From positions 2,176,001 through 2,240,000 of the forward strand of contig CAWETU010000001.1 in NCBI GenBank assembly GCA_963812135.1: 64,000 nt of DNA. The letters are read 5' to 3'. Each line of letters starts with the position of its first letter. Position 1 is the first letter of the stretch. The DNA comes from Vulcanimicrobiota bacterium (lineage in GTDB: Bacteria > Vulcanimicrobiota > Vulcanimicrobiia > Eremiobacterales > Eremiobacteraceae). This document shows positions 1-64,000 of the stretch, piece by piece. Below the pieces are notes generated by a model. The model was not told where the DNA came from. It did not search any database and saw nothing but the letters and a program-made list of their open reading frames with translations. A program made the translations under genes and the position numbers.

Positions 1-918
1 CTTCGCGTACGCTTGCCACGCGTCTGCCGTGGCGGCGAAGTAGCCGTCGCCGGTGAGCGCCGCAGTCACGCGCAGCTGCGCGATGTGGAACGCGTGATAC
101 TTCAAGACCGCCACGCTGCGAAAGCCGGAGCGCGTGCCCAAAAGGCTGTAGTACGACCAGTAGCCCGCATCGTACAGCCCGAGCCGCCGGCGCAAGGTCT
201 GCGTGGCCTCGAAGGCCAGCTCTTCCAGCCACGGCTGCGGCATCGCGCGCTGGAGCTCGAGCAATCCCCACAACGCGAACATGTGCCCGTTCAAGATGTG
301 GCTCGCCGGCAGTGCGGCGACCTCTTCCAAGAACACGTCGCGGGCGGAGCGATAGACGACGCCGCCGTTCTCGATGCTGTGACGGAACGGCTGCGCGGCG
401 CGCACCGCCGCGTGCAGATGCGCGGCCGATCCTTCGACCGCGGCAGCGCGCAACAGCAGCGAGATCGCCTCGCCCTGCGCCATCGCGGACAGCCAGCCGC
501 TGCTGACGCCGTAGCGCGGGTTTGGAAATTCGTATGCGTAGCAGCCCTCTACCCCATCACGCGTGCGGGCGTGTGCGACAAGCCAATCTGCCTGGGCCAG
601 GAATGCGCGGCGCGCGGCGGCATCGCCCGTCTCGCAAAAGCGCGCGTGCGAATGCAAGCCGTACTGAGCGATGCGGACCGGATGATAGAGCTGCACGCCC
701 GGCGTCAGGATGACGCCCGCCGCATCTTTGGGCGCGCGCTCCCAATCTTCGCCGTACGGACCGCCTCCGGGGCGCCACTCGATGTAGTACGGGCCGGCAT
801 CAGCCGCGGGCATGCGATACGGCCGCTCGACGGTCCAGTCGATTGGAAACGCCAGCGCGAGCGAACGCAGGTAGTCTCTTGGAAGCACGCGCTCGAGCGT
901 GGGAGCGTCCTTGGGCAT
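1..918 (-). CDS. D-glucuronyl C5-epimerase C-terminal-domain family protein (3' end runs off the window)
   Basis: Not in ORF track; read by hand from ATG at 918: MPKDAPTLERVL...YHPVRIAQYGL...FLAQADWLV...WLSAMAQGEAISLLLRA...FLEEVAALPASHILNGHMFALWGLLEL...YDAGYWSYYSL...KYHAFHIAQL...ADAWQAYAK, matching the C5-epim_C family pattern. Confidence 0.85.
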   Translation of the reverse strand, partial: MPKDAPTLERVLPRDYLRSLALAFPIDWTVERPYRMPAADAGPYYIEWRPGGGPYGEDWERAPKDAAGVILTPGVQLYHPVRIAQYGLHSHARFCETGDAAARRAFLAQADWLVAHARTRDGVEGCYAYEFPNPRYGVSSGWLSAMAQGEAISLLLRAAAVEGSAAHLHAAVRAAQPFRHSIENGGVVYRSARDVFLEEVAALPASHILNGHMFALWGLLELQRAMPQPWLEELAFEATQTLRRRLGLYDAGYWSYYSLLGTRSGFRSVAVLKYHAFHIAQLRVTAALTGDGYFAATADAWQAYAK

Positions 919-1025
919 GGCAACGTCGGGATTACCCGCGCGGCTCGCCAGCCCTTGAGACTAATGGTCCCATTGCACGGACGGACGCTCCTACGCAGCC
1001 GCCCGGCCGCCGCGCTAGGATGGGC

Positions 1026-2486
1026 ATGATGGGCAAGTTCTGGCTCGCCGCGGTGGCGTTGGCGATCCTCGTGGCGTTGTGCGTCCTGCTGCTCTTCAGC
1101 GGGTGGAAGTTCGGCCCGCTCGTGGCTGGGATCGTCGCCGTCTTGCCGGTGCTCGGCTACTACTCGTTGACGCGGCCGCTGGTGGTGCCGTACGCCGTGT
1201 ATGTCCTTTTGCTGCCGTTCGACAACGTGCTCGCGATCTCGTCAGGCGCGACGCTGACCAAATTCATCGGGATCTTCGCCACCGGCGCGATCTTGCTGTG
1301 GGCGTTCGGCCGACGCAAGTTCGTGATGCCGTCAGGCACGTTGTGGCTGGGCGCCCTGCTCATGATCTGGCTCGCGATGAGCATGCTGTGGGCGCTCGAC
1401 CAGAAAGCGTCGTTCAACATCGCGCCGACGTACGTCGGCTTGTTCTTGCTCTACATCGTGCTGTCGATCACCCCCGTCAGCCGCGCCGATTTCATCGCGA
1501 TCCTCGTCGCGATGGTCGCGGGCTCGCTCATCGCGTCGGCGTACGGCGTCGCGGTCTTCCACGGCCAGTCGGTGGCCGATGCGCGCGCGCTCGCGGACAA
1601 CTTCGGGCGCCTGAGCGTACAGATCGGCGACAACACGATCGACCCCAACGCCTATTCCGACGCCATCTTGCTGCCGTTCTGCCTCCTCTTGATGGTCGGC
1701 TTGCGCTCCCCGAACGTCGCGGTCAAGTTCGGCTCGGTCGCCGGGCTCGCCGTCATGCTCGGCGCCATCTACGTCAGCGCTTCGCGCGGCGCCATCTTGG
1801 CCATCGGCGCCGCGGTGGCGTACCTGATCATCCGCTCGCGCTACCGGCTGCAGATCTTGGCCGTGGCGGTCATCCCCGCGGTCTTGGCATTCGCCGGGTC
1901 GAGCTTCATGATGGACCGCTTCGCCGACGCGGAACACACCGGCGCGGCCGGACGCTTCGGCATCTGGAAGGTCGGGATGGAGGCGTTCAAGCAGCACTGG
2001 TTGCTGGGCGCGGGGATCGGCAACTACCGGGCGGTCTACAATTCTGTCTTCATCCAAGTGTATCAAGCGTACTCGGGCGGTTGGGATCGGGTCGCGCATA
2101 ATCTGCTCGTCCAAGTGTCCGCGGAATTGGGCGTGATCGGTCTGGCCATCGTCTTGGCCTTCTGGTTCAGCAACATGTTCCTGTTGCGCCACATCGGACC
2201 GAAGAACGAGTGGTTCGATTTCCGGCTCGCGCTGGAAGCCGCGGTGATCGGATTGTTCGTCGCTGCGCTGTCGATCGACCTCATCTGGTCGAAGTACACG
2301 TGGCTGCTGTTCGGCACGATGGCGCAACTGCGCACGCTGACGTTGAGCGCGCGGGCGCCGATCCCGAAGCGCATGGCCGTCATGTCCGACATCGCCTGGG
2401 GCACGCGGCCGGCCCGGCCCGAGCTGCTGACGAAGCCGAGGACGTGGAGGGCGCCCAAACGCGTGCGCAAACCCACATGCGCGTGA
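1026..2486 (+). CDS. O-antigen ligase / Wzy-like polymerase family membrane protein
   Basis: Many TM segments; SASRG, GRFGIW, GAGIGNY and AHN motifs; start taken at ATG 1026 rather than 843. Confidence 0.85.
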   Translation: MMGKFWLAAVALAILVALCVLLLFSGWKFGPLVAGIVAVLPVLGYYSLTRPLVVPYAVYVLLLPFDNVLAISSGATLTKFIGIFATGAILLWAFGRRKFVMPSGTLWLGALLMIWLAMSMLWALDQKASFNIAPTYVGLFLLYIVLSITPVSRADFIAILVAMVAGSLIASAYGVAVFHGQSVADARALADNFGRLSVQIGDNTIDPNAYSDAILLPFCLLLMVGLRSPNVAVKFGSVAGLAVMLGAIYVSASRGAILAIGAAVAYLIIRSRYRLQILAVAVIPAVLAFAGSSFMMDRFADAEHTGAAGRFGIWKVGMEAFKQHWLLGAGIGNYRAVYNSVFIQVYQAYSGGWDRVAHNLLVQVSAELGVIGLAIVLAFWFSNMFLLRHIGPKNEWFDFRLALEAAVIGLFVAALSIDLIWSKYTWLLFGTMAQLRTLTLSARAPIPKRMAVMSDIAWGTRPARPELLTKPRTWRAPKRVRKPTCA

Positions 2487-3581
2487 TGCACGTGATCGCC
2501 TCGCTTTCAGGCTACGGCGCGGAGCATTTCGTCGGCGGCCTGCTCCCGCAGCTCGCGGCCGGCGGCGACGACGTCGCCGCGCTCACCGTCTACCCGTCGA
2601 AACCGCCGGACGCGGAAGTCTGCGCCGGCATCCGCATCTTCGACGCCGCGCGTCGCGGCCGCGCGGATGCGTCGTTCTTCGCGCGCATGGTCAGAGCGAT
2701 GCGGCGCTTCCGGCCCGACATCGTCCACACGCACATGCACAACGGCAAGTATTGGGGCCGGCTCGCCGCGGTCGCCGCGGGCGTGCCGCATATCGTGCAC
2801 ACGGAACACGATCCCAACTTCCGCATGCACGGCTTCGAGCGCGCCGCCGCCGCCATCCTCATGCACCGCACCGAGCGCTTTATCGCATTCTCCGCAGGCC
2901 ATCGCACTCGGCTTGCCAGCGCCGAAGGGATTCCATTCGGCAAGATCGCGGTGATCCCGAATGGCATCGCGTTCCGCCCGATGCCGCCCGACGCACGCGA
3001 GCGCGGCCGCCAGCTGCTCGGAACGCAGCCCGGCGAGCTCGCGATCGTGATGGTCGGCAGGCTCGAGTCCCAAAAGAACCACGAGCTTGCGTTGCGCGCA
3101 TTCGCGTGTCTTCCCGAATCCCTCCGCAAGCGTCGCGCGCTTGCACATCATCGGCGCAGGTTCGCGCGATGCGACATTGCGCGCGCTCGCGACGCAGCTC
3201 GAGATCGATCCCGCCGTCACCTTCTTGGGATTCCGCCGCGACTCGCTCGACTTGATCGCCGGCGGCGACGCCATGCTCATGACCTCGCACAGCGAAGCGA
3301 TGCCCATCGCGCTCATCGAGGGCATGAGCGTGGCGCTGCCGGTGGTATCGGCGCCATGGCTCGGCGCCGCCGAGATGCTCGACAGCGGCGACCTCGGGTA
3401 CGTCGCGTCGTCATTCGCGCCCGAGGACGTCGCCTTCAAGCTGGCCCGTGCGCTGTCAGAACCGCAGGAGGCGCATGCCAAGGCCGCGGCAGCGCGCGCG
3501 AAAGCACTCGCCGAGTACGACCTACGCACGGCGGTCGCGCGGCATCACGAGCTGTACCGCACGCTCGTCGGAGCGTCATGA
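2477..3581 (+). CDS. GT4 glycosyltransferase (one +1 frameshift near 3128, probably sequencing error)
   Basis: GYGAE N-terminus, HTEH, VIPNGI, VGRLESQKN in one frame; LHIIGAG...SHSEAMPIALIEGM in the next; removing one A of ctccgcAAgcgtc restores one ORF. Confidence 0.85.
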
Positions 3582-4819
3582 CGCGCCTTGGCATCGTGAC
3601 GTCGGGTTTTCCCTACACGTCCAAAGAGACGTTCCTCGCGCCCGAGCTGCACGAGCTGTCGTCAGCGGCCGACGTCTTCGTGTATCCGGTGACGCCGAAA
3701 ACCGGTCGAATGAATTCGACCGCTACAAGTACGCCCGTGTTTATGCCGCTGATCGGCGCACGCGTCATCGCTGAGGCCGCGCGCGAGTGCGTCGAACGCC
3801 CTGCGCGCGTCGCGCGCGCGTTCCGAGCCGTCGCGCTCGCGGGTTCGTCGTGGAGCGTGCGCTTCAAGAACGCCGCGGTTTTCGCCAAAGCGCTGGCGGT
3901 GGCACGCGACATGCGCCGGCGGCGAATCCAACACGTGCACGCCTACTGGGCGTCGACGCCCGCCACGGTCGCTTATGCGATCGCGATGCTCAACGACATC
4001 CCGTGGAGCTTCACCGCGCATCGCTGGGATATCTACGAGAACAACCTGCTCGCCGACAAGGTGCGGCACGCCGTCTTCGTCAGAGCGATCTCGGAGCGCG
4101 CCCGCGCGACCGTGCTCGAACGCGTGGATCGCGCGTACGCGCACAAAGTGACCGCGCTGCATCTCGGCGTCGCGCGAGCCTGCGCAACAGACGGCGTCGA
4201 ATGCGTTCGCCCGTTCACCATGCTGTGCGCCGCCAACCTCGAGCCGGTCAAGGGACACACGACGCTCATCGAAGCGCTGCGCTTGCTCGCGATGCGCGGC
4301 GTCCAAGTGCGCTGCGTGCTCGCCGGCGACGGTTCGTTGCGTGGCGATCTCATGGCCGCGGTGCGCGCCGCGGGGCTCTCCGACCGCGTGACGTTCGCCG
4401 GCGCAGTGCCGCACGACGCGCTGCTGCGCGATATCGCGAGCGGCACCTACGATGCAGCCGTGCTCGCGAGCATCGAAACGCGCGACGGGCTGCACGAAGG
4501 CATCCCCGCGTTTCTCACGGAGGCGATGGCCGCCGGCGTGCCTTGCATCGCCACGCGAACCGGCAGCATCGGCGAGCTCATCGACGCTCGCTGCGGCGTG
4601 CTCGTCGAGCAGCGCGATCCGCAAGCGCTGGCCGATGCGATCGAGAAACTCATGAACGACGGCGAGACGCGCCGCGCGCTTGGCCGCGCAGCGCGGGCAC
4701 GCGTCGCGCGCGATTTCGCCGCCGAAACGCTCGCGCGGCGGCTACTGGCTCAGATCCAAGTGCAAGACAGCGCGGCGATGCGCCGCGAGATCGCGGAGCT
4801 CACCTCGGCACGATCGTAG
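3578..4819 (+). CDS. GT4 glycosyltransferase (WcaL-like)
   Basis: FPYTSKETF, HVHAYWA, FTAHRWDIY, EGIPAFLTEAMAAG; ATGA overlap with previous gene. Confidence 0.85.
   Translation: MTRLGIVTSGFPYTSKETFLAPELHELSSAADVFVYPVTPKTGRMNSTATSTPVFMPLIGARVIAEAARECVERPARVARAFRAVALAGSSWSVRFKNAAVFAKALAVARDMRRRRIQHVHAYWASTPATVAYAIAMLNDIPWSFTAHRWDIYENNLLADKVRHAVFVRAISERARATVLERVDRAYAHKVTALHLGVARACATDGVECVRPFTMLCAANLEPVKGHTTLIEALRLLAMRGVQVRCVLAGDGSLRGDLMAAVRAAGLSDRVTFAGAVPHDALLRDIASGTYDAAVLASIETRDGLHEGIPAFLTEAMAAGVPCIATRTGSIGELIDARCGVLVEQRDPQALADAIEKLMNDGETRRALGRAARARVARDFAAETLARRLLAQIQVQDSAAMRREIAELTSARS
3703..3727. repeat. GTAG-type REP-like palindrome, copy 1 (in-frame in GT4)
   Basis: CGGTCGAATGAATTCGACCGCTACA; encodes GRMNSTAT. 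Confidence 0.85.
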
Positions 4820-5982
4820 TGCTGGGTGACGTAGGCGAGGCCGCTGCGTCCGAATCGGCGGCGCTGCTCGCCGTCGGCGGCAAGCGTGCCGATCGCGCCG
4901 GCCAACGCGGAACCATCTTCAGGCGGCACCGCTAACCCGCCGCCCGACCGCTCGACGAAATCTCGCGCCTCTCCATCGGCGCACACGATCACCGGCGTGC
5001 CCAACGAGAGCGAATCGAACAGCTTGGTCGGCAGGCTGTCGACGATCCCGCGCTTGAGCGGCACGACGCACACATCGGCATCGCGCATGATCGCGGCAGC
5101 GATGTCGCGCGGCTGCGGTCCGAGCAGCTCCACGTTGTCGAGCCGTTCGCCCTCGACGCGGCGCGCAACCGAACCGCCCTCGGCGCCGCCGCCGACCAGC
5201 ACGAAACGATACTTGTGTTCGGCGCGCAGCTGATGCGCTGCGTCGAGCAGCACTTCGATGCCGGTGGCGACGCCCATATTGCCGGCGTAGGCGATGATGA
5301 ACTCGCCGTCTCCCCGCAAGATCGGCGTCGCCAACGCCGGTTCGAAGCGGTCGAATCCGTTGGGCGCGGTCACGACTTTCTCGGGGGCCACGCCGCGCGC
5401 GAGTATTTCACGCCTGCACGTGTCCGTCACGGTGAGGATGAGGCTTGCGCGGCGGTAGAGCGCGTCGGCCAGCGCGCCGACCATGCGCGCGACGGCGCTG
5501 TTCTTTTTCCAGATCCCCATCTTGATCGCCACATCGGGATAGACGTCGCGCACGTCGACGACGAGTCGCGCACGCCAGCGAGCGGCGGCGGCGAGCGCCG
5601 CGAGCCCGAGCGTGATCGGCGGTGTCGACACGAACACGACGTCGACCGGGTCGCGCCTGAGCGCGATGTGCGCGATGGCGCCGGCCGCGACCGAAAGCCA
5701 GTTCAACAGACGGTCGATCGCGCGCAGCCGCGGCGATGCATATGTCCAGACGCGCCGTACGGCGACGGCGTGGTCGCGCTGCTCCGATCGGTCGCGTTCT
5801 TGATAACCCGCGCCGACGACGCCGTCGGGAAACGATGGCTTGCCGGTCACGACGGTGACGTCGTCGCCTCCCGCAGCAAGCGCGCGCGCAGTGGCGCTCG
5901 CGCGGTGGCTCGCGGCGCCGGCCTCGGGCGGGTAGAACTGGGTGATGAGGACGATGCGACGACGCGCGGTCCGCTCTGCCAT
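4750..5982 (-). CDS. GT4 glycosyltransferase (WbuB-like)
   Basis: TQFYPPE, STPP, DVRDVYPD, YAGNMG, PTKLFD motifs; 3' end overlaps the convergent GT by about 70 bp. Confidence 0.88.
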   Translation of the reverse strand: MAERTARRRIVLITQFYPPEAGAASHRASATARALAAGGDDVTVVTGKPSFPDGVVGAGYQERDRSEQRDHAVAVRRVWTYASPRLRAIDRLLNWLSVAAGAIAHIALRRDPVDVVFVSTPPITLGLAALAAAARWRARLVVDVRDVYPDVAIKMGIWKKNSAVARMVGALADALYRRASLILTVTDTCRREILARGVAPEKVVTAPNGFDRFEPALATPILRGDGEFIIAYAGNMGVATGIEVLLDAAHQLRAEHKYRFVLVGGGAEGGSVARRVEGERLDNVELLGPQPRDIAAAIMRDADVCVVPLKRGIVDSLPTKLFDSLSLGTPVIVCADGEARDFVERSGGGLAVPPEDGSALAGAIGTLAADGEQRRRFGRSGLAYVTQHYDRAEVSSAISRRIAALSCTWI

Positions 5983-6042
5983 GACCCATGGGACTTGGGC
6001 AAGGCGCGTCGCGGGTTCCTGGAGACGTAGTACCTAGTGGCG

Positions 6043-7101
6043 CTAGTGCCCAGGCACCCGTTGGACGGCGGGCAAGGACAAGACCTCGAAGTCGCTGAGG
6101 TGCAGGTTGCCGAACGCGCTCAGGTCGCCACCGTTCCAGTGGTTCAGACCGTCTTGCGACTCGATGCCGTACAGCGCGTTGGAGCTGCCCGTGTCCGACA
6201 AGAACATGCCGTACGTTTTCAGCGCTGTTGTGATCGCTTTGGCTTGCGGTCCGAACGACGAGTCGTTGAACGACGCTTTGAGCCGGAGGTGCGCGCCATA
6301 CGGCAGCTGGTAGCTCACGTTGCCGCCGCTGAACGAGAGCCCGTCGGTGTCGCTAGCAGGCCGCACGAAGCTCCACTGCGCGAACGCATGAGCCGTGCCG
6401 CCCCAGTTGAGCGCGTGCTTGATGACGCCGCTCTGCAGCTCTTCCGATTTCACCGCGCCGGCGAACAACGACAGACCTGAGGCCATGCTGCTCGGCCAAC
6501 CGGCGGGCAGCGAGACGAACGGCTGCGTCAGATCCCACGACCAACCGCTGTATGCCGAGAACACGCCCGTCCAAGTCGCGCCGTAGGCCTCGAATAACCG
6601 GCAGTTGGGCGGGCTCACGACGAACACGATCGCGTGCTTATCCGAAAGCGGCTCGATCTTGAACGAAGGCATCCACGGAAACGGCGGATTTGCATTCCAC
6701 TCGTTCTGGTGAAACGCGACCAACGCGTGAACGGTGTTCGTAGGCGTCGAGGGCGTCGCGAGATTGGCGTACTCGACCCCGGTGCTCAGGTAGAACCCGC
6801 CCGAGTCCGCGGCGGCGGCCGACGCGATGTAGTTCGCCGAGTTCGCATCCACCGCGGCAGTCGCGATCGATTGGTTGTACCAATCGCCGGGCGTGAAGAC
6901 GTTGCAGCCTTGGTATACGGCAGCGCCGCTTGGACCACTCGTGGGGGAACTCGTTGGACCGCTGGTCGGGGAAGAGGAGGACGGTGGCTGGCCCGGGGGC
7001 GCCGCTGCGATCGGCATCCCAGGGGATGACGACCCGCCGCAGCCGCTGACGCAGACCAGCGCGGTCAGGAGCAAAAACAAAAACACGCCAAAAGCCTTCA
7101 C
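6043..7101 (-). CDS. Putative lipoprotein of unknown function, paralog B
   Basis: Signal ending CVSGC, Pro/Ser linker, domain YQGC.VFT.GD.YN...IKHAL...[11 protein letters not shown]...[13 protein letters not shown]. Confidence 0.75.
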   Translation of the reverse strand: MKAFGVFLFLLLTALVCVSGCGGSSSPGMPIAAAPPGQPPSSSSPTSGPTSSPTSGPSGAAVYQGCNVFTPGDWYNQSIATAAVDANSANYIASAAAADSGGFYLSTGVEYANLATPSTPTNTVHALVAFHQNEWNANPPFPWMPSFKIEPLSDKHAIVFVVSPPNCRLFEAYGATWTGVFSAYSGWSWDLTQPFVSLPAGWPSSMASGLSLFAGAVKSEELQSGVIKHALNWGGTAHAFAQWSFVRPASDTDGLSFSGGNVSYQLPYGAHLRLKASFNDSSFGPQAKAITTALKTYGMFLSDTGSSNALYGIESQDGLNHWNGGDLSAFGNLHLSDFEVLSLPAVQRVPGH

Positions 7102-7252
7102 GACCGCTCACCTGTCGCCTTTGCAAAGCTTAGCTCGTAGGAAACCCGCTAGCGTATACCCAGTTCTCTGGGTCCTAATCCTCAATAAGAAGACTTTTTT
7201 CCCAATTCCTGCCGCAGGATGCGCTTAGGCAGGGCGGCCCTGTCGTTGGGTC

Positions 7253-8557
7253 TTAATGCCCAGGCACGCGCTGCACGGCAGGCAAGGTCAAGACCTCGAA
7301 GTCGGTGAGGTGCAGGTTGGCAAGCGCGCTCAGGTCGCCCCCGTTCCAGTGGTTCAGCCCGTCTTGCGACTCGATGCCGTACAGCGCGTTGGAGCTGCCC
7401 GTATCCGCCAAGAACATGCCGTAGGTCTTGAGCGCGGTCGTGATCGCTTTGGCTTGCGGTCCGAACGACGAGTCGTTGAACGACGCTTTGAGCCGCAAAT
7501 GCGCCCCATACGGCAGCTCGTAACTCGGGTTGCCGCCGCTAAACAAGAGCCCATCGGTGTCGCTGGCAGGCCGCACGAAGCTCCACTGCGCGAACGCGTG
7601 GGCCGTGCCGCCCCAGTTGAGGGCGTGCTTGATGACGCCGCTTTGCAGCTCTTCCGACTTCACCGCGCCGGCGAACAACGACAGACCCGAAGCCATGCTG
7701 CTCGGCCACCCGGCTGGCAGCGAATAAAACGGCTGCGTCAGATCCCACGACCAGCCGCTATACGCCGACAAGATGCCGGTCCAGCTCGTGCCGTATGCCT
7801 CGAACACGCGGCACGTCGGCGGGCTCACCACGAACACCATCGCGTGCTTGTCAGAGAGCTGCTCGATCTTATACGGAGGCATCCACGGATACGGCGGATT
7901 GGCGTCCCACTCGTTTTGATGATACGACACCGTCGCGTGCACCGTGTACGTCGGCGTCAGCGCGGTCGCCAGGTTCGCGTACTCGTAGCCGGTGCTCAGG
8001 TAGAATCCGCTCGAGTCAACTGCGGCCGAGGAAGCGATAAAGTTCGCTGAGTTCGGATCCACCGCGAAGCCGGCGACCGGCTGATTGTAATAATCGCCGG
8101 CGGTGAACACCGTGCAGCCCTGATAGGTGGCCACGTTGCCCGGCGGGGGCGTGGCTGTCGGAGCAGGCGTGGGTGTCGCCGTCGGTTTCGGCGTCGGCGT
8201 CGGCGTGGGCGTGGGCGTCGCCGTCGGTTTGGGAGTGGGCGTCGGCGTGGGTGTAGGCGTCGCCGATGGTTTCGGAGTCGGCGTCGCGGTCGGCGCCGGT
8301 GTTGCCGTCGGAGCAGGCGTGGCGGTCGGCGCGGGCGTCGCGGTCGGCACGGGCGTTGCGGTCGGCGCGGGGGTCGCAGTCGGCTTCGGGGTCGGCGTCG
8401 GCGCTGGGGTCGCGGTGCCTTCCGGCGTGGGTGTCGGGTGGATGTTCTGCGGCGGCGCCTGGGCGGGAGACGGCATGACCGATGAACCCCCGCCGCAGCC
8501 CGCGATCAACAGCGCTGCGGTTAGGACCAATCCCGCGAGAATCCCAAGCTTTTTAAT
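7253..8557 (-). CDS. Putative lipoprotein of unknown function, paralog A, with long (PT/PTATPA)n linker
   Basis: LIAGC lipobox; same C-terminal domain as 6043..7101; probable ATT start at 8557, 6 nt after AGGAG. Confidence 0.75.
8140..8440 (-). repeat. Coding low-complexity Pro/Thr/Ala tandem repeats
   Basis: PTATPA and PTPT units in translation. Confidence 0.8.
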
Positions 8558-8807
8558 GACCGTCTCCTGTGCCCGTGCGGAAGCGCAGACCCGGTCATAT
8601 AGCTTTCGGTTGCACACGCCTGAATTAGGCCCAACGACCTAGGTATGTGCCGTTAGTCACTCCCGAGGTGCGAGCTGTCTAACCATTTGGCGTGTTTTCT
8701 GGTGCGGCGACGAGCCTACGAGGCGTGGGCCTTCGGTCTCTTGCCGCGTCCTCGTGCTTAGCTTAGTGTTGAACTCAAGCGCTTACGTCGTTGAAAGCAC
8801 CCTTCGC

Positions 8808-10253
8808 ATGTCGTTAGTCCTCGAGCGCGCGCTGGAGCAGCCTGTCGAGCAAGTCAGGCCCATGCGCGTGCCATCACAGTACTCCCCCGCGTGGGCAGCG
8901 TTGCTGGTCGCCCTGGATCTGCTTGTCTTCGCCGGATCTGCGACGGCGGCCGCGTTCATCGTCTTCCATCGCGTCGACACGCTCTTCGTGCCGCGCGACG
9001 GCGTGTTCTGGGCCACCGCCGCGTTCATCGGCATCTGGGTGCTGATCTTCGTGCGGGTCGGGCTGTACCGCCGCTCGTTCGCGTTGTCCGTCAAAGACGA
9101 GTTCTATTTCATCGCCGCCGCGCTGAGCATGGGCGTCGTGCCGTCGCTCGCCTTCTTCACGCTGTGGCCAGCGGTGTCGACCTCGCGCCTGCACATCCTC
9201 ATCACGCTCGCGATCTCGTTGGTGGCTGTCTCGGGCGTTCGCACGGCGGCGCGCGCCGTGCGCAGTGTCGCCATCCGCCACCGGCCTCGCCGCGTCGCGA
9301 TCGTCGGTCGCGGATCGCGCATCGACACCGTCACGGAGTCGCTCAATCTCGTCGAAGGCTCGCAAGTGTTGCGCCTCGAGGTGGACGATCTCGACTCGAC
9401 GCTGTCGCCGGTCGACTTGAGCGTCGACCCCGATCTCGACGGCATCGCATGGTTCGAACACGCGAAAGCGTGGGGCGCCGAGTCGCTCATCCTGACCGAA
9501 GTGCTGCCGCCGGATCTCGTGCCGCATCTGCTCGAAGCGGCCAACCGCCATCACATCAAAGTGGCGTACGGTCCCCCGCGCGTGCGCTTCCACGCGTTCG
9601 ACCTCGCGCTCCAGCAAGACGGCCAGCAAGCGCTGATCGTGCCCTCGCAGCTGCGCGCATGCCAGCCGCGGTCGCGACTGGTCAAGCGCCTCATCGATTT
9701 CGGCATCGCGCTCGTCGGTCTCGCGCTCGTCTGGCCGTTCATGCTCGTGGCCGCGGTAGCGATCTACCTGGAGTCTGGCGGACCGATCCTCTACCGGCAG
9801 CGGCGCGTCGGGCGCAACGGCGTCGAGTTCGACCTGCTCAAGTTCCGCTCGATGCCCGTCAACGCCGAGGCCGAGTCCGGCCCGGTCTGGGCAACGCCTG
9901 CCGACGGCCGGGCGACGCGAGTCGGCGCGTTCTTGCGGCGCACGAGCATCGACGAGTTCCCGCAGTTCTTCAACGTGCTGCGCGGCGAGATGTCGATCGT
10001 CGGCCCGCGGCCAGAACGGCCCGCGTTCGTGTCGCTGTTCCGCCAGCATCTGTCGCGCTACGACGAACGCCATCTCGTGCGCCCCGGCATCACCGGTTGG
10101 GCGCAAGTGCACATGACGCGCGTGCTGGCACCTTCGTCAGCGGGTCAGAAACTTGCGTACGATCTGTTCTACGTCGAACACTGGGGGCTTGTCATGGATG
10201 GTTACGTCATCTTCAAAACCGCCGCCGAGTTCTTGTTCCACAGGGTCGCGTAG
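8808..10253 (+). CDS. Priming polyprenyl-phosphate sugar phosphotransferase (WcaJ/WbaP family)
   Basis: N-terminal TMs; KRLIDF, KFRSM, DEFPQFFNVLRGEMSIVGPRPERP, PGITGWAQV, DLFYVEHW. Confidence 0.92.
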   Translation: MSLVLERALEQPVEQVRPMRVPSQYSPAWAALLVALDLLVFAGSATAAAFIVFHRVDTLFVPRDGVFWATAAFIGIWVLIFVRVGLYRRSFALSVKDEFYFIAAALSMGVVPSLAFFTLWPAVSTSRLHILITLAISLVAVSGVRTAARAVRSVAIRHRPRRVAIVGRGSRIDTVTESLNLVEGSQVLRLEVDDLDSTLSPVDLSVDPDLDGIAWFEHAKAWGAESLILTEVLPPDLVPHLLEAANRHHIKVAYGPPRVRFHAFDLALQQDGQQALIVPSQLRACQPRSRLVKRLIDFGIALVGLALVWPFMLVAAVAIYLESGGPILYRQRRVGRNGVEFDLLKFRSMPVNAEAESGPVWATPADGRATRVGAFLRRTSIDEFPQFFNVLRGEMSIVGPRPERPAFVSLFRQHLSRYDERHLVRPGITGWAQVHMTRVLAPSSAGQKLAYDLFYVEHWGLVMDGYVIFKTAAEFLFHRVA

Positions 10254-10256
10254 CCG

Positions 10257-11321
10257 ATGCACGTGCTCGAAAACGCCATCGACCTGCGGCCGTTCGTCTC
10301 GGTGCTCGTGCCGGGCTACAACGAAGAGGCGATCGTCGAAGAGAATCTGCAGACGCTGTGCGACCACATGGCGACGCTCGAAGATCGCTACCGCTGGGAG
10401 ATCGTCTTCGTCAATGACGGCAGCACCGATCTCACGAGCGCGCTCGCGGACCGCTTTGCCCTCACGCACCCGGAGGTGCGCGTGTTCCATCATCCCGTGA
10501 ATTTCGGGCTCGGACAGGCGCTCAAGTTCGGCTTCAGCCACTGCCGCGGCGACTACATCGTCACGCTCGACATCGATCTGAGCTACTCGCCCGATCACAT
10601 CGAGCGCTTGCTCGCGCGTATCCGTTCCGGTCCCGCCAAGATCGTGGTCGCGTCGCCGTACATGGAGGGCGGCCGCATCTCGAACATCCCGTGGCTGCGG
10701 CGCACGCTGTCGATCTGGGCCAATCGATTCCTCGCGTTCGCGTCCGAGAGCAAACTCTCGACGCTGACGGGCCTCACGCGGGTCTACGACGCGCGCTTCG
10801 TCCGTTCGCTCAACATCCGCGCGCTCGGCAGCGAGCTCAATTCAAAGATCCTGCATCAAGCCGCGGTGCTCCAGGCCAAGGTCGAGCAGATCCCCGGCCA
10901 CCTCGACTGGAGCCTGCAGGCAGGCGCGGGCGCGCCCCGCACGTCGAGCATGAAGATCGCGCGCCAGACGCGCTCGGTGATCTTGTCGGGCTTCCTCTTC
11001 CGTCCGGTGATGTTCTTCATCGCGCCGGGCCTGCTGTTGTTGCTGTTCTCGGCGTATGCCGGCGCATGGGCGGTCATCCACAGCTTCACGCAAGCGCAGC
11101 TGCTGGCCGCCGCCGGCGATCGCGATCTCACCGATGCGGTCGCCGCCGCGTTCCGCCAAGCGCCGCACGTCTTCTTCCTGGGCGGCATCGCGCTCATGCT
11201 CGCCATCCAGTTCCTCAGTCTCGGCATCCTCGCGATGCAGAACAAAAGCTATTTCGACGAGATGTTCTTCTTGACGTCCGCGGTGTATCGCGAGCTTCGC
11301 GACCGCGAAAGGGGTATGTAG
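10257..11321 (+). CDS. GT2 polyprenol-phosphate glycosyltransferase (ArnC/GtrB/DPM synthase-like)
   Basis: VPGYNEE, VNDGSTD, NFGLG, LDID motifs and two C-terminal TM helices. Confidence 0.88.
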   Translation: MHVLENAIDLRPFVSVLVPGYNEEAIVEENLQTLCDHMATLEDRYRWEIVFVNDGSTDLTSALADRFALTHPEVRVFHHPVNFGLGQALKFGFSHCRGDYIVTLDIDLSYSPDHIERLLARIRSGPAKIVVASPYMEGGRISNIPWLRRTLSIWANRFLAFASESKLSTLTGLTRVYDARFVRSLNIRALGSELNSKILHQAAVLQAKVEQIPGHLDWSLQAGAGAPRTSSMKIARQTRSVILSGFLFRPVMFFIAPGLLLLLFSAYAGAWAVIHSFTQAQLLAAAGDRDLTDAVAAAFRQAPHVFFLGGIALMLAIQFLSLGILAMQNKSYFDEMFFLTSAVYRELRDRERGM

Positions 11322-12551
11322 TTGACCAACGCAGCAGTCGCGCCAGCCACCATCACGCTGCCGTCCGATCAGGACGCCTCGGGCAGAAACCTCGGCGGCC
11401 AAGAGATCGCGATGGTCTCGCAGGCGCTCGTCAGCGGCACGCTCACGAGCACCAAGGGGACGTTCGTCTCCGACTTCCAGAAACGGTTCGCGCGCCTGCT
11501 GGGAGCGGCGCACGGCTATGCCTGCGCGTCCGGCACGGCGGCGGTGCACACCGCGATCGCAGCCCTCGATCCGGAGCCGGGCGACGAGATCGTCACCTCG
11601 CCGATCACCGACATGGGGGCGCTCGCGCCGATCCTGTATCAGGCGGCGATCCCGACGTTCGCGGACGTCGATCCACACACGTACAACATCACGGCCGCGA
11701 GCATCGAGCGCGTGCTCAGCCCGAAGACCAAGGCTATCATCGTCACGCATCTGTTCGGCAACCCGTGCGAGATGGGCCCGATCATGGCGCTCGCGCGCTC
11801 GCGCGGCATTCCCGTGATCGAGGACTGCGCGCAGGCGTTCCTCGCCACGTACGACGGCGCATACGTCGGCACGCTCGGCGCGATCGGTTGTTTCAGCCTG
11901 CAACAAGGCAAGCACATCACCTGCGGCGAGGGCGGCATCGTCGTCACCGGCGATCCGGCGCTGGCTCGCCGGATGTATCTGTTCATCAACAAGGCCTGGG
12001 GATACGGCGACCCCGACCCCGATCATTACTTCCTCGCGCTCAACTACCGCATGTCGGAGCTGCAGGGCGCCGTCGCGCTGGCGCAGCTTGAAAAGCTCGA
12101 GACCGTGGTGCAGCGCCGCGAGGATCTCGCGGATCAGCTCAACCGCATGCTGTCCGATGTGCCAGGCGTCGAAACGCCGGTCGTCACCGACAACGCCGTG
12201 CACACGTATTGGAAATACTGCGTGCGCGTCGACGGGGATACGATACGCGACGGCGCGGTCGGTCTTGCGCGCGCGCTGCGCGAGAGCGGCATCTTCACGG
12301 TGCCGCGCTACATCCAAAAACCGGCGTTCATGTGCGAGGTGTTCGCCAAGCGGCGCACGTTCGGCAACAGCGGTTTCCCGTTCACGCTCGCGCGGCCCGA
12401 GGCGCTGGACTATTCGCGCGATCGTTTCCCCGGCACGTTCGACGCGCTCGAGCACGTGCTGGTCATCCCGTGGAACGACCGCTTCACCGATGCGCATGTC
12501 GCGCACATCGGCGCGTCGATCCGCGATGCCGTCGAGCGGCTGCGGGTCTGA
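11322..12551 (+). CDS. DegT/DnrJ/EryC1/StrS PLP sugar aminotransferase
   Basis: SGTAA, EDCAQA, FSLQQGKHITCGEGG, NYRMSE. Confidence 0.93.
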   Translation: MTNAAVAPATITLPSDQDASGRNLGGQEIAMVSQALVSGTLTSTKGTFVSDFQKRFARLLGAAHGYACASGTAAVHTAIAALDPEPGDEIVTSPITDMGALAPILYQAAIPTFADVDPHTYNITAASIERVLSPKTKAIIVTHLFGNPCEMGPIMALARSRGIPVIEDCAQAFLATYDGAYVGTLGAIGCFSLQQGKHITCGEGGIVVTGDPALARRMYLFINKAWGYGDPDPDHYFLALNYRMSELQGAVALAQLEKLETVVQRREDLADQLNRMLSDVPGVETPVVTDNAVHTYWKYCVRVDGDTIRDGAVGLARALRESGIFTVPRYIQKPAFMCEVFAKRRTFGNSGFPFTLARPEALDYSRDRFPGTFDALEHVLVIPWNDRFTDAHVAHIGASIRDAVERLRV

Positions 12552-12559
12552 GGTCGGAT

Positions 12560-13591
12560 ATGGAACGCAAGTTACGATTCGGATTGATCGGCGCCGGGCG
12601 CATCGGCAACGCGTACGCGCAGGCGTTTGAAGCCGCCGAGGCTTGTTCGCTCGCCGCCGTCGCCGATGTCCGGCCGGAGGCCGCGGCGGCGCTCGCCGAT
12701 CATGCGGGATGCCTCCGGTTCGGGCGCTATCAGGACATGGCGCGCGAAGCCAAGCTGGACGCGGTGCTCATCTGCACGCCGCCCATCACACATCATGAGA
12801 TCGCGCTGTATTTCATGGACCACGGCATCCACGTGCTGTGCGAGAAGCCGTTCGCGATCGACTTGGACCACGCCAAGATGATGCTTGCGGCGTCCAAACG
12901 CAATTGCGTCGCGATCACGATGGCGTCGAAGTTCCGCTATGTCGACGACGTCGTGCGCGCCAAGAGCATCGTCACGTCGGGCATCCTCGGCGAGCTCGTG
13001 CTCTTCGAAAACGCCTTCACGTCGCGCGTGGACATGACGACGCAATGGAACTCGGATCCGGCCATCAGCGGCGGCGGCGTGCTCATCGACAACGGCACGC
13101 ACTCGGTCGACATCATGCGCTATTTCCTCGGATCGCTCGCCGACGTCCAGGTCGTCGAAGGCAAGCGCACGCAGGGGCTGCAGGTGGAAGACACCGTGCG
13201 CATCTTCGTGCACAGCCAAAGCGGCGTGATGGGCAGCATCGATCTGTCGTGGAGCATCAACAAAGAGCAGGAAGCATATATCAGCATCTACGGCTCGCAC
13301 GGCACGATCCAGGTCGGCTGGAAAGAATCGAAGTACCGCCAATCGTCGAGCCGGGATTGGGTCGTGTTCGGCAAGGGCTACGACAAGGTCCAGGCGCTGC
13401 GCGCGCAGGTCGACAACTTCGCGCGCGGGATCGTCGGCGACGAGCATTTCCTCATCACGGCTGAAGACGCGCTCGCGTCGGTCGAAGTCGTGCAGGCGGC
13501 GTACGCCTCGCTGCGTCAAGACCACTGGACCGCCGTGGCCGCCAGTGCGCCGGTCGCGCAGCGCGAATTGGTCGGAGCGGGCCAGCGGTGA
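12560..13591 (+). CDS. Gfo/Idh/MocA NAD-dependent oxidoreductase
   Basis: GLIGAGRIG, CEKP, GGGVLIDNGTH. Confidence 0.92.
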   Translation: MERKLRFGLIGAGRIGNAYAQAFEAAEACSLAAVADVRPEAAAALADHAGCLRFGRYQDMAREAKLDAVLICTPPITHHEIALYFMDHGIHVLCEKPFAIDLDHAKMMLAASKRNCVAITMASKFRYVDDVVRAKSIVTSGILGELVLFENAFTSRVDMTTQWNSDPAISGGGVLIDNGTHSVDIMRYFLGSLADVQVVEGKRTQGLQVEDTVRIFVHSQSGVMGSIDLSWSINKEQEAYISIYGSHGTIQVGWKESKYRQSSSRDWVVFGKGYDKVQALRAQVDNFARGIVGDEHFLITAEDALASVEVVQAAYASLRQDHWTAVAASAPVAQRELVGAGQR

Positions 13592-14226
13592 GCGTTTTCG
13601 TCCACCCGACCGCGCTGATCGAAGCGGGCGTCTCGCTCGGCGACGGCACCGCGATCTGGGACAACGTGCACATCCGTCATTCGACATCGATCGGGCAGCG
13701 CTGCATCATCGGCGAGAAGACGCATATCGCCTACGCCGTCCAGATCGGCGACTTCGTGAAGATCAATGCGATGGTCTACATCTGTACCGCGGTGACAATC
13801 GAAAGTGGTGTGATGATCGCCGCGGGCACGATCTTCACGAACGATCGGTTTCCGCGCGCGACGACGCCCGATCTGAGCGAGCCACGCTCGTCTGCCCCCG
13901 ACGAACACACCTTGCAAACGCTGGTGCGCGAGGGCGCGACGATCGGCGCCGGCTGCGTCATCGGCTGCGACCTGACGATCGGCCGCTTCGCGATGGTAGG
14001 CATGGGTTCGGTCGTCACCCGCTGCGTGCCGGACTTTCATCTGGTCGTCGGCAATCCGGCGCGCTCGATCGGCGCGGTGTGCCGGTGCGGCGCGGTCGTG
14101 CGGCGTTTCAACGACGAACCGAGCGTCGGCGTGACATTTGCCGCGGCGTGCCCGGCCTGCGCACGCGAGTTTCTTTTCGACGATGCTCGCGTGAGCGAGC
14201 GCGAGCCGGCGCTCGCGCAGGCATGA
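13588..14226 (+). CDS. Hexapeptide-repeat N-acyltransferase (WbpD-like) with C-terminal Cys cluster
   Basis: VHPTALIE, FTND.FPRA, GATIGAG, VVGNPAR, CRCG...CPAC. Confidence 0.9.
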   Translation: MSVFVHPTALIEAGVSLGDGTAIWDNVHIRHSTSIGQRCIIGEKTHIAYAVQIGDFVKINAMVYICTAVTIESGVMIAAGTIFTNDRFPRATTPDLSEPRSSAPDEHTLQTLVREGATIGAGCVIGCDLTIGRFAMVGMGSVVTRCVPDFHLVVGNPARSIGAVCRCGAVVRRFNDEPSVGVTFAAACPACAREFLFDDARVSEREPALAQA

Positions 14227-15608
14227 CGATGAGCCATTCGCGGCGCCAGACATGGGCGATCATCGGCGGCGGGTTCTTGGGGATGACCATCGCTTTGCGG
14301 CTGGCGCGCGCGGGCCGTGCGGTGACGCTCTACGAAAGCGCGCCGCAGCTCGGAGGACTTGCCAGCGCATGGAATCTCGGCGGCGTCGTGTGGGACCGCC
14401 ATTACCATGTCACGCTGCAGTCGGACAGCAATTTGATGGGGCTGCTGAGCGAATTACATCTCGAAGATGAGCTCGAGTGGACGCAGACGCGCACCGGCTT
14501 CTTCGTCGACGGCAAGCTGCATTCGATGTCCAACGTCGCCGAGTTCTTGGGCTTCCCGCCGATCGGCCTCATCGACAAAGCGCGCCTAGGCGCCACTATC
14601 TTGCACGCGTCGCGCATCTCGGACTGGCGGCCGCTCGAGTCGATCTCGGCCATCGATTGGCTCACCAAGTGGTCCGGCGAACGTTGCGTCGAGAAGTTGT
14701 GGCGGCCGCTGCTGCGCGCCAAGCTGGGCGATGATTACACGAAGGCTTCGGCGGCGTTCATCTGGGCGATCATCGCGCGCATGTACGCGGCACGTCGAAC
14801 CGGCATGAAGACCGAGCGCTTCGGCTACGTGTCGGGCGGGTATGCGCGCGTCCTCGAACGCTTCGCCGAGGTGCTCGCGCGCGCGGGCGTGCAAGTGCGC
14901 ACCGGCGTCCGGATCAGCGCGGTCGAGCGCGACCCGCACGGCGGGGTCTCACTTGAGTTCGCCGACGGCATCTCGACCAGCTTTGAGAACGCCGTCGTGA
15001 CGCTGGCGTCGCCGCTGGCCGCTCGACTCGTCCGAGGACTGACCGAGCAAGAGTCAGCGGCGATGTCTCAAGTCGCGTATCAAGGCATCGTGTGCGCGTC
15101 GTTGCTCATGCGCAAGCCGCTCGCCGGCTACTACGTCACGAACATCACCGACGAGCGCGTGCCATTCACCGCGGTCATCGAGATGTCGGCGCTGGTCGAC
15201 CGGCGCCATTTCAACGGCAACGCGCTTGTGTATCTGCCGAAATATGTCTCTCCGGAGGATCCGCTGTTCGAGCGCAGCGACGATCAGCTGCTCGAGCAGT
15301 CCCTGCGCGGGCTGACCCGCATGTACCCGAACTTCGATCCGCACGACGTGCTGTGCTTCAAGGTGTCGCGCGTGCGTTACGTGCTGCCGATTTCGACACT
15401 ACACTATTCGGAGCGTCTGCCGCCTATGCAGACCTCCATACCGGGTTTGTGGACCATCGGGTCCGCACACATCGTCAACGGCACGCTGAACATCAACGAA
15501 ACGTTGGGGTTGGCCGCATCGGCCACAGCGAGGCTGTTACGCGAGGGGAGCGCGGCGCCGGCCGAGGCCAGCGCCGCACCCGAAGTCCCGTTGGCCGCCG
15601 TATCGTGA
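14223..15608 (+). CDS. FAD-dependent oxidoreductase (amine oxidase/protoporphyrinogen oxidase fold)
   Basis: IIGGGFLG dinucleotide motif, LGGLA, DRHYHV; ATGA coupling to upstream gene. Confidence 0.85.
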   Translation: MTMSHSRRQTWAIIGGGFLGMTIALRLARAGRAVTLYESAPQLGGLASAWNLGGVVWDRHYHVTLQSDSNLMGLLSELHLEDELEWTQTRTGFFVDGKLHSMSNVAEFLGFPPIGLIDKARLGATILHASRISDWRPLESISAIDWLTKWSGERCVEKLWRPLLRAKLGDDYTKASAAFIWAIIARMYAARRTGMKTERFGYVSGGYARVLERFAEVLARAGVQVRTGVRISAVERDPHGGVSLEFADGISTSFENAVVTLASPLAARLVRGLTEQESAAMSQVAYQGIVCASLLMRKPLAGYYVTNITDERVPFTAVIEMSALVDRRHFNGNALVYLPKYVSPEDPLFERSDDQLLEQSLRGLTRMYPNFDPHDVLCFKVSRVRYVLPISTLHYSERLPPMQTSIPGLWTIGSAHIVNGTLNINETLGLAASATARLLREGSAAPAEASAAPEVPLAAVS

Positions 15609-16591
15609 CGGCGGCCTCCAAGCGCCTGGCGAGCGTCTCGCTGGACCTGGACAACCAGTGGTCCTATATGAAGACGCACGGCGATGCCGGGTGGGACCAG
15701 TTCCCTTCGTATCTCGACGTCGTCGTGCCGCGCGTGCTCGAGTTCTTGGCGCAACGCGCGCTCACGATCACCTTCTTCATCGTCGGCCAGGATGCGGCTT
15801 TAGACCGCAACCGCGAGCCAATGGCCGCGTTATCCGCCGCTGGCCACGAGATCGGCAACCACTCGTTCCATCACGAGCCGTGGCTGCATCGTTACACGCG
15901 CGAACAGGTCGACGATGAGATCGCGCGCGCCGAGGAGTGCATCGAAGCCGCCACCGGCCGGCGCCCGATCGGTTTTCGCGGGCCGGGCTTCTCCGTGTCT
16001 CCAGCAGTGCTCGACGTGCTCGTGCAGCGCGGCTACCGTTACGATGCCTCGACGTTCCCGACGTTCATCGGACCGCTGGCACGCGCGTATTACTTCATGA
16101 CGAGCAAGCTCTCTGCGAGCGAACTCGAGAAACGCAAGGCGCTCTTCGGCCACTTCGCGGAGGGCTTTCGTCCGAACCGGCCATACTTGTGGCGCGCAAC
16201 GGGCGGCGAACTGCTCGAGATCCCGGTGACGACGATGCCGCTGTTCCGCGTGCCGATGCACGTGAGTTACCTCCTTTACATCGGCGGTGTCTCGCCGGCG
16301 CTGGCGCGCGCGTACTTCCGCTTCGGGCTGCTGATGTGCCGGCTCTCGGGCACGCAGCCCTCGTTGCTGCTGCATCCGCTCGATTTTCTCGGCTGCGACG
16401 ACACGACGGCGCTCTCGTTCTTCCCGGGCATGCAGCTGCACAGCTCGGTCAAGCTCGAACTCGTCTCGATGGCATTACAGGAGCTCGCGCTTCATTATGA
16501 GCTGACGACGATGGCGCGGCACGCGGCCGCGACGATCGCCGGACCTTTGCCCGTGACGCCGGCGACGCGCGCCGGGTTGGCTACCGGATGA
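15605..16591 (+). CDS. Polysaccharide deacetylase (CE4/NodB) family protein
   Basis: SLDLD, TFFIVG, HEIGNHSFHH, GFRGPGF, LLHPLDF. Confidence 0.88.
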   Translation: MTAASKRLASVSLDLDNQWSYMKTHGDAGWDQFPSYLDVVVPRVLEFLAQRALTITFFIVGQDAALDRNREPMAALSAAGHEIGNHSFHHEPWLHRYTREQVDDEIARAEECIEAATGRRPIGFRGPGFSVSPAVLDVLVQRGYRYDASTFPTFIGPLARAYYFMTSKLSASELEKRKALFGHFAEGFRPNRPYLWRATGGELLEIPVTTMPLFRVPMHVSYLLYIGGVSPALARAYFRFGLLMCRLSGTQPSLLLHPLDFLGCDDTTALSFFPGMQLHSSVKLELVSMALQELALHYELTTMARHAAATIAGPLPVTPATRAGLATG

Positions 16592-19500
16592 AGCGGCTGT
16601 CCCCGTTGGCAACAGCGATCGCCATCGCGCTCGCGGTCGCGCTCGCGATCGGCCTTGGAGCCGGCTTTGCCGCACGCCACGGCGGCGCGTCTGCAATGCT
16701 GTCGCGCACGCATTCCGGCGGCGATTTCGTCGCGTTCTATTGCGCCGGCAAGATCGCGACGTCGGGAGCCGATCCGTATCGCATCGAGCCGCTGCGCACC
16801 TGCGAACACGGGTTGGATTCGCTCGGCGCCGCCGCGAGTGCGAGCGACGTGACGCCCGCGCCATTGCCCGGCTATTCGCTCGCGCTGTTCGGGCTGTTGG
16901 CACGTCTGCCGTACTCGATCGCGCTCGGCGTGTGGTACCTCGTGCTGCTCGCGTCGCTCTGCGTGAGCGCCTGGACGCTAACGCGGATCACTCGGCTGCC
17001 GTGGTACGTCGTGTTGGCTGCGCTCGCCGTGCCGTTCGCCTACGTCAATTTCGTGTTCGCGCAGCTCCCGCCGCTTGCGGTCGCCGCGCTGTGCGTGGCC
17101 GCCTATTGCGTGCGCGAACGTCGCTTCGCGCTTGCCGGCGTCGCCGCGGCCTGTTCGATGGTCGAACCCCATATCGGGCTGCCTGCGTGCGCGGCGATGT
17201 TGATCTTCTTGCCCGCCTGCCGGCTCGCACTCGCGTCGAGCGGCGGCGTGCTTGCGGTCGCCAGCCTCGCCGTCTTGGGTGTGCAAGGCAACGTCGAATA
17301 CTTCACTCGGGCGCTGCCGCTTCACGCGCTCGCGGAGGCCGGCGCATCCGATCAGCTCAGCTTCACCTGGCTGCTGCACTGGTTCGGGGTCGGAGACCGC
17401 ATCGCGGTCATCGCCGGCTCGGCGTCGTACCTCGTGCTGTCGGTGCTCGGCATCTTCCTCGCGCGCGGCATCGCGCGGGCGTATGGCGCCGACTATTTCA
17501 TCGTGCTGCTGCCGCCGGCTGTGGCGATGCTCGGCGGCGCGTTCGTCCACAACCTGCAGTACGCGGCGGTCATACCTGCCGCGCTCGCGCTTGCCGCTGT
17601 GGTGGATTCAGCCCCGGCGTGGACCGCCGTCGCGATCCTCGCCATGCCCTGGCAAGGCACGTGGCATAGCAAGCTCTACTTCTTGGTCGCCTCGTGTGCG
17701 CTCGGAATCATCGCCTGGTACGCGAGCAATCGCCTCTTGCTCTCGCGCCGCGTCGCGGTCGTCGCCGGGGCCGTCGTCGCGTTCGCGGTTGTGACGTTTG
17801 GCATCGCGAGTCTGCCGTCCGCGACGGTCGTGACGGCAAGCCCGCCCCAGGCGTTCTTCGATTCGCTTGGGAGTGCGCAAGATCTGGCGTCGGCGGTCTG
17901 GGGCGTGCGCATGCGCACTGAGGCCCAATACGCCGAGTCGTCGCTCCAAACGCTTGCGCAAAAACTGCCGCCGTGGACGGGGATCATCCTTTTGATCGGC
18001 GTCGCCGCGTCTGCGCTCGCCGCGCAGCGGCGCGTGGCGCGCGCATCACCTGCCCCCGATCGACCGGCGGCGCGCCTGCCGGCGAGCGTCGGCGTGCTCG
18101 TGGCGCTCGTCGTCGCCAACGTCTGCATCGCTTTGACCTTGAGCGCGCTCTTGAACATGGACACCGACGAGTCGTATACGATGCACACGACGTCGGGCAG
18201 TGCCCATTACGCGGTCACAGAGTCCTTGCGCTTCGAGTTCCAGCCGCCGTTGTATTTCGCCGGCATGTGGGCGTGGCGCCAGATCAACGACTCGGTCTTC
18301 TTCGGACGCCTGTTCTCCGTGCTGTGCATCGCGGTCACGATCGTGCTCGTCTGGGCGCTTTCCAAACGCATCGCGCCGGCCACCAACCCGGCATGGCTCA
18401 CCTCGGCGGTCGCGCTCAACCCGTTCGTCATCTGGTGTGCCGTCGAAATGCGCGTGTACGCGTTGGTGATGCTGCTGTCGACGCTGCTGCTGCTCACGTT
18501 TTACGACGGCTTCATCGCGCCGATGCGCTCGCGCGCCGCACAGGTCGGCTTCGCTGCGACCGCGATCGTGGCGCTGTACACATTTTACTTCATCGGGTTC
18601 TTACTCGTCGGTTTTGGCGCGGCGCTGCTGGCGATGCGCCGCTGGCGCGCGCTGGGGGCGTTCGCAGTAGTTGTGGCGGCCGTTGGGCTGGCGTTCGTGC
18701 CGCTCGCGGCGCTGGTCAGCCGCCAAGCGTCGGCTTCGGTCAGCGATTTCGGCGAGCGTTTTTCGTTCGTCGACGCGCTTGCTATCCTCGCCAAAGTGCT
18801 TGCGCTGGCCGCGATGCCGATCCGTTGGGCCCAGTGGCACGGCCTGTGGTTGATCTTCTTGGTCGCGCTCGCGGTGTTCGCCGTCCACGTCGTCCGCTCG
18901 ATGGCGGCGGCCTGGCCGCCGCGCGCGACGCCCCAGCTGGCAGCAACGGCGTGCGCCGTCGCCGTCGCTTCCATCGCGTTCGCGGCGGCGCTCACCTACA
19001 CGCAGCAGCCGCTCGCCAATCGCTATGTCGCGTTCTTATTCGTGCCGCTCATGGCCGCGGGCTACGCAGCGTTCTCGGCGTTCGACAACTACGTGCGGCG
19101 CGCGCTCGCCGCGGTCGCGCTCGGCGTCGCGCTGCTCGCAGGCGGCGTTTCGCTGCTGTACGAGTACGGCCCGATCGCGAAGACCGGCGACTGGTACAGA
19201 GTCGCATCCTACCTCATGCATCAGGAGCAGCCGGATCAGCCGATCTTGGTCTTTGAGGCCGAAGCCGCCGTGCCGCTGACATACTACTATCGAGGGGCGA
19301 ACCAACTCGTACCCGTTCCCCGGGCCCTCGACATGCAGACCTACGACCTGCACGCCCTCGCGCTGACGAGCGAGCGCGATGTGGCGGCGGCGCTCGCGCG
19401 CGTGCCTGGGCCGCACCACTTCATCTGGGTCGTGACCACCGACTACTGCAGCACGGGCGCGCTCGATTTCCATTGCCCGGTGTTCGAATCGTATCTGGCC

Positions 19501-19596
19501 AAGCATTACGCCGTCGTCCGCCAGCTCAGCTTCTACAAATCGACGTTGCGCCAGTTCGAACGGCGCGAAGACACGTCGATGGATGTGCGACCATGA
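16588..19596 (+). CDS. Fusion of two GT-C membrane glycosyltransferase modules (GT87/DUF2029-like + GT39/ArnT-like)
   Basis: N half: GDFVAFYCAG, PAPLPGY, EPHIGLP; C half: DTDESYT, QPPLYF, RLFSV, EMRVYAL, NRYV, DW periplasmic tail. Confidence 0.72.
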   Translation: MKRLSPLATAIAIALAVALAIGLGAGFAARHGGASAMLSRTHSGGDFVAFYCAGKIATSGADPYRIEPLRTCEHGLDSLGAAASASDVTPAPLPGYSLALFGLLARLPYSIALGVWYLVLLASLCVSAWTLTRITRLPWYVVLAALAVPFAYVNFVFAQLPPLAVAALCVAAYCVRERRFALAGVAAACSMVEPHIGLPACAAMLIFLPACRLALASSGGVLAVASLAVLGVQGNVEYFTRALPLHALAEAGASDQLSFTWLLHWFGVGDRIAVIAGSASYLVLSVLGIFLARGIARAYGADYFIVLLPPAVAMLGGAFVHNLQYAAVIPAALALAAVVDSAPAWTAVAILAMPWQGTWHSKLYFLVASCALGIIAWYASNRLLLSRRVAVVAGAVVAFAVVTFGIASLPSATVVTASPPQAFFDSLGSAQDLASAVWGVRMRTEAQYAESSLQTLAQKLPPWTGIILLIGVAASALAAQRRVARASPAPDRPAARLPASVGVLVALVVANVCIALTLSALLNMDTDESYTMHTTSGSAHYAVTESLRFEFQPPLYFAGMWAWRQINDSVFFGRLFSVLCIAVTIVLVWALSKRIAPATNPAWLTSAVALNPFVIWCAVEMRVYALVMLLSTLLLLTFYDGFIAPMRSRAAQVGFAATAIVALYTFYFIGFLLVGFGAALLAMRRWRALGAFAVVVAAVGLAFVPLAALVSRQASASVSDFGERFSFVDALAILAKVLALAAMPIRWAQWHGLWLIFLVALAVFAVHVVRSMAAAWPPRATPQLAATACAVAVASIAFAAALTYTQQPLANRYVAFLFVPLMAAGYAAFSAFDNYVRRALAAVALGVALLAGGVSLLYEYGPIAKTGDWYRVASYLMHQEQPDQPILVFEAEAAVPLTYYYRGANQLVPVPRALDMQTYDLHALALTSERDVAAALARVPGPHHFIWVVTTDYCSTGALDFHCPVFESYLAKHYAVVRQLSFYKSTLRQFERREDTSMDVRP

Positions 19597-20606
19597 CGCG
19601 CTTCGATGCGATCGTCGTCGACCACGTGTGGAAGTCGTTCCCGACCGCGACGGGTGCGGCCGTGTGGCTGCGCCATCTCGGGCGGCCGCCACGGCGGACG
19701 GTGCTGTATGACGTTTCGCTCACCGTCGCTCCAGGCGAGCTGTTCGCGTTGCTCGGGCCGAACGGCGCGGGCAAGACCTCGCTGCTCAAGCTGCTCGCGA
19801 CCTTGTCCATCCCCGACCGCGGCCGCATTACTGTGGGCGGTGTTGACGCCGCTCGCAATCCGCTTGTCGCGAAGCAGCGCATCGGGCTGTGCACCAGTGA
19901 AGAGCGCAGTTTCTATTTCCGGCTAACGGCGCGGGCCAATCTCGAGTTCTTCGGCGCCCTTGCGGGGCTGCGCGGCCAAGTGTTGCAGCGCCGCATCGAC
20001 GAGGTGGTGGAGCTGGTGGACCTGGGCGCGTCGCTTGACCGGCGTTTCGAAAGCTACTCCTCAGGTATGCGCCAGCGGCTCACGGTCGCGCGCGCGTTGC
20101 TGGCCGATCCCGACGTACTGCTGCTGGACGAGCCGACGCGCGCGGTCGATCCGATCCACGCCGAAGCCATCCGCGAGCTCATCCGCGTCGAATTGGTCGG
20201 ACGCCAACGCAAGACGGTCGTCCTCGCCACGAACCTGCTTGAGGAAGCGTGGCGGATGTGCGATCGCATCGCCGTGATCAACGAGGGGCGCATCGTCGCG
20301 CTCGGGCCGCCGCGCTCGCTCGATGGACAACTCAACGCGGTGCGCAGGTTCGACGTCACGCTCGACCGCGTCGATGAAGACCTGCTCGCGCGGACGAGAT
20401 CCATCGCAGGCTTCGCCGGCCTCGATATCGCCAGCTCGGCCGCCGGGGTCACGATGACCATCCGGCTCGACCCATCGGACTCGGCGCTCGGGGATCTCAT
20501 GCGCGCGGTCACGTCCAACGGAGCGGTGCTGCGCGATTTCCGGCCCGTCGAAGTGCATCCGGTCGAGATCTTCAAGAGCGTCGTGCAGGTGCGTGGCGAT
20601 GCTTGA
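19593..20606 (+). CDS. ABC transporter ATP-binding protein (ABC-2 exporter)
   Basis: GPNGAGKT, YSSGMRQ, LLLDEP. Confidence 0.93.
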   Translation: MTRFDAIVVDHVWKSFPTATGAAVWLRHLGRPPRRTVLYDVSLTVAPGELFALLGPNGAGKTSLLKLLATLSIPDRGRITVGGVDAARNPLVAKQRIGLCTSEERSFYFRLTARANLEFFGALAGLRGQVLQRRIDEVVELVDLGASLDRRFESYSSGMRQRLTVARALLADPDVLLLDEPTRAVDPIHAEAIRELIRVELVGRQRKTVVLATNLLEEAWRMCDRIAVINEGRIVALGPPRSLDGQLNAVRRFDVTLDRVDEDLLARTRSIAGFAGLDIASSAAGVTMTIRLDPSDSALGDLMRAVTSNGAVLRDFRPVEVHPVEIFKSVVQVRGDA

Positions 20607-21447
20607 CGCTCGACCGGCAACGGTGCTGACGCAGCCCGACGTCGCAGGCACGATGCATCGCGCGCTCGCGATCTTCGTGCGCGATGCGCGCCTCGCCCTG
20701 GCATATCCGGCGAGCTTCTGGCTGCAGTGGCTCAACATACTCGTCTCGATCGCGATGGCGTTCTTCCTAGCGCGGCTGTTCGGATCGTCTGCCAAGTTCG
20801 GGTTCCATGGGCCTGCGAGCTACTTCTTCTTCCTCACGGTGAACCTCGCGTTCGTGCGCTTCCAGCAGACCGCGCTCATGAGCTTCGCGCAAGCGATCCG
20901 CGATGCGCAGACGGCCGGCACGCTCGAGGTCATCCTGGCGACGCCGACGCGCCTGCCGGTCATCGTGCTTTCGGCCGGGCTGTGGGCGTTCGGCTTCACC
21001 GCGTTGCAGACGGCCGTGTATCTGGGAGTCGCGGTGCTGTTCGGTTTGGATCTCGCGCACGCGAACATCGGCGCCGCGGCGCTCTTCATCATGCTCACGA
21101 TCACGTGTTTGTCGACCGTCGGCGTCATGGCGGCGGCGGCGGTCATGACGTTCAAACAAGTCGGGCCGCTCGACTTCATGATGGCAGGCGCCACGAATCT
21201 GTTCGGCGGCGTCTACTTCCCGCTGACCATCCTGCCGCTGCCGCTGCAGGTCATCGGCTGGCTGCTCCCGATCACCCACGCGTTGAGCGGAATCCGCGGC
21301 GCGCTGCACGGCGCGTCGCTCGCGCAATTGGCGCCGGATGCGCTGTGGCTCAGCGTCGCTACTGTTATCCTCTTGCCGGTTTCTCTCGTGATCTTCGGCC
21401 ACGCCGTGCGGCGCGCCAAAGTCGACGGCACGCTGGGGCAATACTGA
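20599..21447 (+). CDS. ABC-2 type permease
   Basis: About six TMs; GTLEVILATP, GGVYFPLTILP, LPITHAL. Confidence 0.88.
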   Translation: MLDARPATVLTQPDVAGTMHRALAIFVRDARLALAYPASFWLQWLNILVSIAMAFFLARLFGSSAKFGFHGPASYFFFLTVNLAFVRFQQTALMSFAQAIRDAQTAGTLEVILATPTRLPVIVLSAGLWAFGFTALQTAVYLGVAVLFGLDLAHANIGAAALFIMLTITCLSTVGVMAAAAVMTFKQVGPLDFMMAGATNLFGGVYFPLTILPLPLQVIGWLLPITHALSGIRGALHGASLAQLAPDALWLSVATVILLPVSLVIFGHAVRRAKVDGTLGQY

Positions 21448-22160
21448 TGATGGCGGCGCGCGACGCTGCAGCCGTGGTAGCGCCTGTCAGCCGCCACTGC
21501 GTGATGGTCGCGCCCGGATATGACGCGACGCCGGCGCTTGTCGAGCGTTTGACCGCTGCCTTGAACGAGAGCGGCGCAGCGGTGGCCATCGCCTCGCCGT
21601 TCGCACGCGGCGGGCGGCTGCACGACCGCTCGTGGGTGGCCCGCATGGTGACCGCGTGGAGCAACGGGTTCTTGTCGCTTGCCGCACACGGCGACGTCGC
21701 AACGGTCGTCGGCACGATCCGCGTGTGCGAGCCCGAAGCACTCGACCGCATCCTGGCGAGTGCGCCGGGGATCGATCTCGATGCCGAAGTCGTGCTTCAG
21801 GCGCGCCGGCTTCATCTGGGCATCGTCGAGGTGCCCGCGGAGCTCGAGCGCACCGGACCTGCCGGTCGTTACTCGACGAGGAGCGTGAGTGCAGCCGCCG
21901 CGCGCTGCTGGGCGCGGGTGCGTTGCGGACTTTTCTATCGCCCTTCACTGTGGCTAGCATTGCCCGGTTTGTTTCCCGGATTGCTGCCCTTGGTCGTCGC
22001 GTTTCTTCTATTAGTACACGCCTCGCCCGGCCAGCTCACGCTGTGGACGATCGTCACGCTGATCGTGCAGTACGGCAGTCTTGGGTTGTTCTCGTGGCAG
22101 GCGGTTGGGTTTGCGTTCAAACGCTGGTTCCGGCGGGACACTCGTCCAAGCACCTCATAG
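21447..22160 (+). CDS. Truncated GT2-like protein lacking the N-terminal nucleotide-binding half and DxD
   Basis: Aligns by eye to the C-terminal part of 10257..11321 (ASPFARGGRL vs ASPYMEGGRI; GLFYRP vs GFLFRP); two C-terminal TMs. Confidence 0.65.
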   Translation: MMAARDAAAVVAPVSRHCVMVAPGYDATPALVERLTAALNESGAAVAIASPFARGGRLHDRSWVARMVTAWSNGFLSLAAHGDVATVVGTIRVCEPEALDRILASAPGIDLDAEVVLQARRLHLGIVEVPAELERTGPAGRYSTRSVSAAAARCWARVRCGLFYRPSLWLALPGLFPGLLPLVVAFLLLVHASPGQLTLWTIVTLIVQYGSLGLFSWQAVGFAFKRWFRRDTRPSTS

Positions 22161-22182
22161 TAGCGTCACGTTGGAGGTGCGT

Positions 22183-22953
22183 ATGAGATGGGATAGTCGC
22201 TTCGTCCTGTGTGCTGTGTGCCTGATCGTGCTGGCCGCAGGTTGCTCGAAAGGTTCGCAAGGCGGACCCTCGGGTGGCCAGACGCTAAGCACATTTCCCA
22301 TGTACTCGCCGAGTTCGGTTGCCACCGTCGGCAAATACGACGATAGCAATGAAGTCACAAAGCTCGGCTCGTCGTTTTTTGAGACAGGCCCTGACGCGAA
22401 TCACCCATTCATCGGTACGCAGGAGCTGCTCAAGACGAGCGCGAGCATCGACGATCTCGATGCGTGGCTCGTGAAACTCGACCAGTCGCCTCCCACTGAT
22501 TTCTCTCCGAATGAAACGCCCGAGCAAACCACGAGCGCCGCTCCCGCCACCGGGCAATCGGGCGCACCGGAGCCGAGTCCTTCGCCGAGCGAGAATCCGA
22601 TACGAGATTCACTGAAGATATTCGGTGTTGTGCCGTCAGAGTATTGGACGAAAGACCACAGCCGCGTCGTGATGTTGATCGTCTTCGATCCGAAGAAGGT
22701 GGCCGATCACCTCGGCCCGACGATGGACGTGCTCGATCAATATGACAAGATCCCCGCGCTGATGCGCGGCGCGATGGACGAGACCATCAAGAAGCAGGTC
22801 GGCCTTTCGGTCTCGGACCTGACGAGCCCGAACACGCCGATGGGGATGATCGTCTACGCAGCGCGCAATTGGAGGAACGAAGACACCCGTGCGATTATCC
22901 TGGTCGATGCGAATCGCCAGACGTACACGCTGCCGACCCCGCACAACACGTAG
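22183..22953 (+). CDS. Putative lipoprotein, unknown function
   Basis: GGAGGT RBS; LAAGC lipobox. Confidence 0.75.
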   Translation: MRWDSRFVLCAVCLIVLAAGCSKGSQGGPSGGQTLSTFPMYSPSSVATVGKYDDSNEVTKLGSSFFETGPDANHPFIGTQELLKTSASIDDLDAWLVKLDQSPPTDFSPNETPEQTTSAAPATGQSGAPEPSPSPSENPIRDSLKIFGVVPSEYWTKDHSRVVMLIVFDPKKVADHLGPTMDVLDQYDKIPALMRGAMDETIKKQVGLSVSDLTSPNTPMGMIVYAARNWRNEDTRAIILVDANRQTYTLPTPHNT

Positions 22954-22991
22954 CCTTTGATCCCGCCGTCTAAGGAGTGCAGACCCTTGCG

Positions 22992-23287
22992 CCGTTCACC
23001 ACGTGAGCGCCGGTGAGCGGGTGAGAGTGCCCCGGCGGACACGGACCTGCCAGAGTTTTTGCGACATCGGATGGAACCAGATAGTGTTCGAGATCCGATT
23101 CGTTCAAGGCGCCGCCACCTGAGGTGATGCGCGCCCACCGCCCCTCTCGCTTAGCCGCAAGAATCTGCCCCCGTTCACCACTACGCCGTCAGCAGTCGAG
23201 ATCGTGCCCGACGGACACGGACCGTGCCAGAGTTTTTGCAAGATCGGATGGAACCAGATGGTGTTCGAGATCACGATTCGTTACGGC
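22992..23287 (+). repeat. Imperfect ~120-bp direct repeat, two copies (~22992-23110 and ~23171-23287)
   Basis: Shared ccgttcaccac...cggacacggacc(g)tgccagagtttttgc..atcggatggaaccagat.gtgttcgagatc(a)cgattcgtt. Confidence 0.8.
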
Positions 23288-23289
23288 AG

Positions 23290-23545
23290 CGACTTTGAAG
23301 GCGACCATCAACGGTCTCATGTTCGGCAACACGCCGAAGATGGTCATGAAGAAGGGTGAACGCGTGCGCTGGTATCTGCTCGCGATCGGGTTCAGCTCCA
23401 ATCTCCAGACCGTGCACTAGCCCTCGTAGACCGTCGTGAACGCCGGCAAGATCAACAATGTCTCGGCATCTCGCCCGCGCAGTTGGAAGTCGTCGATATG
23501 GCGCCCGTCAACCCGCGACAAGCTGTTGATCGTCAGTGACGACAA
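23290..23545 (+). pseudogene. Decayed multicopper-oxidase (cupredoxin domain) fragment
   Basis: TINGLMFGNTPKMVMKKGERVRWYLLAIG...LQTVH* then, after stops and a shift, TVVNAG...ISPAQLEVVDMAPVNP; matches the MCO HxxHxHG...DMxPxNPG region. Confidence 0.65.
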
Positions 23546-23595
23546 AGTTGCAGTTGTGGTGGTCAACATAGTGACGGCCGCGAACAGCGCAATCA

Positions 23596-24636
23596 CTATA
23601 CCCACTCCGGAGCTGCGGGTTCGGGGATCAGCGCGTACTTGTAGCCCTGTCTGCGATCGAGGCGTTCGAAAATGTCTTGCAGGTTCGCCAAGGGCGCGAT
23701 GCCGGAGACGAGCGGACGCACCGGGATGCTGCCCGCGATCAATAGATCGCGCGCCTCGCGCACGTCGGCGGGCGTGAAGTGAAATGCGCCGAGCAGCGTG
23801 AGCTCTTCGTAGTGGAGGCGCGTCGCGTCTACCGGCACCTCACTGCCCGACGACAGGCCCGAAAAGAGCAGCGTGCGTCCGCCTGGGCGCGTCAGCGCGA
23901 CCGCCTGGCGCCATGTCTCGGGCGTGCCGGCGCATTCGATGACAGCGCCGAATTTCGGCGCCGCGAGTTCGGCCGCTTGCGCGCTCGCGTCGATCGTCTC
24001 GTGCGCGCCGAGCGCGCGGGCAAGTTCGAGACGAGGCGCGCTGCGCGCGATCACCGTTGCGCGGATGCCTGCGTGCTTGGCGTAGAGCAGGTGCAACAGT
24101 CCGATCGTGCCCGCACCGATGATCGCCAGACTTTGCGGGTTGGGGCGTTGCGCGTTCGCGCGACGCAGGGCGTTCCAGCCGTGCACGACGCAGCTCAGCG
24201 GCTCCAGGAAGGCCGCCTCGATGTAGCTCAAACCGACGGGCTTCTTGAAGACATTGCGGCGCACGATCTTGCGCGGCAGCACGATGTAGTCTGCATACGC
24301 GCCGAGCGCCATGTCGTCGAAGATGTGCTCGCACAGGTTCTCCGAGCCGCTGCGGCACGCATCGCATTCGCCGCACGGCGCGGTCTGCACCCACATGATC
24401 GCGTCGCCGGGTTTGAACTCTTTGACGTCGCGGCCGATGGCAACGACGTCGCCCGCGGCCTCATGGCCGAACGGACCGAACTTGAGCTTCGGATGTCCGC
24501 GGCGATAGGTCTTCAGGTCGGTGCCACAGGTGAGCGCCGCTCGCACTCTTACGAGGAGTTCACCCGCGCCTGGCTGCGGACTGGGCGCCTCGCGCCACTC
24601 CAACGTCTTCGGCGCGGTGAGGGTCGCTTGGCGCAC
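23596..24636 (-). CDS. Zinc-dependent medium-chain dehydrogenase (threonine/sorbitol dehydrogenase-like)
   Basis: CGTD, GHE, CGECDAC-x7-C, EPLSC, GAGTIG; GTG start overlapping upstream stop. Confidence 0.9.
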   Translation of the reverse strand: MRQATLTAPKTLEWREAPSPQPGAGELLVRVRAALTCGTDLKTYRRGHPKLKFGPFGHEAAGDVVAIGRDVKEFKPGDAIMWVQTAPCGECDACRSGSENLCEHIFDDMALGAYADYIVLPRKIVRRNVFKKPVGLSYIEAAFLEPLSCVVHGWNALRRANAQRPNPQSLAIIGAGTIGLLHLLYAKHAGIRATVIARSAPRLELARALGAHETIDASAQAAELAAPKFGAVIECAGTPETWRQAVALTRPGGRTLLFSGLSSGSEVPVDATRLHYEELTLLGAFHFTPADVREARDLLIAGSIPVRPLVSGIAPLANLQDIFERLDRRQGYKYALIPEPAAPEWV

Positions 24637-25526
24637 TACTCGATCACGCGCACGCCGGCGGCGCGCTCGTACAATTCGGATACGACGCTGTAGTCGAGCT
24701 TGCCGTAGCCTTCGCCCGAGGCTTGCAGATACAATTGGCCGGCGAGCGCCGAGGCGATCATCGGGATCTGCATCTGCTTGGCGGCGTCGAGCGCGGCATT
24801 GAGATCTTTGCGCAGCAGATCGAGCGCGAAGCCGCCTTCGTGACTGCCCTTGAACCACGTGTTGGGCAGCCATTTGTCGAGGAGGTAGTTCGAACCGGTC
24901 GCGGTCGCGATCACTTTGCGCAACAGCTCGATGTCGGCGCCCGACTTCTTGGCGAACACCATCGCTTCGACGTCGGCGAGCATCACCACCGAGATGATGA
25001 TCTGGTTGACGAGTTTGAACGTCTCGCCCATGCCGGCGGGTCCGACAAGGGTGGGATTGCCCATCGCTCGCAAGATCGGCTCGCACGTCTGATAAGTCTG
25101 CTCGTCGCCACCCGCCATGATCGTGAGCTCGCCGCTCGCCGCGCGGCTCGGGCCGCCCGAGACGGGCGCATCGAGCATGTGGATGCCGCGCTCGCGCAGC
25201 TTTTCGTGAAACGAGCGCGACGCGACAGGCGAGATGGTGGACATGTCGATGACGTACGCGCCGGATTTCATGCCCGCCGCCACGCCGCGGTCGCCGAAGA
25301 GCGCTTCTTCGACTTGCGGGCTGTCGGGCACCATGATGACAACGGCCTCGGAGGCGGCGCCGACCGCCGCCGGATCCTTCTCTTCGATCGCGCCTTGTTT
25401 GACCAGGCGTTCGACGCGTTCGCGCGTTTTGTGCGCGCTGATATGGAGGGTGAAGCCTGCGCGGAGCAGCGACGTGCCCATCGGCTCGCCCATCGCGCCG
25501 ACGCCGACCAGTCCTATGTGCTTCAT
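24636..25526 (-). CDS. 3-hydroxyisobutyrate dehydrogenase / tartronate semialdehyde reductase family
   Basis: GVGAMG, DMSTISP, DAPVSGG, KLVNQ, KDL. Confidence 0.9.
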   Translation of the reverse strand: MKHIGLVGVGAMGEPMGTSLLRAGFTLHISAHKTRERVERLVKQGAIEEKDPAAVGAASEAVVIMVPDSPQVEEALFGDRGVAAGMKSGAYVIDMSTISPVASRSFHEKLRERGIHMLDAPVSGGPSRAASGELTIMAGGDEQTYQTCEPILRAMGNPTLVGPAGMGETFKLVNQIIISVVMLADVEAMVFAKKSGADIELLRKVIATATGSNYLLDKWLPNTWFKGSHEGGFALDLLRKDLNAALDAAKQMQIPMIASALAGQLYLQASGEGYGKLDYSVVSELYERAAGVRVIE

Positions 25527-25571
25527 GCCCGTAGAATGGGCCGAGTGGAGCGAAAGCTCCTGGCGAGCGTG

Positions 25572-26591
25572 CTAGGTCGAGATCTTGCCGATCTGCGACG
25601 CGTTGAATTCCTCGAACCAGATGTTGCCGTCCGCGCCGGCCGCGACGCTGCTTGCGCCAGCCTGCGGGGTGGGCAGCCCCCACTCGGTGATGGTGCCTGC
25701 GGTCGTGATGCGTCCGATCCGATTCGCAAGGAACTCGGCGAACCACAGATTGCCGTCGGGCCCGACCGTGATGCCTTGCGGTTCGTCAGTCGCGATCGAT
25801 TTGGGAACGGTGAGCGGGTACTCGGTTATCGTGCCGCCGGTCGTGATCTTGCCGATCTTGCTTGGCCCATCTTCGGTGAACCAAAGATTGCCGTCGGGCC
25901 CCGCCACAATGCCCCAGGGCTGGCTTTGCGGCGTGGGGATCGTGAACTCGGTCACCTGACCGGCCGGCGTGATCTTGCCAATATATCCGACGTTGTCGGC
26001 GAACCAAACATTGCCGTCGGGACCTTTGGTGATGCCCATGACACCCGGTGTATCGCCGTTCTTCGACTTGAACGCGTAGGTCGTGATCGTTCCGCCGGGC
26101 GTGATCTTGCCGATGAGTCCGGACGCGCCGAACCAGATGTTGCCGTCCGGTCCGGCCGAGATGTACTCAATGAGACTACCGCCTGACACCGTATAAAGCG
26201 TCGCGGTCCCGCCTGTCGTCAGGCGTCCGACTTGGTTCGTGTTGATCGACGTGAACCACAAGTTGCCATCGGGACCGGTGGCGATGCCGTTGAGCTGCAA
26301 GCCTGGGGTGGGCAACGTGTATTCGGTGACGCTGCCGGCGGGCGTGATCTTGCCGATCTTGCCGGTGATGAGCTCGTTGAACCACACGTTGCCGTCTGGT
26401 CCTTCGGTCAACCCGTATGGATCGGCGTTTTTCGTCGTCAGCGAGTACTCTGTGACGGTGCCGGCGCTTCCGGTCGGGCCACCTCCGCCGGGTCCGTGTG
26501 GAGCGCCTGGCGTTCCACCGCCGCCGGCGCATCCGGCTGCGGCGAGCGCGAGCGAAACGCAAAGCGCGGGAAATCGAACCTTGGTGAGCAC
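25572..26591 (-). CDS. Vgb-family (virginiamycin B lyase-like) beta-propeller lipoprotein
   Basis: AAAGC lipobox; seven G(P/A)DGN(L/V/I)WF repeats; GTG start after AAAGGGG. Confidence 0.85.
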   Translation of the reverse strand: MLTKVRFPALCVSLALAAAGCAGGGGTPGAPHGPGGGGPTGSAGTVTEYSLTTKNADPYGLTEGPDGNVWFNELITGKIGKITPAGSVTEYTLPTPGLQLNGIATGPDGNLWFTSINTNQVGRLTTGGTATLYTVSGGSLIEYISAGPDGNIWFGASGLIGKITPGGTITTYAFKSKNGDTPGVMGITKGPDGNVWFADNVGYIGKITPAGQVTEFTIPTPQSQPWGIVAGPDGNLWFTEDGPSKIGKITTGGTITEYPLTVPKSIATDEPQGITVGPDGNLWFAEFLANRIGRITTAGTITEWGLPTPQAGASSVAAGADGNIWFEEFNASQIGKIST

Positions 26592-26729
26592 GTGCGGTCC
26601 CCTTTTGATAGACATTCTAAACGATGAGTGCCCATTAAGGATGTAACCCAGCTCGTTATCGCAGGTCACACCCTGCGCTCAGCCTGGTATCTTTAGTAAT
26701 AGGCTTCTGGGCAAAGGTGACCGTTCACG

Positions 26730-27104
26730 CTATTCTTTTGCAGGCTCCCACAGTTCGACGCGATTGCCATCGAGATCGGTGAACCAGCCGAAGCGCCCGT
26801 AGTCGAGTTCCTCGATCTTCTGGTCGACGGTCACGCCCGCAGCGCGCAATGTTTTGAGCATCTCATCCAGATCGTCGACGCGATAGTTGATCATGAAATT
26901 CGCGCGACTGTCCGCGAAATATTTGTCGTCTTTGGCGAACAGCCCCAATACCGTCATGCCTGGCGATCCGTCTTCCTCTTGCCACGTGAAGATGGCCGAG
27001 TTGTCGTTGATCTTGATCCCAAGATGCTCGCGGTACCACGCGCCGAGCTTGTCGATGTCCGCGCTCTTGAAGAAAACTCCGCCGATTCCGGTCACTCGAG
27101 CCAT
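26730..27104 (-). CDS. VOC / glyoxalase family protein
   Basis: VTGIGGVFF, MINYRVDDLD, YGRFGWF.D.DGNRVELWEP. Confidence 0.9.
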   Translation of the reverse strand: MARVTGIGGVFFKSADIDKLGAWYREHLGIKINDNSAIFTWQEEDGSPGMTVLGLFAKDDKYFADSRANFMINYRVDDLDEMLKTLRAAGVTVDQKIEELDYGRFGWFTDLDGNRVELWEPAKE

Positions 27105-27115
27105 ATCAACCCCCG

Positions 27116-29416
27116 TTAGAAGCGTTGGGTCACGGTGAGCCGCACCGCGCGGCCCTGCAGCGAGTACGCATCGGTTGGCATCGTCCCGCCGGGTATCGGA
27201 TACGGCACACCCGCGCCGACTAGCGTGAACTTCTGGTCGAACTGATCCGTGAGGTTGCTGCCGGCGACGCTCACATCCGTGTGGCCGAACGACATGCCGA
27301 CGCTTGCGTCGACGAGCATATAGGCGCCGCGGTCGAGCTCGTTGTTCGTGCTCTCATAGGATCCGGTCAGTGAATAGCTCAGGCCGCCGGGTTGCGCCGC
27401 TCGGTCCACGAGCAGTTGGGCCTTATGCAACGGAATGCCCTGGAACTGTGCGCCGGGGATCACGTCCGGCGCGGCGGGGTTCAACAGGAACGGATTCACC
27501 GTCGGAAACGCGGAGTTGATGCCGTAGCTGGCTTGCAGCGCGACGCTCGGCGTCACCGGCTGGTCGACGCGGAGCTCGACGCCTTGGTAGTACGACTGCC
27601 CGATGTTGCCGAGGAACGTCAATTGGCCGGCCGCATTGACGGTCTGAAAGCCCGCGTCGTCGATGAGCGTGCGATACGCGTTGAGCACACCATGCGTCGG
27701 GTAGCGGCCGTGGCCGAAGAGATGCTCGGCGCCGAGCTCGTACTCGACGGAACGCTCGGCTTGCAGCGCCGGGTTGAACGCGAGCTCGCTGAGGAGCGGT
27801 GCCCGAAAACCGGTACCAAAGGAGGCGCGCACGACGCTGTCTGGTGGCGTCCACACGAGCGCGACGCGCGGATCGAGACTCGTGCCGAACGTGCTGAAGG
27901 CGCTGTAGTACAACGCGGTCGTGTAATGCAAGCGGGCGGTAGGGCTCCACGTGTAGCGCCCGACCGCCCAGCGCTCGATGGCGTATTGCGTCGGCGGTCC
28001 CGGTGCGAATGCGTCCGGCGCCGTGAGCCGCTCGCGCCGTATGTCATACACGAGTGCCAGCGTGCCGTCCGACGCCGCGCTCGATGCTCGCTCGTACGAG
28101 ACGATATCGTCGTCGATGCGATCGGCCTCGTTGATCAGATACGGGTTAAGCGTCGGACTGATGTTTTCTGTCGATTGGTTGTAGAGCTGCGTGAGATGCC
28201 GGAGCGTCAGCGTCGCCGGCACGACGCCATTCACATCCTTTGCGCCGAGCGGCAGCTGGAGGTCAGCGCTGTATGAAGGCGCGGCGCTCGACACCGAGGC
28301 GCCCGGCGCATTGATCGCGGTGAACGGGGCATTCGGCGCCGTATCGGCCGGATCGTCAGGCGCGCTCAACGGCGCGGACAGGTCGCGGATCGCCGCCGTG
28401 TCGCGAAAGCCGACTTCAAGAAAGCCTTCGCGGCCCGGGATCGAGTAACGGAGTTTGGCGAGCGCGATCGTGCCGTCGATGCTCGACCCGACGTTTGCGG
28501 TTTGCGCCGGCGTGCCCGGACCCGGCGTCGCGATGGTGATCGGAAAGTCGAAGACTTGGCCTTGCGTGGTGAAGCGACGATACAACGCCGCATAGCCGAT
28601 GCGTTCATCGGTACCGGTGGCTTCGACGGTCTCGCCGAACGTGTCGAAACTTCCGTACGACGCGCGCAACAGGCCTTGCGCCTTCGCGGTCGGTTCGATG
28701 GTCCGGAAATTGATCGCGCCGCCTTCGGAGTTCGCGCCGACGAGCGATGAGGGCGCGATGCCGTAGACGATCTGCACGCCCGCGAACTCGGCCGGGTCGA
28801 GCAGCTCGAGCTCGACGTCGCCCGTGTTGTTGTTGTTCAATTGATGTCCGTCGACGTCGACGATCGTCTCAGATGGATCAGGTCCGCGAAGCGCAGCGCT
28901 TTGCGGCAGTCCCGGCGCGCCGCCGCCTTGTCGCACCATCGTCACCGAGATCTGCTGCGCGAGCACGTCGCTCAGCTGGACCACACCGCGTTCCGCGAGC
29001 GCCTGCGGATTGATCTCGGTGGTCGGGGCGGACGCGCGTGAGAGCGCAGCTGAACCATTCACGATGACGCTGCCGAGCGTCGCCACGCCACCCGCCGCAG
29101 CTCGCTGCAAGACGATCTCAACATGCGTTGGGGTATCGGCGCTGACCGCGACCTCGCGGTTCGCGATCGGTGCGAAACCTGGCGCGCGGACCTGCAACCC
29201 GTACGCGCCGGCTTGGACATTTGGAATGGTGAACTCGCCATCGCCATCCGACACGGACTCATAGCGATGCGCGGGTGCGATCAAGACGACATGCGCGGCC
29301 GCGATCGGCGCGCCGCCCGAATCCTTAATTAGACCTTCGACGAATCCGGATGCCGCTGCGGGCGCCGCGAAGAGCACGAGCAATCCTAATGTCATCATCA
29401 CACGGCGTGGCCACAT
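27116..29416 (-). CDS. TonB-dependent receptor with N-terminal carboxypeptidase-regulatory-like domain
   Basis: Signal peptide, G.IKD..G.PI..A.V, plug (LRG..P.ET.V.VDG; GGAINF), beta-barrel, C-terminal Phe; start approximate. Confidence 0.88.
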   Translation of the reverse strand: MWPRRVMMTLGLLVLFAAPAAASGFVEGLIKDSGGAPIAAAHVVLIAPAHRYESVSDGDGEFTIPNVQAGAYGLQVRAPGFAPIANREVAVSADTPTHVEIVLQRAAAGGVATLGSVIVNGSAALSRASAPTTEINPQALAERGVVQLSDVLAQQISVTMVRQGGGAPGLPQSAALRGPDPSETIVDVDGHQLNNNNTGDVELELLDPAEFAGVQIVYGIAPSSLVGANSEGGAINFRTIEPTAKAQGLLRASYGSFDTFGETVEATGTDERIGYAALYRRFTTQGQVFDFPITIATPGPGTPAQTANVGSSIDGTIALAKLRYSIPGREGFLEVGFRDTAAIRDLSAPLSAPDDPADTAPNAPFTAINAPGASVSSAAPSYSADLQLPLGAKDVNGVVPATLTLRHLTQLYNQSTENISPTLNPYLINEADRIDDDIVSYERASSAASDGTLALVYDIRRERLTAPDAFAPGPPTQYAIERWAVGRYTWSPTARLHYTTALYYSAFSTFGTSLDPRVALVWTPPDSVVRASFGTGFRAPLLSELAFNPALQAERSVEYELGAEHLFGHGRYPTHGVLNAYRTLIDDAGFQTVNAAGQLTFLGNIGQSYYQGVELRVDQPVTPSVALQASYGINSAFPTVNPFLLNPAAPDVIPGAQFQGIPLHKAQLLVDRAAQPGGLSYSLTGSYESTNNELDRGAYMLVDASVGMSFGHTDVSVAGSNLTDQFDQKFTLVGAGVPYPIPGGTMPTDAYSLQGRAVRLTVTQRF

Positions 29417-29462
29417 GTTGAAAGGACTTGTCATCAACCGGAGTAAGCGCCTCCCCGCGTAC

Positions 29463-30341
29463 ATGAAAACTCGGCTCGAAGGCATACTCCTCGGTCTGCT
29501 CAGCGTCCTCGCGTTCAGCGTCACGCTGCCGGCGACGCGCGTCGCCGTCCCCGAGTTGGGCGCCGCCTTCATCGGCGTCGGACGCGGCGCTGTTGCGGGC
29601 CTCATCGCGCTGCTGGTCGTCTTGGTGCTGCGCGAACCGTTGCCGGAGCGGCGCCATTGGAAGGGCCTCGCAATCGTCGCGCTCGGCGTGACCGTGGTCT
29701 TTCCGTTGTTCTCGGCGTTCGCGCTGCGCTCGCTGCCGGCCGCGCACAGCGCCGTGGTCGTCGGCTTGTTGCCGGCTGCCACCGCCGTGATGGCCGTGCT
29801 GCTGGTCCACGAACGGCCGCCGCTCGCGTTCTGGCTTGCAAGCGGGGCGGGCGTTCTCGCCGTGTTGGTGTTCGCGGCGGTCGAGGGCGCCGGGCGGCCG
29901 CAGCCCGCGGATCTTCTTCTGCTGATCGCGACGCTTGGCGGCGCGGTCGGTTATGCGGAGGGAGCCCGGCTCGCGCGCGAGCTTGGCGGCTTCCGCGTGA
30001 TCCTGTGGGCGCTCGTGTTGTGTTGGCCGTTTCTGTCGCTGGCGCTCGCGTCGGTTCTCGTCACGTCCGGCGTGCCGCATGGTTCGCCCGCCGCCTGGCT
30101 GTGCTTCGCGTACGTGGCGGTGATCAGCCAATTCCTTGCGTTCTTGCCGTGGTACCGCAGCCTCGTGATGGCGGGGGTGGCGTACACGAGCCAGCTAGGG
30201 CTTATCCAGCCGGTCCTCACGCTTGGCTGGTCGGCGCTCATCCTCCACGAGCACGTCGGCGCGTTGACGGTCGCTGCAGCCCTCCTGGTGATCGCCTGTG
30301 CCGCGGCGACGCAATGGACCCGGCCGCCGCTCACGGAATAG
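29463..30341 (+). CDS. EamA/DMT family transporter
   Basis: About ten TMs; FSVTLPATR, HERPP, QLGLIQPVLT. Confidence 0.88.
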   Translation: MKTRLEGILLGLLSVLAFSVTLPATRVAVPELGAAFIGVGRGAVAGLIALLVVLVLREPLPERRHWKGLAIVALGVTVVFPLFSAFALRSLPAAHSAVVVGLLPAATAVMAVLLVHERPPLAFWLASGAGVLAVLVFAAVEGAGRPQPADLLLLIATLGGAVGYAEGARLARELGGFRVILWALVLCWPFLSLALASVLVTSGVPHGSPAAWLCFAYVAVISQFLAFLPWYRSLVMAGVAYTSQLGLIQPVLTLGWSALILHEHVGALTVAAALLVIACAAATQWTRPPLTE

Positions 30342-30357
30342 CAACCGGCACACTGCC

Positions 30358-32607
30358 ATGAAAAAGCGGCTCGCATTTTTGGCGCTCGGGCTTCTCGCGA
30401 TCGTCACGATCGTCCGGGTATCGCCGTATGCGGTTGCGATCCATACGCGCGACATCGTGCAGGACTCTCAGGCGGTTGAGTTCACCGACCGCAACGGCTT
30501 GCCGCTCGGCACGCTGCTCGCGCGCGATCAAGAGCGTACCGCCTCGGTGCCGCTCGATCGCGTATCACCGAATTTCGTCCACGCGATCGTCGCCGCCGAA
30601 GATGCGCACTTCTATCAGAACGGCCCGGTCGATTACCGTGCGCTCGGACGATCCGCATATGAAATAGCGCGCTCGCATCATATCGTGAGCGGTGGTTCGA
30701 CGATCACCATGCAGCTTGCTCGCATGATCAGCGGCGCGCCGAGCACGGTGTTCGGCAAAGTCGAGCAGATCTGGACCGCATGGCGCGTGTCGGCAGGCAT
30801 GAATCGCGACGAGATCCTTGAGGGTTATGTGAACCGGTTGCCGATGGGCGGCAACGTCTACGGCGTCGAGGCCGCCGCGCGGACGTATCTCGGCGTCCCG
30901 GCCGCTGCGTTGGATCTCGCGCAAGCGAGCGCGCTCGCTGCGATTCCGAACGATCCCGTCGGTCTCGATCCATACGCGCATTGGCCCGCGCTCAAGGCGC
31001 GACAGGCCTATGTGTTGGACCGGATGATCAAGGCGGGATACATCACGCGCGACCAGGCTGACCGCGCACTCTCCGAGCAAGTGCTCTTGCAGCCGCGCAG
31101 CCGCGGGATCATCGCAGCGCCGCATTTCATGTTCTGGTTGGGCTCGCAGCTGCCGGCGCACACATCGCGCGTGCGCACGACGATCGACCGGCCGCTGCAA
31201 CAATTCGTCGAAACGCAGGTGCGCCAGGTGATCGGAACGCTTGGGTCACGCAATGTCCATCACGCGGCGGTGGTCGTCGTCGACAATCATACGGGCGAGG
31301 TGCTGGCATACGTCGGGTCGCCGGATTATTTCTCAGCTCGCCAGGGCCGCAACGATGGCGCCCAAGCGCTGCGCCAACCCGGCTCGACGCTCAAGCCGTT
31401 CTTGTATGAGATGGCGTTGGAGACGCGGGCCATCCACCCAAATACCATTCTCGCCGACGTGCCCGCGCGCTATGCGATTCCCGGCGCGAAGCTCTATAGC
31501 CCGACGGATTACAGCGAGACATTTCAGGGGCCGGTGCGCGTGCGCATCGCGCTGGCGGATTCGCTCAACGTGCCGGCGGTACGAGTGCTCGAAAAAGTCG
31601 GCGTGGCGAATTTCCTCGACCGGCTGCACCAGCTCGGCTTCACCCATCTCACCCACAACGCCGATTACTATGGACTTGGTTTGACGTTAGGCGGCGGCGA
31701 AGTGAGCTTGTGGGAGCTGGCGCACGGCTTTACGACCATCGCGCGCCACGGTTCTGCCATCGATTTCAAGACGTGGTTCCCCGACGGTCGAGTAAACTCG
31801 ACCGCTACAAACGTCGGGTCCACTGCGGCGTGGGAGCTCGTCACTGACATGCTGAGCGACGAGCACGCGCGAGCGCTCGCGTTCGGCGTGACGTCAGCGC
31901 TCGACGTACCGTTCGACGCAGCGGTGAAGACCGGAACGTCGTCGGACTTTCGCGACACGTGGACGGTCGGTTTCACGAGCGACTACACCGTGGCCGTGTG
32001 GGTCGGCAACTTCAACGGCGATCCAATGCGGCGCGTCTCCGGCGTGGCCGGCGCGGCGCCGCTGTGGAACCGCATCATGCTGCATCTGCACGAGCAGCGC
32101 GACCCGGCCCCGTTCCCCGCTCCTGCAGGGATGGTGGCTCGTCAAATCTGCGCGCAGACCGGCTACAAGCCGACGCCGGATTGCGACTCGGTGGTCTCTG
32201 AGTATCTCTGGCCCGAGGATCTGGTCACGTACGAGCGTCCGCAACGCGCTGCCGGTTTACCGCGTGAATACGACGAGTGGCTGGCGCTGCAGCAGCGCGC
32301 GCCGACGGCGCCGAGCGGCTTCCGCATCGTCGCGCCGCGGGAAGGCGATTCGTTCTTGGTATCTCCCAAACGCATCGGCGTGCAGCGCCTTGAGTTGCAG
32401 GCGCTTGCTTTGCCAGGTCAACGAATCGACTGGCGCCTTGACGGACTACGCATCGCAAGCGGCCCCTCGGTTTTCTGGCCGATGCGTCCCGGCCATTTCA
32501 CGATCGAGGCGAGCAGCGCCGGGCGCACGGATCGCGTTAGCTTCGACGTCGAATCTGGGGTGATCGCGCGTCAACCGCGCCCAGGATTCTCGTTGATTTC
32601 TCGCTAG
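30358..32607 (+). CDS. pbpC: Penicillin-binding protein 1C
   Basis: Transglycosylase (AED..F, GGSTITMQLAR), transpeptidase (GSTLKP, SLN, KTGTS), C-terminal BiPBP-like domain. Confidence 0.92.
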   Translation: MKKRLAFLALGLLAIVTIVRVSPYAVAIHTRDIVQDSQAVEFTDRNGLPLGTLLARDQERTASVPLDRVSPNFVHAIVAAEDAHFYQNGPVDYRALGRSAYEIARSHHIVSGGSTITMQLARMISGAPSTVFGKVEQIWTAWRVSAGMNRDEILEGYVNRLPMGGNVYGVEAAARTYLGVPAAALDLAQASALAAIPNDPVGLDPYAHWPALKARQAYVLDRMIKAGYITRDQADRALSEQVLLQPRSRGIIAAPHFMFWLGSQLPAHTSRVRTTIDRPLQQFVETQVRQVIGTLGSRNVHHAAVVVVDNHTGEVLAYVGSPDYFSARQGRNDGAQALRQPGSTLKPFLYEMALETRAIHPNTILADVPARYAIPGAKLYSPTDYSETFQGPVRVRIALADSLNVPAVRVLEKVGVANFLDRLHQLGFTHLTHNADYYGLGLTLGGGEVSLWELAHGFTTIARHGSAIDFKTWFPDGRVNSTATNVGSTAAWELVTDMLSDEHARALAFGVTSALDVPFDAAVKTGTSSDFRDTWTVGFTSDYTVAVWVGNFNGDPMRRVSGVAGAAPLWNRIMLHLHEQRDPAPFPAPAGMVARQICAQTGYKPTPDCDSVVSEYLWPEDLVTYERPQRAAGLPREYDEWLALQQRAPTAPSGFRIVAPREGDSFLVSPKRIGVQRLELQALALPGQRIDWRLDGLRIASGPSVFWPMRPGHFTIEASSAGRTDRVSFDVESGVIARQPRPGFSLISR
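31785..31809. repeat. GTAG-type REP-like palindrome, copy 2 (in-frame in pbpC)
   Basis: CGGTCGAGTAAACTCGACCGCTACA; encodes GRVNSTAT. Confidence 0.85.
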
Positions 32608-32622
32608 TCAACCATACGCGAC

Positions 32623-33921
32623 CTAGCCGACCGGGTTCGCGCCGTGGCATTTCTTGAATTTCTTCAAACTGCCGCATGGGCAGAGCTCGTTGCGGCCGGC
32701 TTTCGCGAACGCCGCTTCTTGCTCGGCGGCGAGCAGCGTCATGACGCCCTCCGCCTCTTCCCCTCGTTTTATGAGATCGCCGATGAGCCGCATGGGTCCG
32801 TCGATGTGATGGAAGAACGCTTTGTAGCCCTCGCATAAGTAGTTCAGCCCGGGCTCGCCGCTGGGCGTGTTGATGAAACGGTTTTTCGGACATTCGCCGT
32901 TGCAGGCGAAACGCACATCGCATTCGCGGCAGTACTGCGGCAGCGATTCGAGCTTCGCGCTTCCGAACGCGCGCTGGAAATCCGAATCGAGCATCTCTCG
33001 CATCGGGCGCACCCCGATATTGCCGAGCAAGTACTTGGGTTCGACGAAATGATCGCAGGAATAGAGATCGCCGTTGTGTTCGAGCGCGAGCCCGGTGCCG
33101 CACGTCGCATCGAAAACGCACATGCCGGACGGCATCCCCAGCCAGCTTCTCGCCGCGCCCTCGAAGGTCTGCACGAAAACACGTCCGACGTCGTTGCGCA
33201 CCCACTCGTCGAAGATCGCGATAAGAAAGTCGCCCAGCTGTTTCGGCGTCACGGATCGTTCTGAGACTTTCGAACCCTCCTGATAGAGCGTCCGCCCATC
33301 ATCGTTCACGCGCTCGATGACCGGGATGAACTGGATCCAGGTCGTGCCGACTTCGTCGCGCAAGAAGCGATAGACGTCAAGCGGGTGATCGGCGTTCGTC
33401 CGGTTGACGGTGGTGAGGATGTTGTACTCGACGCCGTTCTTTTGGAGCAGACGTAGGCCGCGCATGACGTTGTCGAACGTGCCGCGACCGCCCTTATCGA
33501 CCCGATTGGCATCGTGGAGTTCGCGCGGCCCGTCGATGCTCAGCCCAACGAGATAGTCGTTCGCCTTGAAGAACTCGCACCACTCATCGTTCAGCAATGT
33601 GCCGTTCGTCTGGAGGGTGTTTTCGAACACCATGCCCGGCCTCTTGTGCTTGTTCTGAAATTCGATCGCGCGGCGGTAAAAGTCAACTCCCATGATCGTC
33701 GGCTCGCCGCCTTGCCAGGCGACCGTGACGTGATCGCTGCGGTGCCCGTCGATCAGCTGCTTGATGTAGGTCTCCAGCATGGCGTCGTCCATGCGGAAAC
33801 GGCTGCCGGGATACAGCTGCTCCTTATCGAGGAAAAAGCAATAGGAGCAATCGAGATTGCATATGGCGCCTGCCGGTTTCGCCATCACGTGAAATCGGGG
33901 TGGGGTCCGTTCTTGTATCAC
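32623..33921 (-). CDS. Anaerobic sulfatase maturase (radical SAM/SPASM) with C-terminal SEC-C motif
   Basis: AKPAGAICNLDCSYC, WQGGEPT, QTNGTLL, YSCDHFV, C..C...FACNGECPK, CPCGSLKKFKKCHG. Confidence 0.92.
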   Translation of the reverse strand: MIQERTPPRFHVMAKPAGAICNLDCSYCFFLDKEQLYPGSRFRMDDAMLETYIKQLIDGHRSDHVTVAWQGGEPTIMGVDFYRRAIEFQNKHKRPGMVFENTLQTNGTLLNDEWCEFFKANDYLVGLSIDGPRELHDANRVDKGGRGTFDNVMRGLRLLQKNGVEYNILTTVNRTNADHPLDVYRFLRDEVGTTWIQFIPVIERVNDDGRTLYQEGSKVSERSVTPKQLGDFLIAIFDEWVRNDVGRVFVQTFEGAARSWLGMPSGMCVFDATCGTGLALEHNGDLYSCDHFVEPKYLLGNIGVRPMREMLDSDFQRAFGSAKLESLPQYCRECDVRFACNGECPKNRFINTPSGEPGLNYLCEGYKAFFHHIDGPMRLIGDLIKRGEEAEGVMTLLAAEQEAAFAKAGRNELCPCGSLKKFKKCHGANPVG

Positions 33922-34036
33922 GCTCTTAGGGTAGTATCCACCCCCCTCGAGGCGTAAGAAGTCCTTGAGAAAAAGTGGTGAGGGGAGTCTCGGAGATGGC
34001 ACAAGGCAGCCGCTCGCAAAGGTAGAATCGCGCGCG

Positions 34037-34795
34037 ATGCAACTGTGGACCGCCACGCTGCCCGCATTCTTAGCCTCATTCGTCGAGTTCGTCGAAGCGC
34101 TGACGGTCGTGCTCGCCGTCGGCGTGACGCGCGGCTGGCGCTCGGCGATACTCGGGTCGGTCGCAGCGGTGGCGCTTCTCGGATTGCTCGTACTGCTCTT
34201 CGGCCCGCTGCTGGCCCGCTTCCCGATCGCGTGGCTGCAGATCGCCGTCGGGTGGTTGCTCATCTTGTTCGGGATGCGTTGGCTGCGCAAAGCCATACTG
34301 CGTGCCGGTGGCGCGATCAGTTTACACGACGAGACCAGCGCATTCGACCAACAAAGGCGAGAGTTGGAGAAATCGGACGCCGGGGGGTTGCGTGGTCTGG
34401 ACCCGGTCGGATTCCTCGCGTCGTTCAAAGCGGTGACGCTCGAGGGGCTCGAGGTGGTGTTCATCGTGATCGCAGTCGGCGCCACCGCGAACGCGCTCAT
34501 TCCGGCGAGCGCGGGTGCCGCGGCGGCCGGCGTGGTCGTGATCGGAGCGGGCGCGGCACTGCAGCGACCGCTCTCGCGTGTACCCGAGAACAGCCTCAAG
34601 TTCGCGGTCGGCGTCTTGCTGTCGGCGTTCGGCACGTTCTGGTTCGGCGAGGGGCTCGGCATGAAATGGGTGGGCGAGGACCTCGCCATTCTCGGGCTTA
34701 TCCTCGGCTATCTTCTGACTGCGTTGATCGCGATTGCGCTGTGCCGGCGAATGATCAGAGCAGACGGTCGAATAAACTCGACCGCTACAACCTGA
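34037..34795 (+). CDS. COG4280-like membrane protein (GDT1/FTR1-like putative cation transporter)
   Basis: Two acidic motifs EFVEALT and EGLEVVF; RVPENSLKF.VG..L..FGTFW. Confidence 0.75.
   Translation: MQLWTATLPAFLASFVEFVEALTVVLAVGVTRGWRSAILGSVAAVALLGLLVLLFGPLLARFPIAWLQIAVGWLLILFGMRWLRKAILRAGGAISLHDETSAFDQQRRELEKSDAGGLRGLDPVGFLASFKAVTLEGLEVVFIVIAVGATANALIPASAGAAAAGVVVIGAGAALQRPLSRVPENSLKFAVGVLLSAFGTFWFGEGLGMKWVGEDLAILGLILGYLLTALIAIALCRRMIRADGRINSTATT
34765..34789. repeat. GTAG-type REP-like palindrome, copy 3 (in-frame at C-terminus of COG4280-like gene)
   Basis: CGGTCGAATAAACTCGACCGCTACA; encodes GRINSTAT just before T-stop. Confidence 0.85.
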
Positions 34796-34808
34796 TGAGC
34801 GCTGCAAC

Positions 34809-35015
34809 GTGATGTGGATCTGGAACGGGTTGAAAGAAGTCTACGGACTGTTCGTCGACGACGGTCTGTTGTCGCTGGCGATCTGCCTTTGGCTGCTCGT
34901 CGTGTGGTTCGCACTTCCACACGTGCTCCCGGATCCGAGCGTACGGCCGATCGTCATGTTCGCCGGCCTTGCGGTCTTGTTGCTCGATAGCGTGCGCCGA
35001 GGTGCTCGTGCCTAA
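34809..35015 (+). CDS. Small two-TM membrane protein
   Basis: GLFVDDG then two hydrophobic helices; directly follows the COG4280-like gene. Confidence 0.7.
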   Translation: MMWIWNGLKEVYGLFVDDGLLSLAICLWLLVVWFALPHVLPDPSVRPIVMFAGLAVLLLDSVRRGARA

Positions 35016-35631
35016 GGCCAAGCGCGCGACGGCGACCCCCAAGCGTTGTCCGTGGGCTGCGCGCGAGCCCGAGACACAGTATCACGATGAGGAATGGGGC
35101 ATTCCCGTCCACGACGACCGGGTGATGTTCGAATTCATCACGCTCGAAGGCGCGCAAGCGGGGCTGAGCTGGGAGACGATCCTGCGCAAGCGCGCGAACT
35201 ATCGTGAGGCCTTTGACGGATTCGACCCCGCGCGCGTGGCGCGCTTTAACGCCGCGCGCGTCAAGAAGCTGATGAACGATCCGGGAATCGTGCGCAACCG
35301 ATTGAAGATCGCCTCAACGATCGCGAACGCCAAGGCGTTTCTGGCGATCCAACGCGAGTTCGGCAGCTTCGATAAGTATGTATGGAAGTTCGTCGATGGA
35401 GCGCCGATCGACGGCAGACGGCGCCGGATGTCCGACCTTCCGGCGGCGACGAAGCAAGCGGACGCGCTGAGCAAAGACCTGCGTACGCGCGGTTTCCGCT
35501 TCGTGGGCCCGACCATAACGTATTCGTTCATGCAAGCGGTCGGCCTAGTGAACGACCACTTGCTCGACTGTCCTTGGCACGACACAGGTAGGTCGAAACG
35601 CGCGCGCGAAAGGCGCGCGACATCCCGATAA
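35008..35631 (+). CDS. tag: DNA-3-methyladenine glycosylase I
   Basis: RCPW, YHDEEWG, LEGAQAGLSW, IVRNRLKI, FRFVGPT, NDHLLDC. Confidence 0.95.
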   Translation: MPKAKRATATPKRCPWAAREPETQYHDEEWGIPVHDDRVMFEFITLEGAQAGLSWETILRKRANYREAFDGFDPARVARFNAARVKKLMNDPGIVRNRLKIASTIANAKAFLAIQREFGSFDKYVWKFVDGAPIDGRRRRMSDLPAATKQADALSKDLRTRGFRFVGPTITYSFMQAVGLVNDHLLDCPWHDTGRSKRARERRATSR

Positions 35632-35674
35632 TCTAGCACGCTCGCGATTTTCTTTTCGAGAACGGAGTGGGCAC

Positions 35675-37080
35675 ATGCAACGCAAACGGTTTCTTGCAGT
35701 CGCTGGTGGTTCCGCATTGGTCGCGGCTGGCCGCTGACCAGCTCCTCGGGCTGCGCGCGGCGCTCGCGGGGCCTCCATTCACGCGGCAAGATGTCGGCGG
35801 CCTGACGTCCGCCAGCAAGCATATCAAATCGTACGCCAAAGCGGTCGCCGCTATGAAAAAGCTGCCCGACACCGACCCCACCAGCTGGAAATATCAGGCG
35901 GCTATTCACTGGACGACACTGAGCCCGCTCAAAACGTCGTGGGATTCGTGCCAGCACGGCAACGCATTCTTCTGGTCCTGGCACCGCATGTATCTCTATT
36001 GGTTCGAGCGCATCGTGCGCAAGAAATCCGGCGACCCGTCGTTCGCGCTACCGTTCTGGGCTTGGGACTCACCGAGCGAGAGTCACCTGCCGCCGATGTT
36101 CCGCGATAAGAAGAGCACGCTGTATCGGGCATGGCGAGATCCTAACATGAACAACGGCACGGGATCATTGCCGGCATGGGCCGTCGACTATTCGGGCGCG
36201 TTCGCGACCTCGGTGTTCAGCACGCCGGCCCAGACCGGCGCGAGCGACCTGTTCCAAGTGACGCCGCACGGCAGCGTGCACGTGCTTGTCAACGGCGGAA
36301 TGCACGACGTGCAGACCGCCGCTCCCGATCCTATCTTCTACCTGCATCATGCGAACGTCGACCGGTTGTGGGAGCTGTGGCGCGCGAGCTACGGCGGCAA
36401 AGACCCCATTTGGGACTCCTCGTGGACTAGGCAAGACGTGGACGTTCTTCAATGAGAACGGCAAAGCGGTCACTATGTCTGCGTGCCAGATCCTCAACGC
36501 CGCTTCGCAACTGAACTACGTCTACGAGGCTGGACCGTCGCCGCCGTTGGAGACGTGCCCGTCGCGATTCATCTGCTGCATACCGATCTATGAGTACATC
36601 GAGTTCGTGGGTCCGCCCATTCCGCCGATCGGAGCGCAGCCCGTCCACATCCCGCTGCCGCTCACGACAGAGCAACGTCAGACCTTGACGAACAGAGCGC
36701 CTAGCTCCACGGAGAACATCTATCTGCAGCTCCAGAACGTGCAGGCGTCCTCTGCGCCCAACGTCGTGTGGCAGGTCTACGTGGGACCGGCGACTACGCC
36801 CGCGGCCGCGATGACGCCCAACGCGCCTGCTGGGAAAAACCCGCACTATGTGGGCAACGTCGTGCTGTTCGGACTCGGCGTGAAGGGTGGGATGCCGACC
36901 ATGCCCGCCACTCTGTCGTTCAAGATCAACCGCGCGCTGCTGGCATCGCAGGGCCCGCTTACCATCACGTTCGTGCCCGCGGGCATTCTCATCAACGGCC
37001 AGCCGTCACACCCGCAGGTGCGCGAGACCGTTCAGATCGGCAAGCTCCGCGTCGTGGTGGAGACGATCAAACAAGGATAA
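35675..37080 (+). CDS. Tyrosinase / polyphenol oxidase with Tat-like signal (two +1 frameshifts near 35723 and 36427)
   Basis: MQRKRFL signal; CuA H...CQHG...WHR; CuB PHGSVH...DPIFYLHHANVDRLW; post-shift W-LGKTWTFFNENG...LNYVY and beta-rich C-terminal domain. Confidence 0.85.
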
Positions 37081-37114
37081 GCTCAGCGACGGGGTCGCGG
37101 TTCATCCCGTTCCG

Positions 37115-37663
37115 TTAATCGGATTTTGTCGAGTCGTCCGTGAACTCCGTGACGATGTACGTCACGATGTCCCACGCGTTGTGGATACCGATGAAGATCA
37201 ACAGCGTCGCGCCGATGGCGAGCGCGAACATCGCGTCGACTGGAACACTGCGAAGCATGATGCCGGCTGCGAGAATGGCGCCATACGCGACAAACGGGAG
37301 AAGCGTGTACCAAGCCCAGTCCTCGAAGTCCGGAGTGTATGAAGTCAGCCGCTTTGTCAGATGCATCAGTCGCGCGAGGTACACGATGCCCACCAGGCCG
37401 ATAACTCCTAGCGTAATGGCGAGGAGAACGGTCGAGCGCCACGGCGCGCTAAGCAGCGCAGCGACGAGCAGTGCGGTGCCGAAGTGCACCACCGTCGGCG
37501 TGCTGAACGTCCCGATCCCGTCCGGGTTGCGCCTCAGGCGGTCTATCCCCGTGACGAGTGTGATCACGACGAACATCAATCCGGTCAGCGATGCGGCCGC
37601 CGACCCGATCAAGATGTAGAAACTCGACCACGGAGTGAGGATGGACGAAAGAGTTTCAGCCAT
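37115..37663 (-). CDS. Integral membrane protein of unknown function
   Basis: About five TMs; GSAAASLTGLMFV, TPTVVHF, IHNAWD. Confidence 0.8.
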   Translation of the reverse strand: MAETLSSILTPWSSFYILIGSAAASLTGLMFVVITLVTGIDRLRRNPDGIGTFSTPTVVHFGTALLVAALLSAPWRSTVLLAITLGVIGLVGIVYLARLMHLTKRLTSYTPDFEDWAWYTLLPFVAYGAILAAGIMLRSVPVDAMFALAIGATLLIFIGIHNAWDIVTYIVTEFTDDSTKSD

Positions 37664-37666
37664 CGA

Positions 37667-38986
37667 TCAAACCTCGACACCGAGCGCGACGGCGGTTTCC
37701 GAGGCTGCGCGCATACCGGTTTGGAGCGCCCCGTTCACCGTGCCGCCTTGGCCGTCGGTCGACGTCGCCTCGCCCGCGAAGAACAATGTGCTATCGACTG
37801 GCGTGGCGAGCGTTGCGCGCGCATCCGTTCCGCCGACCACGATGTAGCTGTACGCGCCGCGCGAAAACGGGTCGGCGCCCCAATCGTGCGTAGCGCCGCC
37901 TTCGAATTCCTGGCGCGCGAGCTCGTTCTCGCCGAACAGCGCGCCGAAGCCGTCGAGCGCTTGCCTGATGAGTTCGGCATGCGACGAGCCGCTCAACGCG
38001 GTCGCCTTTGGACCGCCGGCCCACGCCACGATCAACTCGCTGTGCACGGGAAGTTGCGTCCAGTACCCCGCGAACGGCTGGTCCGGACTGCGGAAGAACG
38101 CGGCTTCGCTGTAACGTCCGTTCCTGACCCGCTCCCAAAACGCTGTCCGAAACCAGAGCAGCACGCGGGCGACGTGACCCATCTCGATGCTGCGCAGCGC
38201 GTCGCGTTTGGCGGCCGGGAGATCCGGGGCGAACACGAGCTCGGCTTCATCCCCGATATGGCGCAAAACACCGACAGGAACCGTCACGACAGCAGCTCGC
38301 GCATTGATGGTCTGCGTTTCCTCTAAAGATGTTTTCGCATCGACGGCGACGGCGCCGCGACGCCACGAGATCCGCCGCACGACCGTCGAAAGATGGCTCT
38401 GAACTCCGGCGACGGCGCAGGCGTTGTGCAGGTGCTCGAACATCGGCGCGTAACCGCCGAGCGGCCGCGCGCTCGCGAAATCGACGCCGCTTCGCAACTC
38501 GTCCGCGATCGCTTTCGCGCTTGCGATCGCGGGATCGGCGGCTTCGAATCCTTCGACGAAGGAGCGCGCCATGCGCAGCGCTTCCGCCTTTGTCGGGTCG
38601 TGCTCGAAGCGCCGCAGAAATCGATCAACGCTTTCGTCATCGGCGAGCGCGTGAGCTCCCTCGAGGATGCGAGCCGCAGACCGGAGGTCGTTTTCGTCGC
38701 GCCGCAGGTGCCCGTCCTCGCCGAGCGTCCACGACCCGCTGACGGTGTCGACCGCCGCAGTCCCAGACTCCCTAAGCAGCGCTCTCGTCTGCTCGGCGGG
38801 GCCATGGATGAACTCCGCGCCGAGCTCGGGCGAGGCCGCGCCCGGCCCTGATGGATCCCATCGCACGCGGCCGCCGATGCGATCGCGGGCTTCGAGCAGG
38901 ATCACTTTGAGCGACCCCTGCGCGAGGCTGCGCGCGGCGGCCAGGCCAGCCGCGCCGGCGCCGATCACAATGACGTCAGCGTCCAT
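37667..38986 (-). CDS. Flavin monoamine oxidase family protein
   Basis: IGAGAAGL, EARDRIGGR, ELGAEFIHG, W..DPFSRGAYSY, FAGEAT, GTVNGA. Confidence 0.92.
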   Translation of the reverse strand: MDADVIVIGAGAAGLAAARSLAQGSLKVILLEARDRIGGRVRWDPSGPGAASPELGAEFIHGPAEQTRALLRESGTAAVDTVSGSWTLGEDGHLRRDENDLRSAARILEGAHALADDESVDRFLRRFEHDPTKAEALRMARSFVEGFEAADPAIASAKAIADELRSGVDFASARPLGGYAPMFEHLHNACAVAGVQSHLSTVVRRISWRRGAVAVDAKTSLEETQTINARAAVVTVPVGVLRHIGDEAELVFAPDLPAAKRDALRSIEMGHVARVLLWFRTAFWERVRNGRYSEAAFFRSPDQPFAGYWTQLPVHSELIVAWAGGPKATALSGSSHAELIRQALDGFGALFGENELARQEFEGGATHDWGADPFSRGAYSYIVVGGTDARATLATPVDSTLFFAGEATSTDGQGGTVNGALQTGMRAASETAVALGVEV

Positions 38987-39082
38987 TTCCACGCCGAAAA
39001 CCTTGGGTGCGCAGGTGCTCGAATCCCGTGCGACGCGCAGGTGCTCTGAGGGAAAGCGCCTCCTTTGGCCCAACACGGCTCC

Positions 39083-39527
39083 ATGATCGCGCTTGTCATC
39101 GCGATGGTCATCGCGTCACCCGAGCCTCTCTTGCCGGCTCCATGGGAATCGCAGCCGGGCCGTGTTGTCGGACAGTACGCAAGGTATATCAGGCACGAGC
39201 CGGACGGTAGCGATAGCGAGCTTTCAGGCCTCGCGCGCCGCATGCAACATATGCGATCCCGCGGCCGGGGTGCAGCTATTCGCGAATGCCGCCACATCGT
39301 ATCCAACCGGAACGGCGAAGCACGACGTGGTGTCGCTGTGCGGGCACAGCGCCCATCACGTGCTTGCGCTCGGAATCACCGCCTACGATCCGCGCAAATT
39401 TAACTTCGAAGTGTTCATGTTCCGCGATGGGGCAACGATATACACGCTCTTCTACACGTTTCATGCAAGTGCGCCCGATCCTGACGCGGAAGGCGCCCTG
39501 ACCGCGCTCTGCCCGCCGGCGCCGTGA
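39083..39527 (+). CDS. Secreted hypothetical protein (+1 frameshift near 39223)
   Basis: MIALVIAMVIAS signal in one frame; LCGHSAHH...ALTALCP in the next; resembles 56649..57317. Confidence 0.55.
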
Positions 39528-39551
39528 TCTAGCGCACCGATCCAGCGTAGA

Positions 39552-39569
39552 GGAGGCGTCCACGCCTCC
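39552..39569. other. GC-rich hairpin
   Basis: GGAGGCGT-CC-ACGCCTCC perfect inverted repeat between upstream stop and DtxR-family gene. Confidence 0.5.
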
Positions 39570-39576
39570 GCGAAGC

Positions 39577-39608
39577 GTTAACCATGGTTGACAGTAACCA
39601 TGGTTAAC
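39577..39608. promoter_or_regulatory. Tandem palindromic operators, probable DtxR/MntR autoregulatory site
   Basis: GTTAACCATGGTTGAC-A-GTAACCATGGTTAAC: two AACCATGGTT palindromes 16 bp apart overlapping TTGACA and the ATG. Confidence 0.7.
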
Positions 39609-40298
39609 AAGACGCGTGACCGGTCGCGTGAGCGGGCGCGCGAAGACTACGTCAAGGGCATCTACCATCTGAGCGGGGATGCGCCCGTGCGCGCCGCCGA
39701 TCTCGCGCGCCACCTGAGCGTCTCGCGCGCGTCGGTGAGCAAGGCGAGACGTGTGCTCGAGTCTGCAGGGTTCGTGCGCACCTCGCAGGGTCGCGTGGAT
39801 GCGTTGCGCCTCACGCCCAAAGGGCTCGAGCTCGCGGTGAGCATGGTGCGCCGCCACCGTCTGGTCGAGACGTTCTTGCATCGGGCGCTGGGAGTGCCGC
39901 TCGAGCGGGTCCACGCGGATGCGGAGAAGATCGAACACACCATCTCGGATGACATCGCGCAGCGCCTCGCCGAGTTTTTGGGCAACCCCTCGACCGATCC
40001 ACACGGCCATCCGATCCCGCGGGCGAGCTCGACCGCGTTCGTCTCCAGCGACGCGCGCCTTTCGCAAGCGCGTGCAGGCGACCACCTCGTCGTCACGACG
40101 CTCGACGACCGCGACGATCGTTCCGTCAAATATCTTTCCGCACGCGGCATGCTGCCGGGCTTGCGCCTCACCGTCGAAGGCACGACTGCTGCCGGCGTCC
40201 GAGTGCGCGCCGGCCGCAAGCGCGTCACCATCTCGCGACAAGCCGCCGACCACGTGCGCTGCGTGGCGGCCGGCGCGAGAAGCGCTAGCCATGAGTGA
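39600..40298 (+). CDS. DtxR/MntR-family metal-dependent repressor with FeoA domain
   Basis: EDYVKGIY, wHTH, RRHRLVETFL, DAEKIEH, DPHGHPIP, C-terminal FeoA-like region. Confidence 0.92.
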   Translation: MVNKTRDRSRERAREDYVKGIYHLSGDAPVRAADLARHLSVSRASVSKARRVLESAGFVRTSQGRVDALRLTPKGLELAVSMVRRHRLVETFLHRALGVPLERVHADAEKIEHTISDDIAQRLAEFLGNPSTDPHGHPIPRASSTAFVSSDARLSQARAGDHLVVTTLDDRDDRSVKYLSARGMLPGLRLTVEGTTAAGVRVRAGRKRVTISRQAADHVRCVAAGARSASHE

Positions 40299-41643
40299 TC
40301 TCGCGCAACCGCCCGGTTTGACCCTCGCGCCGACGCGCGAGGAAGAGCTGCGCGAGCGCGATCGCGCGCGTGTGCAAGACGCGCGCGCGCGACATCGGCC
40401 GATCTGGCTCTTCTTCTTGCTCGCCGGCCCCGGCATCTTGGTCATGCTCGGCGAGAACGATGGCCCGAGCATGCTGTCGTACGCGACGACGGGCGCGAGC
40501 TACGGCGTCGGCTTCTTCATCCCGTTCATCCTGCTGACGTTCTTCATGGCGTTCGTCGTCCAAGAGATGACGGTGCGTCTCGGCATCGCGACACAGCGCG
40601 GCCATGCGGAGCTGATCTTCGAGCGCTTCGGCCCGTTCTGGGGCTATTTCTCCATGCTCGACTTGACGATCGGCAACGTGCTCACACTCATCACCGAGTT
40701 CATCGCTATCCGTGCAGGCGCGGCGTATTTCGGGATCCCCGCATTTGTGGCGGTCGCTGCCGGCGTCGTGATCGTCATCTTGTCGGTGAGTTTTCGCCGC
40801 TACTTCACCTGGGAACGCGCCGCGCTGGCGCTGGCGGCGTTCAATCTGCTCTTCGTGCCGGCCGCCCTCATGGCGCATCCGGATTGGAATGCGGTCGCGC
40901 ACGCACTGGGCACATGGAGTCCGTTGCCTGGCGGCGTGACGGCGGTCTTCGTCACGCTGCTGCTCGCGGATGTCGGCGCCACCGTCACGCCGTGGATGAT
41001 CTTCTTCCAGCAGAGCGCGGTGGTCGACAAGGGTATGACGCGCGACGATCTACCGCAAGGCCGCTTCGACACGGGCCTGGGCGCGTTTATCGCGGCTATC
41101 GCGGCAATCGCCGCCGTGTTGGTCTGCGTGCCGCTGTTCGAACACCACGTCAACGCGGCGGCATTCAGCGGTGGCACCGATTTTGCAAGCGCGTTGCGGC
41201 CCTTCATCGGTGGCCCTGGCGCGGCGCTGTTCGCGCTCGGCATGATCGAGGCTGGGATCGTTGCGGCGATGACCATCTCGACGAGTTCGGCCTACGCGCT
41301 CGGTGAAGTGCTGCGCTCCAAGCACAGCCTGAACGCGAGCTTCGTGAACGCCAAACCATTCTACATCACCGGTGCGCTCTCTGTGATCGTCGCCGCGTCA
41401 GTCGTGCTGATCCCGCACGCGCCGCTGCTCGCGATCACGATCGCGGTCAATGTCATCGCGACGCTGCTGATGGCGCCTGCGCTGGTGTTCTTACTACTCC
41501 TGGCCAACGACCGCGAGGTCATCGGCTCTCTAGCAAACGGCATCAAGAGCAACCTGCTCGGAGGCGCGATCGTCGTTCTGATCACGCTCATGGGCACGGC
41601 CTACGGACTGATCACCGTGTTCCCAGGTCTGATCCCCAAATGA
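40291..41643 (+). CDS. NRAMP-family divalent metal transporter
   Basis: GPGILVMLGENDG, QEMTVRLG, GATVTPWMIFFQQS, about 11 TMs. Confidence 0.88.
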   Translation: MSDLAQPPGLTLAPTREEELRERDRARVQDARARHRPIWLFFLLAGPGILVMLGENDGPSMLSYATTGASYGVGFFIPFILLTFFMAFVVQEMTVRLGIATQRGHAELIFERFGPFWGYFSMLDLTIGNVLTLITEFIAIRAGAAYFGIPAFVAVAAGVVIVILSVSFRRYFTWERAALALAAFNLLFVPAALMAHPDWNAVAHALGTWSPLPGGVTAVFVTLLLADVGATVTPWMIFFQQSAVVDKGMTRDDLPQGRFDTGLGAFIAAIAAIAAVLVCVPLFEHHVNAAAFSGGTDFASALRPFIGGPGAALFALGMIEAGIVAAMTISTSSAYALGEVLRSKHSLNASFVNAKPFYITGALSVIVAASVVLIPHAPLLAITIAVNVIATLLMAPALVFLLLLANDREVIGSLANGIKSNLLGGAIVVLITLMGTAYGLITVFPGLIPK

Positions 41644-41787
41644 GCGATCAAAACCCGACGCCACTGCCTCGCCGCAAACTCTCACCGGGTTTGGTGGCGT
41701 TGTTGTGGGCGCTGCGCTCTGTATGTCGTGCTCGCCGTACCGCTCGTCTTCTACGCGTTTATCAAAGCGCTACACCAAGCGCCGTAA
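41640..41787 (+). CDS. Small single-TM protein coupled to NRAMP (+1 frameshift near 41718)
   Basis: ATGA overlap; removing one base gives MSDQNPTPLPRRKLSPGLVALLWALRLYVVLAVPLVFYAFIKALHQAP*. Confidence 0.6.
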
Positions 41788-41788
41788 A

Positions 41789-41814
41789 CGGTCGAATAAA
41801 TTTCGACCGCTACA
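41789..41814. repeat. GTAG-type REP-like palindrome, copy 4 (intergenic, between convergent stops)
   Basis: CGGTCGAATAAATTTCGACCGCTACA. Confidence 0.85.
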
Positions 41815-44800
41815 TCAGGGCGAGACGATCAGCGTCGATGAGGCCGTTCGGCCGAATTCTTCCGGCGCGTACTGCAACCTTGCTTCGCCTCCCGGCCACG
41901 AGTATGTTCCTGGCGTCACCGAGCGCACGAGGTAATGGAAGCTATACACCCCGGCCTCGAGGTGATCGGCATATGCGACCACGCGGTCTTTATAGATCTG
42001 CTGATAGTTGATCTGCCAGCTGTCGCTGTGCGCTTGGAAGTAACGCGTCGATGTCTGGAACGACGTGTCGACGGCTTCCAAACCGGCGGGCAGCGGATCG
42101 GTGATGACCAGGTGCTCGACCGGATGATCGGCGATCACCTCAAGGCCTATGTCGTAGACCGCCGACGGCGCCAGCGTGAGCGCACCCGCGGGAAGCCCCA
42201 GACCGATCGATCGTATCACGGTCTCCGAGTTGGCCGCGCGTATGTCGCGCGTGATGCGCAACCCGTTGAGGATGCCGGGCTGATCGCCCGTCAGGCGGTA
42301 GCGATATGCGAGGACGTAGTGTAGCGTGCCTGTGCCGGTCTTCGAGAGCACGACGTTGCTCGGCCCCTTGGGCAGCTGCGCCATCGGCACGCTCACCACG
42401 CGCAGCGGATTGCGATAGCCGTTGAAGCGCTCGGATGCCCACTGCTTGCCCGCGACCGTCATGATCGCCGTGAAGTCCGCGTTGTTGGGCTGTGCGCGCG
42501 AGTAGTCCACCAGCGCGGTGAGCGCTGCCGCATTGTCGTAGTACTCCGGCCACGAACCGCGCACGCGTTGCGCGATCACCACGCGCACAAGTTTGTCTTG
42601 GAGTTCCATCTGCGCATTGCGCGCGACGAACAAACGCAGCGCGGCCGCCTGTGCGATCGTCGGCGTGCTCAGCCAGCCCACGCGACCCGGCAAGTTGAGC
42701 GACGCGTTGCGCCCGGTCTCGTAGATCGATTGTTCGATCTTCAGCGTCATCGCCGTCGCCTGCGCGCTCCACGCCGGGAAGCGCGTGAGATAGCGCGCGA
42801 GGTTGATCTGGTCGACAGTGTCGAGATCGTCGCGTGCGGCGTAGATGTCGCTGAGGTAGTCGTTGCGCGCTTCACCCAGATCCGCCAGCGCGAGGAGCGA
42901 GCGCAGGCGCAGTTCGTCCGCGCACAGCTGATTGCAATATGGGATCTCGTCAGCCTTCGCGATGGTGTGCTTCAGATACGCGCGCACTTTTGCGAGCATG
43001 CCCTCGTCGACCGCTAGCCCCGCGCTCTGCGTGCGAGCGAGCGCTTCGCCGGCGTACGGCGTCACCCACGGGTCCGAGTCCTTGCCGGTCGGCCACGACG
43101 GGAAGCCGCCGTCCGGCAATTGCATCTTCTGCAGTCGCAGCACGTCGTTCGCCGCGGCCGTCACAGGATGGAAGTCTGGGTAGATCTGGCCGTAGCGCGT
43201 CGCGAGGATCTGCATGTTCGCCGTGATCATGAGCTGGCTCGCGATCGGCTCGAGGAACGGCAGGTCCTCATCTTCATCGAGGTCGGCTTTTGCGGCCGAC
43301 GTGAACTCGGGCAGCAAGATGCTCGCGAGCTCGACGTCGAGCCCGCCCAGGCTCGTGTCGACCTTTTGGTCGACGTTGATCGGCACCGTGCTCGACGTGT
43401 TGGTCGTGCTCGCTTCGATGGCGGATTCGACCAGCGGCAGCGTGCGCAGTTCGAGCGGCACCTCGAACGCGTCGCTCAGCGTACCGAGTTTCGTGGTGAA
43501 GCGCACGCTTGTCTTGCCGAGGCCGGTCGCGGTCATCGCGAAACGATACGCCTGCGTGCCCGACTGCACCGACGGCGAGCTCGACGTGAACTGCGATTGC
43601 TGCCCGTTGTTGACGAACGCGAGCGGGCCGCTGAGCTGGCCCTGGATCGAGAGCTGGCCGTTGAGATTGTCCGCGTTGGTGACCGTGATGCCGGCCGAGA
43701 ACTGATCGCCGGGTCGCGCGAATTGCGGCAGCACCGCGTTGGTCAGCAGCGGCTTCGAGGTGATGAAGGTCGCGTCGCCGCCGCCGAACCGCCAGTTCGC
43801 GCTGGAGCTGCCCGAGCCGCTGACCGCCACGGCGAGGACGCGCCACGTCGTCAGATCGTCCGGCAGCGTGAATGTGACGCTGCCGTTGCCCGACGCATCG
43901 GTGAGCAGTGCGCCCTTGTAGAATGCGAGCGGCTGGAAGTTCGTGCGAATGCGCGTGCCGGCGGCGCCTTCGGAAGGTCCGCCGCCATAGCCCCATCCCT
44001 TTTGCAGCGGCGATGCGAAGGGCCGCAGCACGACGTTCGGACGGTTGTCGGAGAACCGCGTCGGGATCGGCTGCACGGCGAACACCGTGTCGATGAGACT
44101 CGGCGGCCGGTAGCCGGACAGTTGCAGAATCGCTTCGTTGACCACCATGACCGCGAACTCGCCGCGGATCGGCTGGCCATTCGCGTCGCGCATCTGGAGG
44201 TGCACGGTCTGCGATTGACCGGGTTCGAGTTTCGCTTTGGCGGGCGTCAGCGTGACTTTGAGCCGACGGTCGTCGAGATTGACCGTGAGCGGCGCGAAGC
44301 CGGTGCGCGACAGGCTATCGAGACTGTCGGGCACGGATGCTGAGAGCGGCGCTCCGGTGCGCACGAGCACGGCCTCGACCGCGGCATTGGGGAGCATGTC
44401 GGGCGTGACGGTGAAGCTGACGCGCGGCGCGCCGCCCGAAACCGTCACGACCTTTTGGAACAGCGGCTTGTATCGCACGACGCTCAGGTAGAGCTGGCCC
44501 GCGGGGTATGGCGATTCGATGAGCGCCGTCGCGGTATCGCCGGGCTTGTACTTGGTCTTGTCGAGCTTGACCGTCAGCCGGCCGGGATTTTCGTTGCCCC
44601 AATCGACGATGTCGGATCCGGCTGCCCAGACCTCGAGGTCGGTCGCGGTGGCATCGTCTTTGGCGCCGGCGAGATTGGCGCGAATGCGATAGACGCCCGA
44701 GCTGGGCGGCGTGAAGGTGATTTTTTGCGGCGTTGTGCCGGAGGTGACGTCGGACTGTGCGACCGTCTTGTATTCGACTTGCCAGCGATCGTTGGAACTG

Positions 44801-47479
44801 CCTTGCGTGAGCTGGGTGACGCTGCTGTACTTCACCGTCTGCAGCTCGACATGCACGCGCTGGCCGTCGCGCGGCGCGCCTTGCGGATCGGTGACGATCA
44901 CCTGCACCGGATACGCGACGCCGGTCTGCGCGACCCAGTCGCCTTGCAGGCCGATGAGCGAATCGCCCGGCAACGCGGTGAACGTCTTCGAGTCGGCCAC
45001 GGAGAGGTTGGACGCATCGGTCGTCTCCATGTCGACGCGATAGTCCATCGGATAGGGGAGATCGTTCGCCACGGTGATGTTCAGGCTGCTCGTGCCGTCC
45101 GCGGGTATGTCGCCGGCTGCTTGCGTGACATCGCTCGGCATGGACGGCGGCTGCTCGGGCCAGAACCACTGGCGCCCGAACGAATACTGATCCCAACCTT
45201 TGGGTTGGAACGTCGATTGCTGGCGCGTGACGTAGAACTTGTACTTGCCGCCTTGCACCGGCGCACCGAACAGGTACATGCTCTTCGCCGTCGCGGCCAC
45301 CGTTTGGCCGGCCTGGGCGAACTGCTTGTCGAGATTCACCGCGACACTGAAGTTCGGGGGCTTGAACTCGGCGACGCGGAACGTGCCGTCGATCTTGACG
45401 CCGTTGCCGCCTTTCCCCTCGAGCGTGTAGTAGCCGAGCGGCTGAGTCGCTTTGAAATGCAGCTGCACCGAGAACGCGCCGTACGCATCGGTCGTGACGC
45501 TGCCGGCGTCGGCAGAGCCGCCGTCGGGATCCAGCAGGCTGAGCTTGTAGGTGGCGTTCGCGTCGCGCACGAGTTGGCCGTTCGCGAGGTAGTACGCTTC
45601 GCCGGTGAACCAGCCGGACTCGCCGGGCTGGTAGAGCATGCGGTCAGAGAAGATGGTGCCGCGCGATTGCGGATCGGCGTTCCACTCGCTGTTCATGTCA
45701 TAGTCATACGCACCGCTGTACTCGAGCGTGCGGGTGAAGGCCCAGTCGGAGCCTTCGTGCGCCACAGCGAGCAAAGACGGCGCGCTTGCGAAGATCGAGG
45801 CGCCGCCCATGCATTGCGACAACGCGCCCGCCGTGAACGTCACGAGACCGGTGGTGTCCGTGGTGCCTGACGCGCATGCGGACACAGGCAGACGCCGGTT
45901 GTCGTCCAGACGCGAAGGCCAGATCTCCACGCGAGCGCCGCCGCGCCGGCGAGCCGTCGGAGAGATGGTTGACGCGGACGAGCCCGGCGGCGGGGAACCA
46001 TTGGGCGAAGATGCCGAGGTTGGTGAGCTGCACGGCACCGCTCGGCGTCGACTGGTCGGCTGCGCCCGTGTCGGCGATCGCGCCGTACGCGAGCAATCCG
46101 GTGTTGCCTTTGAGTCGCGCGCGCAACGGCACGCTCACGCGCGTGGGCACATTCGCCGCTGCATCCGCCTTGACGGTGGTCGTGTCGTGGAGAAACGCTC
46201 GCGGATCGTTGACCGGATCATCGTAGACGAGCTGCGAGGGCGTGACCACGGCGAACGATTGCTCGAAACGCCTGCGCGGCAGGTTGACGGCCCACAGATC
46301 GAGCTGGAGATTGTCGCCGGACGGGAAGATGAAGAACCCCGACGGCACCCAGACGGCCGGCGTGAGAAAGCCGGTCGCGTAGCTCACGGTCTTCGAACTG
46401 CCGAAGGTCTGGCCGAACGTGTCTTTGAGCCCGGGACCGATCGTGATCGTGTAGCTCGTCGACGGGTCGAGCGGGCTCTCGTCGATGTAGACGTATTTGT
46501 CGCCGTCGTCCGCGCGGAATATCTGCGGCGCACCTTTGGGCGTCGGACTCAAGGTGATGTTCTTCGCCACCGAGTCGCCGTTGAGCGGGTTGTTGAACTC
46601 GAGCCGCTCGGGCGGCCCGCTGAAGCGCCCGGTGTAATCCTCCGGGTTGAGTTTGACGAACGCGAGCGGGCCGTAGACCGCGAAGTCGCCGCTATACGAA
46701 TCGGTGCTCGGGAGGTTCCCGTGCGCGGGCATGATGCCAGGCGTGAATTGCAGCGAGTAGGTCTGGTCGTGCGCCAAAGCAGAGCTGGGCGAGACGTCGT
46801 AGATCCAGGGCTTTTGCGAGGGATCGAATTTTTCTTGTGACTGATCGTCATTGGGACCGGGTGTCGGCTGCTTTTCCAGTTTCACGGTGATCGCGACCGG
46901 CGCGACGCCCTTGGCCGAGATGCTCCCGTGCTGCGCGAGCGACGTTTGATCTAGTTCCACGTTGGATTGGATCTGGAACGTCGGCTGCGGACCGACGGGC
47001 GTCGAATTGTCATCGACCGTCGGCAGGCCGTCCAGCGCGATGCCCGGCGTCGTGAACGTCCACGCGATGTCGTTGGCCAGCGTGTTGTTATTCATGTCGG
47101 TCAGCCCGGCGTGCACGACGACCTTGATGCGAGTGGCGATGGGCAACGCTTGGTCGGCCTGGAAGCCGACCATGCGGGGCGTCAGAAATCGGAAGTGGCC
47201 GGCGAGCGCGGGCGTGACGCTGAAATACCCGAGTTTGGCCTGTTGCGACGGCGTCTCGATGGCTTCGACCGGGATGAGCGGCAGCCGGAAACGGACCCGG
47301 ATCTGCGCGTAATTGTCCGCCTCGCCGGTGGGGCTGATCTGTTCGACCCAGGCGGGGACCTTGGGATTGGGCAGCGGCGACACCGCCGGCATCGGGCCGG
47401 CGCCCGGCTTGCCGCAACCTGCCAGCGCAACAAGAAAAGCGACGACCAGAAGATACTGCCGCCGCGCGACCCTTCGCAT
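41815..47479 (-). CDS. Bacterial alpha-2-macroglobulin family lipoprotein (+1 frameshift near 45945)
   Basis: LAGC lipobox, Ig-like domains, SDRMLYQPGE, FRVAEFKPP, RTNF, LPDDLTTWR, DPLPAGLEAVD, YLVRSVTPG. Confidence 0.9.
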
Positions 47480-47548
47480 ATCCGCCCTCGGTCGAACGCT
47501 TGCCCGACCGCTCCAAATTGTCAGACGATAGATAAGTGCGCGTTTCAA

Positions 47549-47574
47549 GAACGCGCTATAACATTAGCGCGTTC
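47549..47574. promoter_or_regulatory. Perfect 10-bp inverted repeat between fumC and alpha-2-macroglobulin
   Basis: GAACGCGCTA-taacat-TAGCGCGTTC. Confidence 0.5.
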
Positions 47575-47619
47575 GGGGTGCGGCGTCAAATGGATTTTTT
47601 GTGCGGGCGGTCTAGCGGT

Positions 47620-49047
47620 CTAGCCGCCGCCCGCGCCGACCCGGTCTGCGCTCGGTTCGACCATCAGCGCCGGGTCGAGGATCTTCGCCAGCTCTTCTTC
47701 TGACAGCTTGGTCTTCTCTCGGGCGACCTCTCGAATCGACTTGCCGGTGGCGGCCGCCTCTTTGACGATCGCCGCCGCGGCGTCGTAGCCGATGATGGGC
47801 GCCAGACTGGTGCCGATCGCCAAGCCGCGCTCGACCATGTCGGGACCCTTGTTGGTGGCCTTGAGCCCGTCGACCGCTTGGCGCGCGAAGTTCTTGGACG
47901 CGTTGGCCAGCAGCTCGATGGATTGGAGCAAGTCGTAGGCCACGAGCGGCATGGTCAGGTTGATCTCGAAGTTGCCGCTCTGCCCGCCGACCGTGATGGC
48001 CGCGTCATTGCCGATGACCTGGATGCAGACCATGAGCACCGACTCGGCGATGACCGGATTGACCTTGCCCGGCATGATAGACGAGCCAGGCTGGACCGCC
48101 GGCAGTTCGAGCTCGCCGATGCCGGCTCTCGGGCCGGATCCCAGCCAACGGACATCGTTGGCGATCTTGGTCATCGATACGGCGATCGTCTTGAGCGCGC
48201 CGCTTGCAGCGACCGCGTTGTCGAGCGCCGATTGGGCTTGGAAATGGTTGCTGGTCTCGCGGATCTTCAGGCCGGTCATCTGCGAGAGCTTGGCGGTCGC
48301 GCGTTTGGCGAATTCTGGATGGGTGTTGATGCCGGTGCCGACGGCCGTGCCGCCGAGCGCGACTTCGCTCAGCTCTTCTTGTGCGGCTTGGGCGCGCGCG
48401 ATGCCGCGCTCGATCTGTCCGGCGTAGCCCAGAAATTCTTGGCCGAGCCTTATCGGAGTCGCGTCCTGGAGGTGGGTGCGGCCGGTTTTGATGATCCCCC
48501 AGAACTCTTTGGACTTCTTCTCTAATGATGCTTGCAGAATGCGCAGCGCGGGAATGAGGTCTTCTTTGATCGCGCTGGCGGCGGCGATGTAGGTCGCCGT
48601 CGGGATCACGTCGTTGCTGGACTGGCCGAAGTTGACGTGGTCGTTCGGGTGGATCTTCTTGCCCTTGGCCGCTTCGCCGGCGATCTGGGTTGCGCGATGC
48701 GCGATCACTTCGTTCGCGTTCATGTTCGTCGACGTGCCCGAGCCCGTCTGGAAGGTGTCGACGACGAAATGCGAGTCGTGCTTGCCGTCGATGACCTCTT
48801 GCGCCGACTTGACGATCGCGTCGGCGATCTGCTTGTCGATCAACCCAAGCTCGGCGTTGGTCTGCGCGGCGGCGAGCTTGACCTGGCCGAGCGCCTTGAT
48901 GAAGCGGCGCGGGTAGCGCAGATTGCTGATCGGGAAGTTGAGCGCGGCTCTTTGGGTGCTAGCGCCATAGAGCGCGGACGCAGGCACCTGCATCTCGCCC
49001 ATGGAGTCTTTTTCAGTTCTGGTTGTCACGTCGTTGCCTGTCTTCAT
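47620..49047 (-). CDS. fumC: Class II fumarate hydratase
   Basis: EKDSMG, QTGSGTSTNMNANE, HPNDHVN, GRTHLQDA, GSSIMPGKVNP. Confidence 0.93.
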   Translation of the reverse strand: MKTGNDVTTRTEKDSMGEMQVPASALYGASTQRAALNFPISNLRYPRRFIKALGQVKLAAAQTNAELGLIDKQIADAIVKSAQEVIDGKHDSHFVVDTFQTGSGTSTNMNANEVIAHRATQIAGEAAKGKKIHPNDHVNFGQSSNDVIPTATYIAAASAIKEDLIPALRILQASLEKKSKEFWGIIKTGRTHLQDATPIRLGQEFLGYAGQIERGIARAQAAQEELSEVALGGTAVGTGINTHPEFAKRATAKLSQMTGLKIRETSNHFQAQSALDNAVAASGALKTIAVSMTKIANDVRWLGSGPRAGIGELELPAVQPGSSIMPGKVNPVIAESVLMVCIQVIGNDAAITVGGQSGNFEINLTMPLVAYDLLQSIELLANASKNFARQAVDGLKATNKGPDMVERGLAIGTSLAPIIGYDAAAAIVKEAAATGKSIREVAREKTKLSEEELAKILDPALMVEPSADRVGAGGG

Positions 49048-49142
49048 GCGGACGGCTTTCGGCGCGTGCGCCTGGCCGGCCCTCGGGATCCTTCGACGGA
49101 CGTCTCACTTAAAGCGAACCTCCAGCACGTGAAAACCTGTCC

Positions 49143-49713
49143 CTAGATGGCCGGACGTGGTGGTAAGCCGACATACGTCGCGATCTCGGTGCCGATGGGA
49201 AGTCGTGGGCGGATGTCCCCGACGAGCACCGCACCGGCGAGCGCGGGCGCGTTGCGATCGGACGCTGCAGCGACTTCTTCATAGTACACGCCGAAATGCG
49301 GCAACGCGTTGGTGTCGACGAACTCGCGCGCGCTGACGTCGTAGTCTTCGTCATCGGCGCCGCCGGCCTCGAGCGGGTGGCCCTCCCAATATCGCGTGTA
49401 CGTCCAACCGCCGGTCTCGTCGCTGTAGGTCAGCGCGAGCGTTTCGGCTTTGAGGATGTCCGACAGACCTTCGGCCACGCCGCCGTCGTCGAGCGGATGG
49501 CCGTCCTCGATCACCGTCGTCCAATCGTCCTCTTGCGGCAGCAATGCGAAGCTGCGAATGCGTTTTGACGACGTGACGGGATCGGGCGTCGGCTCGAGTC
49601 CACGTTCTTGCGTCGGCGGTGCGCGTCGCGTCGGCCATCAGCTCGTCGAGCGCGTCTCTGACCTCGTGCAGCGGCACGTCCTTCACGTAGACCGTGCCGA
49701 AATCGAAACTCAC
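49143..49713 (-). CDS. Hypothetical protein (+1 frameshift near 49620)
   Basis: GTG after GAGG; VSFDFGTVYVKDV... continues in the next frame as ...RIRSFALLPQEDDWTTV... Confidence 0.55.
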
Positions 49714-49723
49714 TTGATCGGCC

Positions 49724-50614
49724 TCATCGGCTGAAGATGCTGCGCACGACGAAAAACACGTTCTCTCGTCGCTCGGCGAGGCGGCGGTAGAAATAGCCCG
49801 CCCAATGGGTGCCGAACGGCACGTAGATGCGCACGTTGTAGCCTTGGCGCCGCAGTTCACGCTGGCGTCGCGTGCGGATGCCGTAGAGCATTTGGAATTC
49901 GAATTTGTCCTGACCGATGTTGTTGGCTTTTGCGAATTCTTGCACCGCTGTGATCAGCCGTTCGTCGTGCGTCGCGATGCCGGGATAATTGCCACGGGTG
50001 AGCAAGGCCCGGGCGAGGGTCATATAGTGTTCGCGGATCTCGGGCATGCTCTGCAACGCGACGCTCGGCGGCTCTTTATACGCGCCTTTGCACAGTCGCA
50101 CGCGCATGTTTTCTGCGATTGTGCGTTCGACATCGGCATCGGCGCGTTTGAGGTAGGCTTGCACGACCGGCCCGATCTCTTTGTATTGCATGCGGGCGCG
50201 GTCGAGGATTCGATAGGTCGAGTCGACGGTCGCCGAGCCTTCCATATCCAGCCTGATGAACATGCTTTGTGTCCGTGCATGATCGATGATGTGCGAGAGA
50301 TTCTCGAATGCGACGTCGTCGGAGATCGCTTGGCCGATGGCGCTCAGCTTCACCGAGACGTTGCATTCGGCGTGCGCCTCTGCGATGCGGTCGATCATCG
50401 TCTGGTACACTTGCGCGGTGTGCGCGGCTTCGGTCTCCGAGAAGACGTCTTCGCCGAGGAAGTCGAGCGAGGCGGTGAGGCCGTCGGCGTTGAGCGCTTT
50501 GACGGCGTCGAGCGCACTGTCAATCGTCTCGCCGGCCACGAAGCGGCGCGCCAGAAAGAATAGGCGCCGCTGCAACCCGGGGCGCTTGTTGAGGACGTCG
50601 GCAAACGTGGCCAT
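49724..50614 (-). CDS. Monofunctional proline dehydrogenase
   Basis: RFVAGE, DFLGE, SVKLS, RLDME, RLCKGAY, ATHD, EFQMLYG, YFYRRLAER. Confidence 0.93.
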   Translation of the reverse strand: MATFADVLNKRPGLQRRLFFLARRFVAGETIDSALDAVKALNADGLTASLDFLGEDVFSETEAAHTAQVYQTMIDRIAEAHAECNVSVKLSAIGQAISDDVAFENLSHIIDHARTQSMFIRLDMEGSATVDSTYRILDRARMQYKEIGPVVQAYLKRADADVERTIAENMRVRLCKGAYKEPPSVALQSMPEIREHYMTLARALLTRGNYPGIATHDERLITAVQEFAKANNIGQDKFEFQMLYGIRTRRQRELRRQGYNVRIYVPFGTHWAGYFYRRLAERRENVFFVVRSIFSR

Positions 50615-50692
50615 GCGGCATGAGGCTTACCACGCGCGAGCGCGGCGCGCCTTCGGCAGGAGTCGTCAGGCTTGCGACCGCACCTGCACGCC

Positions 50693-52606
50693 ATGGCGCT
50701 CACAGCTTCCGAGCTCACGACTTTGCGTTTGCTCGAGGCGACTTTCGCGCCCGTCGAGTGCGACGTCGACACCGCGACCGCGCAGGTGGCGACCGCGCTC
50801 GAGTTGCTGGCGCCTCACAAACGCGACCAGTTGCGCAGCCTGCTGAGTCTGTTGGAATCGCCCTTCTTCAACTTGTTCCGCGGCGGCTTGTTCAGGCCGT
50901 TTTCGGGGTTGGATCAAGAGCAACGCACGCGCGTGCTCGTGGGGATGGGCGACAGCATGTTCCCGTTGCTGCGCACGGGCTTCCAAGCGTTCAAGCGGTT
51001 GTGCACGTCGGCGGCGTACTCGGCGGTGGACGCGCATGGGCGCAATCCGCTGTGGGCGCTGAACGGGTATCCAGGGCCGCGCAATGACCGGCCTGCGTCT
51101 TCGAGCGTTCCGCCGCTGCCGATCACCGAGCCGGACGCGCAGGAGCTGCACGCCGATGCCGTGGTGGTCGGCTCTGGTGCGGGCGGCGGCGTGGCCGCTG
51201 CGTTATTGGCCGCTTCCGGCAAGCGAGTCATCGTGCTGGAAGCCGGGCCACGCGCCGATCCCGCGGAGTTCACGCAGCTCGAAGCTGCTGACATGTCGCG
51301 CTACTATCTCGACAACGCGTTAGCCGCGACTGACGATCTCGGCGTCGTGTTGCTCGCGGGCGCGTGCGTGGGGGGCGGCACGACTGTCAACTGGTGCACA
51401 TCGTTGCGCATATCCGACAAAGTCGCAGCCCAGTGGGGCGCGGCGAGCGGGGGTATCGATTTCGGGTCTTCGTTAGCGCCGCACTACGACGCGGTCTCGG
51501 AGCGGCTTGGCCTGATCGCCGTGAACGAGCACAACAAGAACAACGCCGCGCTGCTGCGCGGTTGCCAGGCGCTGGGTTGGCATGCGGCCTGCAATCTGAA
51601 GAACAGCGTCGGCTGCGGCGATGGCTGCGGGTATTGCGGCTTCGGCTGCGTCTACGGCGCGAAGCGCTCGACAGCGGCGACCTATTTGCTGGATGCGGTT
51701 GGCGCGGGCGCCACGATCGTGGCCGACGCGCGCGTAGAGCGGGTCTTGGTGGAGCGGGCCGCGGCGCGCGGCGTCGTCGCACAGTATAAAGGAAGAGAGT
51801 TGCACGTCCACGCGCCTTTAGTGGTGCTTGCGGCGGGCGCTTTGAGGACGCCTGGCATCCTCGCTCGCAGTGGAATCGACTCTCCGCATGTCGGACATCA
51901 TCTCAAGCTGCACCCGACGACGGCGTTGTTCGCTTCGTTCGACGAGCGCGTCGAGACCTACATCGGCCCGATGCAGACGGTGTATTCAGATCAATTCGGC
52001 GACCTCGACGATGCATACGGGGCCAAGATGGAAGTCGCGCCGGCGCATCCCGGGCTTGCCGCGTTCTCGTTGCCATGGCGTTCGCGCGAGCAGCATGCGG
52101 CGGCGATGCGCGAATCACCGTATGCGGCGGCGCTGATCTCGTTGACGCGCGATCGCGGCGAGGGCAGTGTCGGTCTGGACAAGCGCGGCGATGTGCGCTA
52201 CCAGGTGAACGAGTACGACATGCGTCATTTGCTCGACGGCCTCAACGGCTGCATCGAAGTCGCATTCGCGGCCGGCGCGCGTAAAGTCATCACGCTGCAT
52301 CAACGCATCATGGAGCTGACGCGCGAAGAGGCGACGCCCGAGCGGCGCCGCGATTTCGCCGAAGCGATCTTGCTCGGGGACAGCGCGCCCAACCGTTTAG
52401 CCGTGTATTCAGCGCATCAGATGGGAACGGCGCGGATGAACCGCGACCCGGGCAACGGCGTGGTCGACGAGCGCGGCGCGGTGAATGGGATGTCGGGGCT
52501 GTACATCTCAGACGGATCGGTATTTCCGCTCGCATCGGGGGTCAATCCGATGCTGACGATCATGGCGCTCGCGCATCGCACGGCGACGGCGTGCGCGCGC
52601 GGTTAA
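50693..52606 (+). CDS. GMC oxidoreductase (long-chain alcohol oxidase-like)
   Basis: VVGSGAGGG, GGGTTVNW, C.GCG.C.FGC, SAHQMGT, GVNPMLTIMA. Confidence 0.9.
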   Translation: MALTASELTTLRLLEATFAPVECDVDTATAQVATALELLAPHKRDQLRSLLSLLESPFFNLFRGGLFRPFSGLDQEQRTRVLVGMGDSMFPLLRTGFQAFKRLCTSAAYSAVDAHGRNPLWALNGYPGPRNDRPASSSVPPLPITEPDAQELHADAVVVGSGAGGGVAAALLAASGKRVIVLEAGPRADPAEFTQLEAADMSRYYLDNALAATDDLGVVLLAGACVGGGTTVNWCTSLRISDKVAAQWGAASGGIDFGSSLAPHYDAVSERLGLIAVNEHNKNNAALLRGCQALGWHAACNLKNSVGCGDGCGYCGFGCVYGAKRSTAATYLLDAVGAGATIVADARVERVLVERAAARGVVAQYKGRELHVHAPLVVLAAGALRTPGILARSGIDSPHVGHHLKLHPTTALFASFDERVETYIGPMQTVYSDQFGDLDDAYGAKMEVAPAHPGLAAFSLPWRSREQHAAAMRESPYAAALISLTRDRGEGSVGLDKRGDVRYQVNEYDMRHLLDGLNGCIEVAFAAGARKVITLHQRIMELTREEATPERRRDFAEAILLGDSAPNRLAVYSAHQMGTARMNRDPGNGVVDERGAVNGMSGLYISDGSVFPLASGVNPMLTIMALAHRTATACARG

Positions 52607-52749
52607 ACGAAGACTGTGGGAAATCGTCTACGTTGATCGGTATTCGTTGCCATGGACAGTCACGGCCAGACAGTACGGCACGCGGCCCTCGCACTATCCC
52701 TGAGGCGGCGGCGGCGGCGGCTCCGGACAAGACGGATACACGACCAGCA

Positions 52750-53293
52750 CTAGAGCGCCGGTCGACGATCCCAGTTTCCGGGGTGGTACCCGGTCCTGTT
52801 CGCCGGCATGGTGAGCTGGAGTGGGCCAACGGCTCCGCAGTCCGGATCCGTCGTCACAAGTAGAGCGTGCTTCCGAACGGCACTTGAAGCTACCGTGGAT
52901 CCAACAGTCGGCGCCGGTCGTACCGTGATAGAAATCCGAGCTGCGATTGCTCGAAAAACTGAGGTCTGCGGGCGATGGGCCGCGACACTTGCCGGCGCAT
53001 AGCCGTGGCCTACGTTCGGAATGATCTGGAGATCCAACGCAAAGCACTTCAGCTCGGCTGCGGCAAGAGGTGGGGATGGCTTTGATCGGGCCGCTGCTGG
53101 GCCCACGCATCCTCCAGGAGGGAGGCGGCGGCAGGACGTGGATGTTCTGCAACGCGCACGGGTTTGTGGTGGTGAACGTCCGGTGTCCGGCCCCGGTTAC
53201 CGCCGCGTTTGCTCCAACAGAAGTCAAGATTTGAAGACCGACTAGCGCGGCTGCTGCGACGAACGTGACCGAGTGCGCTACGATTGTCCTCAT
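52750..53293 (-). CDS. Possible secreted hypothetical protein, reading frame uncertain
   Basis: GGGAG RBS and signal-like MRTIVAHSVTFVAAAALVG; downstream sense seems to switch frames. Confidence 0.3.
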
Positions 53294-53418
53294 TGCGTAG
53301 CACTCCCTGTCATATCTGATCAAGGCCGGAGGCCGCGGCACGCGGCGAACTTAGCCGGCTAGGACGGCACGCTCGGTCACACCGGGAAAGCAGAGAACCC
53401 GTGATGAAAACGTGCGAC

Positions 53419-54078
53419 ATGAGCAGACGTATCATTCTCACGCTTCTCATATTGCTATGTTGCGCAACCGCTCCGGCGACCGCGGATGACGCTTCCTCGG
53501 CTGCGGCTCGTTTAGCAAAATGCGACGGTCAGGCAAATGAGACGCCGATTCCGACAGCCGAGCTCGTGCAAGGTAGCTACGCGGTGGTCGGCTTGAAATG
53601 TGAGCCCGACGACGGCTTTGTGGTTGTGCTCCATCAAACCGCAAGCGGGTGGTCGGCTCCTATTAAGACCGACGCATCCCATCTTCAGCAAAATCCCTTC
53701 GCCGTAAGCGGCGTGCCGCAAGATGTCGCCTCGTCGTTGTGGGCGACGTGGAAGGCTCGCGGAACCGGCCAATTCACCGACCCAGCTGATGCAGCAGATT
53801 CAGCCGCGGCGATCGCGGCCGCTCGGGCCGCTGGAAGCGCGCATCCAAACGCTAAAGCTGTGGTGGGTCCTTGGATTATCGGCCCGTGGGCAGAGGCGTT
53901 GTGGAGCGACGGGATCCACGGCAACGGCGATATCGTGCTCCACAAAGAGAACGGCAAGTGGATCGTGGTCGTGTGGGGGCAGCGGCTTCTCGGTGGGCCA
54001 TTCCACCTCAGCGCATTCGGCATGCCGTATAACATCGCGTGGCGTTTGATGGAATCGGAACATCGCCTCGAGCCCTAA
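53419..54078 (+). CDS. Secreted hypothetical protein with internal duplication
   Basis: Signal peptide; two units of G.(Y/W)A...(V/I)VLH....W...G(V/M)P..(V/I)A..L. Confidence 0.65.
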   Translation: MSRRIILTLLILLCCATAPATADDASSAAARLAKCDGQANETPIPTAELVQGSYAVVGLKCEPDDGFVVVLHQTASGWSAPIKTDASHLQQNPFAVSGVPQDVASSLWATWKARGTGQFTDPADAADSAAAIAAARAAGSAHPNAKAVVGPWIIGPWAEALWSDGIHGNGDIVLHKENGKWIVVVWGQRLLGGPFHLSAFGMPYNIAWRLMESEHRLEP

Positions 54079-54155
54079 CGTTTCCGGCGGGACAGCTTTA
54101 GAGCACATCGGGCACGGTCCGAGGACGGACGTCGCGGCCTGCCCTCATCAACGCC

Positions 54156-54192
54156 GAGAGCGGCTCACATTTCGTGGGCCGCTTTCGTTTGT
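54156..54192 (+). terminator. Rho-independent terminator
   Basis: GAGAGCGGCTCAC-attc-like loop-GTGGGCCGCTTTC stem (G-U pairs) followed by T-rich tail, between convergent genes. Confidence 0.65.
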
Positions 54193-54211
54193 CTTCACGA
54201 GCGTACGCTCG

Positions 54212-54664
54212 CTATGCAGTACCCTCCACCGTCTTCTTCAGACCATCTAGGACCATTGACCAGTTCTTCTCGAGCTCTTTCTTCGAATCGGCATCGACAT
54301 CGCCAGCGCCCTGCCGATTGTCCTGGGTAAGCGTCACATTCGTCTGATCACCGGAACCGGTCAGCTCGAATGTGACAACATGATAATTTTCGGGAGTGTC
54401 CGCCATTCCTGAAAGCGCACTCCAATGGGTAAAGCTCAGGCGCTTGCAGGGCTCGACAGAGACGATCTCTCCCTTGTCCTCGTACTTCTTGCCTTTATAC
54501 TCCCCGCGGAAATAGATAGGACTTTCGACGTTCCAATCCGTGTCGACGTCACTGCCAAAGAAATACTTCTTAAGCATCTCGGGCGTCGTAAGGGCAGTCC
54601 ATACCTTTTCGGGTGAGGCGTTCACTAGGGTCGAGACTTGAGCCGCTTGCGTAGTTGTCGTCAT
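54212..54664 (-). CDS. SRPBCC / AHSA1-like domain protein
   Basis: ASPEKVWTALT.P, KYFFG, YEDKGEI, NWSMVLDGLK. Confidence 0.9.
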   Translation of the reverse strand: MTTTTQAAQVSTLVNASPEKVWTALTTPEMLKKYFFGSDVDTDWNVESPIYFRGEYKGKKYEDKGEIVSVEPCKRLSFTHWSALSGMADTPENYHVVTFELTGSGDQTNVTLTQDNRQGAGDVDADSKKELEKNWSMVLDGLKKTVEGTA

Positions 54665-54731
54665 TGCAAAACCTCCACCCTTGTTTTACCCAAGAACAAT
54701 GAGGGTACGCTATCGGTAACCGAGGATAGGG

Positions 54732-56109
54732 TTACTTGAGCGGGGCGGGGGTCGCGAGGTAGTCATCGGGGCATGACCCGATCACGTATTTGTGCGACGG
54801 GTCCGCCGTGACGCCGACGCAGATCTTGTAGCCGGCGAAGTTCACCGCGCGCAGGATCACGTAGATCGTGCCGTCATCCTTCTTATACTTGGTGCCGTTG
54901 CGCAGCACGTATTCGGTGTCTTTGGGCAGCGTGCGCTCGTCGTGCACCAACATCGCGGTGAGCTGCGCGACCGCGCGATAGAACGAATCGTTGTCGGTCC
55001 GATAGTGGAAGCCGATCACAGGCCCTTGATCGAGGCCCTCGTTCAGCTTCGCGTTGAGCCGGTCGATCGACGAGTTGCTCGTCGGCGATGGTTTGGGGCG
55101 CGGTGTCGGCGTCGGCGTCGGCTGGGGTGTCGGGCGCGGCGTGGGCAATGGGAGCGGCAAAGGAATGCCGTGCGTGCCGCCCGGCGGGCCCGGGGTTGAG
55201 CCCGTGCCTTTTGGTCCGCCCTTGGCGACCTGCGGTCCAGGTGATGCGGTCGAAGGCGCGGCGCTTGCCTTCGCTGGCGCGCTCGTCGGTGCGCTAGTGG
55301 GGGCGCTTGTCGGCGCAGAGGTCGGCGCTCGCGTTGGCGCATTCGTCGGCGCGTTGGTGGGCGCGCTCGTCGGCGCGCTCGTCGGTTTTGCTGTCGGCGC
55401 ATTCGTCGGCGCGGTGGTCGGTGCAGTGGTCGGCTTCGCGGTGGGCGGCGAAGTCGGCGCGTTCGTGGGTTTCGCGGTGGGTGCAACGACCGGCGCAATC
55501 GTCGGCCTGGCCGTCGGTCGTACCGTCGGCGGTGCGGTGGGTGCGATCGTCGGCGGCGCAGTCGGCACTTGCGTGGGTTTCGGCGTCGGCGGCAATGTCG
55601 GCGCGCGTCGTCGGTTTGGGCGTCGGTTGCGGCGTGGGCTTCGGCGTCGGCGGCTGCGTGGGTTGTGGCGTCGTCACGGCGACTTGCGTCGGCGACGGTT
55701 CAGGTGATGGCGACGGCGATGCCTTCGGTTGAATCGTGGGTCGCGGATTCGGTTTGGGATGCGCGGTCGGTTTCGGCTGCGGCGTCGCGCCGTGTTTGGC
55801 AGCGAGCTCGACGGGCACCGGCACGCTTACGACGCGGTGCACGGTGACCGGCCTCGGCGTGGGCCGAGGTTTGGGCGGTTGGGCCGGCGGTTGCGGCTGG
55901 CGGATGAGGGTTTGGACGACGACGTTCTGGCTGCTCTGGGTTGTCTCAGAGCGCGATCCGGATTCGATGTACGTCGCGGCGACGAACAGCAATAAGAGAA
56001 TGAAGAGCGCATGGACGATGACCGACGAGCCGAATCCAAAGGGCATATTCCAACGGTTTTCCCGTCGGGTACGCTCGACCGGAGTTAATGGACTCGGTGG
56101 CGGCAGCAT
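54732..56109 (-). CDS. Membrane-anchored Pro/Thr-rich protein, TonB-like N-terminus (+1 frameshift near 55605)
   Basis: SVIVHALF TM anchor, long PT(S/N/A)A repeats, small C-terminal domain with two Cys. Confidence 0.65.
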
Positions 56110-56187
56110 GCGGTCCCCCAAAGACTACGTTGCCGTGCGGCTCGATGTCGACTGCCTAGGACCCGCGCGGAAGGATTCCCTTTCGCG

Positions 56188-56652
56188 TCAGGTCTTAAGG
56201 TAGTTTTTGCCCGCGCTATCGACGAGCTCGCCGGCGGTGGTCCAGACCTCGCCGCCACGCAGGTTACCGTCCTGCACCATCACTCTGACTTGGACGTCTT
56301 CACGTCCACCATAACTGAAAGACTTGACTTCTTCCACCACACCGCGCGTGCCGTTCGGGATGACGAGCGCGTGCTCGCCGATCGCTGTAACCGCCGCTTG
56401 GCTATTCGTGTAGATCTGCGGATTGCGCGCTGCTTCGATCGTGAATCGCAGATACGTCTGCAACCAATACTCGTTGTAGAATCCCCAGCCGAAAGTTTCG
56501 CCGCCGACCGAACCGTCGAAGCGCACGGAATCGCCTTTGCTCGGCGAGCGGCCGTATGGGCTCGCGGCCGACGCGGCGAGCGGCGCCATGGCGAACAGCG
56601 CGAACAGCGCGCACACCGCGACGACGGTGGCAAATCTCTTGAATCGCGTCAC
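56188..56652 (-). CDS. Secreted hypothetical protein
   Basis: Signal peptide ending ASA; GTGA overlap with upstream gene. Confidence 0.7.
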   Translation of the reverse strand: MTRFKRFATVVAVCALFALFAMAPLAASAASPYGRSPSKGDSVRFDGSVGGETFGWGFYNEYWLQTYLRFTIEAARNPQIYTNSQAAVTAIGEHALVIPNGTRGVVEEVKSFSYGGREDVQVRVMVQDGNLRGGEVWTTAGELVDSAGKNYLKT

Positions 56653-57317
56653 GGGCTATCGACGACCGGTTCGACCGTCGCGTAAGGATTGGGTTCGGGC
56701 GTCGGCGTGCCCGGAGTCGGGGTCGTCGGCTCTTCGGTCGGTTGCGCTGGTGCGACCGGACGCGGCTGCGCTCCACTCGAGCTGCCGACCATGCCGCACA
56801 ACGTCGTCAACGACTGACGCGCTTCGGGCAGCGACGGCTGCGTCATCAGACGCGTGTAGACGGCGAACCATGCGTATCCGTTGAGGAGCGTCGACATCTG
56901 TTCGTACAGGACCTGATGCCCGTGGATGACGCTGGAGTACGAGAAGTAGTGCGCGGGCCGTCCACCGCACGTCGTCGTGTTCTCGTCGGCGCCGAGCTGG
57001 AAGCCCGGCAGGCCTCTGGCGAGCATCGCGATCGCGTGTTGCGCGTAGGCCGATGAGGAAAGCTGCGTGGCTTCACGGCCGACGACGATGTTCTGGCGGA
57101 AGTCGGTGTCGCCGGGGTGCACCCATACGCCGAGCATGCCGCGCGGCGGCTGCGTGGACTGCCATCCGGCCGGGGGCAGGAAAGGCAGGCTATCGCCGAA
57201 GACCCGCGTTGCGATGCCCGCTATGCCGACGATCGCAAAGCAAAGCGCGCACGCCGTCGCAAGACGGCGGCGCGCAATGAGGCTCAACTCCCGAACGTGA
57301 ATGCCCCTCGTGCGCAT
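56649..57317 (-). CDS. Secreted hypothetical protein (possible PsbP/DcrB-like)
   Basis: PPAGW, FRQNIVV, TTCGGRPAHY, LTTLC, Pro-rich tail; start uncertain. Confidence 0.6.
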   Translation of the reverse strand: MRTRGIHVRELSLIARRRLATACALCFAIVGIAGIATRVFGDSLPFLPPAGWQSTQPPRGMLGVWVHPGDTDFRQNIVVGREATQLSSSAYAQHAIAMLARGLPGFQLGADENTTTCGGRPAHYFSYSSVIHGHQVLYEQMSTLLNGYAWFAVYTRLMTQPSLPEARQSLTTLCGMVGSSSGAQPRPVAPAQPTEEPTTPTPGTPTPEPNPYATVEPVVDSP

Positions 57318-59410
57318 GGATAGTATATCGGTTTTTCGGGGCTCGAAGCTTACGTGGGCCGTGCTGGCGGGCGCCCTGCTGTTCGGCGCTTTGGGGATCG
57401 CGCCCGCGAACGCGGCAGGGCCGCCGCCACCCGACGTCGCGATCAAATTGCGTGATGGCCACTACTTGCATCTCGCGCCCTTGCCGTTCGGGGGCCTCGC
57501 AGCGGTGCCCGTCGGCGCCGCGCGCTTTGACGCGAGCGGCACGCGCGCGGTGCTGCTCGCGACGTTTCCTGGCGGCGCGATCCGCGGCGAGTGGCGCGGC
57601 GCAAGTCCCACGTTCGCGTATCTCGTCGATGCCGGACGGGGCACGCTGACGCAGTTGTCGACCGATGGCCACGCGGTGTCGGTGGCGTGGAGCGGCGCGA
57701 ATGCGGTCACGATTCTCGAAGCCGCGCATCAACCGTTCGAGCTGGCGGTGGCGGGCGCCGGCGGCGGGGCGCTGCCCGTTGCGCGTTTTCGCCCCGGCTC
57801 CGATGTGCCCGACGGCAGCGCGTATGTGTCGCCGAAGACGACCGATCGATTCGCGGTCTTTCGGGCAGGCGATGGACGCTATGTCGTGCAGCAAATCGGC
57901 GCGCGCCGATTTCGGATCGGCGGCGTGGCGAGCAACGGCGCGTATGCGGTCATCGGCTCGTACCTCGCGTGGATCGACGGACAGCGGCACATCGCTCATC
58001 AAGTCGCGCGCTTCGGGCCCGATCTCGTGGAGCCGCTTTCTTTCGCAGGATCGCCGTACGGCGACGCGCTCGTCCCTATCCTGCCGTTGGGCAATCCCGT
58101 GTATCAGGCGGCATATCGCAACGGCGTCGCCTATTTTTCATTCTCTTACGGCGTGCAGCGCATCGTCGCCGCGACGAACGACTTGGTGAATTTCTGGTTT
58201 CCGACGCTGCCGCACGATCCGTTGTTCACCGTGGGCGACGGTTTGGGCGCGAGTCCCGACGGCGCGCTGTACTTCATCCGGCCCGAAGAGGATACGATGC
58301 TCTTCACGCGCGGCGGGCGGTACGTGCGCGTGAACATATCCGGCTTGGATGCGGCGCGCGACGAGCATGCATTGCACGCAGCGCTGCACTACATCGATCC
58401 GACCGAGGACGCACTGCACGCGGCGCTGCTCGAGTGGCGCTTCTATCCCGTCGGCGATGCGGCCGGCCAGCGGTGGGTAGCGTCGCGACTCGGGCATCTT
58501 GTTGATCGGCGATCGTGCCGGCCATTTCACCTTGGTGAACCCGCCGCGATTTCCGTTCGCCGTGTTGGGTCGCACGGATGATGGCCGGTTGTGGGGCGCG
58601 TCGCCGTTAGCGCAACTGCCGCCGGCGGGCTCGAATGACTTGATGAGCGCGCTATGGTCATCGCGCGACGGCGTGACGTGGCAGCGCGTCGGTATTTTCC
58701 ACGGCGATATCGGGGCGATCGGTTCGCACGCCGGACAGATCTGGATCGCGGTGACGCAGAGTTGGCACGGACATCCGATGATCTTTGTGGCGCGCATCGA
58801 CAGCGCCGATCCGCAATGGAAGGCGCTGTTGCCGACCGGCGGCACGTATGGCGGCGAGCAGTTGTCGTTCGCCGATCTCGCCGGCGGCTTCTATCTTCTT
58901 TGGGGAGCGACGCCCGGCCGGCGTCTGGCCGGCGAAGGCGGACCGCTCTCGGCCTTTCGGATCGATGCGTCAAAGCTCGCGGCGGTCGACACGTCCGGCG
59001 AAAATATCTACACGACGCAACGCCTGGAACCCGATACCGATCCGTCGATGCCTGCGCTGGGCGATCAGGTCGCCGGCGCGACCGATATCCTTGCGCCGGC
59101 GCTTGCGCGCGCACGTGCGCCTGAGGGTCGCTTGCGCTTCACGATCGTGACGAACATTGCGGTCGATCCCGCGGACAGCCGCGGCATAACGATCATGAGT
59201 CCGGATCAGGAACGCGCTTTTGAGCTCAAGTACGCCGGCAAATCGTATCCGGTCGAAACGGTCATAGTTGGCCTGCTCGGCGATGAAGCACTTGCCTCAC
59301 GTTTGATCGAGTTCGCGCCGTTGCACGCCACTGGGCAGTCTGAGCGCTGGATCAAGACGCCGGCCGGCGGGTGGCGTCTTGCCGGCGTCTTGTCTTCTTT
59401 CAACTACTAG
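57316..59410 (+). CDS. Large secreted beta-rich hypothetical protein (+1 frameshift near 58492)
   Basis: Signal-like hydrophobic stretch ending ANAA; Asp-box-like SRDGVTW; two ORFs joined by removing one G; start uncertain. Confidence 0.6.
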
Positions 59411-59414
59411 CTTC

Positions 59415-59801
59415 TTACTGAGAAGCGCTGTCCGAGACGACGATCGTGCCGGTCATGTTCGGATGGTACGAGCATACGTACGAGTACGTCCCCGCTTTGG
59501 TGAACGTGAACGAGTACGTCATGCCCTTATCGAGATTGTGAGAATCGAACGCGCCGCCTGAATCGGTGGCGGTGTGCGAGATCCCATCGTCGTTACGCCA
59601 CTGCACGGTCGTGCCCGGCTTGATGGTGAGGCTTTGCGGTTTGAACGCGAAATCGTTGATGACGACAAGCACGGGTGCGCTGGTCGCACCGGCCATGGGG
59701 CTCGACGTGTCGGCGGACGCGCCGTTCATCGCGGCGAGCAGTATGATGGCGGTCGTGCCGGCGAGCGCGGCGAGCAGTCGGGCTGCGTGGCGAGCGATCA
59801 T
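59415..59801 (-). CDS. Plastocyanin/amicyanin-like type-1 copper protein
   Basis: AAGGAGG RBS, signal peptide, F.P..L....G.TV.W.N.D...HT, YVCSYHPNMTG. Confidence 0.92.
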   Translation of the reverse strand: MIARHAARLLAALAGTTAIILLAAMNGASADTSSPMAGATSAPVLVVINDFAFKPQSLTIKPGTTVQWRNDDGISHTATDSGGAFDSHNLDKGMTYSFTFTKAGTYSYVCSYHPNMTGTIVVSDSASQ

Positions 59802-59887
59802 TCAATCCTCCTTGATTGCATTGTTCCAGTCACATAACGTTCATGCTGCGCGCGGCGTCGCGGTTCCTTAAGGTACGCGCCTTTCTT

Positions 59888-61087
59888 TCAGGCGCTTTTC
59901 ATCCGGCGCGAGCGGACAAGCGGTACGAGCAGCACGAGGCCGAGCGCGCAAAGAGTGCCAGCGGAGCCGAACGCGACAACCGGTCCCGCGGCCTGCCACA
60001 GCAACCCAACGGTCGCGCTCGAAAAGAAATCGCCGATCCCGTTGATCGCGGCTAATACGCCAAAGCCGGTGCCACGGCGTTGCGCGGGCAGCAGCTCGGT
60101 GGCAAACGTGCCTTCCATCGGCTCGAGGATCGCGAATCCGGTGGCCGCGAGCACAAACGTGATGATGACGACCGGAATCGACATCGACCCAAAGGCGAGC
60201 AGCACGCCCACGCTTGTGAACAACGCGAACGCCGCGAGCAACATCCGTCCGGTGCCGATGCGCTCGCTGAGCACGCTCGCCGGAAATGCGAGCGATGCGT
60301 ACAGCACGTTGTGGCCGAGGTAGAGCGCCGTCGCGAACACGATCGCCTGCGCCGGCGTGACATACGGTGCGAACGCTCGCATGGCGACGAGCACGAGCAA
60401 CGTCGCGGAGAAATTCCCCAGCCCGAAGACACCCGCGCTGAGCAGGTAGCGCTTGAAATCGCCAGGCAGGTTCGCGAGCGCGATGGGCAAGCGTTCGCGC
60501 GGTGGGGTCGTGCGCGGCCTTTCCTTGACAAAGATGTACATCGCGCCGGCGAGGATGCCGGGGATGAGGCCGAACAGGATGGCCTGCCGCAGCGGCACGT
60601 GCATGGCGATGAACGTGATCGCCAGCGCCGGACCGATGACGGCGCCGACGGTGTCGAGCGCGCGCTGGAAGCCGAACGCGCGGTTCACGTACTTCGGATC
60701 GGTGTCGTCCACTAGCAGCGTGTCGCGGATGGGGCTGCGGAACCCGCGGCAGATCCAAGCAAGCGAGCGTAACGCGATCACCATGGGAATTGACGTCGCG
60801 AACGCGATCGCAGGCATGAATAGTCCGACGCCGAGGTAGCCGGTGGCGGTCCATGCGCGTCGGCGCCGCGTGTGATCTGCGAGCTGACCACCCCACAGCT
60901 TGAACGCCGCTGCAAGCGCGTCAGCGAGTCCCTCGACCAGCCCGAGCGCGGCGGCACCACCGCCGAGGGTTGCCAGAAACGCGGGCAAGAGAGGGATGAT
61001 CAGCTCGTAACACGCGTCGGAAAAAAGACTCGCAACGCCGATGGCCAAGACCGACGTCGTCAGCCAGGTACGTGTTGCGGGCTTCAT
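59888..61087 (-). CDS. MFS transporter
   Basis: About 12 TMs; SLFSD, G.LAD...RR, RSPIRD, AFGFQRALD..GA. Confidence 0.9.
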   Translation of the reverse strand: MKPATRTWLTTSVLAIGVASLFSDACYELIIPLLPAFLATLGGGAAALGLVEGLADALAAAFKLWGGQLADHTRRRRAWTATGYLGVGLFMPAIAFATSIPMVIALRSLAWICRGFRSPIRDTLLVDDTDPKYVNRAFGFQRALDTVGAVIGPALAITFIAMHVPLRQAILFGLIPGILAGAMYIFVKERPRTTPPRERLPIALANLPGDFKRYLLSAGVFGLGNFSATLLVLVAMRAFAPYVTPAQAIVFATALYLGHNVLYASLAFPASVLSERIGTGRMLLAAFALFTSVGVLLAFGSMSIPVVIITFVLAATGFAILEPMEGTFATELLPAQRRGTGFGVLAAINGIGDFFSSATVGLLWQAAGPVVAFGSAGTLCALGLVLLVPLVRSRRMKSA

Positions 61088-61157
61088 CGGGTCCGCATAT
61101 CATCCGTCCGCCGCGAACTCCTTTGCACACGTGATCTTTCTTCAAGGAGCCCACGCA

Positions 61158-61673
61158 ATGTCTAGGCGCAACCTGCCCATCGCCTTCGCGGTTCTTACCG
61201 CCTTGCTTCCGCTGGCGGCGTTCGCGTATACGCCCCCGTCCTTCACGCCGTTGACGCTCAAGAAACCCGATCTCACCCTCGGCGGCATCAAGACCACAGC
61301 CATGCTGCCATGCTCGCAAGGAGTGCCGAGGTTGCGCTTCATCGTCACCGTTCAGAACGTCGGAAGGGCTGACTACAGTCCCGCCCCGGCAAATCAAGCG
61401 CTCGCCGTCAAAGGGCCTTCGCACCTTGTCGTGGCGGATCTGCCGTTCATCGCGGCGGGCGGATCGTCGCAAGTAGAGCTCGACTACGCGCCGCAACCCT
61501 TGGAGAACGCGGCGTATCCGGATACGACGTTCAAATTCTCGGTGAACTCGAGCGGTCGCATCATCGAGTCGAATTACGACAACAACGTCAAGACGATCCA
61601 CGTGATGGTCAAGCCGGTCTGCCCGTCGCCGTCTGCTCCGGCGATGTCGCCGCCTGCGTCGCCTGGGCATTAG
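61158..61673 (+). CDS. Secreted CARDB-like Ig-fold protein
   Basis: AAGGAG RBS, signal peptide, KPDL, VTVQNVG, IIESNYDNN. Confidence 0.75.
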   Translation: MSRRNLPIAFAVLTALLPLAAFAYTPPSFTPLTLKKPDLTLGGIKTTAMLPCSQGVPRLRFIVTVQNVGRADYSPAPANQALAVKGPSHLVVADLPFIAAGGSSQVELDYAPQPLENAAYPDTTFKFSVNSSGRIIESNYDNNVKTIHVMVKPVCPSPSAPAMSPPASPGH

Positions 61674-63280
61674 GAACGGTCGAGTAAACTCGACCGCTAC
61701 GTTTCTGGTTGCGGTATGGTGCTTGCTCGGTGGATGCGGGCGCGCGGGGCCGCCGCCGACGGTCGATCACAGCGTCATCTCGTTCAACGTCTCAGAAGAT
61801 CCGCATTCGCTTAACCCGATCCTGGCACGCAGCGACGACGAGCGTCAGCTCGCGCACCTGACCTTCGACATGTTGCTCGACGTCGACGCGCACGGACAGC
61901 CGGTGCCTGCGCTCGCGACTGTCGTGCCGACGCTGTCGAACGGCGGCGTGAGCGCGGACGGCCGGCGCATCACCTATCACCTGCGGCGCGGCGTGCGCTG
62001 GCAGGATGGGGCGCCGTTCACGTCACGCGACGTGCGCTTCACGTGGCGAGCGGTGATGGATCCGCGTAATGCGGTGGCAAGCACCCGCGGCTATGATCTG
62101 ATCGAGGCCATCGATACCCCCGATCCGCTCACCGCCGTCGTACATCTCAAGCGGCCGTGGGCGCCTGCAGTTGAGACTCTCTTCACGTATGGCGCGCATC
62201 CGATTCCGATTTTGCCGGCACATCTGCTGGAGAACGCGGATCGAACGGGGTGGGCTGCGTTCGATCGCGCGCCGGTCGGCACGGGCCCGTTCGTGCCGGT
62301 GAGCTGGGAGCGCTCGACGAGGATCATCTACCGAGCCAACCCTCACTACTATTTGGGCGCGCCTCGCGTCGAACCAGATCGCCGCGATGGTAATCCCGGA
62401 TTTCAACACCGATCTGACGATGTTGCGCGCAGGGCAGCTCGATTGGTCGCTGCTCTCTCCGGCGCAGCGCCTGGCGTTGGGGACGGAGCCGTCACTGCGC
62501 ATCGTGTACGCGCCGTTCGCGGGTTTTGGCGCGCTCTCGTTCAACCTGCGGCGCCCGCCGTTCGACGACGTCCGCATGCGCCGCGCCATCGCGCAAAGCA
62601 TCGATCGACGGCGCTTGAGCGACGCGATCACGCGCGGCCAGTACCCAGTCACCGATAGCGATCAGCCACCGTTCTCGTGGGCCTACGATCCAACAGCTCG
62701 ATTGCCGGCGTACGATCCGACGGCTGCGGACCACGCGCTGGATATGTTGGGTTGGAAGCGGCAGGCCGACGGCATGCGCGCGAAGGACGGGCGGCGACTC
62801 GAAATCGCGTTCGCCGTTTTCCCGGAAGGGGATACAGCGGTGCGCACGGCCGTGTACGTCCAGCAAATGCTGGCGGCGCGCGGCATCGACGTCACGATCA
62901 AAAAAGTGACGTTGGCGCAATTTTACTTGCCGGCGGCGCTCGGCGGCCTGTTGATGAGCGGCAAGTATGACGTCGCGTATTTCGCATGGCGCACCGGCGA
63001 GGACCCGGACGATTCGGATCTAGTCACCTGTTCGGGCGCTTCGAACTACGCGGGATATTGCGAGGCCGCGCTTGACGCGCTCGAGCTTCAGGCGCTTTCG
63101 ACACCCGACCAATCGCGACGCCGGACTTTGTATTCGGAAATCCAAGGGACGCTCGCGCGAGACGTCCCCTATCTTTATCTGTACGCGCCGACGTACGGTT
63201 ACGCCGTCAAGAATCAGCTGCGCGGCTTCGAGCCGACGCCGTTCTCACCCACATCGAATTCGTGGCGCTGGCAGCGATAG
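61669..63280 (+). CDS. Family 5 (peptide/nickel) ABC substrate-binding lipoprotein (+1 frameshift near 62374; start non-canonical or uncertain)
   Basis: LGGC lipobox, SLNP, P.LA..VP, LR.GV.WQDG.PFTS.DV.FTW, PVGTGPF, D.RMRRAIA..IDR, NYAGYC. Confidence 0.85.
61677..61701. repeat. GTAG-type REP-like palindrome, copy 5 (in frame with SBP signal peptide)
   Basis: CGGTCGAGTAAACTCGACCGCTACG; reads GRVNSTAT in the SBP frame. Confidence 0.85.
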
Positions 63281-63342
63281 GTAAGGGCTTCATCAACCTC
63301 TAGACGCTGTCGCGCCTGGCGTGATATGCTCGGCATGACGAC

Positions 63343-63879
63343 ATGCACGAGATCATCTTACCCGACGCGAAGCCGGCGCTGGAATGGGTCAACAATCGGG
63401 TCGTTCAGAAAGTGAGCGCAGGGCGCAGACATGCGCTCGCGCAGGCAGCGTTTGCGAGCGCGCTCGGCTTGTGGACGCACGAACGCGGCAATGGAATGGC
63501 CGGCATCGAGTGGGCGTTCCAGGTGCGGCCGCCGGGAGAAATTGGGCGAACCCTTGTGCCCGACGTCGCGTTTCTTTCTTACGAGCGAATGCCGTTCGAG
63601 GAGCAGGAAGCCTTGGAGACCGTTCGGATCGCGCCCGACGTGGTCGTCGAAGTGCGTTCGCCCGGTGACCGGCAGCGAGACATCGACGAAAAGATTCGAG
63701 TCTACTTGGCTGCCGGAACGATGGTGGTGTTCCTGGTCGATCCCGAAACGAAGACGGTCACCGTCCGAGATGTGCGAGAGACGCGAACGATCGGTATTGA
63801 CGACACGCTGGAATATCCGGCTTTGGTAGGGTTCTCACTACCAGTCCGGGCGCTTTTTGATCTTCCACGCCCGAAGTAA
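63343..63879 (+). CDS. Uma2 family (PD-(D/E)XK) putative endonuclease
   Basis: LVPDVAF, APDVVVEVRSPGD, K...YLAAG...V.LVDP. Confidence 0.9.
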   Translation: MHEIILPDAKPALEWVNNRVVQKVSAGRRHALAQAAFASALGLWTHERGNGMAGIEWAFQVRPPGEIGRTLVPDVAFLSYERMPFEEQEALETVRIAPDVVVEVRSPGDRQRDIDEKIRVYLAAGTMVVFLVDPETKTVTVRDVRETRTIGIDDTLEYPALVGFSLPVRALFDLPRPK

Positions 63880-63895
63880 CCGCGATCGAGCGGAG

Positions 63896-64000
63896 CTACG
63901 GAGCGAGCACTACCTTTCCGACGTTCTTGCCTTCTTGCAATCGTCGAAACGCGTCGGGTGCTTTTGCGAACGGCACGACTTGATCGATGATCGGCTTAAT
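63896..64000 (-). CDS. C-terminal end of an MDR/quinone oxidoreductase family protein (partial)
   Basis: IKPIIDQVVPFAKAPDAFRRLQEGKNVGKVVLAP*. Confidence 0.75.
   Translation of the reverse strand: MKPIIDQVVPFAKAPDAFRRLQEGKNVGKVVLAP

Follow-up and report, generated by a model that had tools for sequence, protein, structure and literature searches.

The question that this locus raises is what a short palindromic repeat, found five times in one orientation, is doing inside unrelated protein-coding genes, where it is read as an octapeptide. The window is the whole stretch of DNA analysed, 64,000 nucleotides long. The sequence CGGTCGARTRAAYTCGACCGCTAC is exact at four sites on the plus strand (copies 1, 2, 3 and 5, Table 1), as against no match in 100 shuffles of the window, and all five sites hold the 11-mer TCGACCGCTAC unchanged. 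Each copy thus lies where the first-pass annotation had placed it. On the minus strand every copy reads GTAG followed directly by a hairpin, as had been described, and plus-strand RNA folding of the five copies gives -11.2 to -13.8 kcal/mol, with z-scores of -3.0 to -6.0. The reported covariation of the stem is likewise seen: pair 7 is A-T in copy 1 and G-C in copies 2 and 5, while the A.C of copy 3 on the plus strand is G.T on the GTAG strand.

The three copies said to be inserted in a GT4 gene, in pbpC and in a COG4280-like gene are indeed in frame there, GGT CGA RTR AAY TCG ACC GCT ACN being the reading frame of each host. A longer ORF of 869 aa at 2210-4819 was rejected as a single gene; it joins the copy 1 host to the preceding GT4 gene, which is read through out of frame. 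The permease gene that holds copy 3 is overlapped by a minus-strand ORF (32623-34689), the 5' part of which is probably spurious; matches to radical-SAM, SPASM and SEC-C begin only at its residue 275. Elsewhere in the assembly a GT4 gene and an SBP gene are split, likely by indel errors. Copy 4 is ruled out as a genic insertion: it occupies a 27-nt gap between a TAA ending at 41787 and the stop codon of an alpha-2-macroglobulin gene at 41815-41817. Copy 5 had been assigned to the signal peptide of an SBP. The SBP_bac_5 ORF and a lipobox-like FLVAVWCLLGGC do share its reading frame, but between the upstream stop and the repeat there is no ATG, GTG or TTG, and because of this lack of a canonical start its translation is only putative.

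Table 1. Copies of the repeat in the window and the genes that hold copies 1 to 3
Feature	Coordinates	Strand	Description
Repeat copy 1	3703..3726	- (GTAG strand)	Reads GRMNSTAT, residues 41-48 of a GT4-type glycosyltransferase
Repeat copy 2	31785..31808	-	Reads GRVNSTAT, residues 497-504 of PBP1C (pbpC), within the transpeptidase domain envelope
Repeat copy 3	34765..34788	-	C-terminal tail ...DGRINSTATT* of an OFeT_1/COG4280-like membrane protein; gives the last 10 codons
Repeat copy 4	41789..41813	-	25 nt, extra T in the loop; extragenic, exactly between two convergent stop codons
Repeat copy 5	61677..61700	-	Between a CARDB-domain ORF (ends 61673) and an SBP_bac_5 ORF
Glycosyltransferase, host of copy 1	3584..4819	+	411 aa; Glycos_transf_1 match, residues 210-372
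pbpC, host of copy 2	30298..32607	+	Transgly, Transpeptidase and BiPBP_C domains
Predicted permease, host of copy 3	33965..34795	+	OFeT_1 match, residues 35-249 of 276

What kind of element is this? GTAG-type REPs carry GTAG, or the degenerate GKAG, directly at one end of a stem-loop of 6-9 bp. The family found here has such a head beside its stem-loop, a high and dispersed copy number, compensatory stem changes and a mainly extragenic location near gene 3' ends. Its unit is a 24-nt GTAG-headed hairpin with the consensus tGTAG-CGGTCGAAT-TT-ATTCGACCG, the head and a hairpin of 8-9 bp together making 8 codons. The first-pass annotation had proposed a REP family, and it is abundant outside the window: the 2.8-Mb Candidatus Eremiobacterota genome (G000) holds 126 strict copies, as against none of a reversed control pattern, and 146 exact occurrences of the head GTAGCGGTCGA. 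When up to one mismatch in the head is allowed and a hairpin is required, the count rises to 190 instances, 165 of them 24 nt long, and 57 of these 165 are identical, revealing a dominant master sequence. Among the 165 copies the four bases of the head are conserved in 160 (G), 151 (T), 157 (A) and 161 (G), and stem pairs are 83-100% Watson-Crick across 64 distinct variants, a range inflated at the first six pairs by preselection of the instances for a hairpin. Compensatory changes replace T-A by C-G at pair 8-21 in 6 variants and at pair 13-16 in 5; at pair 12-17, A-T becomes G-C in 14, C-G in 3 and T-A in 2. In the flanks, conservation is limited to T at -1 and T or A at +1. The A/T-ending codons of the unit had been called untypical, and in G000 they are rare (per thousand: CGA 4.5, ATA 1.5, GTA 1.8, ACA 2.8, GCT 6.8).

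Strict counts in 31 related genomes set apart G000 and three more species of its genus, G006 with 50 copies, G005 with 42 and G001 with 18, from the remaining 27 genomes with 0-2 each; the reversed control again gives 0. The head varies by genome, also at shared sites: G000 has GTAG, and GGAG prevails in G005, G006 and G001. The exact consensus is present in 119 stretches of JGI metagenome contigs and in one further GTDB genome record.

Most copies in G000 lie beside genes or at gene ends, and a minority are internal. Local coding-frame analysis, with gene calls from a codon-usage model built here and not from a curated annotation, places 17 of the 190 instances in frame within genes and the others at gene ends or in intergenic DNA. 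Many supply the gene end themselves: the TAG in the head terminates 23 ORFs and the TAA in the loop a further 8. Thirteen internal copies share one orientation and frame and read G-R-[IVML]-x-S-T-A-[TP], in agreement with the proposal that the element colonises coding sequence and brings a DNA-derived peptide. Eleven of the 13 lie in 10 Pfam-supported ORFs (pbpC, Glycos_transf_1, GT21, SelB, NuoC, ValRS, DUF255, FabH, rubrerythrin-VIT1 with two copies, and DUF4129), and these are intragenic REPs in the sense of Di Nocera and co-workers, each enclosed entirely, and in an open frame, by an ORF of known function longer than 120 aa. Counting a same-frame triple array 16 kb upstream of the window, 16 in-frame copies are in or beside housekeeping genes. 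Internal copies fall in variable loops or in linkers between domains, in frames free of stop codons, and at least eight of them sit between Pfam domains. Two of the six frames of the REP hold a stop codon; the open ones are used very unequally, with 10, 3, 1 and 0 internal copies at stricter thresholds (chi-square p = 6e-4), and hardly any internal copies (0-2) take the polar reading S-G-R-I-Y-S-T that the other orientation offers. Among the 80 JGI stretches fetched of the 119, 7 internal copies are in the GRINSTAT frame as against 2, 1 and 0 in the others. The internal copies would be translated within the host protein.

Comparison with orthologues, a check that the first-pass annotation had named, supports a DNA origin of the peptide. 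It is absent from pbpC, ValRS, NuoC and FabH, the four loci compared, in the REP-poor congeners G002, G003 and G004, and from pbpC, the sole locus compared, in other genera; the motif is not rare outside the window, and no distant orthologue was met in which the peptide persists despite synonymous changes that break the hairpin. The pbpC site is occupied in G005 and G006 and empty in G004, G002 and the other genera compared. For the copy 1 glycosyltransferase the genus yielded a single orthologue, in G003 (58% identity), where the REP position is taken up by unrelated sequence of equal length, and an orthologue of the copy 3 permease was not found in five genomes of the genus. The FabH loop spans 7 residues in solved structures and 31 here. 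At shared copies 9 of 80 third-codon sites of the REP differ between species, as against 284 of 839 flanking four-fold sites, the species pairs in this comparison not being independent. Three species have the very same REP in NuoC, amid a loop that cannot be aligned. Because the rare A/T-ending codons of shared copies outlast neighbouring synonymous sites, it is the DNA and not the peptide that is conserved. At the ValRS site of G005 the REP is inverted and reads GAVDFIRP.

How does such a family spread? REP/RAYT systems ('REPtrons') include TnpA_REP of E. coli and the RAYTs of Pseudomonas and Stenotrophomonas. The family described here shares with them the GTAG head, the hairpin, compensatory stem variants and high copy number, and in the sister genera G009, G018 and G015 it shares the gene arrangement too, with HUH/Y1 ORFs of 158-178 aa bounded on both sides by hairpins of this REP type (GTAG- or GGAG-CGGTCG...) in inverted orientation. 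Unlike REPtrons, the RAYT flanked by inverted copies that the first-pass annotation had suggested looking for was not found in G000 (98.4% complete, 6 contigs), either with the PF01797 profile, which gave no match, or by tblastn with four RAYTs of relatives, which gave spurious matches only. The best of these (E = 3e-4) was rejected, its ORF being a GT4 glycosyltransferase, and only one inverted REP pair with heads outward leaves a suitable gap, where the ORF is not a RAYT. Searches of REP-rich G005 and G006 found no RAYT either; G001 is the only member of the genus with one, and the hairpin that flanks it is of a different type. REPINs replicate as doublets of two inverted REPs around a conserved spacer. 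Units in G000 differ from these in being single hairpins with few inverted pairs and unconserved flanks; adjacent copies are mostly direct or far apart and do not make up such doublets. A dominant master sequence in the population is shared with REPINs (Bertels and Rainey 2011; bioRxiv 10.1101/2021.07.10.451892). The latter preprint, in the portion available, reports that REPIN populations decay after RAYT loss, whereas the population of G000, where a RAYT was not found, is large and homogeneous.

We consider it very probable that this is a lineage-specific GTAG-type REP family that was spread by a RAYT, sits mostly at gene ends and is in a minority of cases translated within genes, the peptide being a by-product of the DNA element. 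Spread would be the work of a RAYT-type HUH Y1 transposase, as suggested by the RAYTs and inverted REPs of the sister genera. The unit is 24 nt long, and therefore its insertion cannot shift the reading frame. The octapeptide would arise as a by-product of the DNA, and purifying selection on the peptide, possibly together with an insertion bias, may leave mainly the polar, small-residue reading G-R-I/V/M-N-S-T-A-T. Three observations count against this explanation. The RAYT was not found in G000, G005 or G006, and that of G001 is flanked by another hairpin; the G000 population is large and homogeneous, against the decay reported after RAYT loss; tolerance of the peptide alone leaves the near-unused S-G-R-I-Y-S-T reading unexplained.

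Could the host itself keep the hairpins? The element may be a RAYT-independent DNA or mRNA signal, for example a site bound by a protein, or a hairpin that together with its rare codons makes translation pause at domain boundaries, with intragenic copies held by selection on the nucleic acid beyond mere tolerance. We regard this as unlikely, even though nucleotide-level conservation of REP third-codon relative to flanking four-fold sites, the unchanged NuoC copy, the RAYT not found in three REP-rich genomes, the copies between Pfam domains and the preference for a single orientation relative to the gene all speak for it. Loops and linkers would tolerate any insertion, however; turnover or gene conversion could yield the same conservation, as the inverted ValRS copy and the genome-specific GTAG or GGAG heads illustrate; and the REP-poor congeners thrive without the element at the same sites. 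A related possibility, which we hold to be rather improbable, is that the family has outlived its transposase and is now maintained by the host through RAYT-independent renewal or selection of hairpins. This would fit the copies in essential genes (ValRS, FabH, NuoC, pbpC), which keep hairpin and rare codons while their loops diverge beyond alignment, the strong preference for one orientation and frame, the genome-specific heads and the one flipped copy. The mechanism could be gene conversion or some trans-acting factor, and the hairpins might have a function of their own, for example to signal a pause or a structure where domains meet. Two further readings are already contradicted by the evidence and scarcely credible. 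That GR[IVM]NSTAT is a conserved protein motif whose DNA likeness follows from selection on the peptide would fit its presence in at least 10 unrelated Pfam-supported proteins, but most of the roughly 190 copies lie outside that frame of any coding ORF, the codons are among the rarest of the genome and unchanged between species, close orthologues lack the peptide, and G005 ValRS carries the element inverted. An assembly or sequencing artefact, for which the likely indel errors elsewhere might plead, does not recur in four separately assembled genomes, another GTDB record and 119 metagenome stretches, nor is it bridged, as the pbpC copy is, by short-read contigs of public runs from three studies.

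The REP family that we favour has close counterparts. Palindromic repeats in frame inside functional genes are shared with the Rickettsia palindromic elements (RPEs), translation being predicted in G000. RPE-1 units are much longer than the REP of G000. As summarised by Di Nocera, De Gregorio and Rocco 2013 (BMC Genomics 14:522, PMC3733652), RPEs are in-frame palindromes translated in functional genes, and the short RPE-4 and RPE-6 of R. conorii are placed in the CGTC-tagged, not the GTAG-tagged, class. The same paper, in the portion available, describes GTAG REPs wholly inside ORFs and lists the residues that they encode, most numerously in Opitutus terrae, with hosts that include tRNA synthetases, 2-oxoacid dehydrogenase E2, FGAM synthase and an NADH-oxidoreductase subunit; it also describes TAG stop codons donated by GTAG heads, and its authors favour neutral insertion in linkers and loops. 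Common to those REPs and to the G000 family are GTAG at one end of the hairpin, a mostly extragenic location near 3' ends, TAG donation, a subset inside ORFs of known function that adds 7-8 residues per unit, and peptides that recur within a family. The G000 family differs in sequence and in phylum, the uncultured Candidatus Eremiobacterota, and is dominated by singletons, whereas dimers and groups make up more than half of the inserts there. That paper apparently holds no analysis of frame bias, of synonymous-site conservation in orthologues or of REP-rich genomes without a RAYT. The claim of an undescribed system thus falls: since translated intragenic GTAG REPs are described in other bacteria, the family is a good new example of them and not a new system. 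What is unusual here is the strong preference for one frame and the failure to find a RAYT in three REP-rich species.

These findings extend translated GTAG REPs to an uncultured soil phylum. GR[IVM]NSTAT is derived from a repeat, and therefore annotators should not treat the stretch as a motif; about 30 genes in G000 end on a stop codon that comes from the repeat itself. The genus also lends itself to a natural comparison of REP/RAYT dynamics, with four REP-rich species, three of them without a detectable RAYT, three REP-poor species, and the cognate RAYT in sister genera. If the RAYT is absent from closed genomes as well, the genus would test the published view that REPs decay after RAYT loss.

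We find that the repeats reported in the first-pass annotation are all present in the window. The pattern CGGTCGARTRAAYTCGACCGCTAC matches exactly at copies 1, 2, 3 and 5, always on the + strand and with no match in 100 shuffles; copy 4 has one additional loop base. On the minus strand each copy reads GTAG followed without a gap by an 8-9 bp hairpin, and as + strand RNA the copies fold at -11.2 to -13.8 kcal/mol, with z-scores of -3.0 to -6.0. The stem differences described among them are correct, including a pair in copy 3 for which G.T on the GTAG strand is the sole pairing. Rfam returned no family match within the window. The placement of three copies inside a GT4-type gene, pbpC and a COG4280-like gene also holds.

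Positions and contexts of the five REP copies in the window
Feature	Position	Match	Context
REP copy 1	3703	+	residues 41-48 (GRMNSTAT) of a 411-aa glycosyltransferase
REP copy 2	31785	+	residues 497-504 of PBP1C (pbpC)
REP copy 3	34765	+	last ten codons of an OFeT_1/COG4280-like permease
REP copy 4	41789-41813	+	extragenic; occupies the gap that separates two convergent stops
REP copy 5	61677	+	shares its frame with an SBP_bac_5 ORF and a segment resembling a lipobox

The 869-aa ORF around copy 1 is a composite: it joins the glycosyltransferase to the preceding GT4 gene read through out of frame. That gene (2477-3581) encodes a Glyco_transf_4 N-terminal domain and then an arginine-rich stretch that looks out of frame, a disruption that is either a frameshift or an assembly indel. 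In the sole orthologue of the copy 1 host that was found within the genus (G003, a REP-poor congener; 58% identity), the site holds unrelated sequence of equal length, and no orthologue of the copy 3 host was found in five genus genomes. A minus-strand ORF at 32623-34689 has radical-SAM, SPASM and C-terminal SEC-C motif matches; its first ~240 residues, which overlap the permease gene on the opposite strand, are probably non-coding. As to copy 5, the annotation was right that it lies in frame with the SBP ORF, but it is at most a candidate for translation, there being no ATG, GTG or TTG from the upstream stop to the REP. The SBP_bac_5 gene (61723-63280) is split across two frames, 61723-62658 and 62387-63280, again by a frameshift or an assembly indel, and profile coverage in the first ORF stops at position 148 of 368.

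The repeat is abundant outside the window. The genome that holds it, G000 (2.79 Mb, 64% G+C, 6 contigs; the window is G000:C1:2176001-2240000), contains 146 exact occurrences of the head GTAGCGGTCGA and 126 strict GTAG-headed copies, against 0 for a reversed control pattern. A relaxed definition, allowing at most one mismatch in the head and requiring the hairpin, gives 190 instances, 165 of them 24 nt long and 57 identical to tGTAGCGGTCGAATTTATTCGACCG. Stem changes are compensatory at pairs 8-21 (T-A to C-G), 12-17 (A-T to G-C) and 13-16 (T-A to C-G), the pairing at the first six stem pairs being inflated because the set was picked for a hairpin. In the flanks, preference is confined to a T preceding the head and a T or A after the stem; given that conservation extends no further, the REP unit is a single hairpin and not a larger element. 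Along contig C1 orientation is mixed over 0-0.97 Mb and nearly all minus over 0.99-2.37 Mb; density peaks at 1.8-2.3 Mb. Replication polarity was rejected as the cause of this pattern, which matches neither the gene-strand switches near 0.3/1.55 Mb nor dnaA at 0.307 Mb; GC skew is weak.

Among 31 related genomes, strict GTAG-headed copies number 50 in G006, 42 in G005 and 18 in G001, all congeners, and 0-2 in the 27 others besides G000; the reversed control has no match in any of the 31. With GGAG heads included, totals are 137 in G000, 159 in G006, 150 in G005 and 129 in G001, against 6, 3 and 2 in the REP-poor congeners G002, G004 and G003. The family is thus limited to part of one genus, and its exact consensus occurs in one other GTDB species genome only ('Candidatus Eremiobacteraeota bacterium'). 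The GTAG/GGAG split is 126/11 in G000, 42/108 in G005, 50/109 in G006 and 18/111 in G001. Even at shared intragenic sites heads are genome-specific: G000 has GTAG, the other three often GGAG.

Coding calls for REP sites combined Pfam with local frame scoring by a codon-usage model for which 732 long ORFs served as the training set. In G000, the ORF is open and scores as coding on either side of 24 REP-like sites; five of these sites look like chance resemblances and not family members. The frame claimed to be common to the genic copies, G-R-[IVML]-x-S-T-A-[TP] (GRINSTAT), is found genome-wide in 13 of the 24, in one orientation. Pfam backs the host for 11 of these 13, in 10 proteins: PBP1C, the copy 1 glycosyltransferase, a GT21 transferase, SelB, NuoC, ValRS, FabH, a DUF255 thioredoxin-domain protein, a DUF4129 protein and a fusion of rubrerythrin with VIT1 that has two tandem copies; Pfam matches nothing in the two further ORFs. 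PurL (read as SGRIHST), an RluD-like synthase (RSSKLDRD), an amine oxidase and two proteins of E2 type carry REPs in different frames. Under stricter thresholds internal copies number 10, 3, 1 and 0 per stop-free frame (chi-square p = 6e-4). Eight or more of the internal copies fall between Pfam domains, and a triple REP array 16 kb before the window is confirmed to read in the GRINSTAT frame. REPs also set the ends of ORFs, 23 on the head TAG and 8 on the loop TAA, and 12 ORFs carry a short REP-encoded tail; two REPs end both genes of a convergent pair. Among copies lying just past a gene end the opposite orientation is favoured, 32 vs 14, while internal copies stand at 13 vs 4; the internal bias is therefore not a general transcription-related one.

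At all four loci compared among orthologues the REP lies in a loop of variable length, and its presence there is lineage-specific. In pbpC it is present in G000, G005 and G006 and absent from G004, G002 and seven genomes of other genera, a conclusion independent of the two unpublished ones (G016, G010). In NuoC it is identical in G000, G005 and G006, with an unalignable neighbouring loop; G001 keeps the stems and head with a loop nine bases longer, and G002 and G003 are without it. FabH carries it in G000, G005 and G006, with extra half-copies adjoining, and lacks it in G002, G003 and G001; solved FabH chains have 7 residues at the site where this protein has 31. We judge alignment to solved FabH and NuoC chains sufficient to predict that the insert sits in a loop. 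ValRS has the REP in G000 and G001 (L045) and is shorter by 7 residues in G002 and G003. In the G005 enzyme (L043) the element is inverted at the same place and read GAVDFIRP, with the same total loop length as in G000 (L034). Half-copies, either the left arm or the right arm plus head, adjoin full copies in FabH, pbpC and NuoC of several species (loci L039, L054, L003 and L049) and encode repeats such as ...STAT...SSTAT and DGRGNDGR.

Conservation of the shared copies is at the nucleotide level. Third-codon differences within REPs amount to 9/80, against 284/839 at flanking four-fold sites (Fisher p ~1e-5, with species pairs non-independent), and the codons within REPs are among the rarest in G000. 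Rare codons together with low third-position divergence indicate that the DNA is kept and not the peptide, in agreement with the earlier proposal that the peptide derives from the DNA element.

Metagenomes provide independent data. JGI contigs contain the exact consensus in 119 stretches, of which 80 were fetched; there, seven internal coding copies use the GRINSTAT frame and 2, 1 and 0 the others. FabH and NuoC loci are among these copies, and some may be orthologous to sites in the genus of G000. On one contig (L136) a single ORF runs through an inverted REP dimer, reading VAVEFIRP-SA-GRVNSTAT. Public-run contigs from three studies bridge the pbpC REP; one may come from the source sample, and two derive from diverged strains with a 6-nt insertion immediately before the REP. 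For a REP-less pbpC allele, no joint skipping the REP was found among the public-run contigs, which are unable to show absence.

A RAYT gene flanked by inverted REP copies, which the annotation had proposed to look for, was not found in G000: a PF01797 search gave none, and tblastn with the RAYTs of four relatives gave nothing credible, the top match being a GT4 glycosyltransferase. PF01797 matches occur in 11 of the 31 related genomes, within the genus in G001 only, and protein searches found no RAYT in G005, G006, G002 or G003. The G001 RAYT (L026 = G001:C3:117700-122000, 1850-2482) is flanked by a different hairpin, TGTAGGGGCCGATCT...; this second GTAG hairpin, TGTAGGGGCCGATCTTTAGATCGGCCC, stands in inverted copies on either side of the gene, and its head occurs only 2 times in G000. 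Inverted GTAG-/GGAG-CGGTCG... hairpins, with head and stem start as in G000, flank the RAYTs of G009, G018 and G015, which belong to sister genera. An inverted REP pair on contig C5 was rejected as a RAYT locus, the enclosed 295-aa ORF being band-7/SPFH-like by eye. No RAYT lies within 1.5 kb of the REPs at the 80 fetched of 119 metagenome stretches, a survey of nearby flanks that does not imply absence. It is likely, not proven, that the genus members in which none was found, with assemblies 97-98% complete, lack a RAYT.

The suggestion of an undescribed system does not hold, since translated-frame GTAG REPs are already described by Di Nocera et al. 2013 (PMC3733652). There, REPs are sorted into GTAG and CGTC super-families, GTAG heads frequently supply TAG stops, and REPs wholly within ORFs are listed with their encoded residues, ~70 of them in Opitutus terrae. 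The hosts include E2 subunits, FGAM synthase, an NADH-oxidoreductase subunit, tRNA synthetases and pseudouridine synthases, and the intragenic REPs are argued to sit in linkers or loops.

We propose that the REPs would have been spread by a RAYT since lost or unassembled, that internal copies would be translated, and that selection on the peptide may act as a filter for frame. Four features are left unexplained: the other polar frame is nearly unused, orientation is biased by region along the chromosome, heads are specific to each genome, and the ValRS copy of G005 is inverted. A preprint on REPIN-RAYT systems (10.1101/2021.07.10.451892) reports that REPIN populations decay once the RAYT is gone, whereas the REP populations studied here are large, homogeneous and apparently RAYT-less, and do not fit easily with that published decay.
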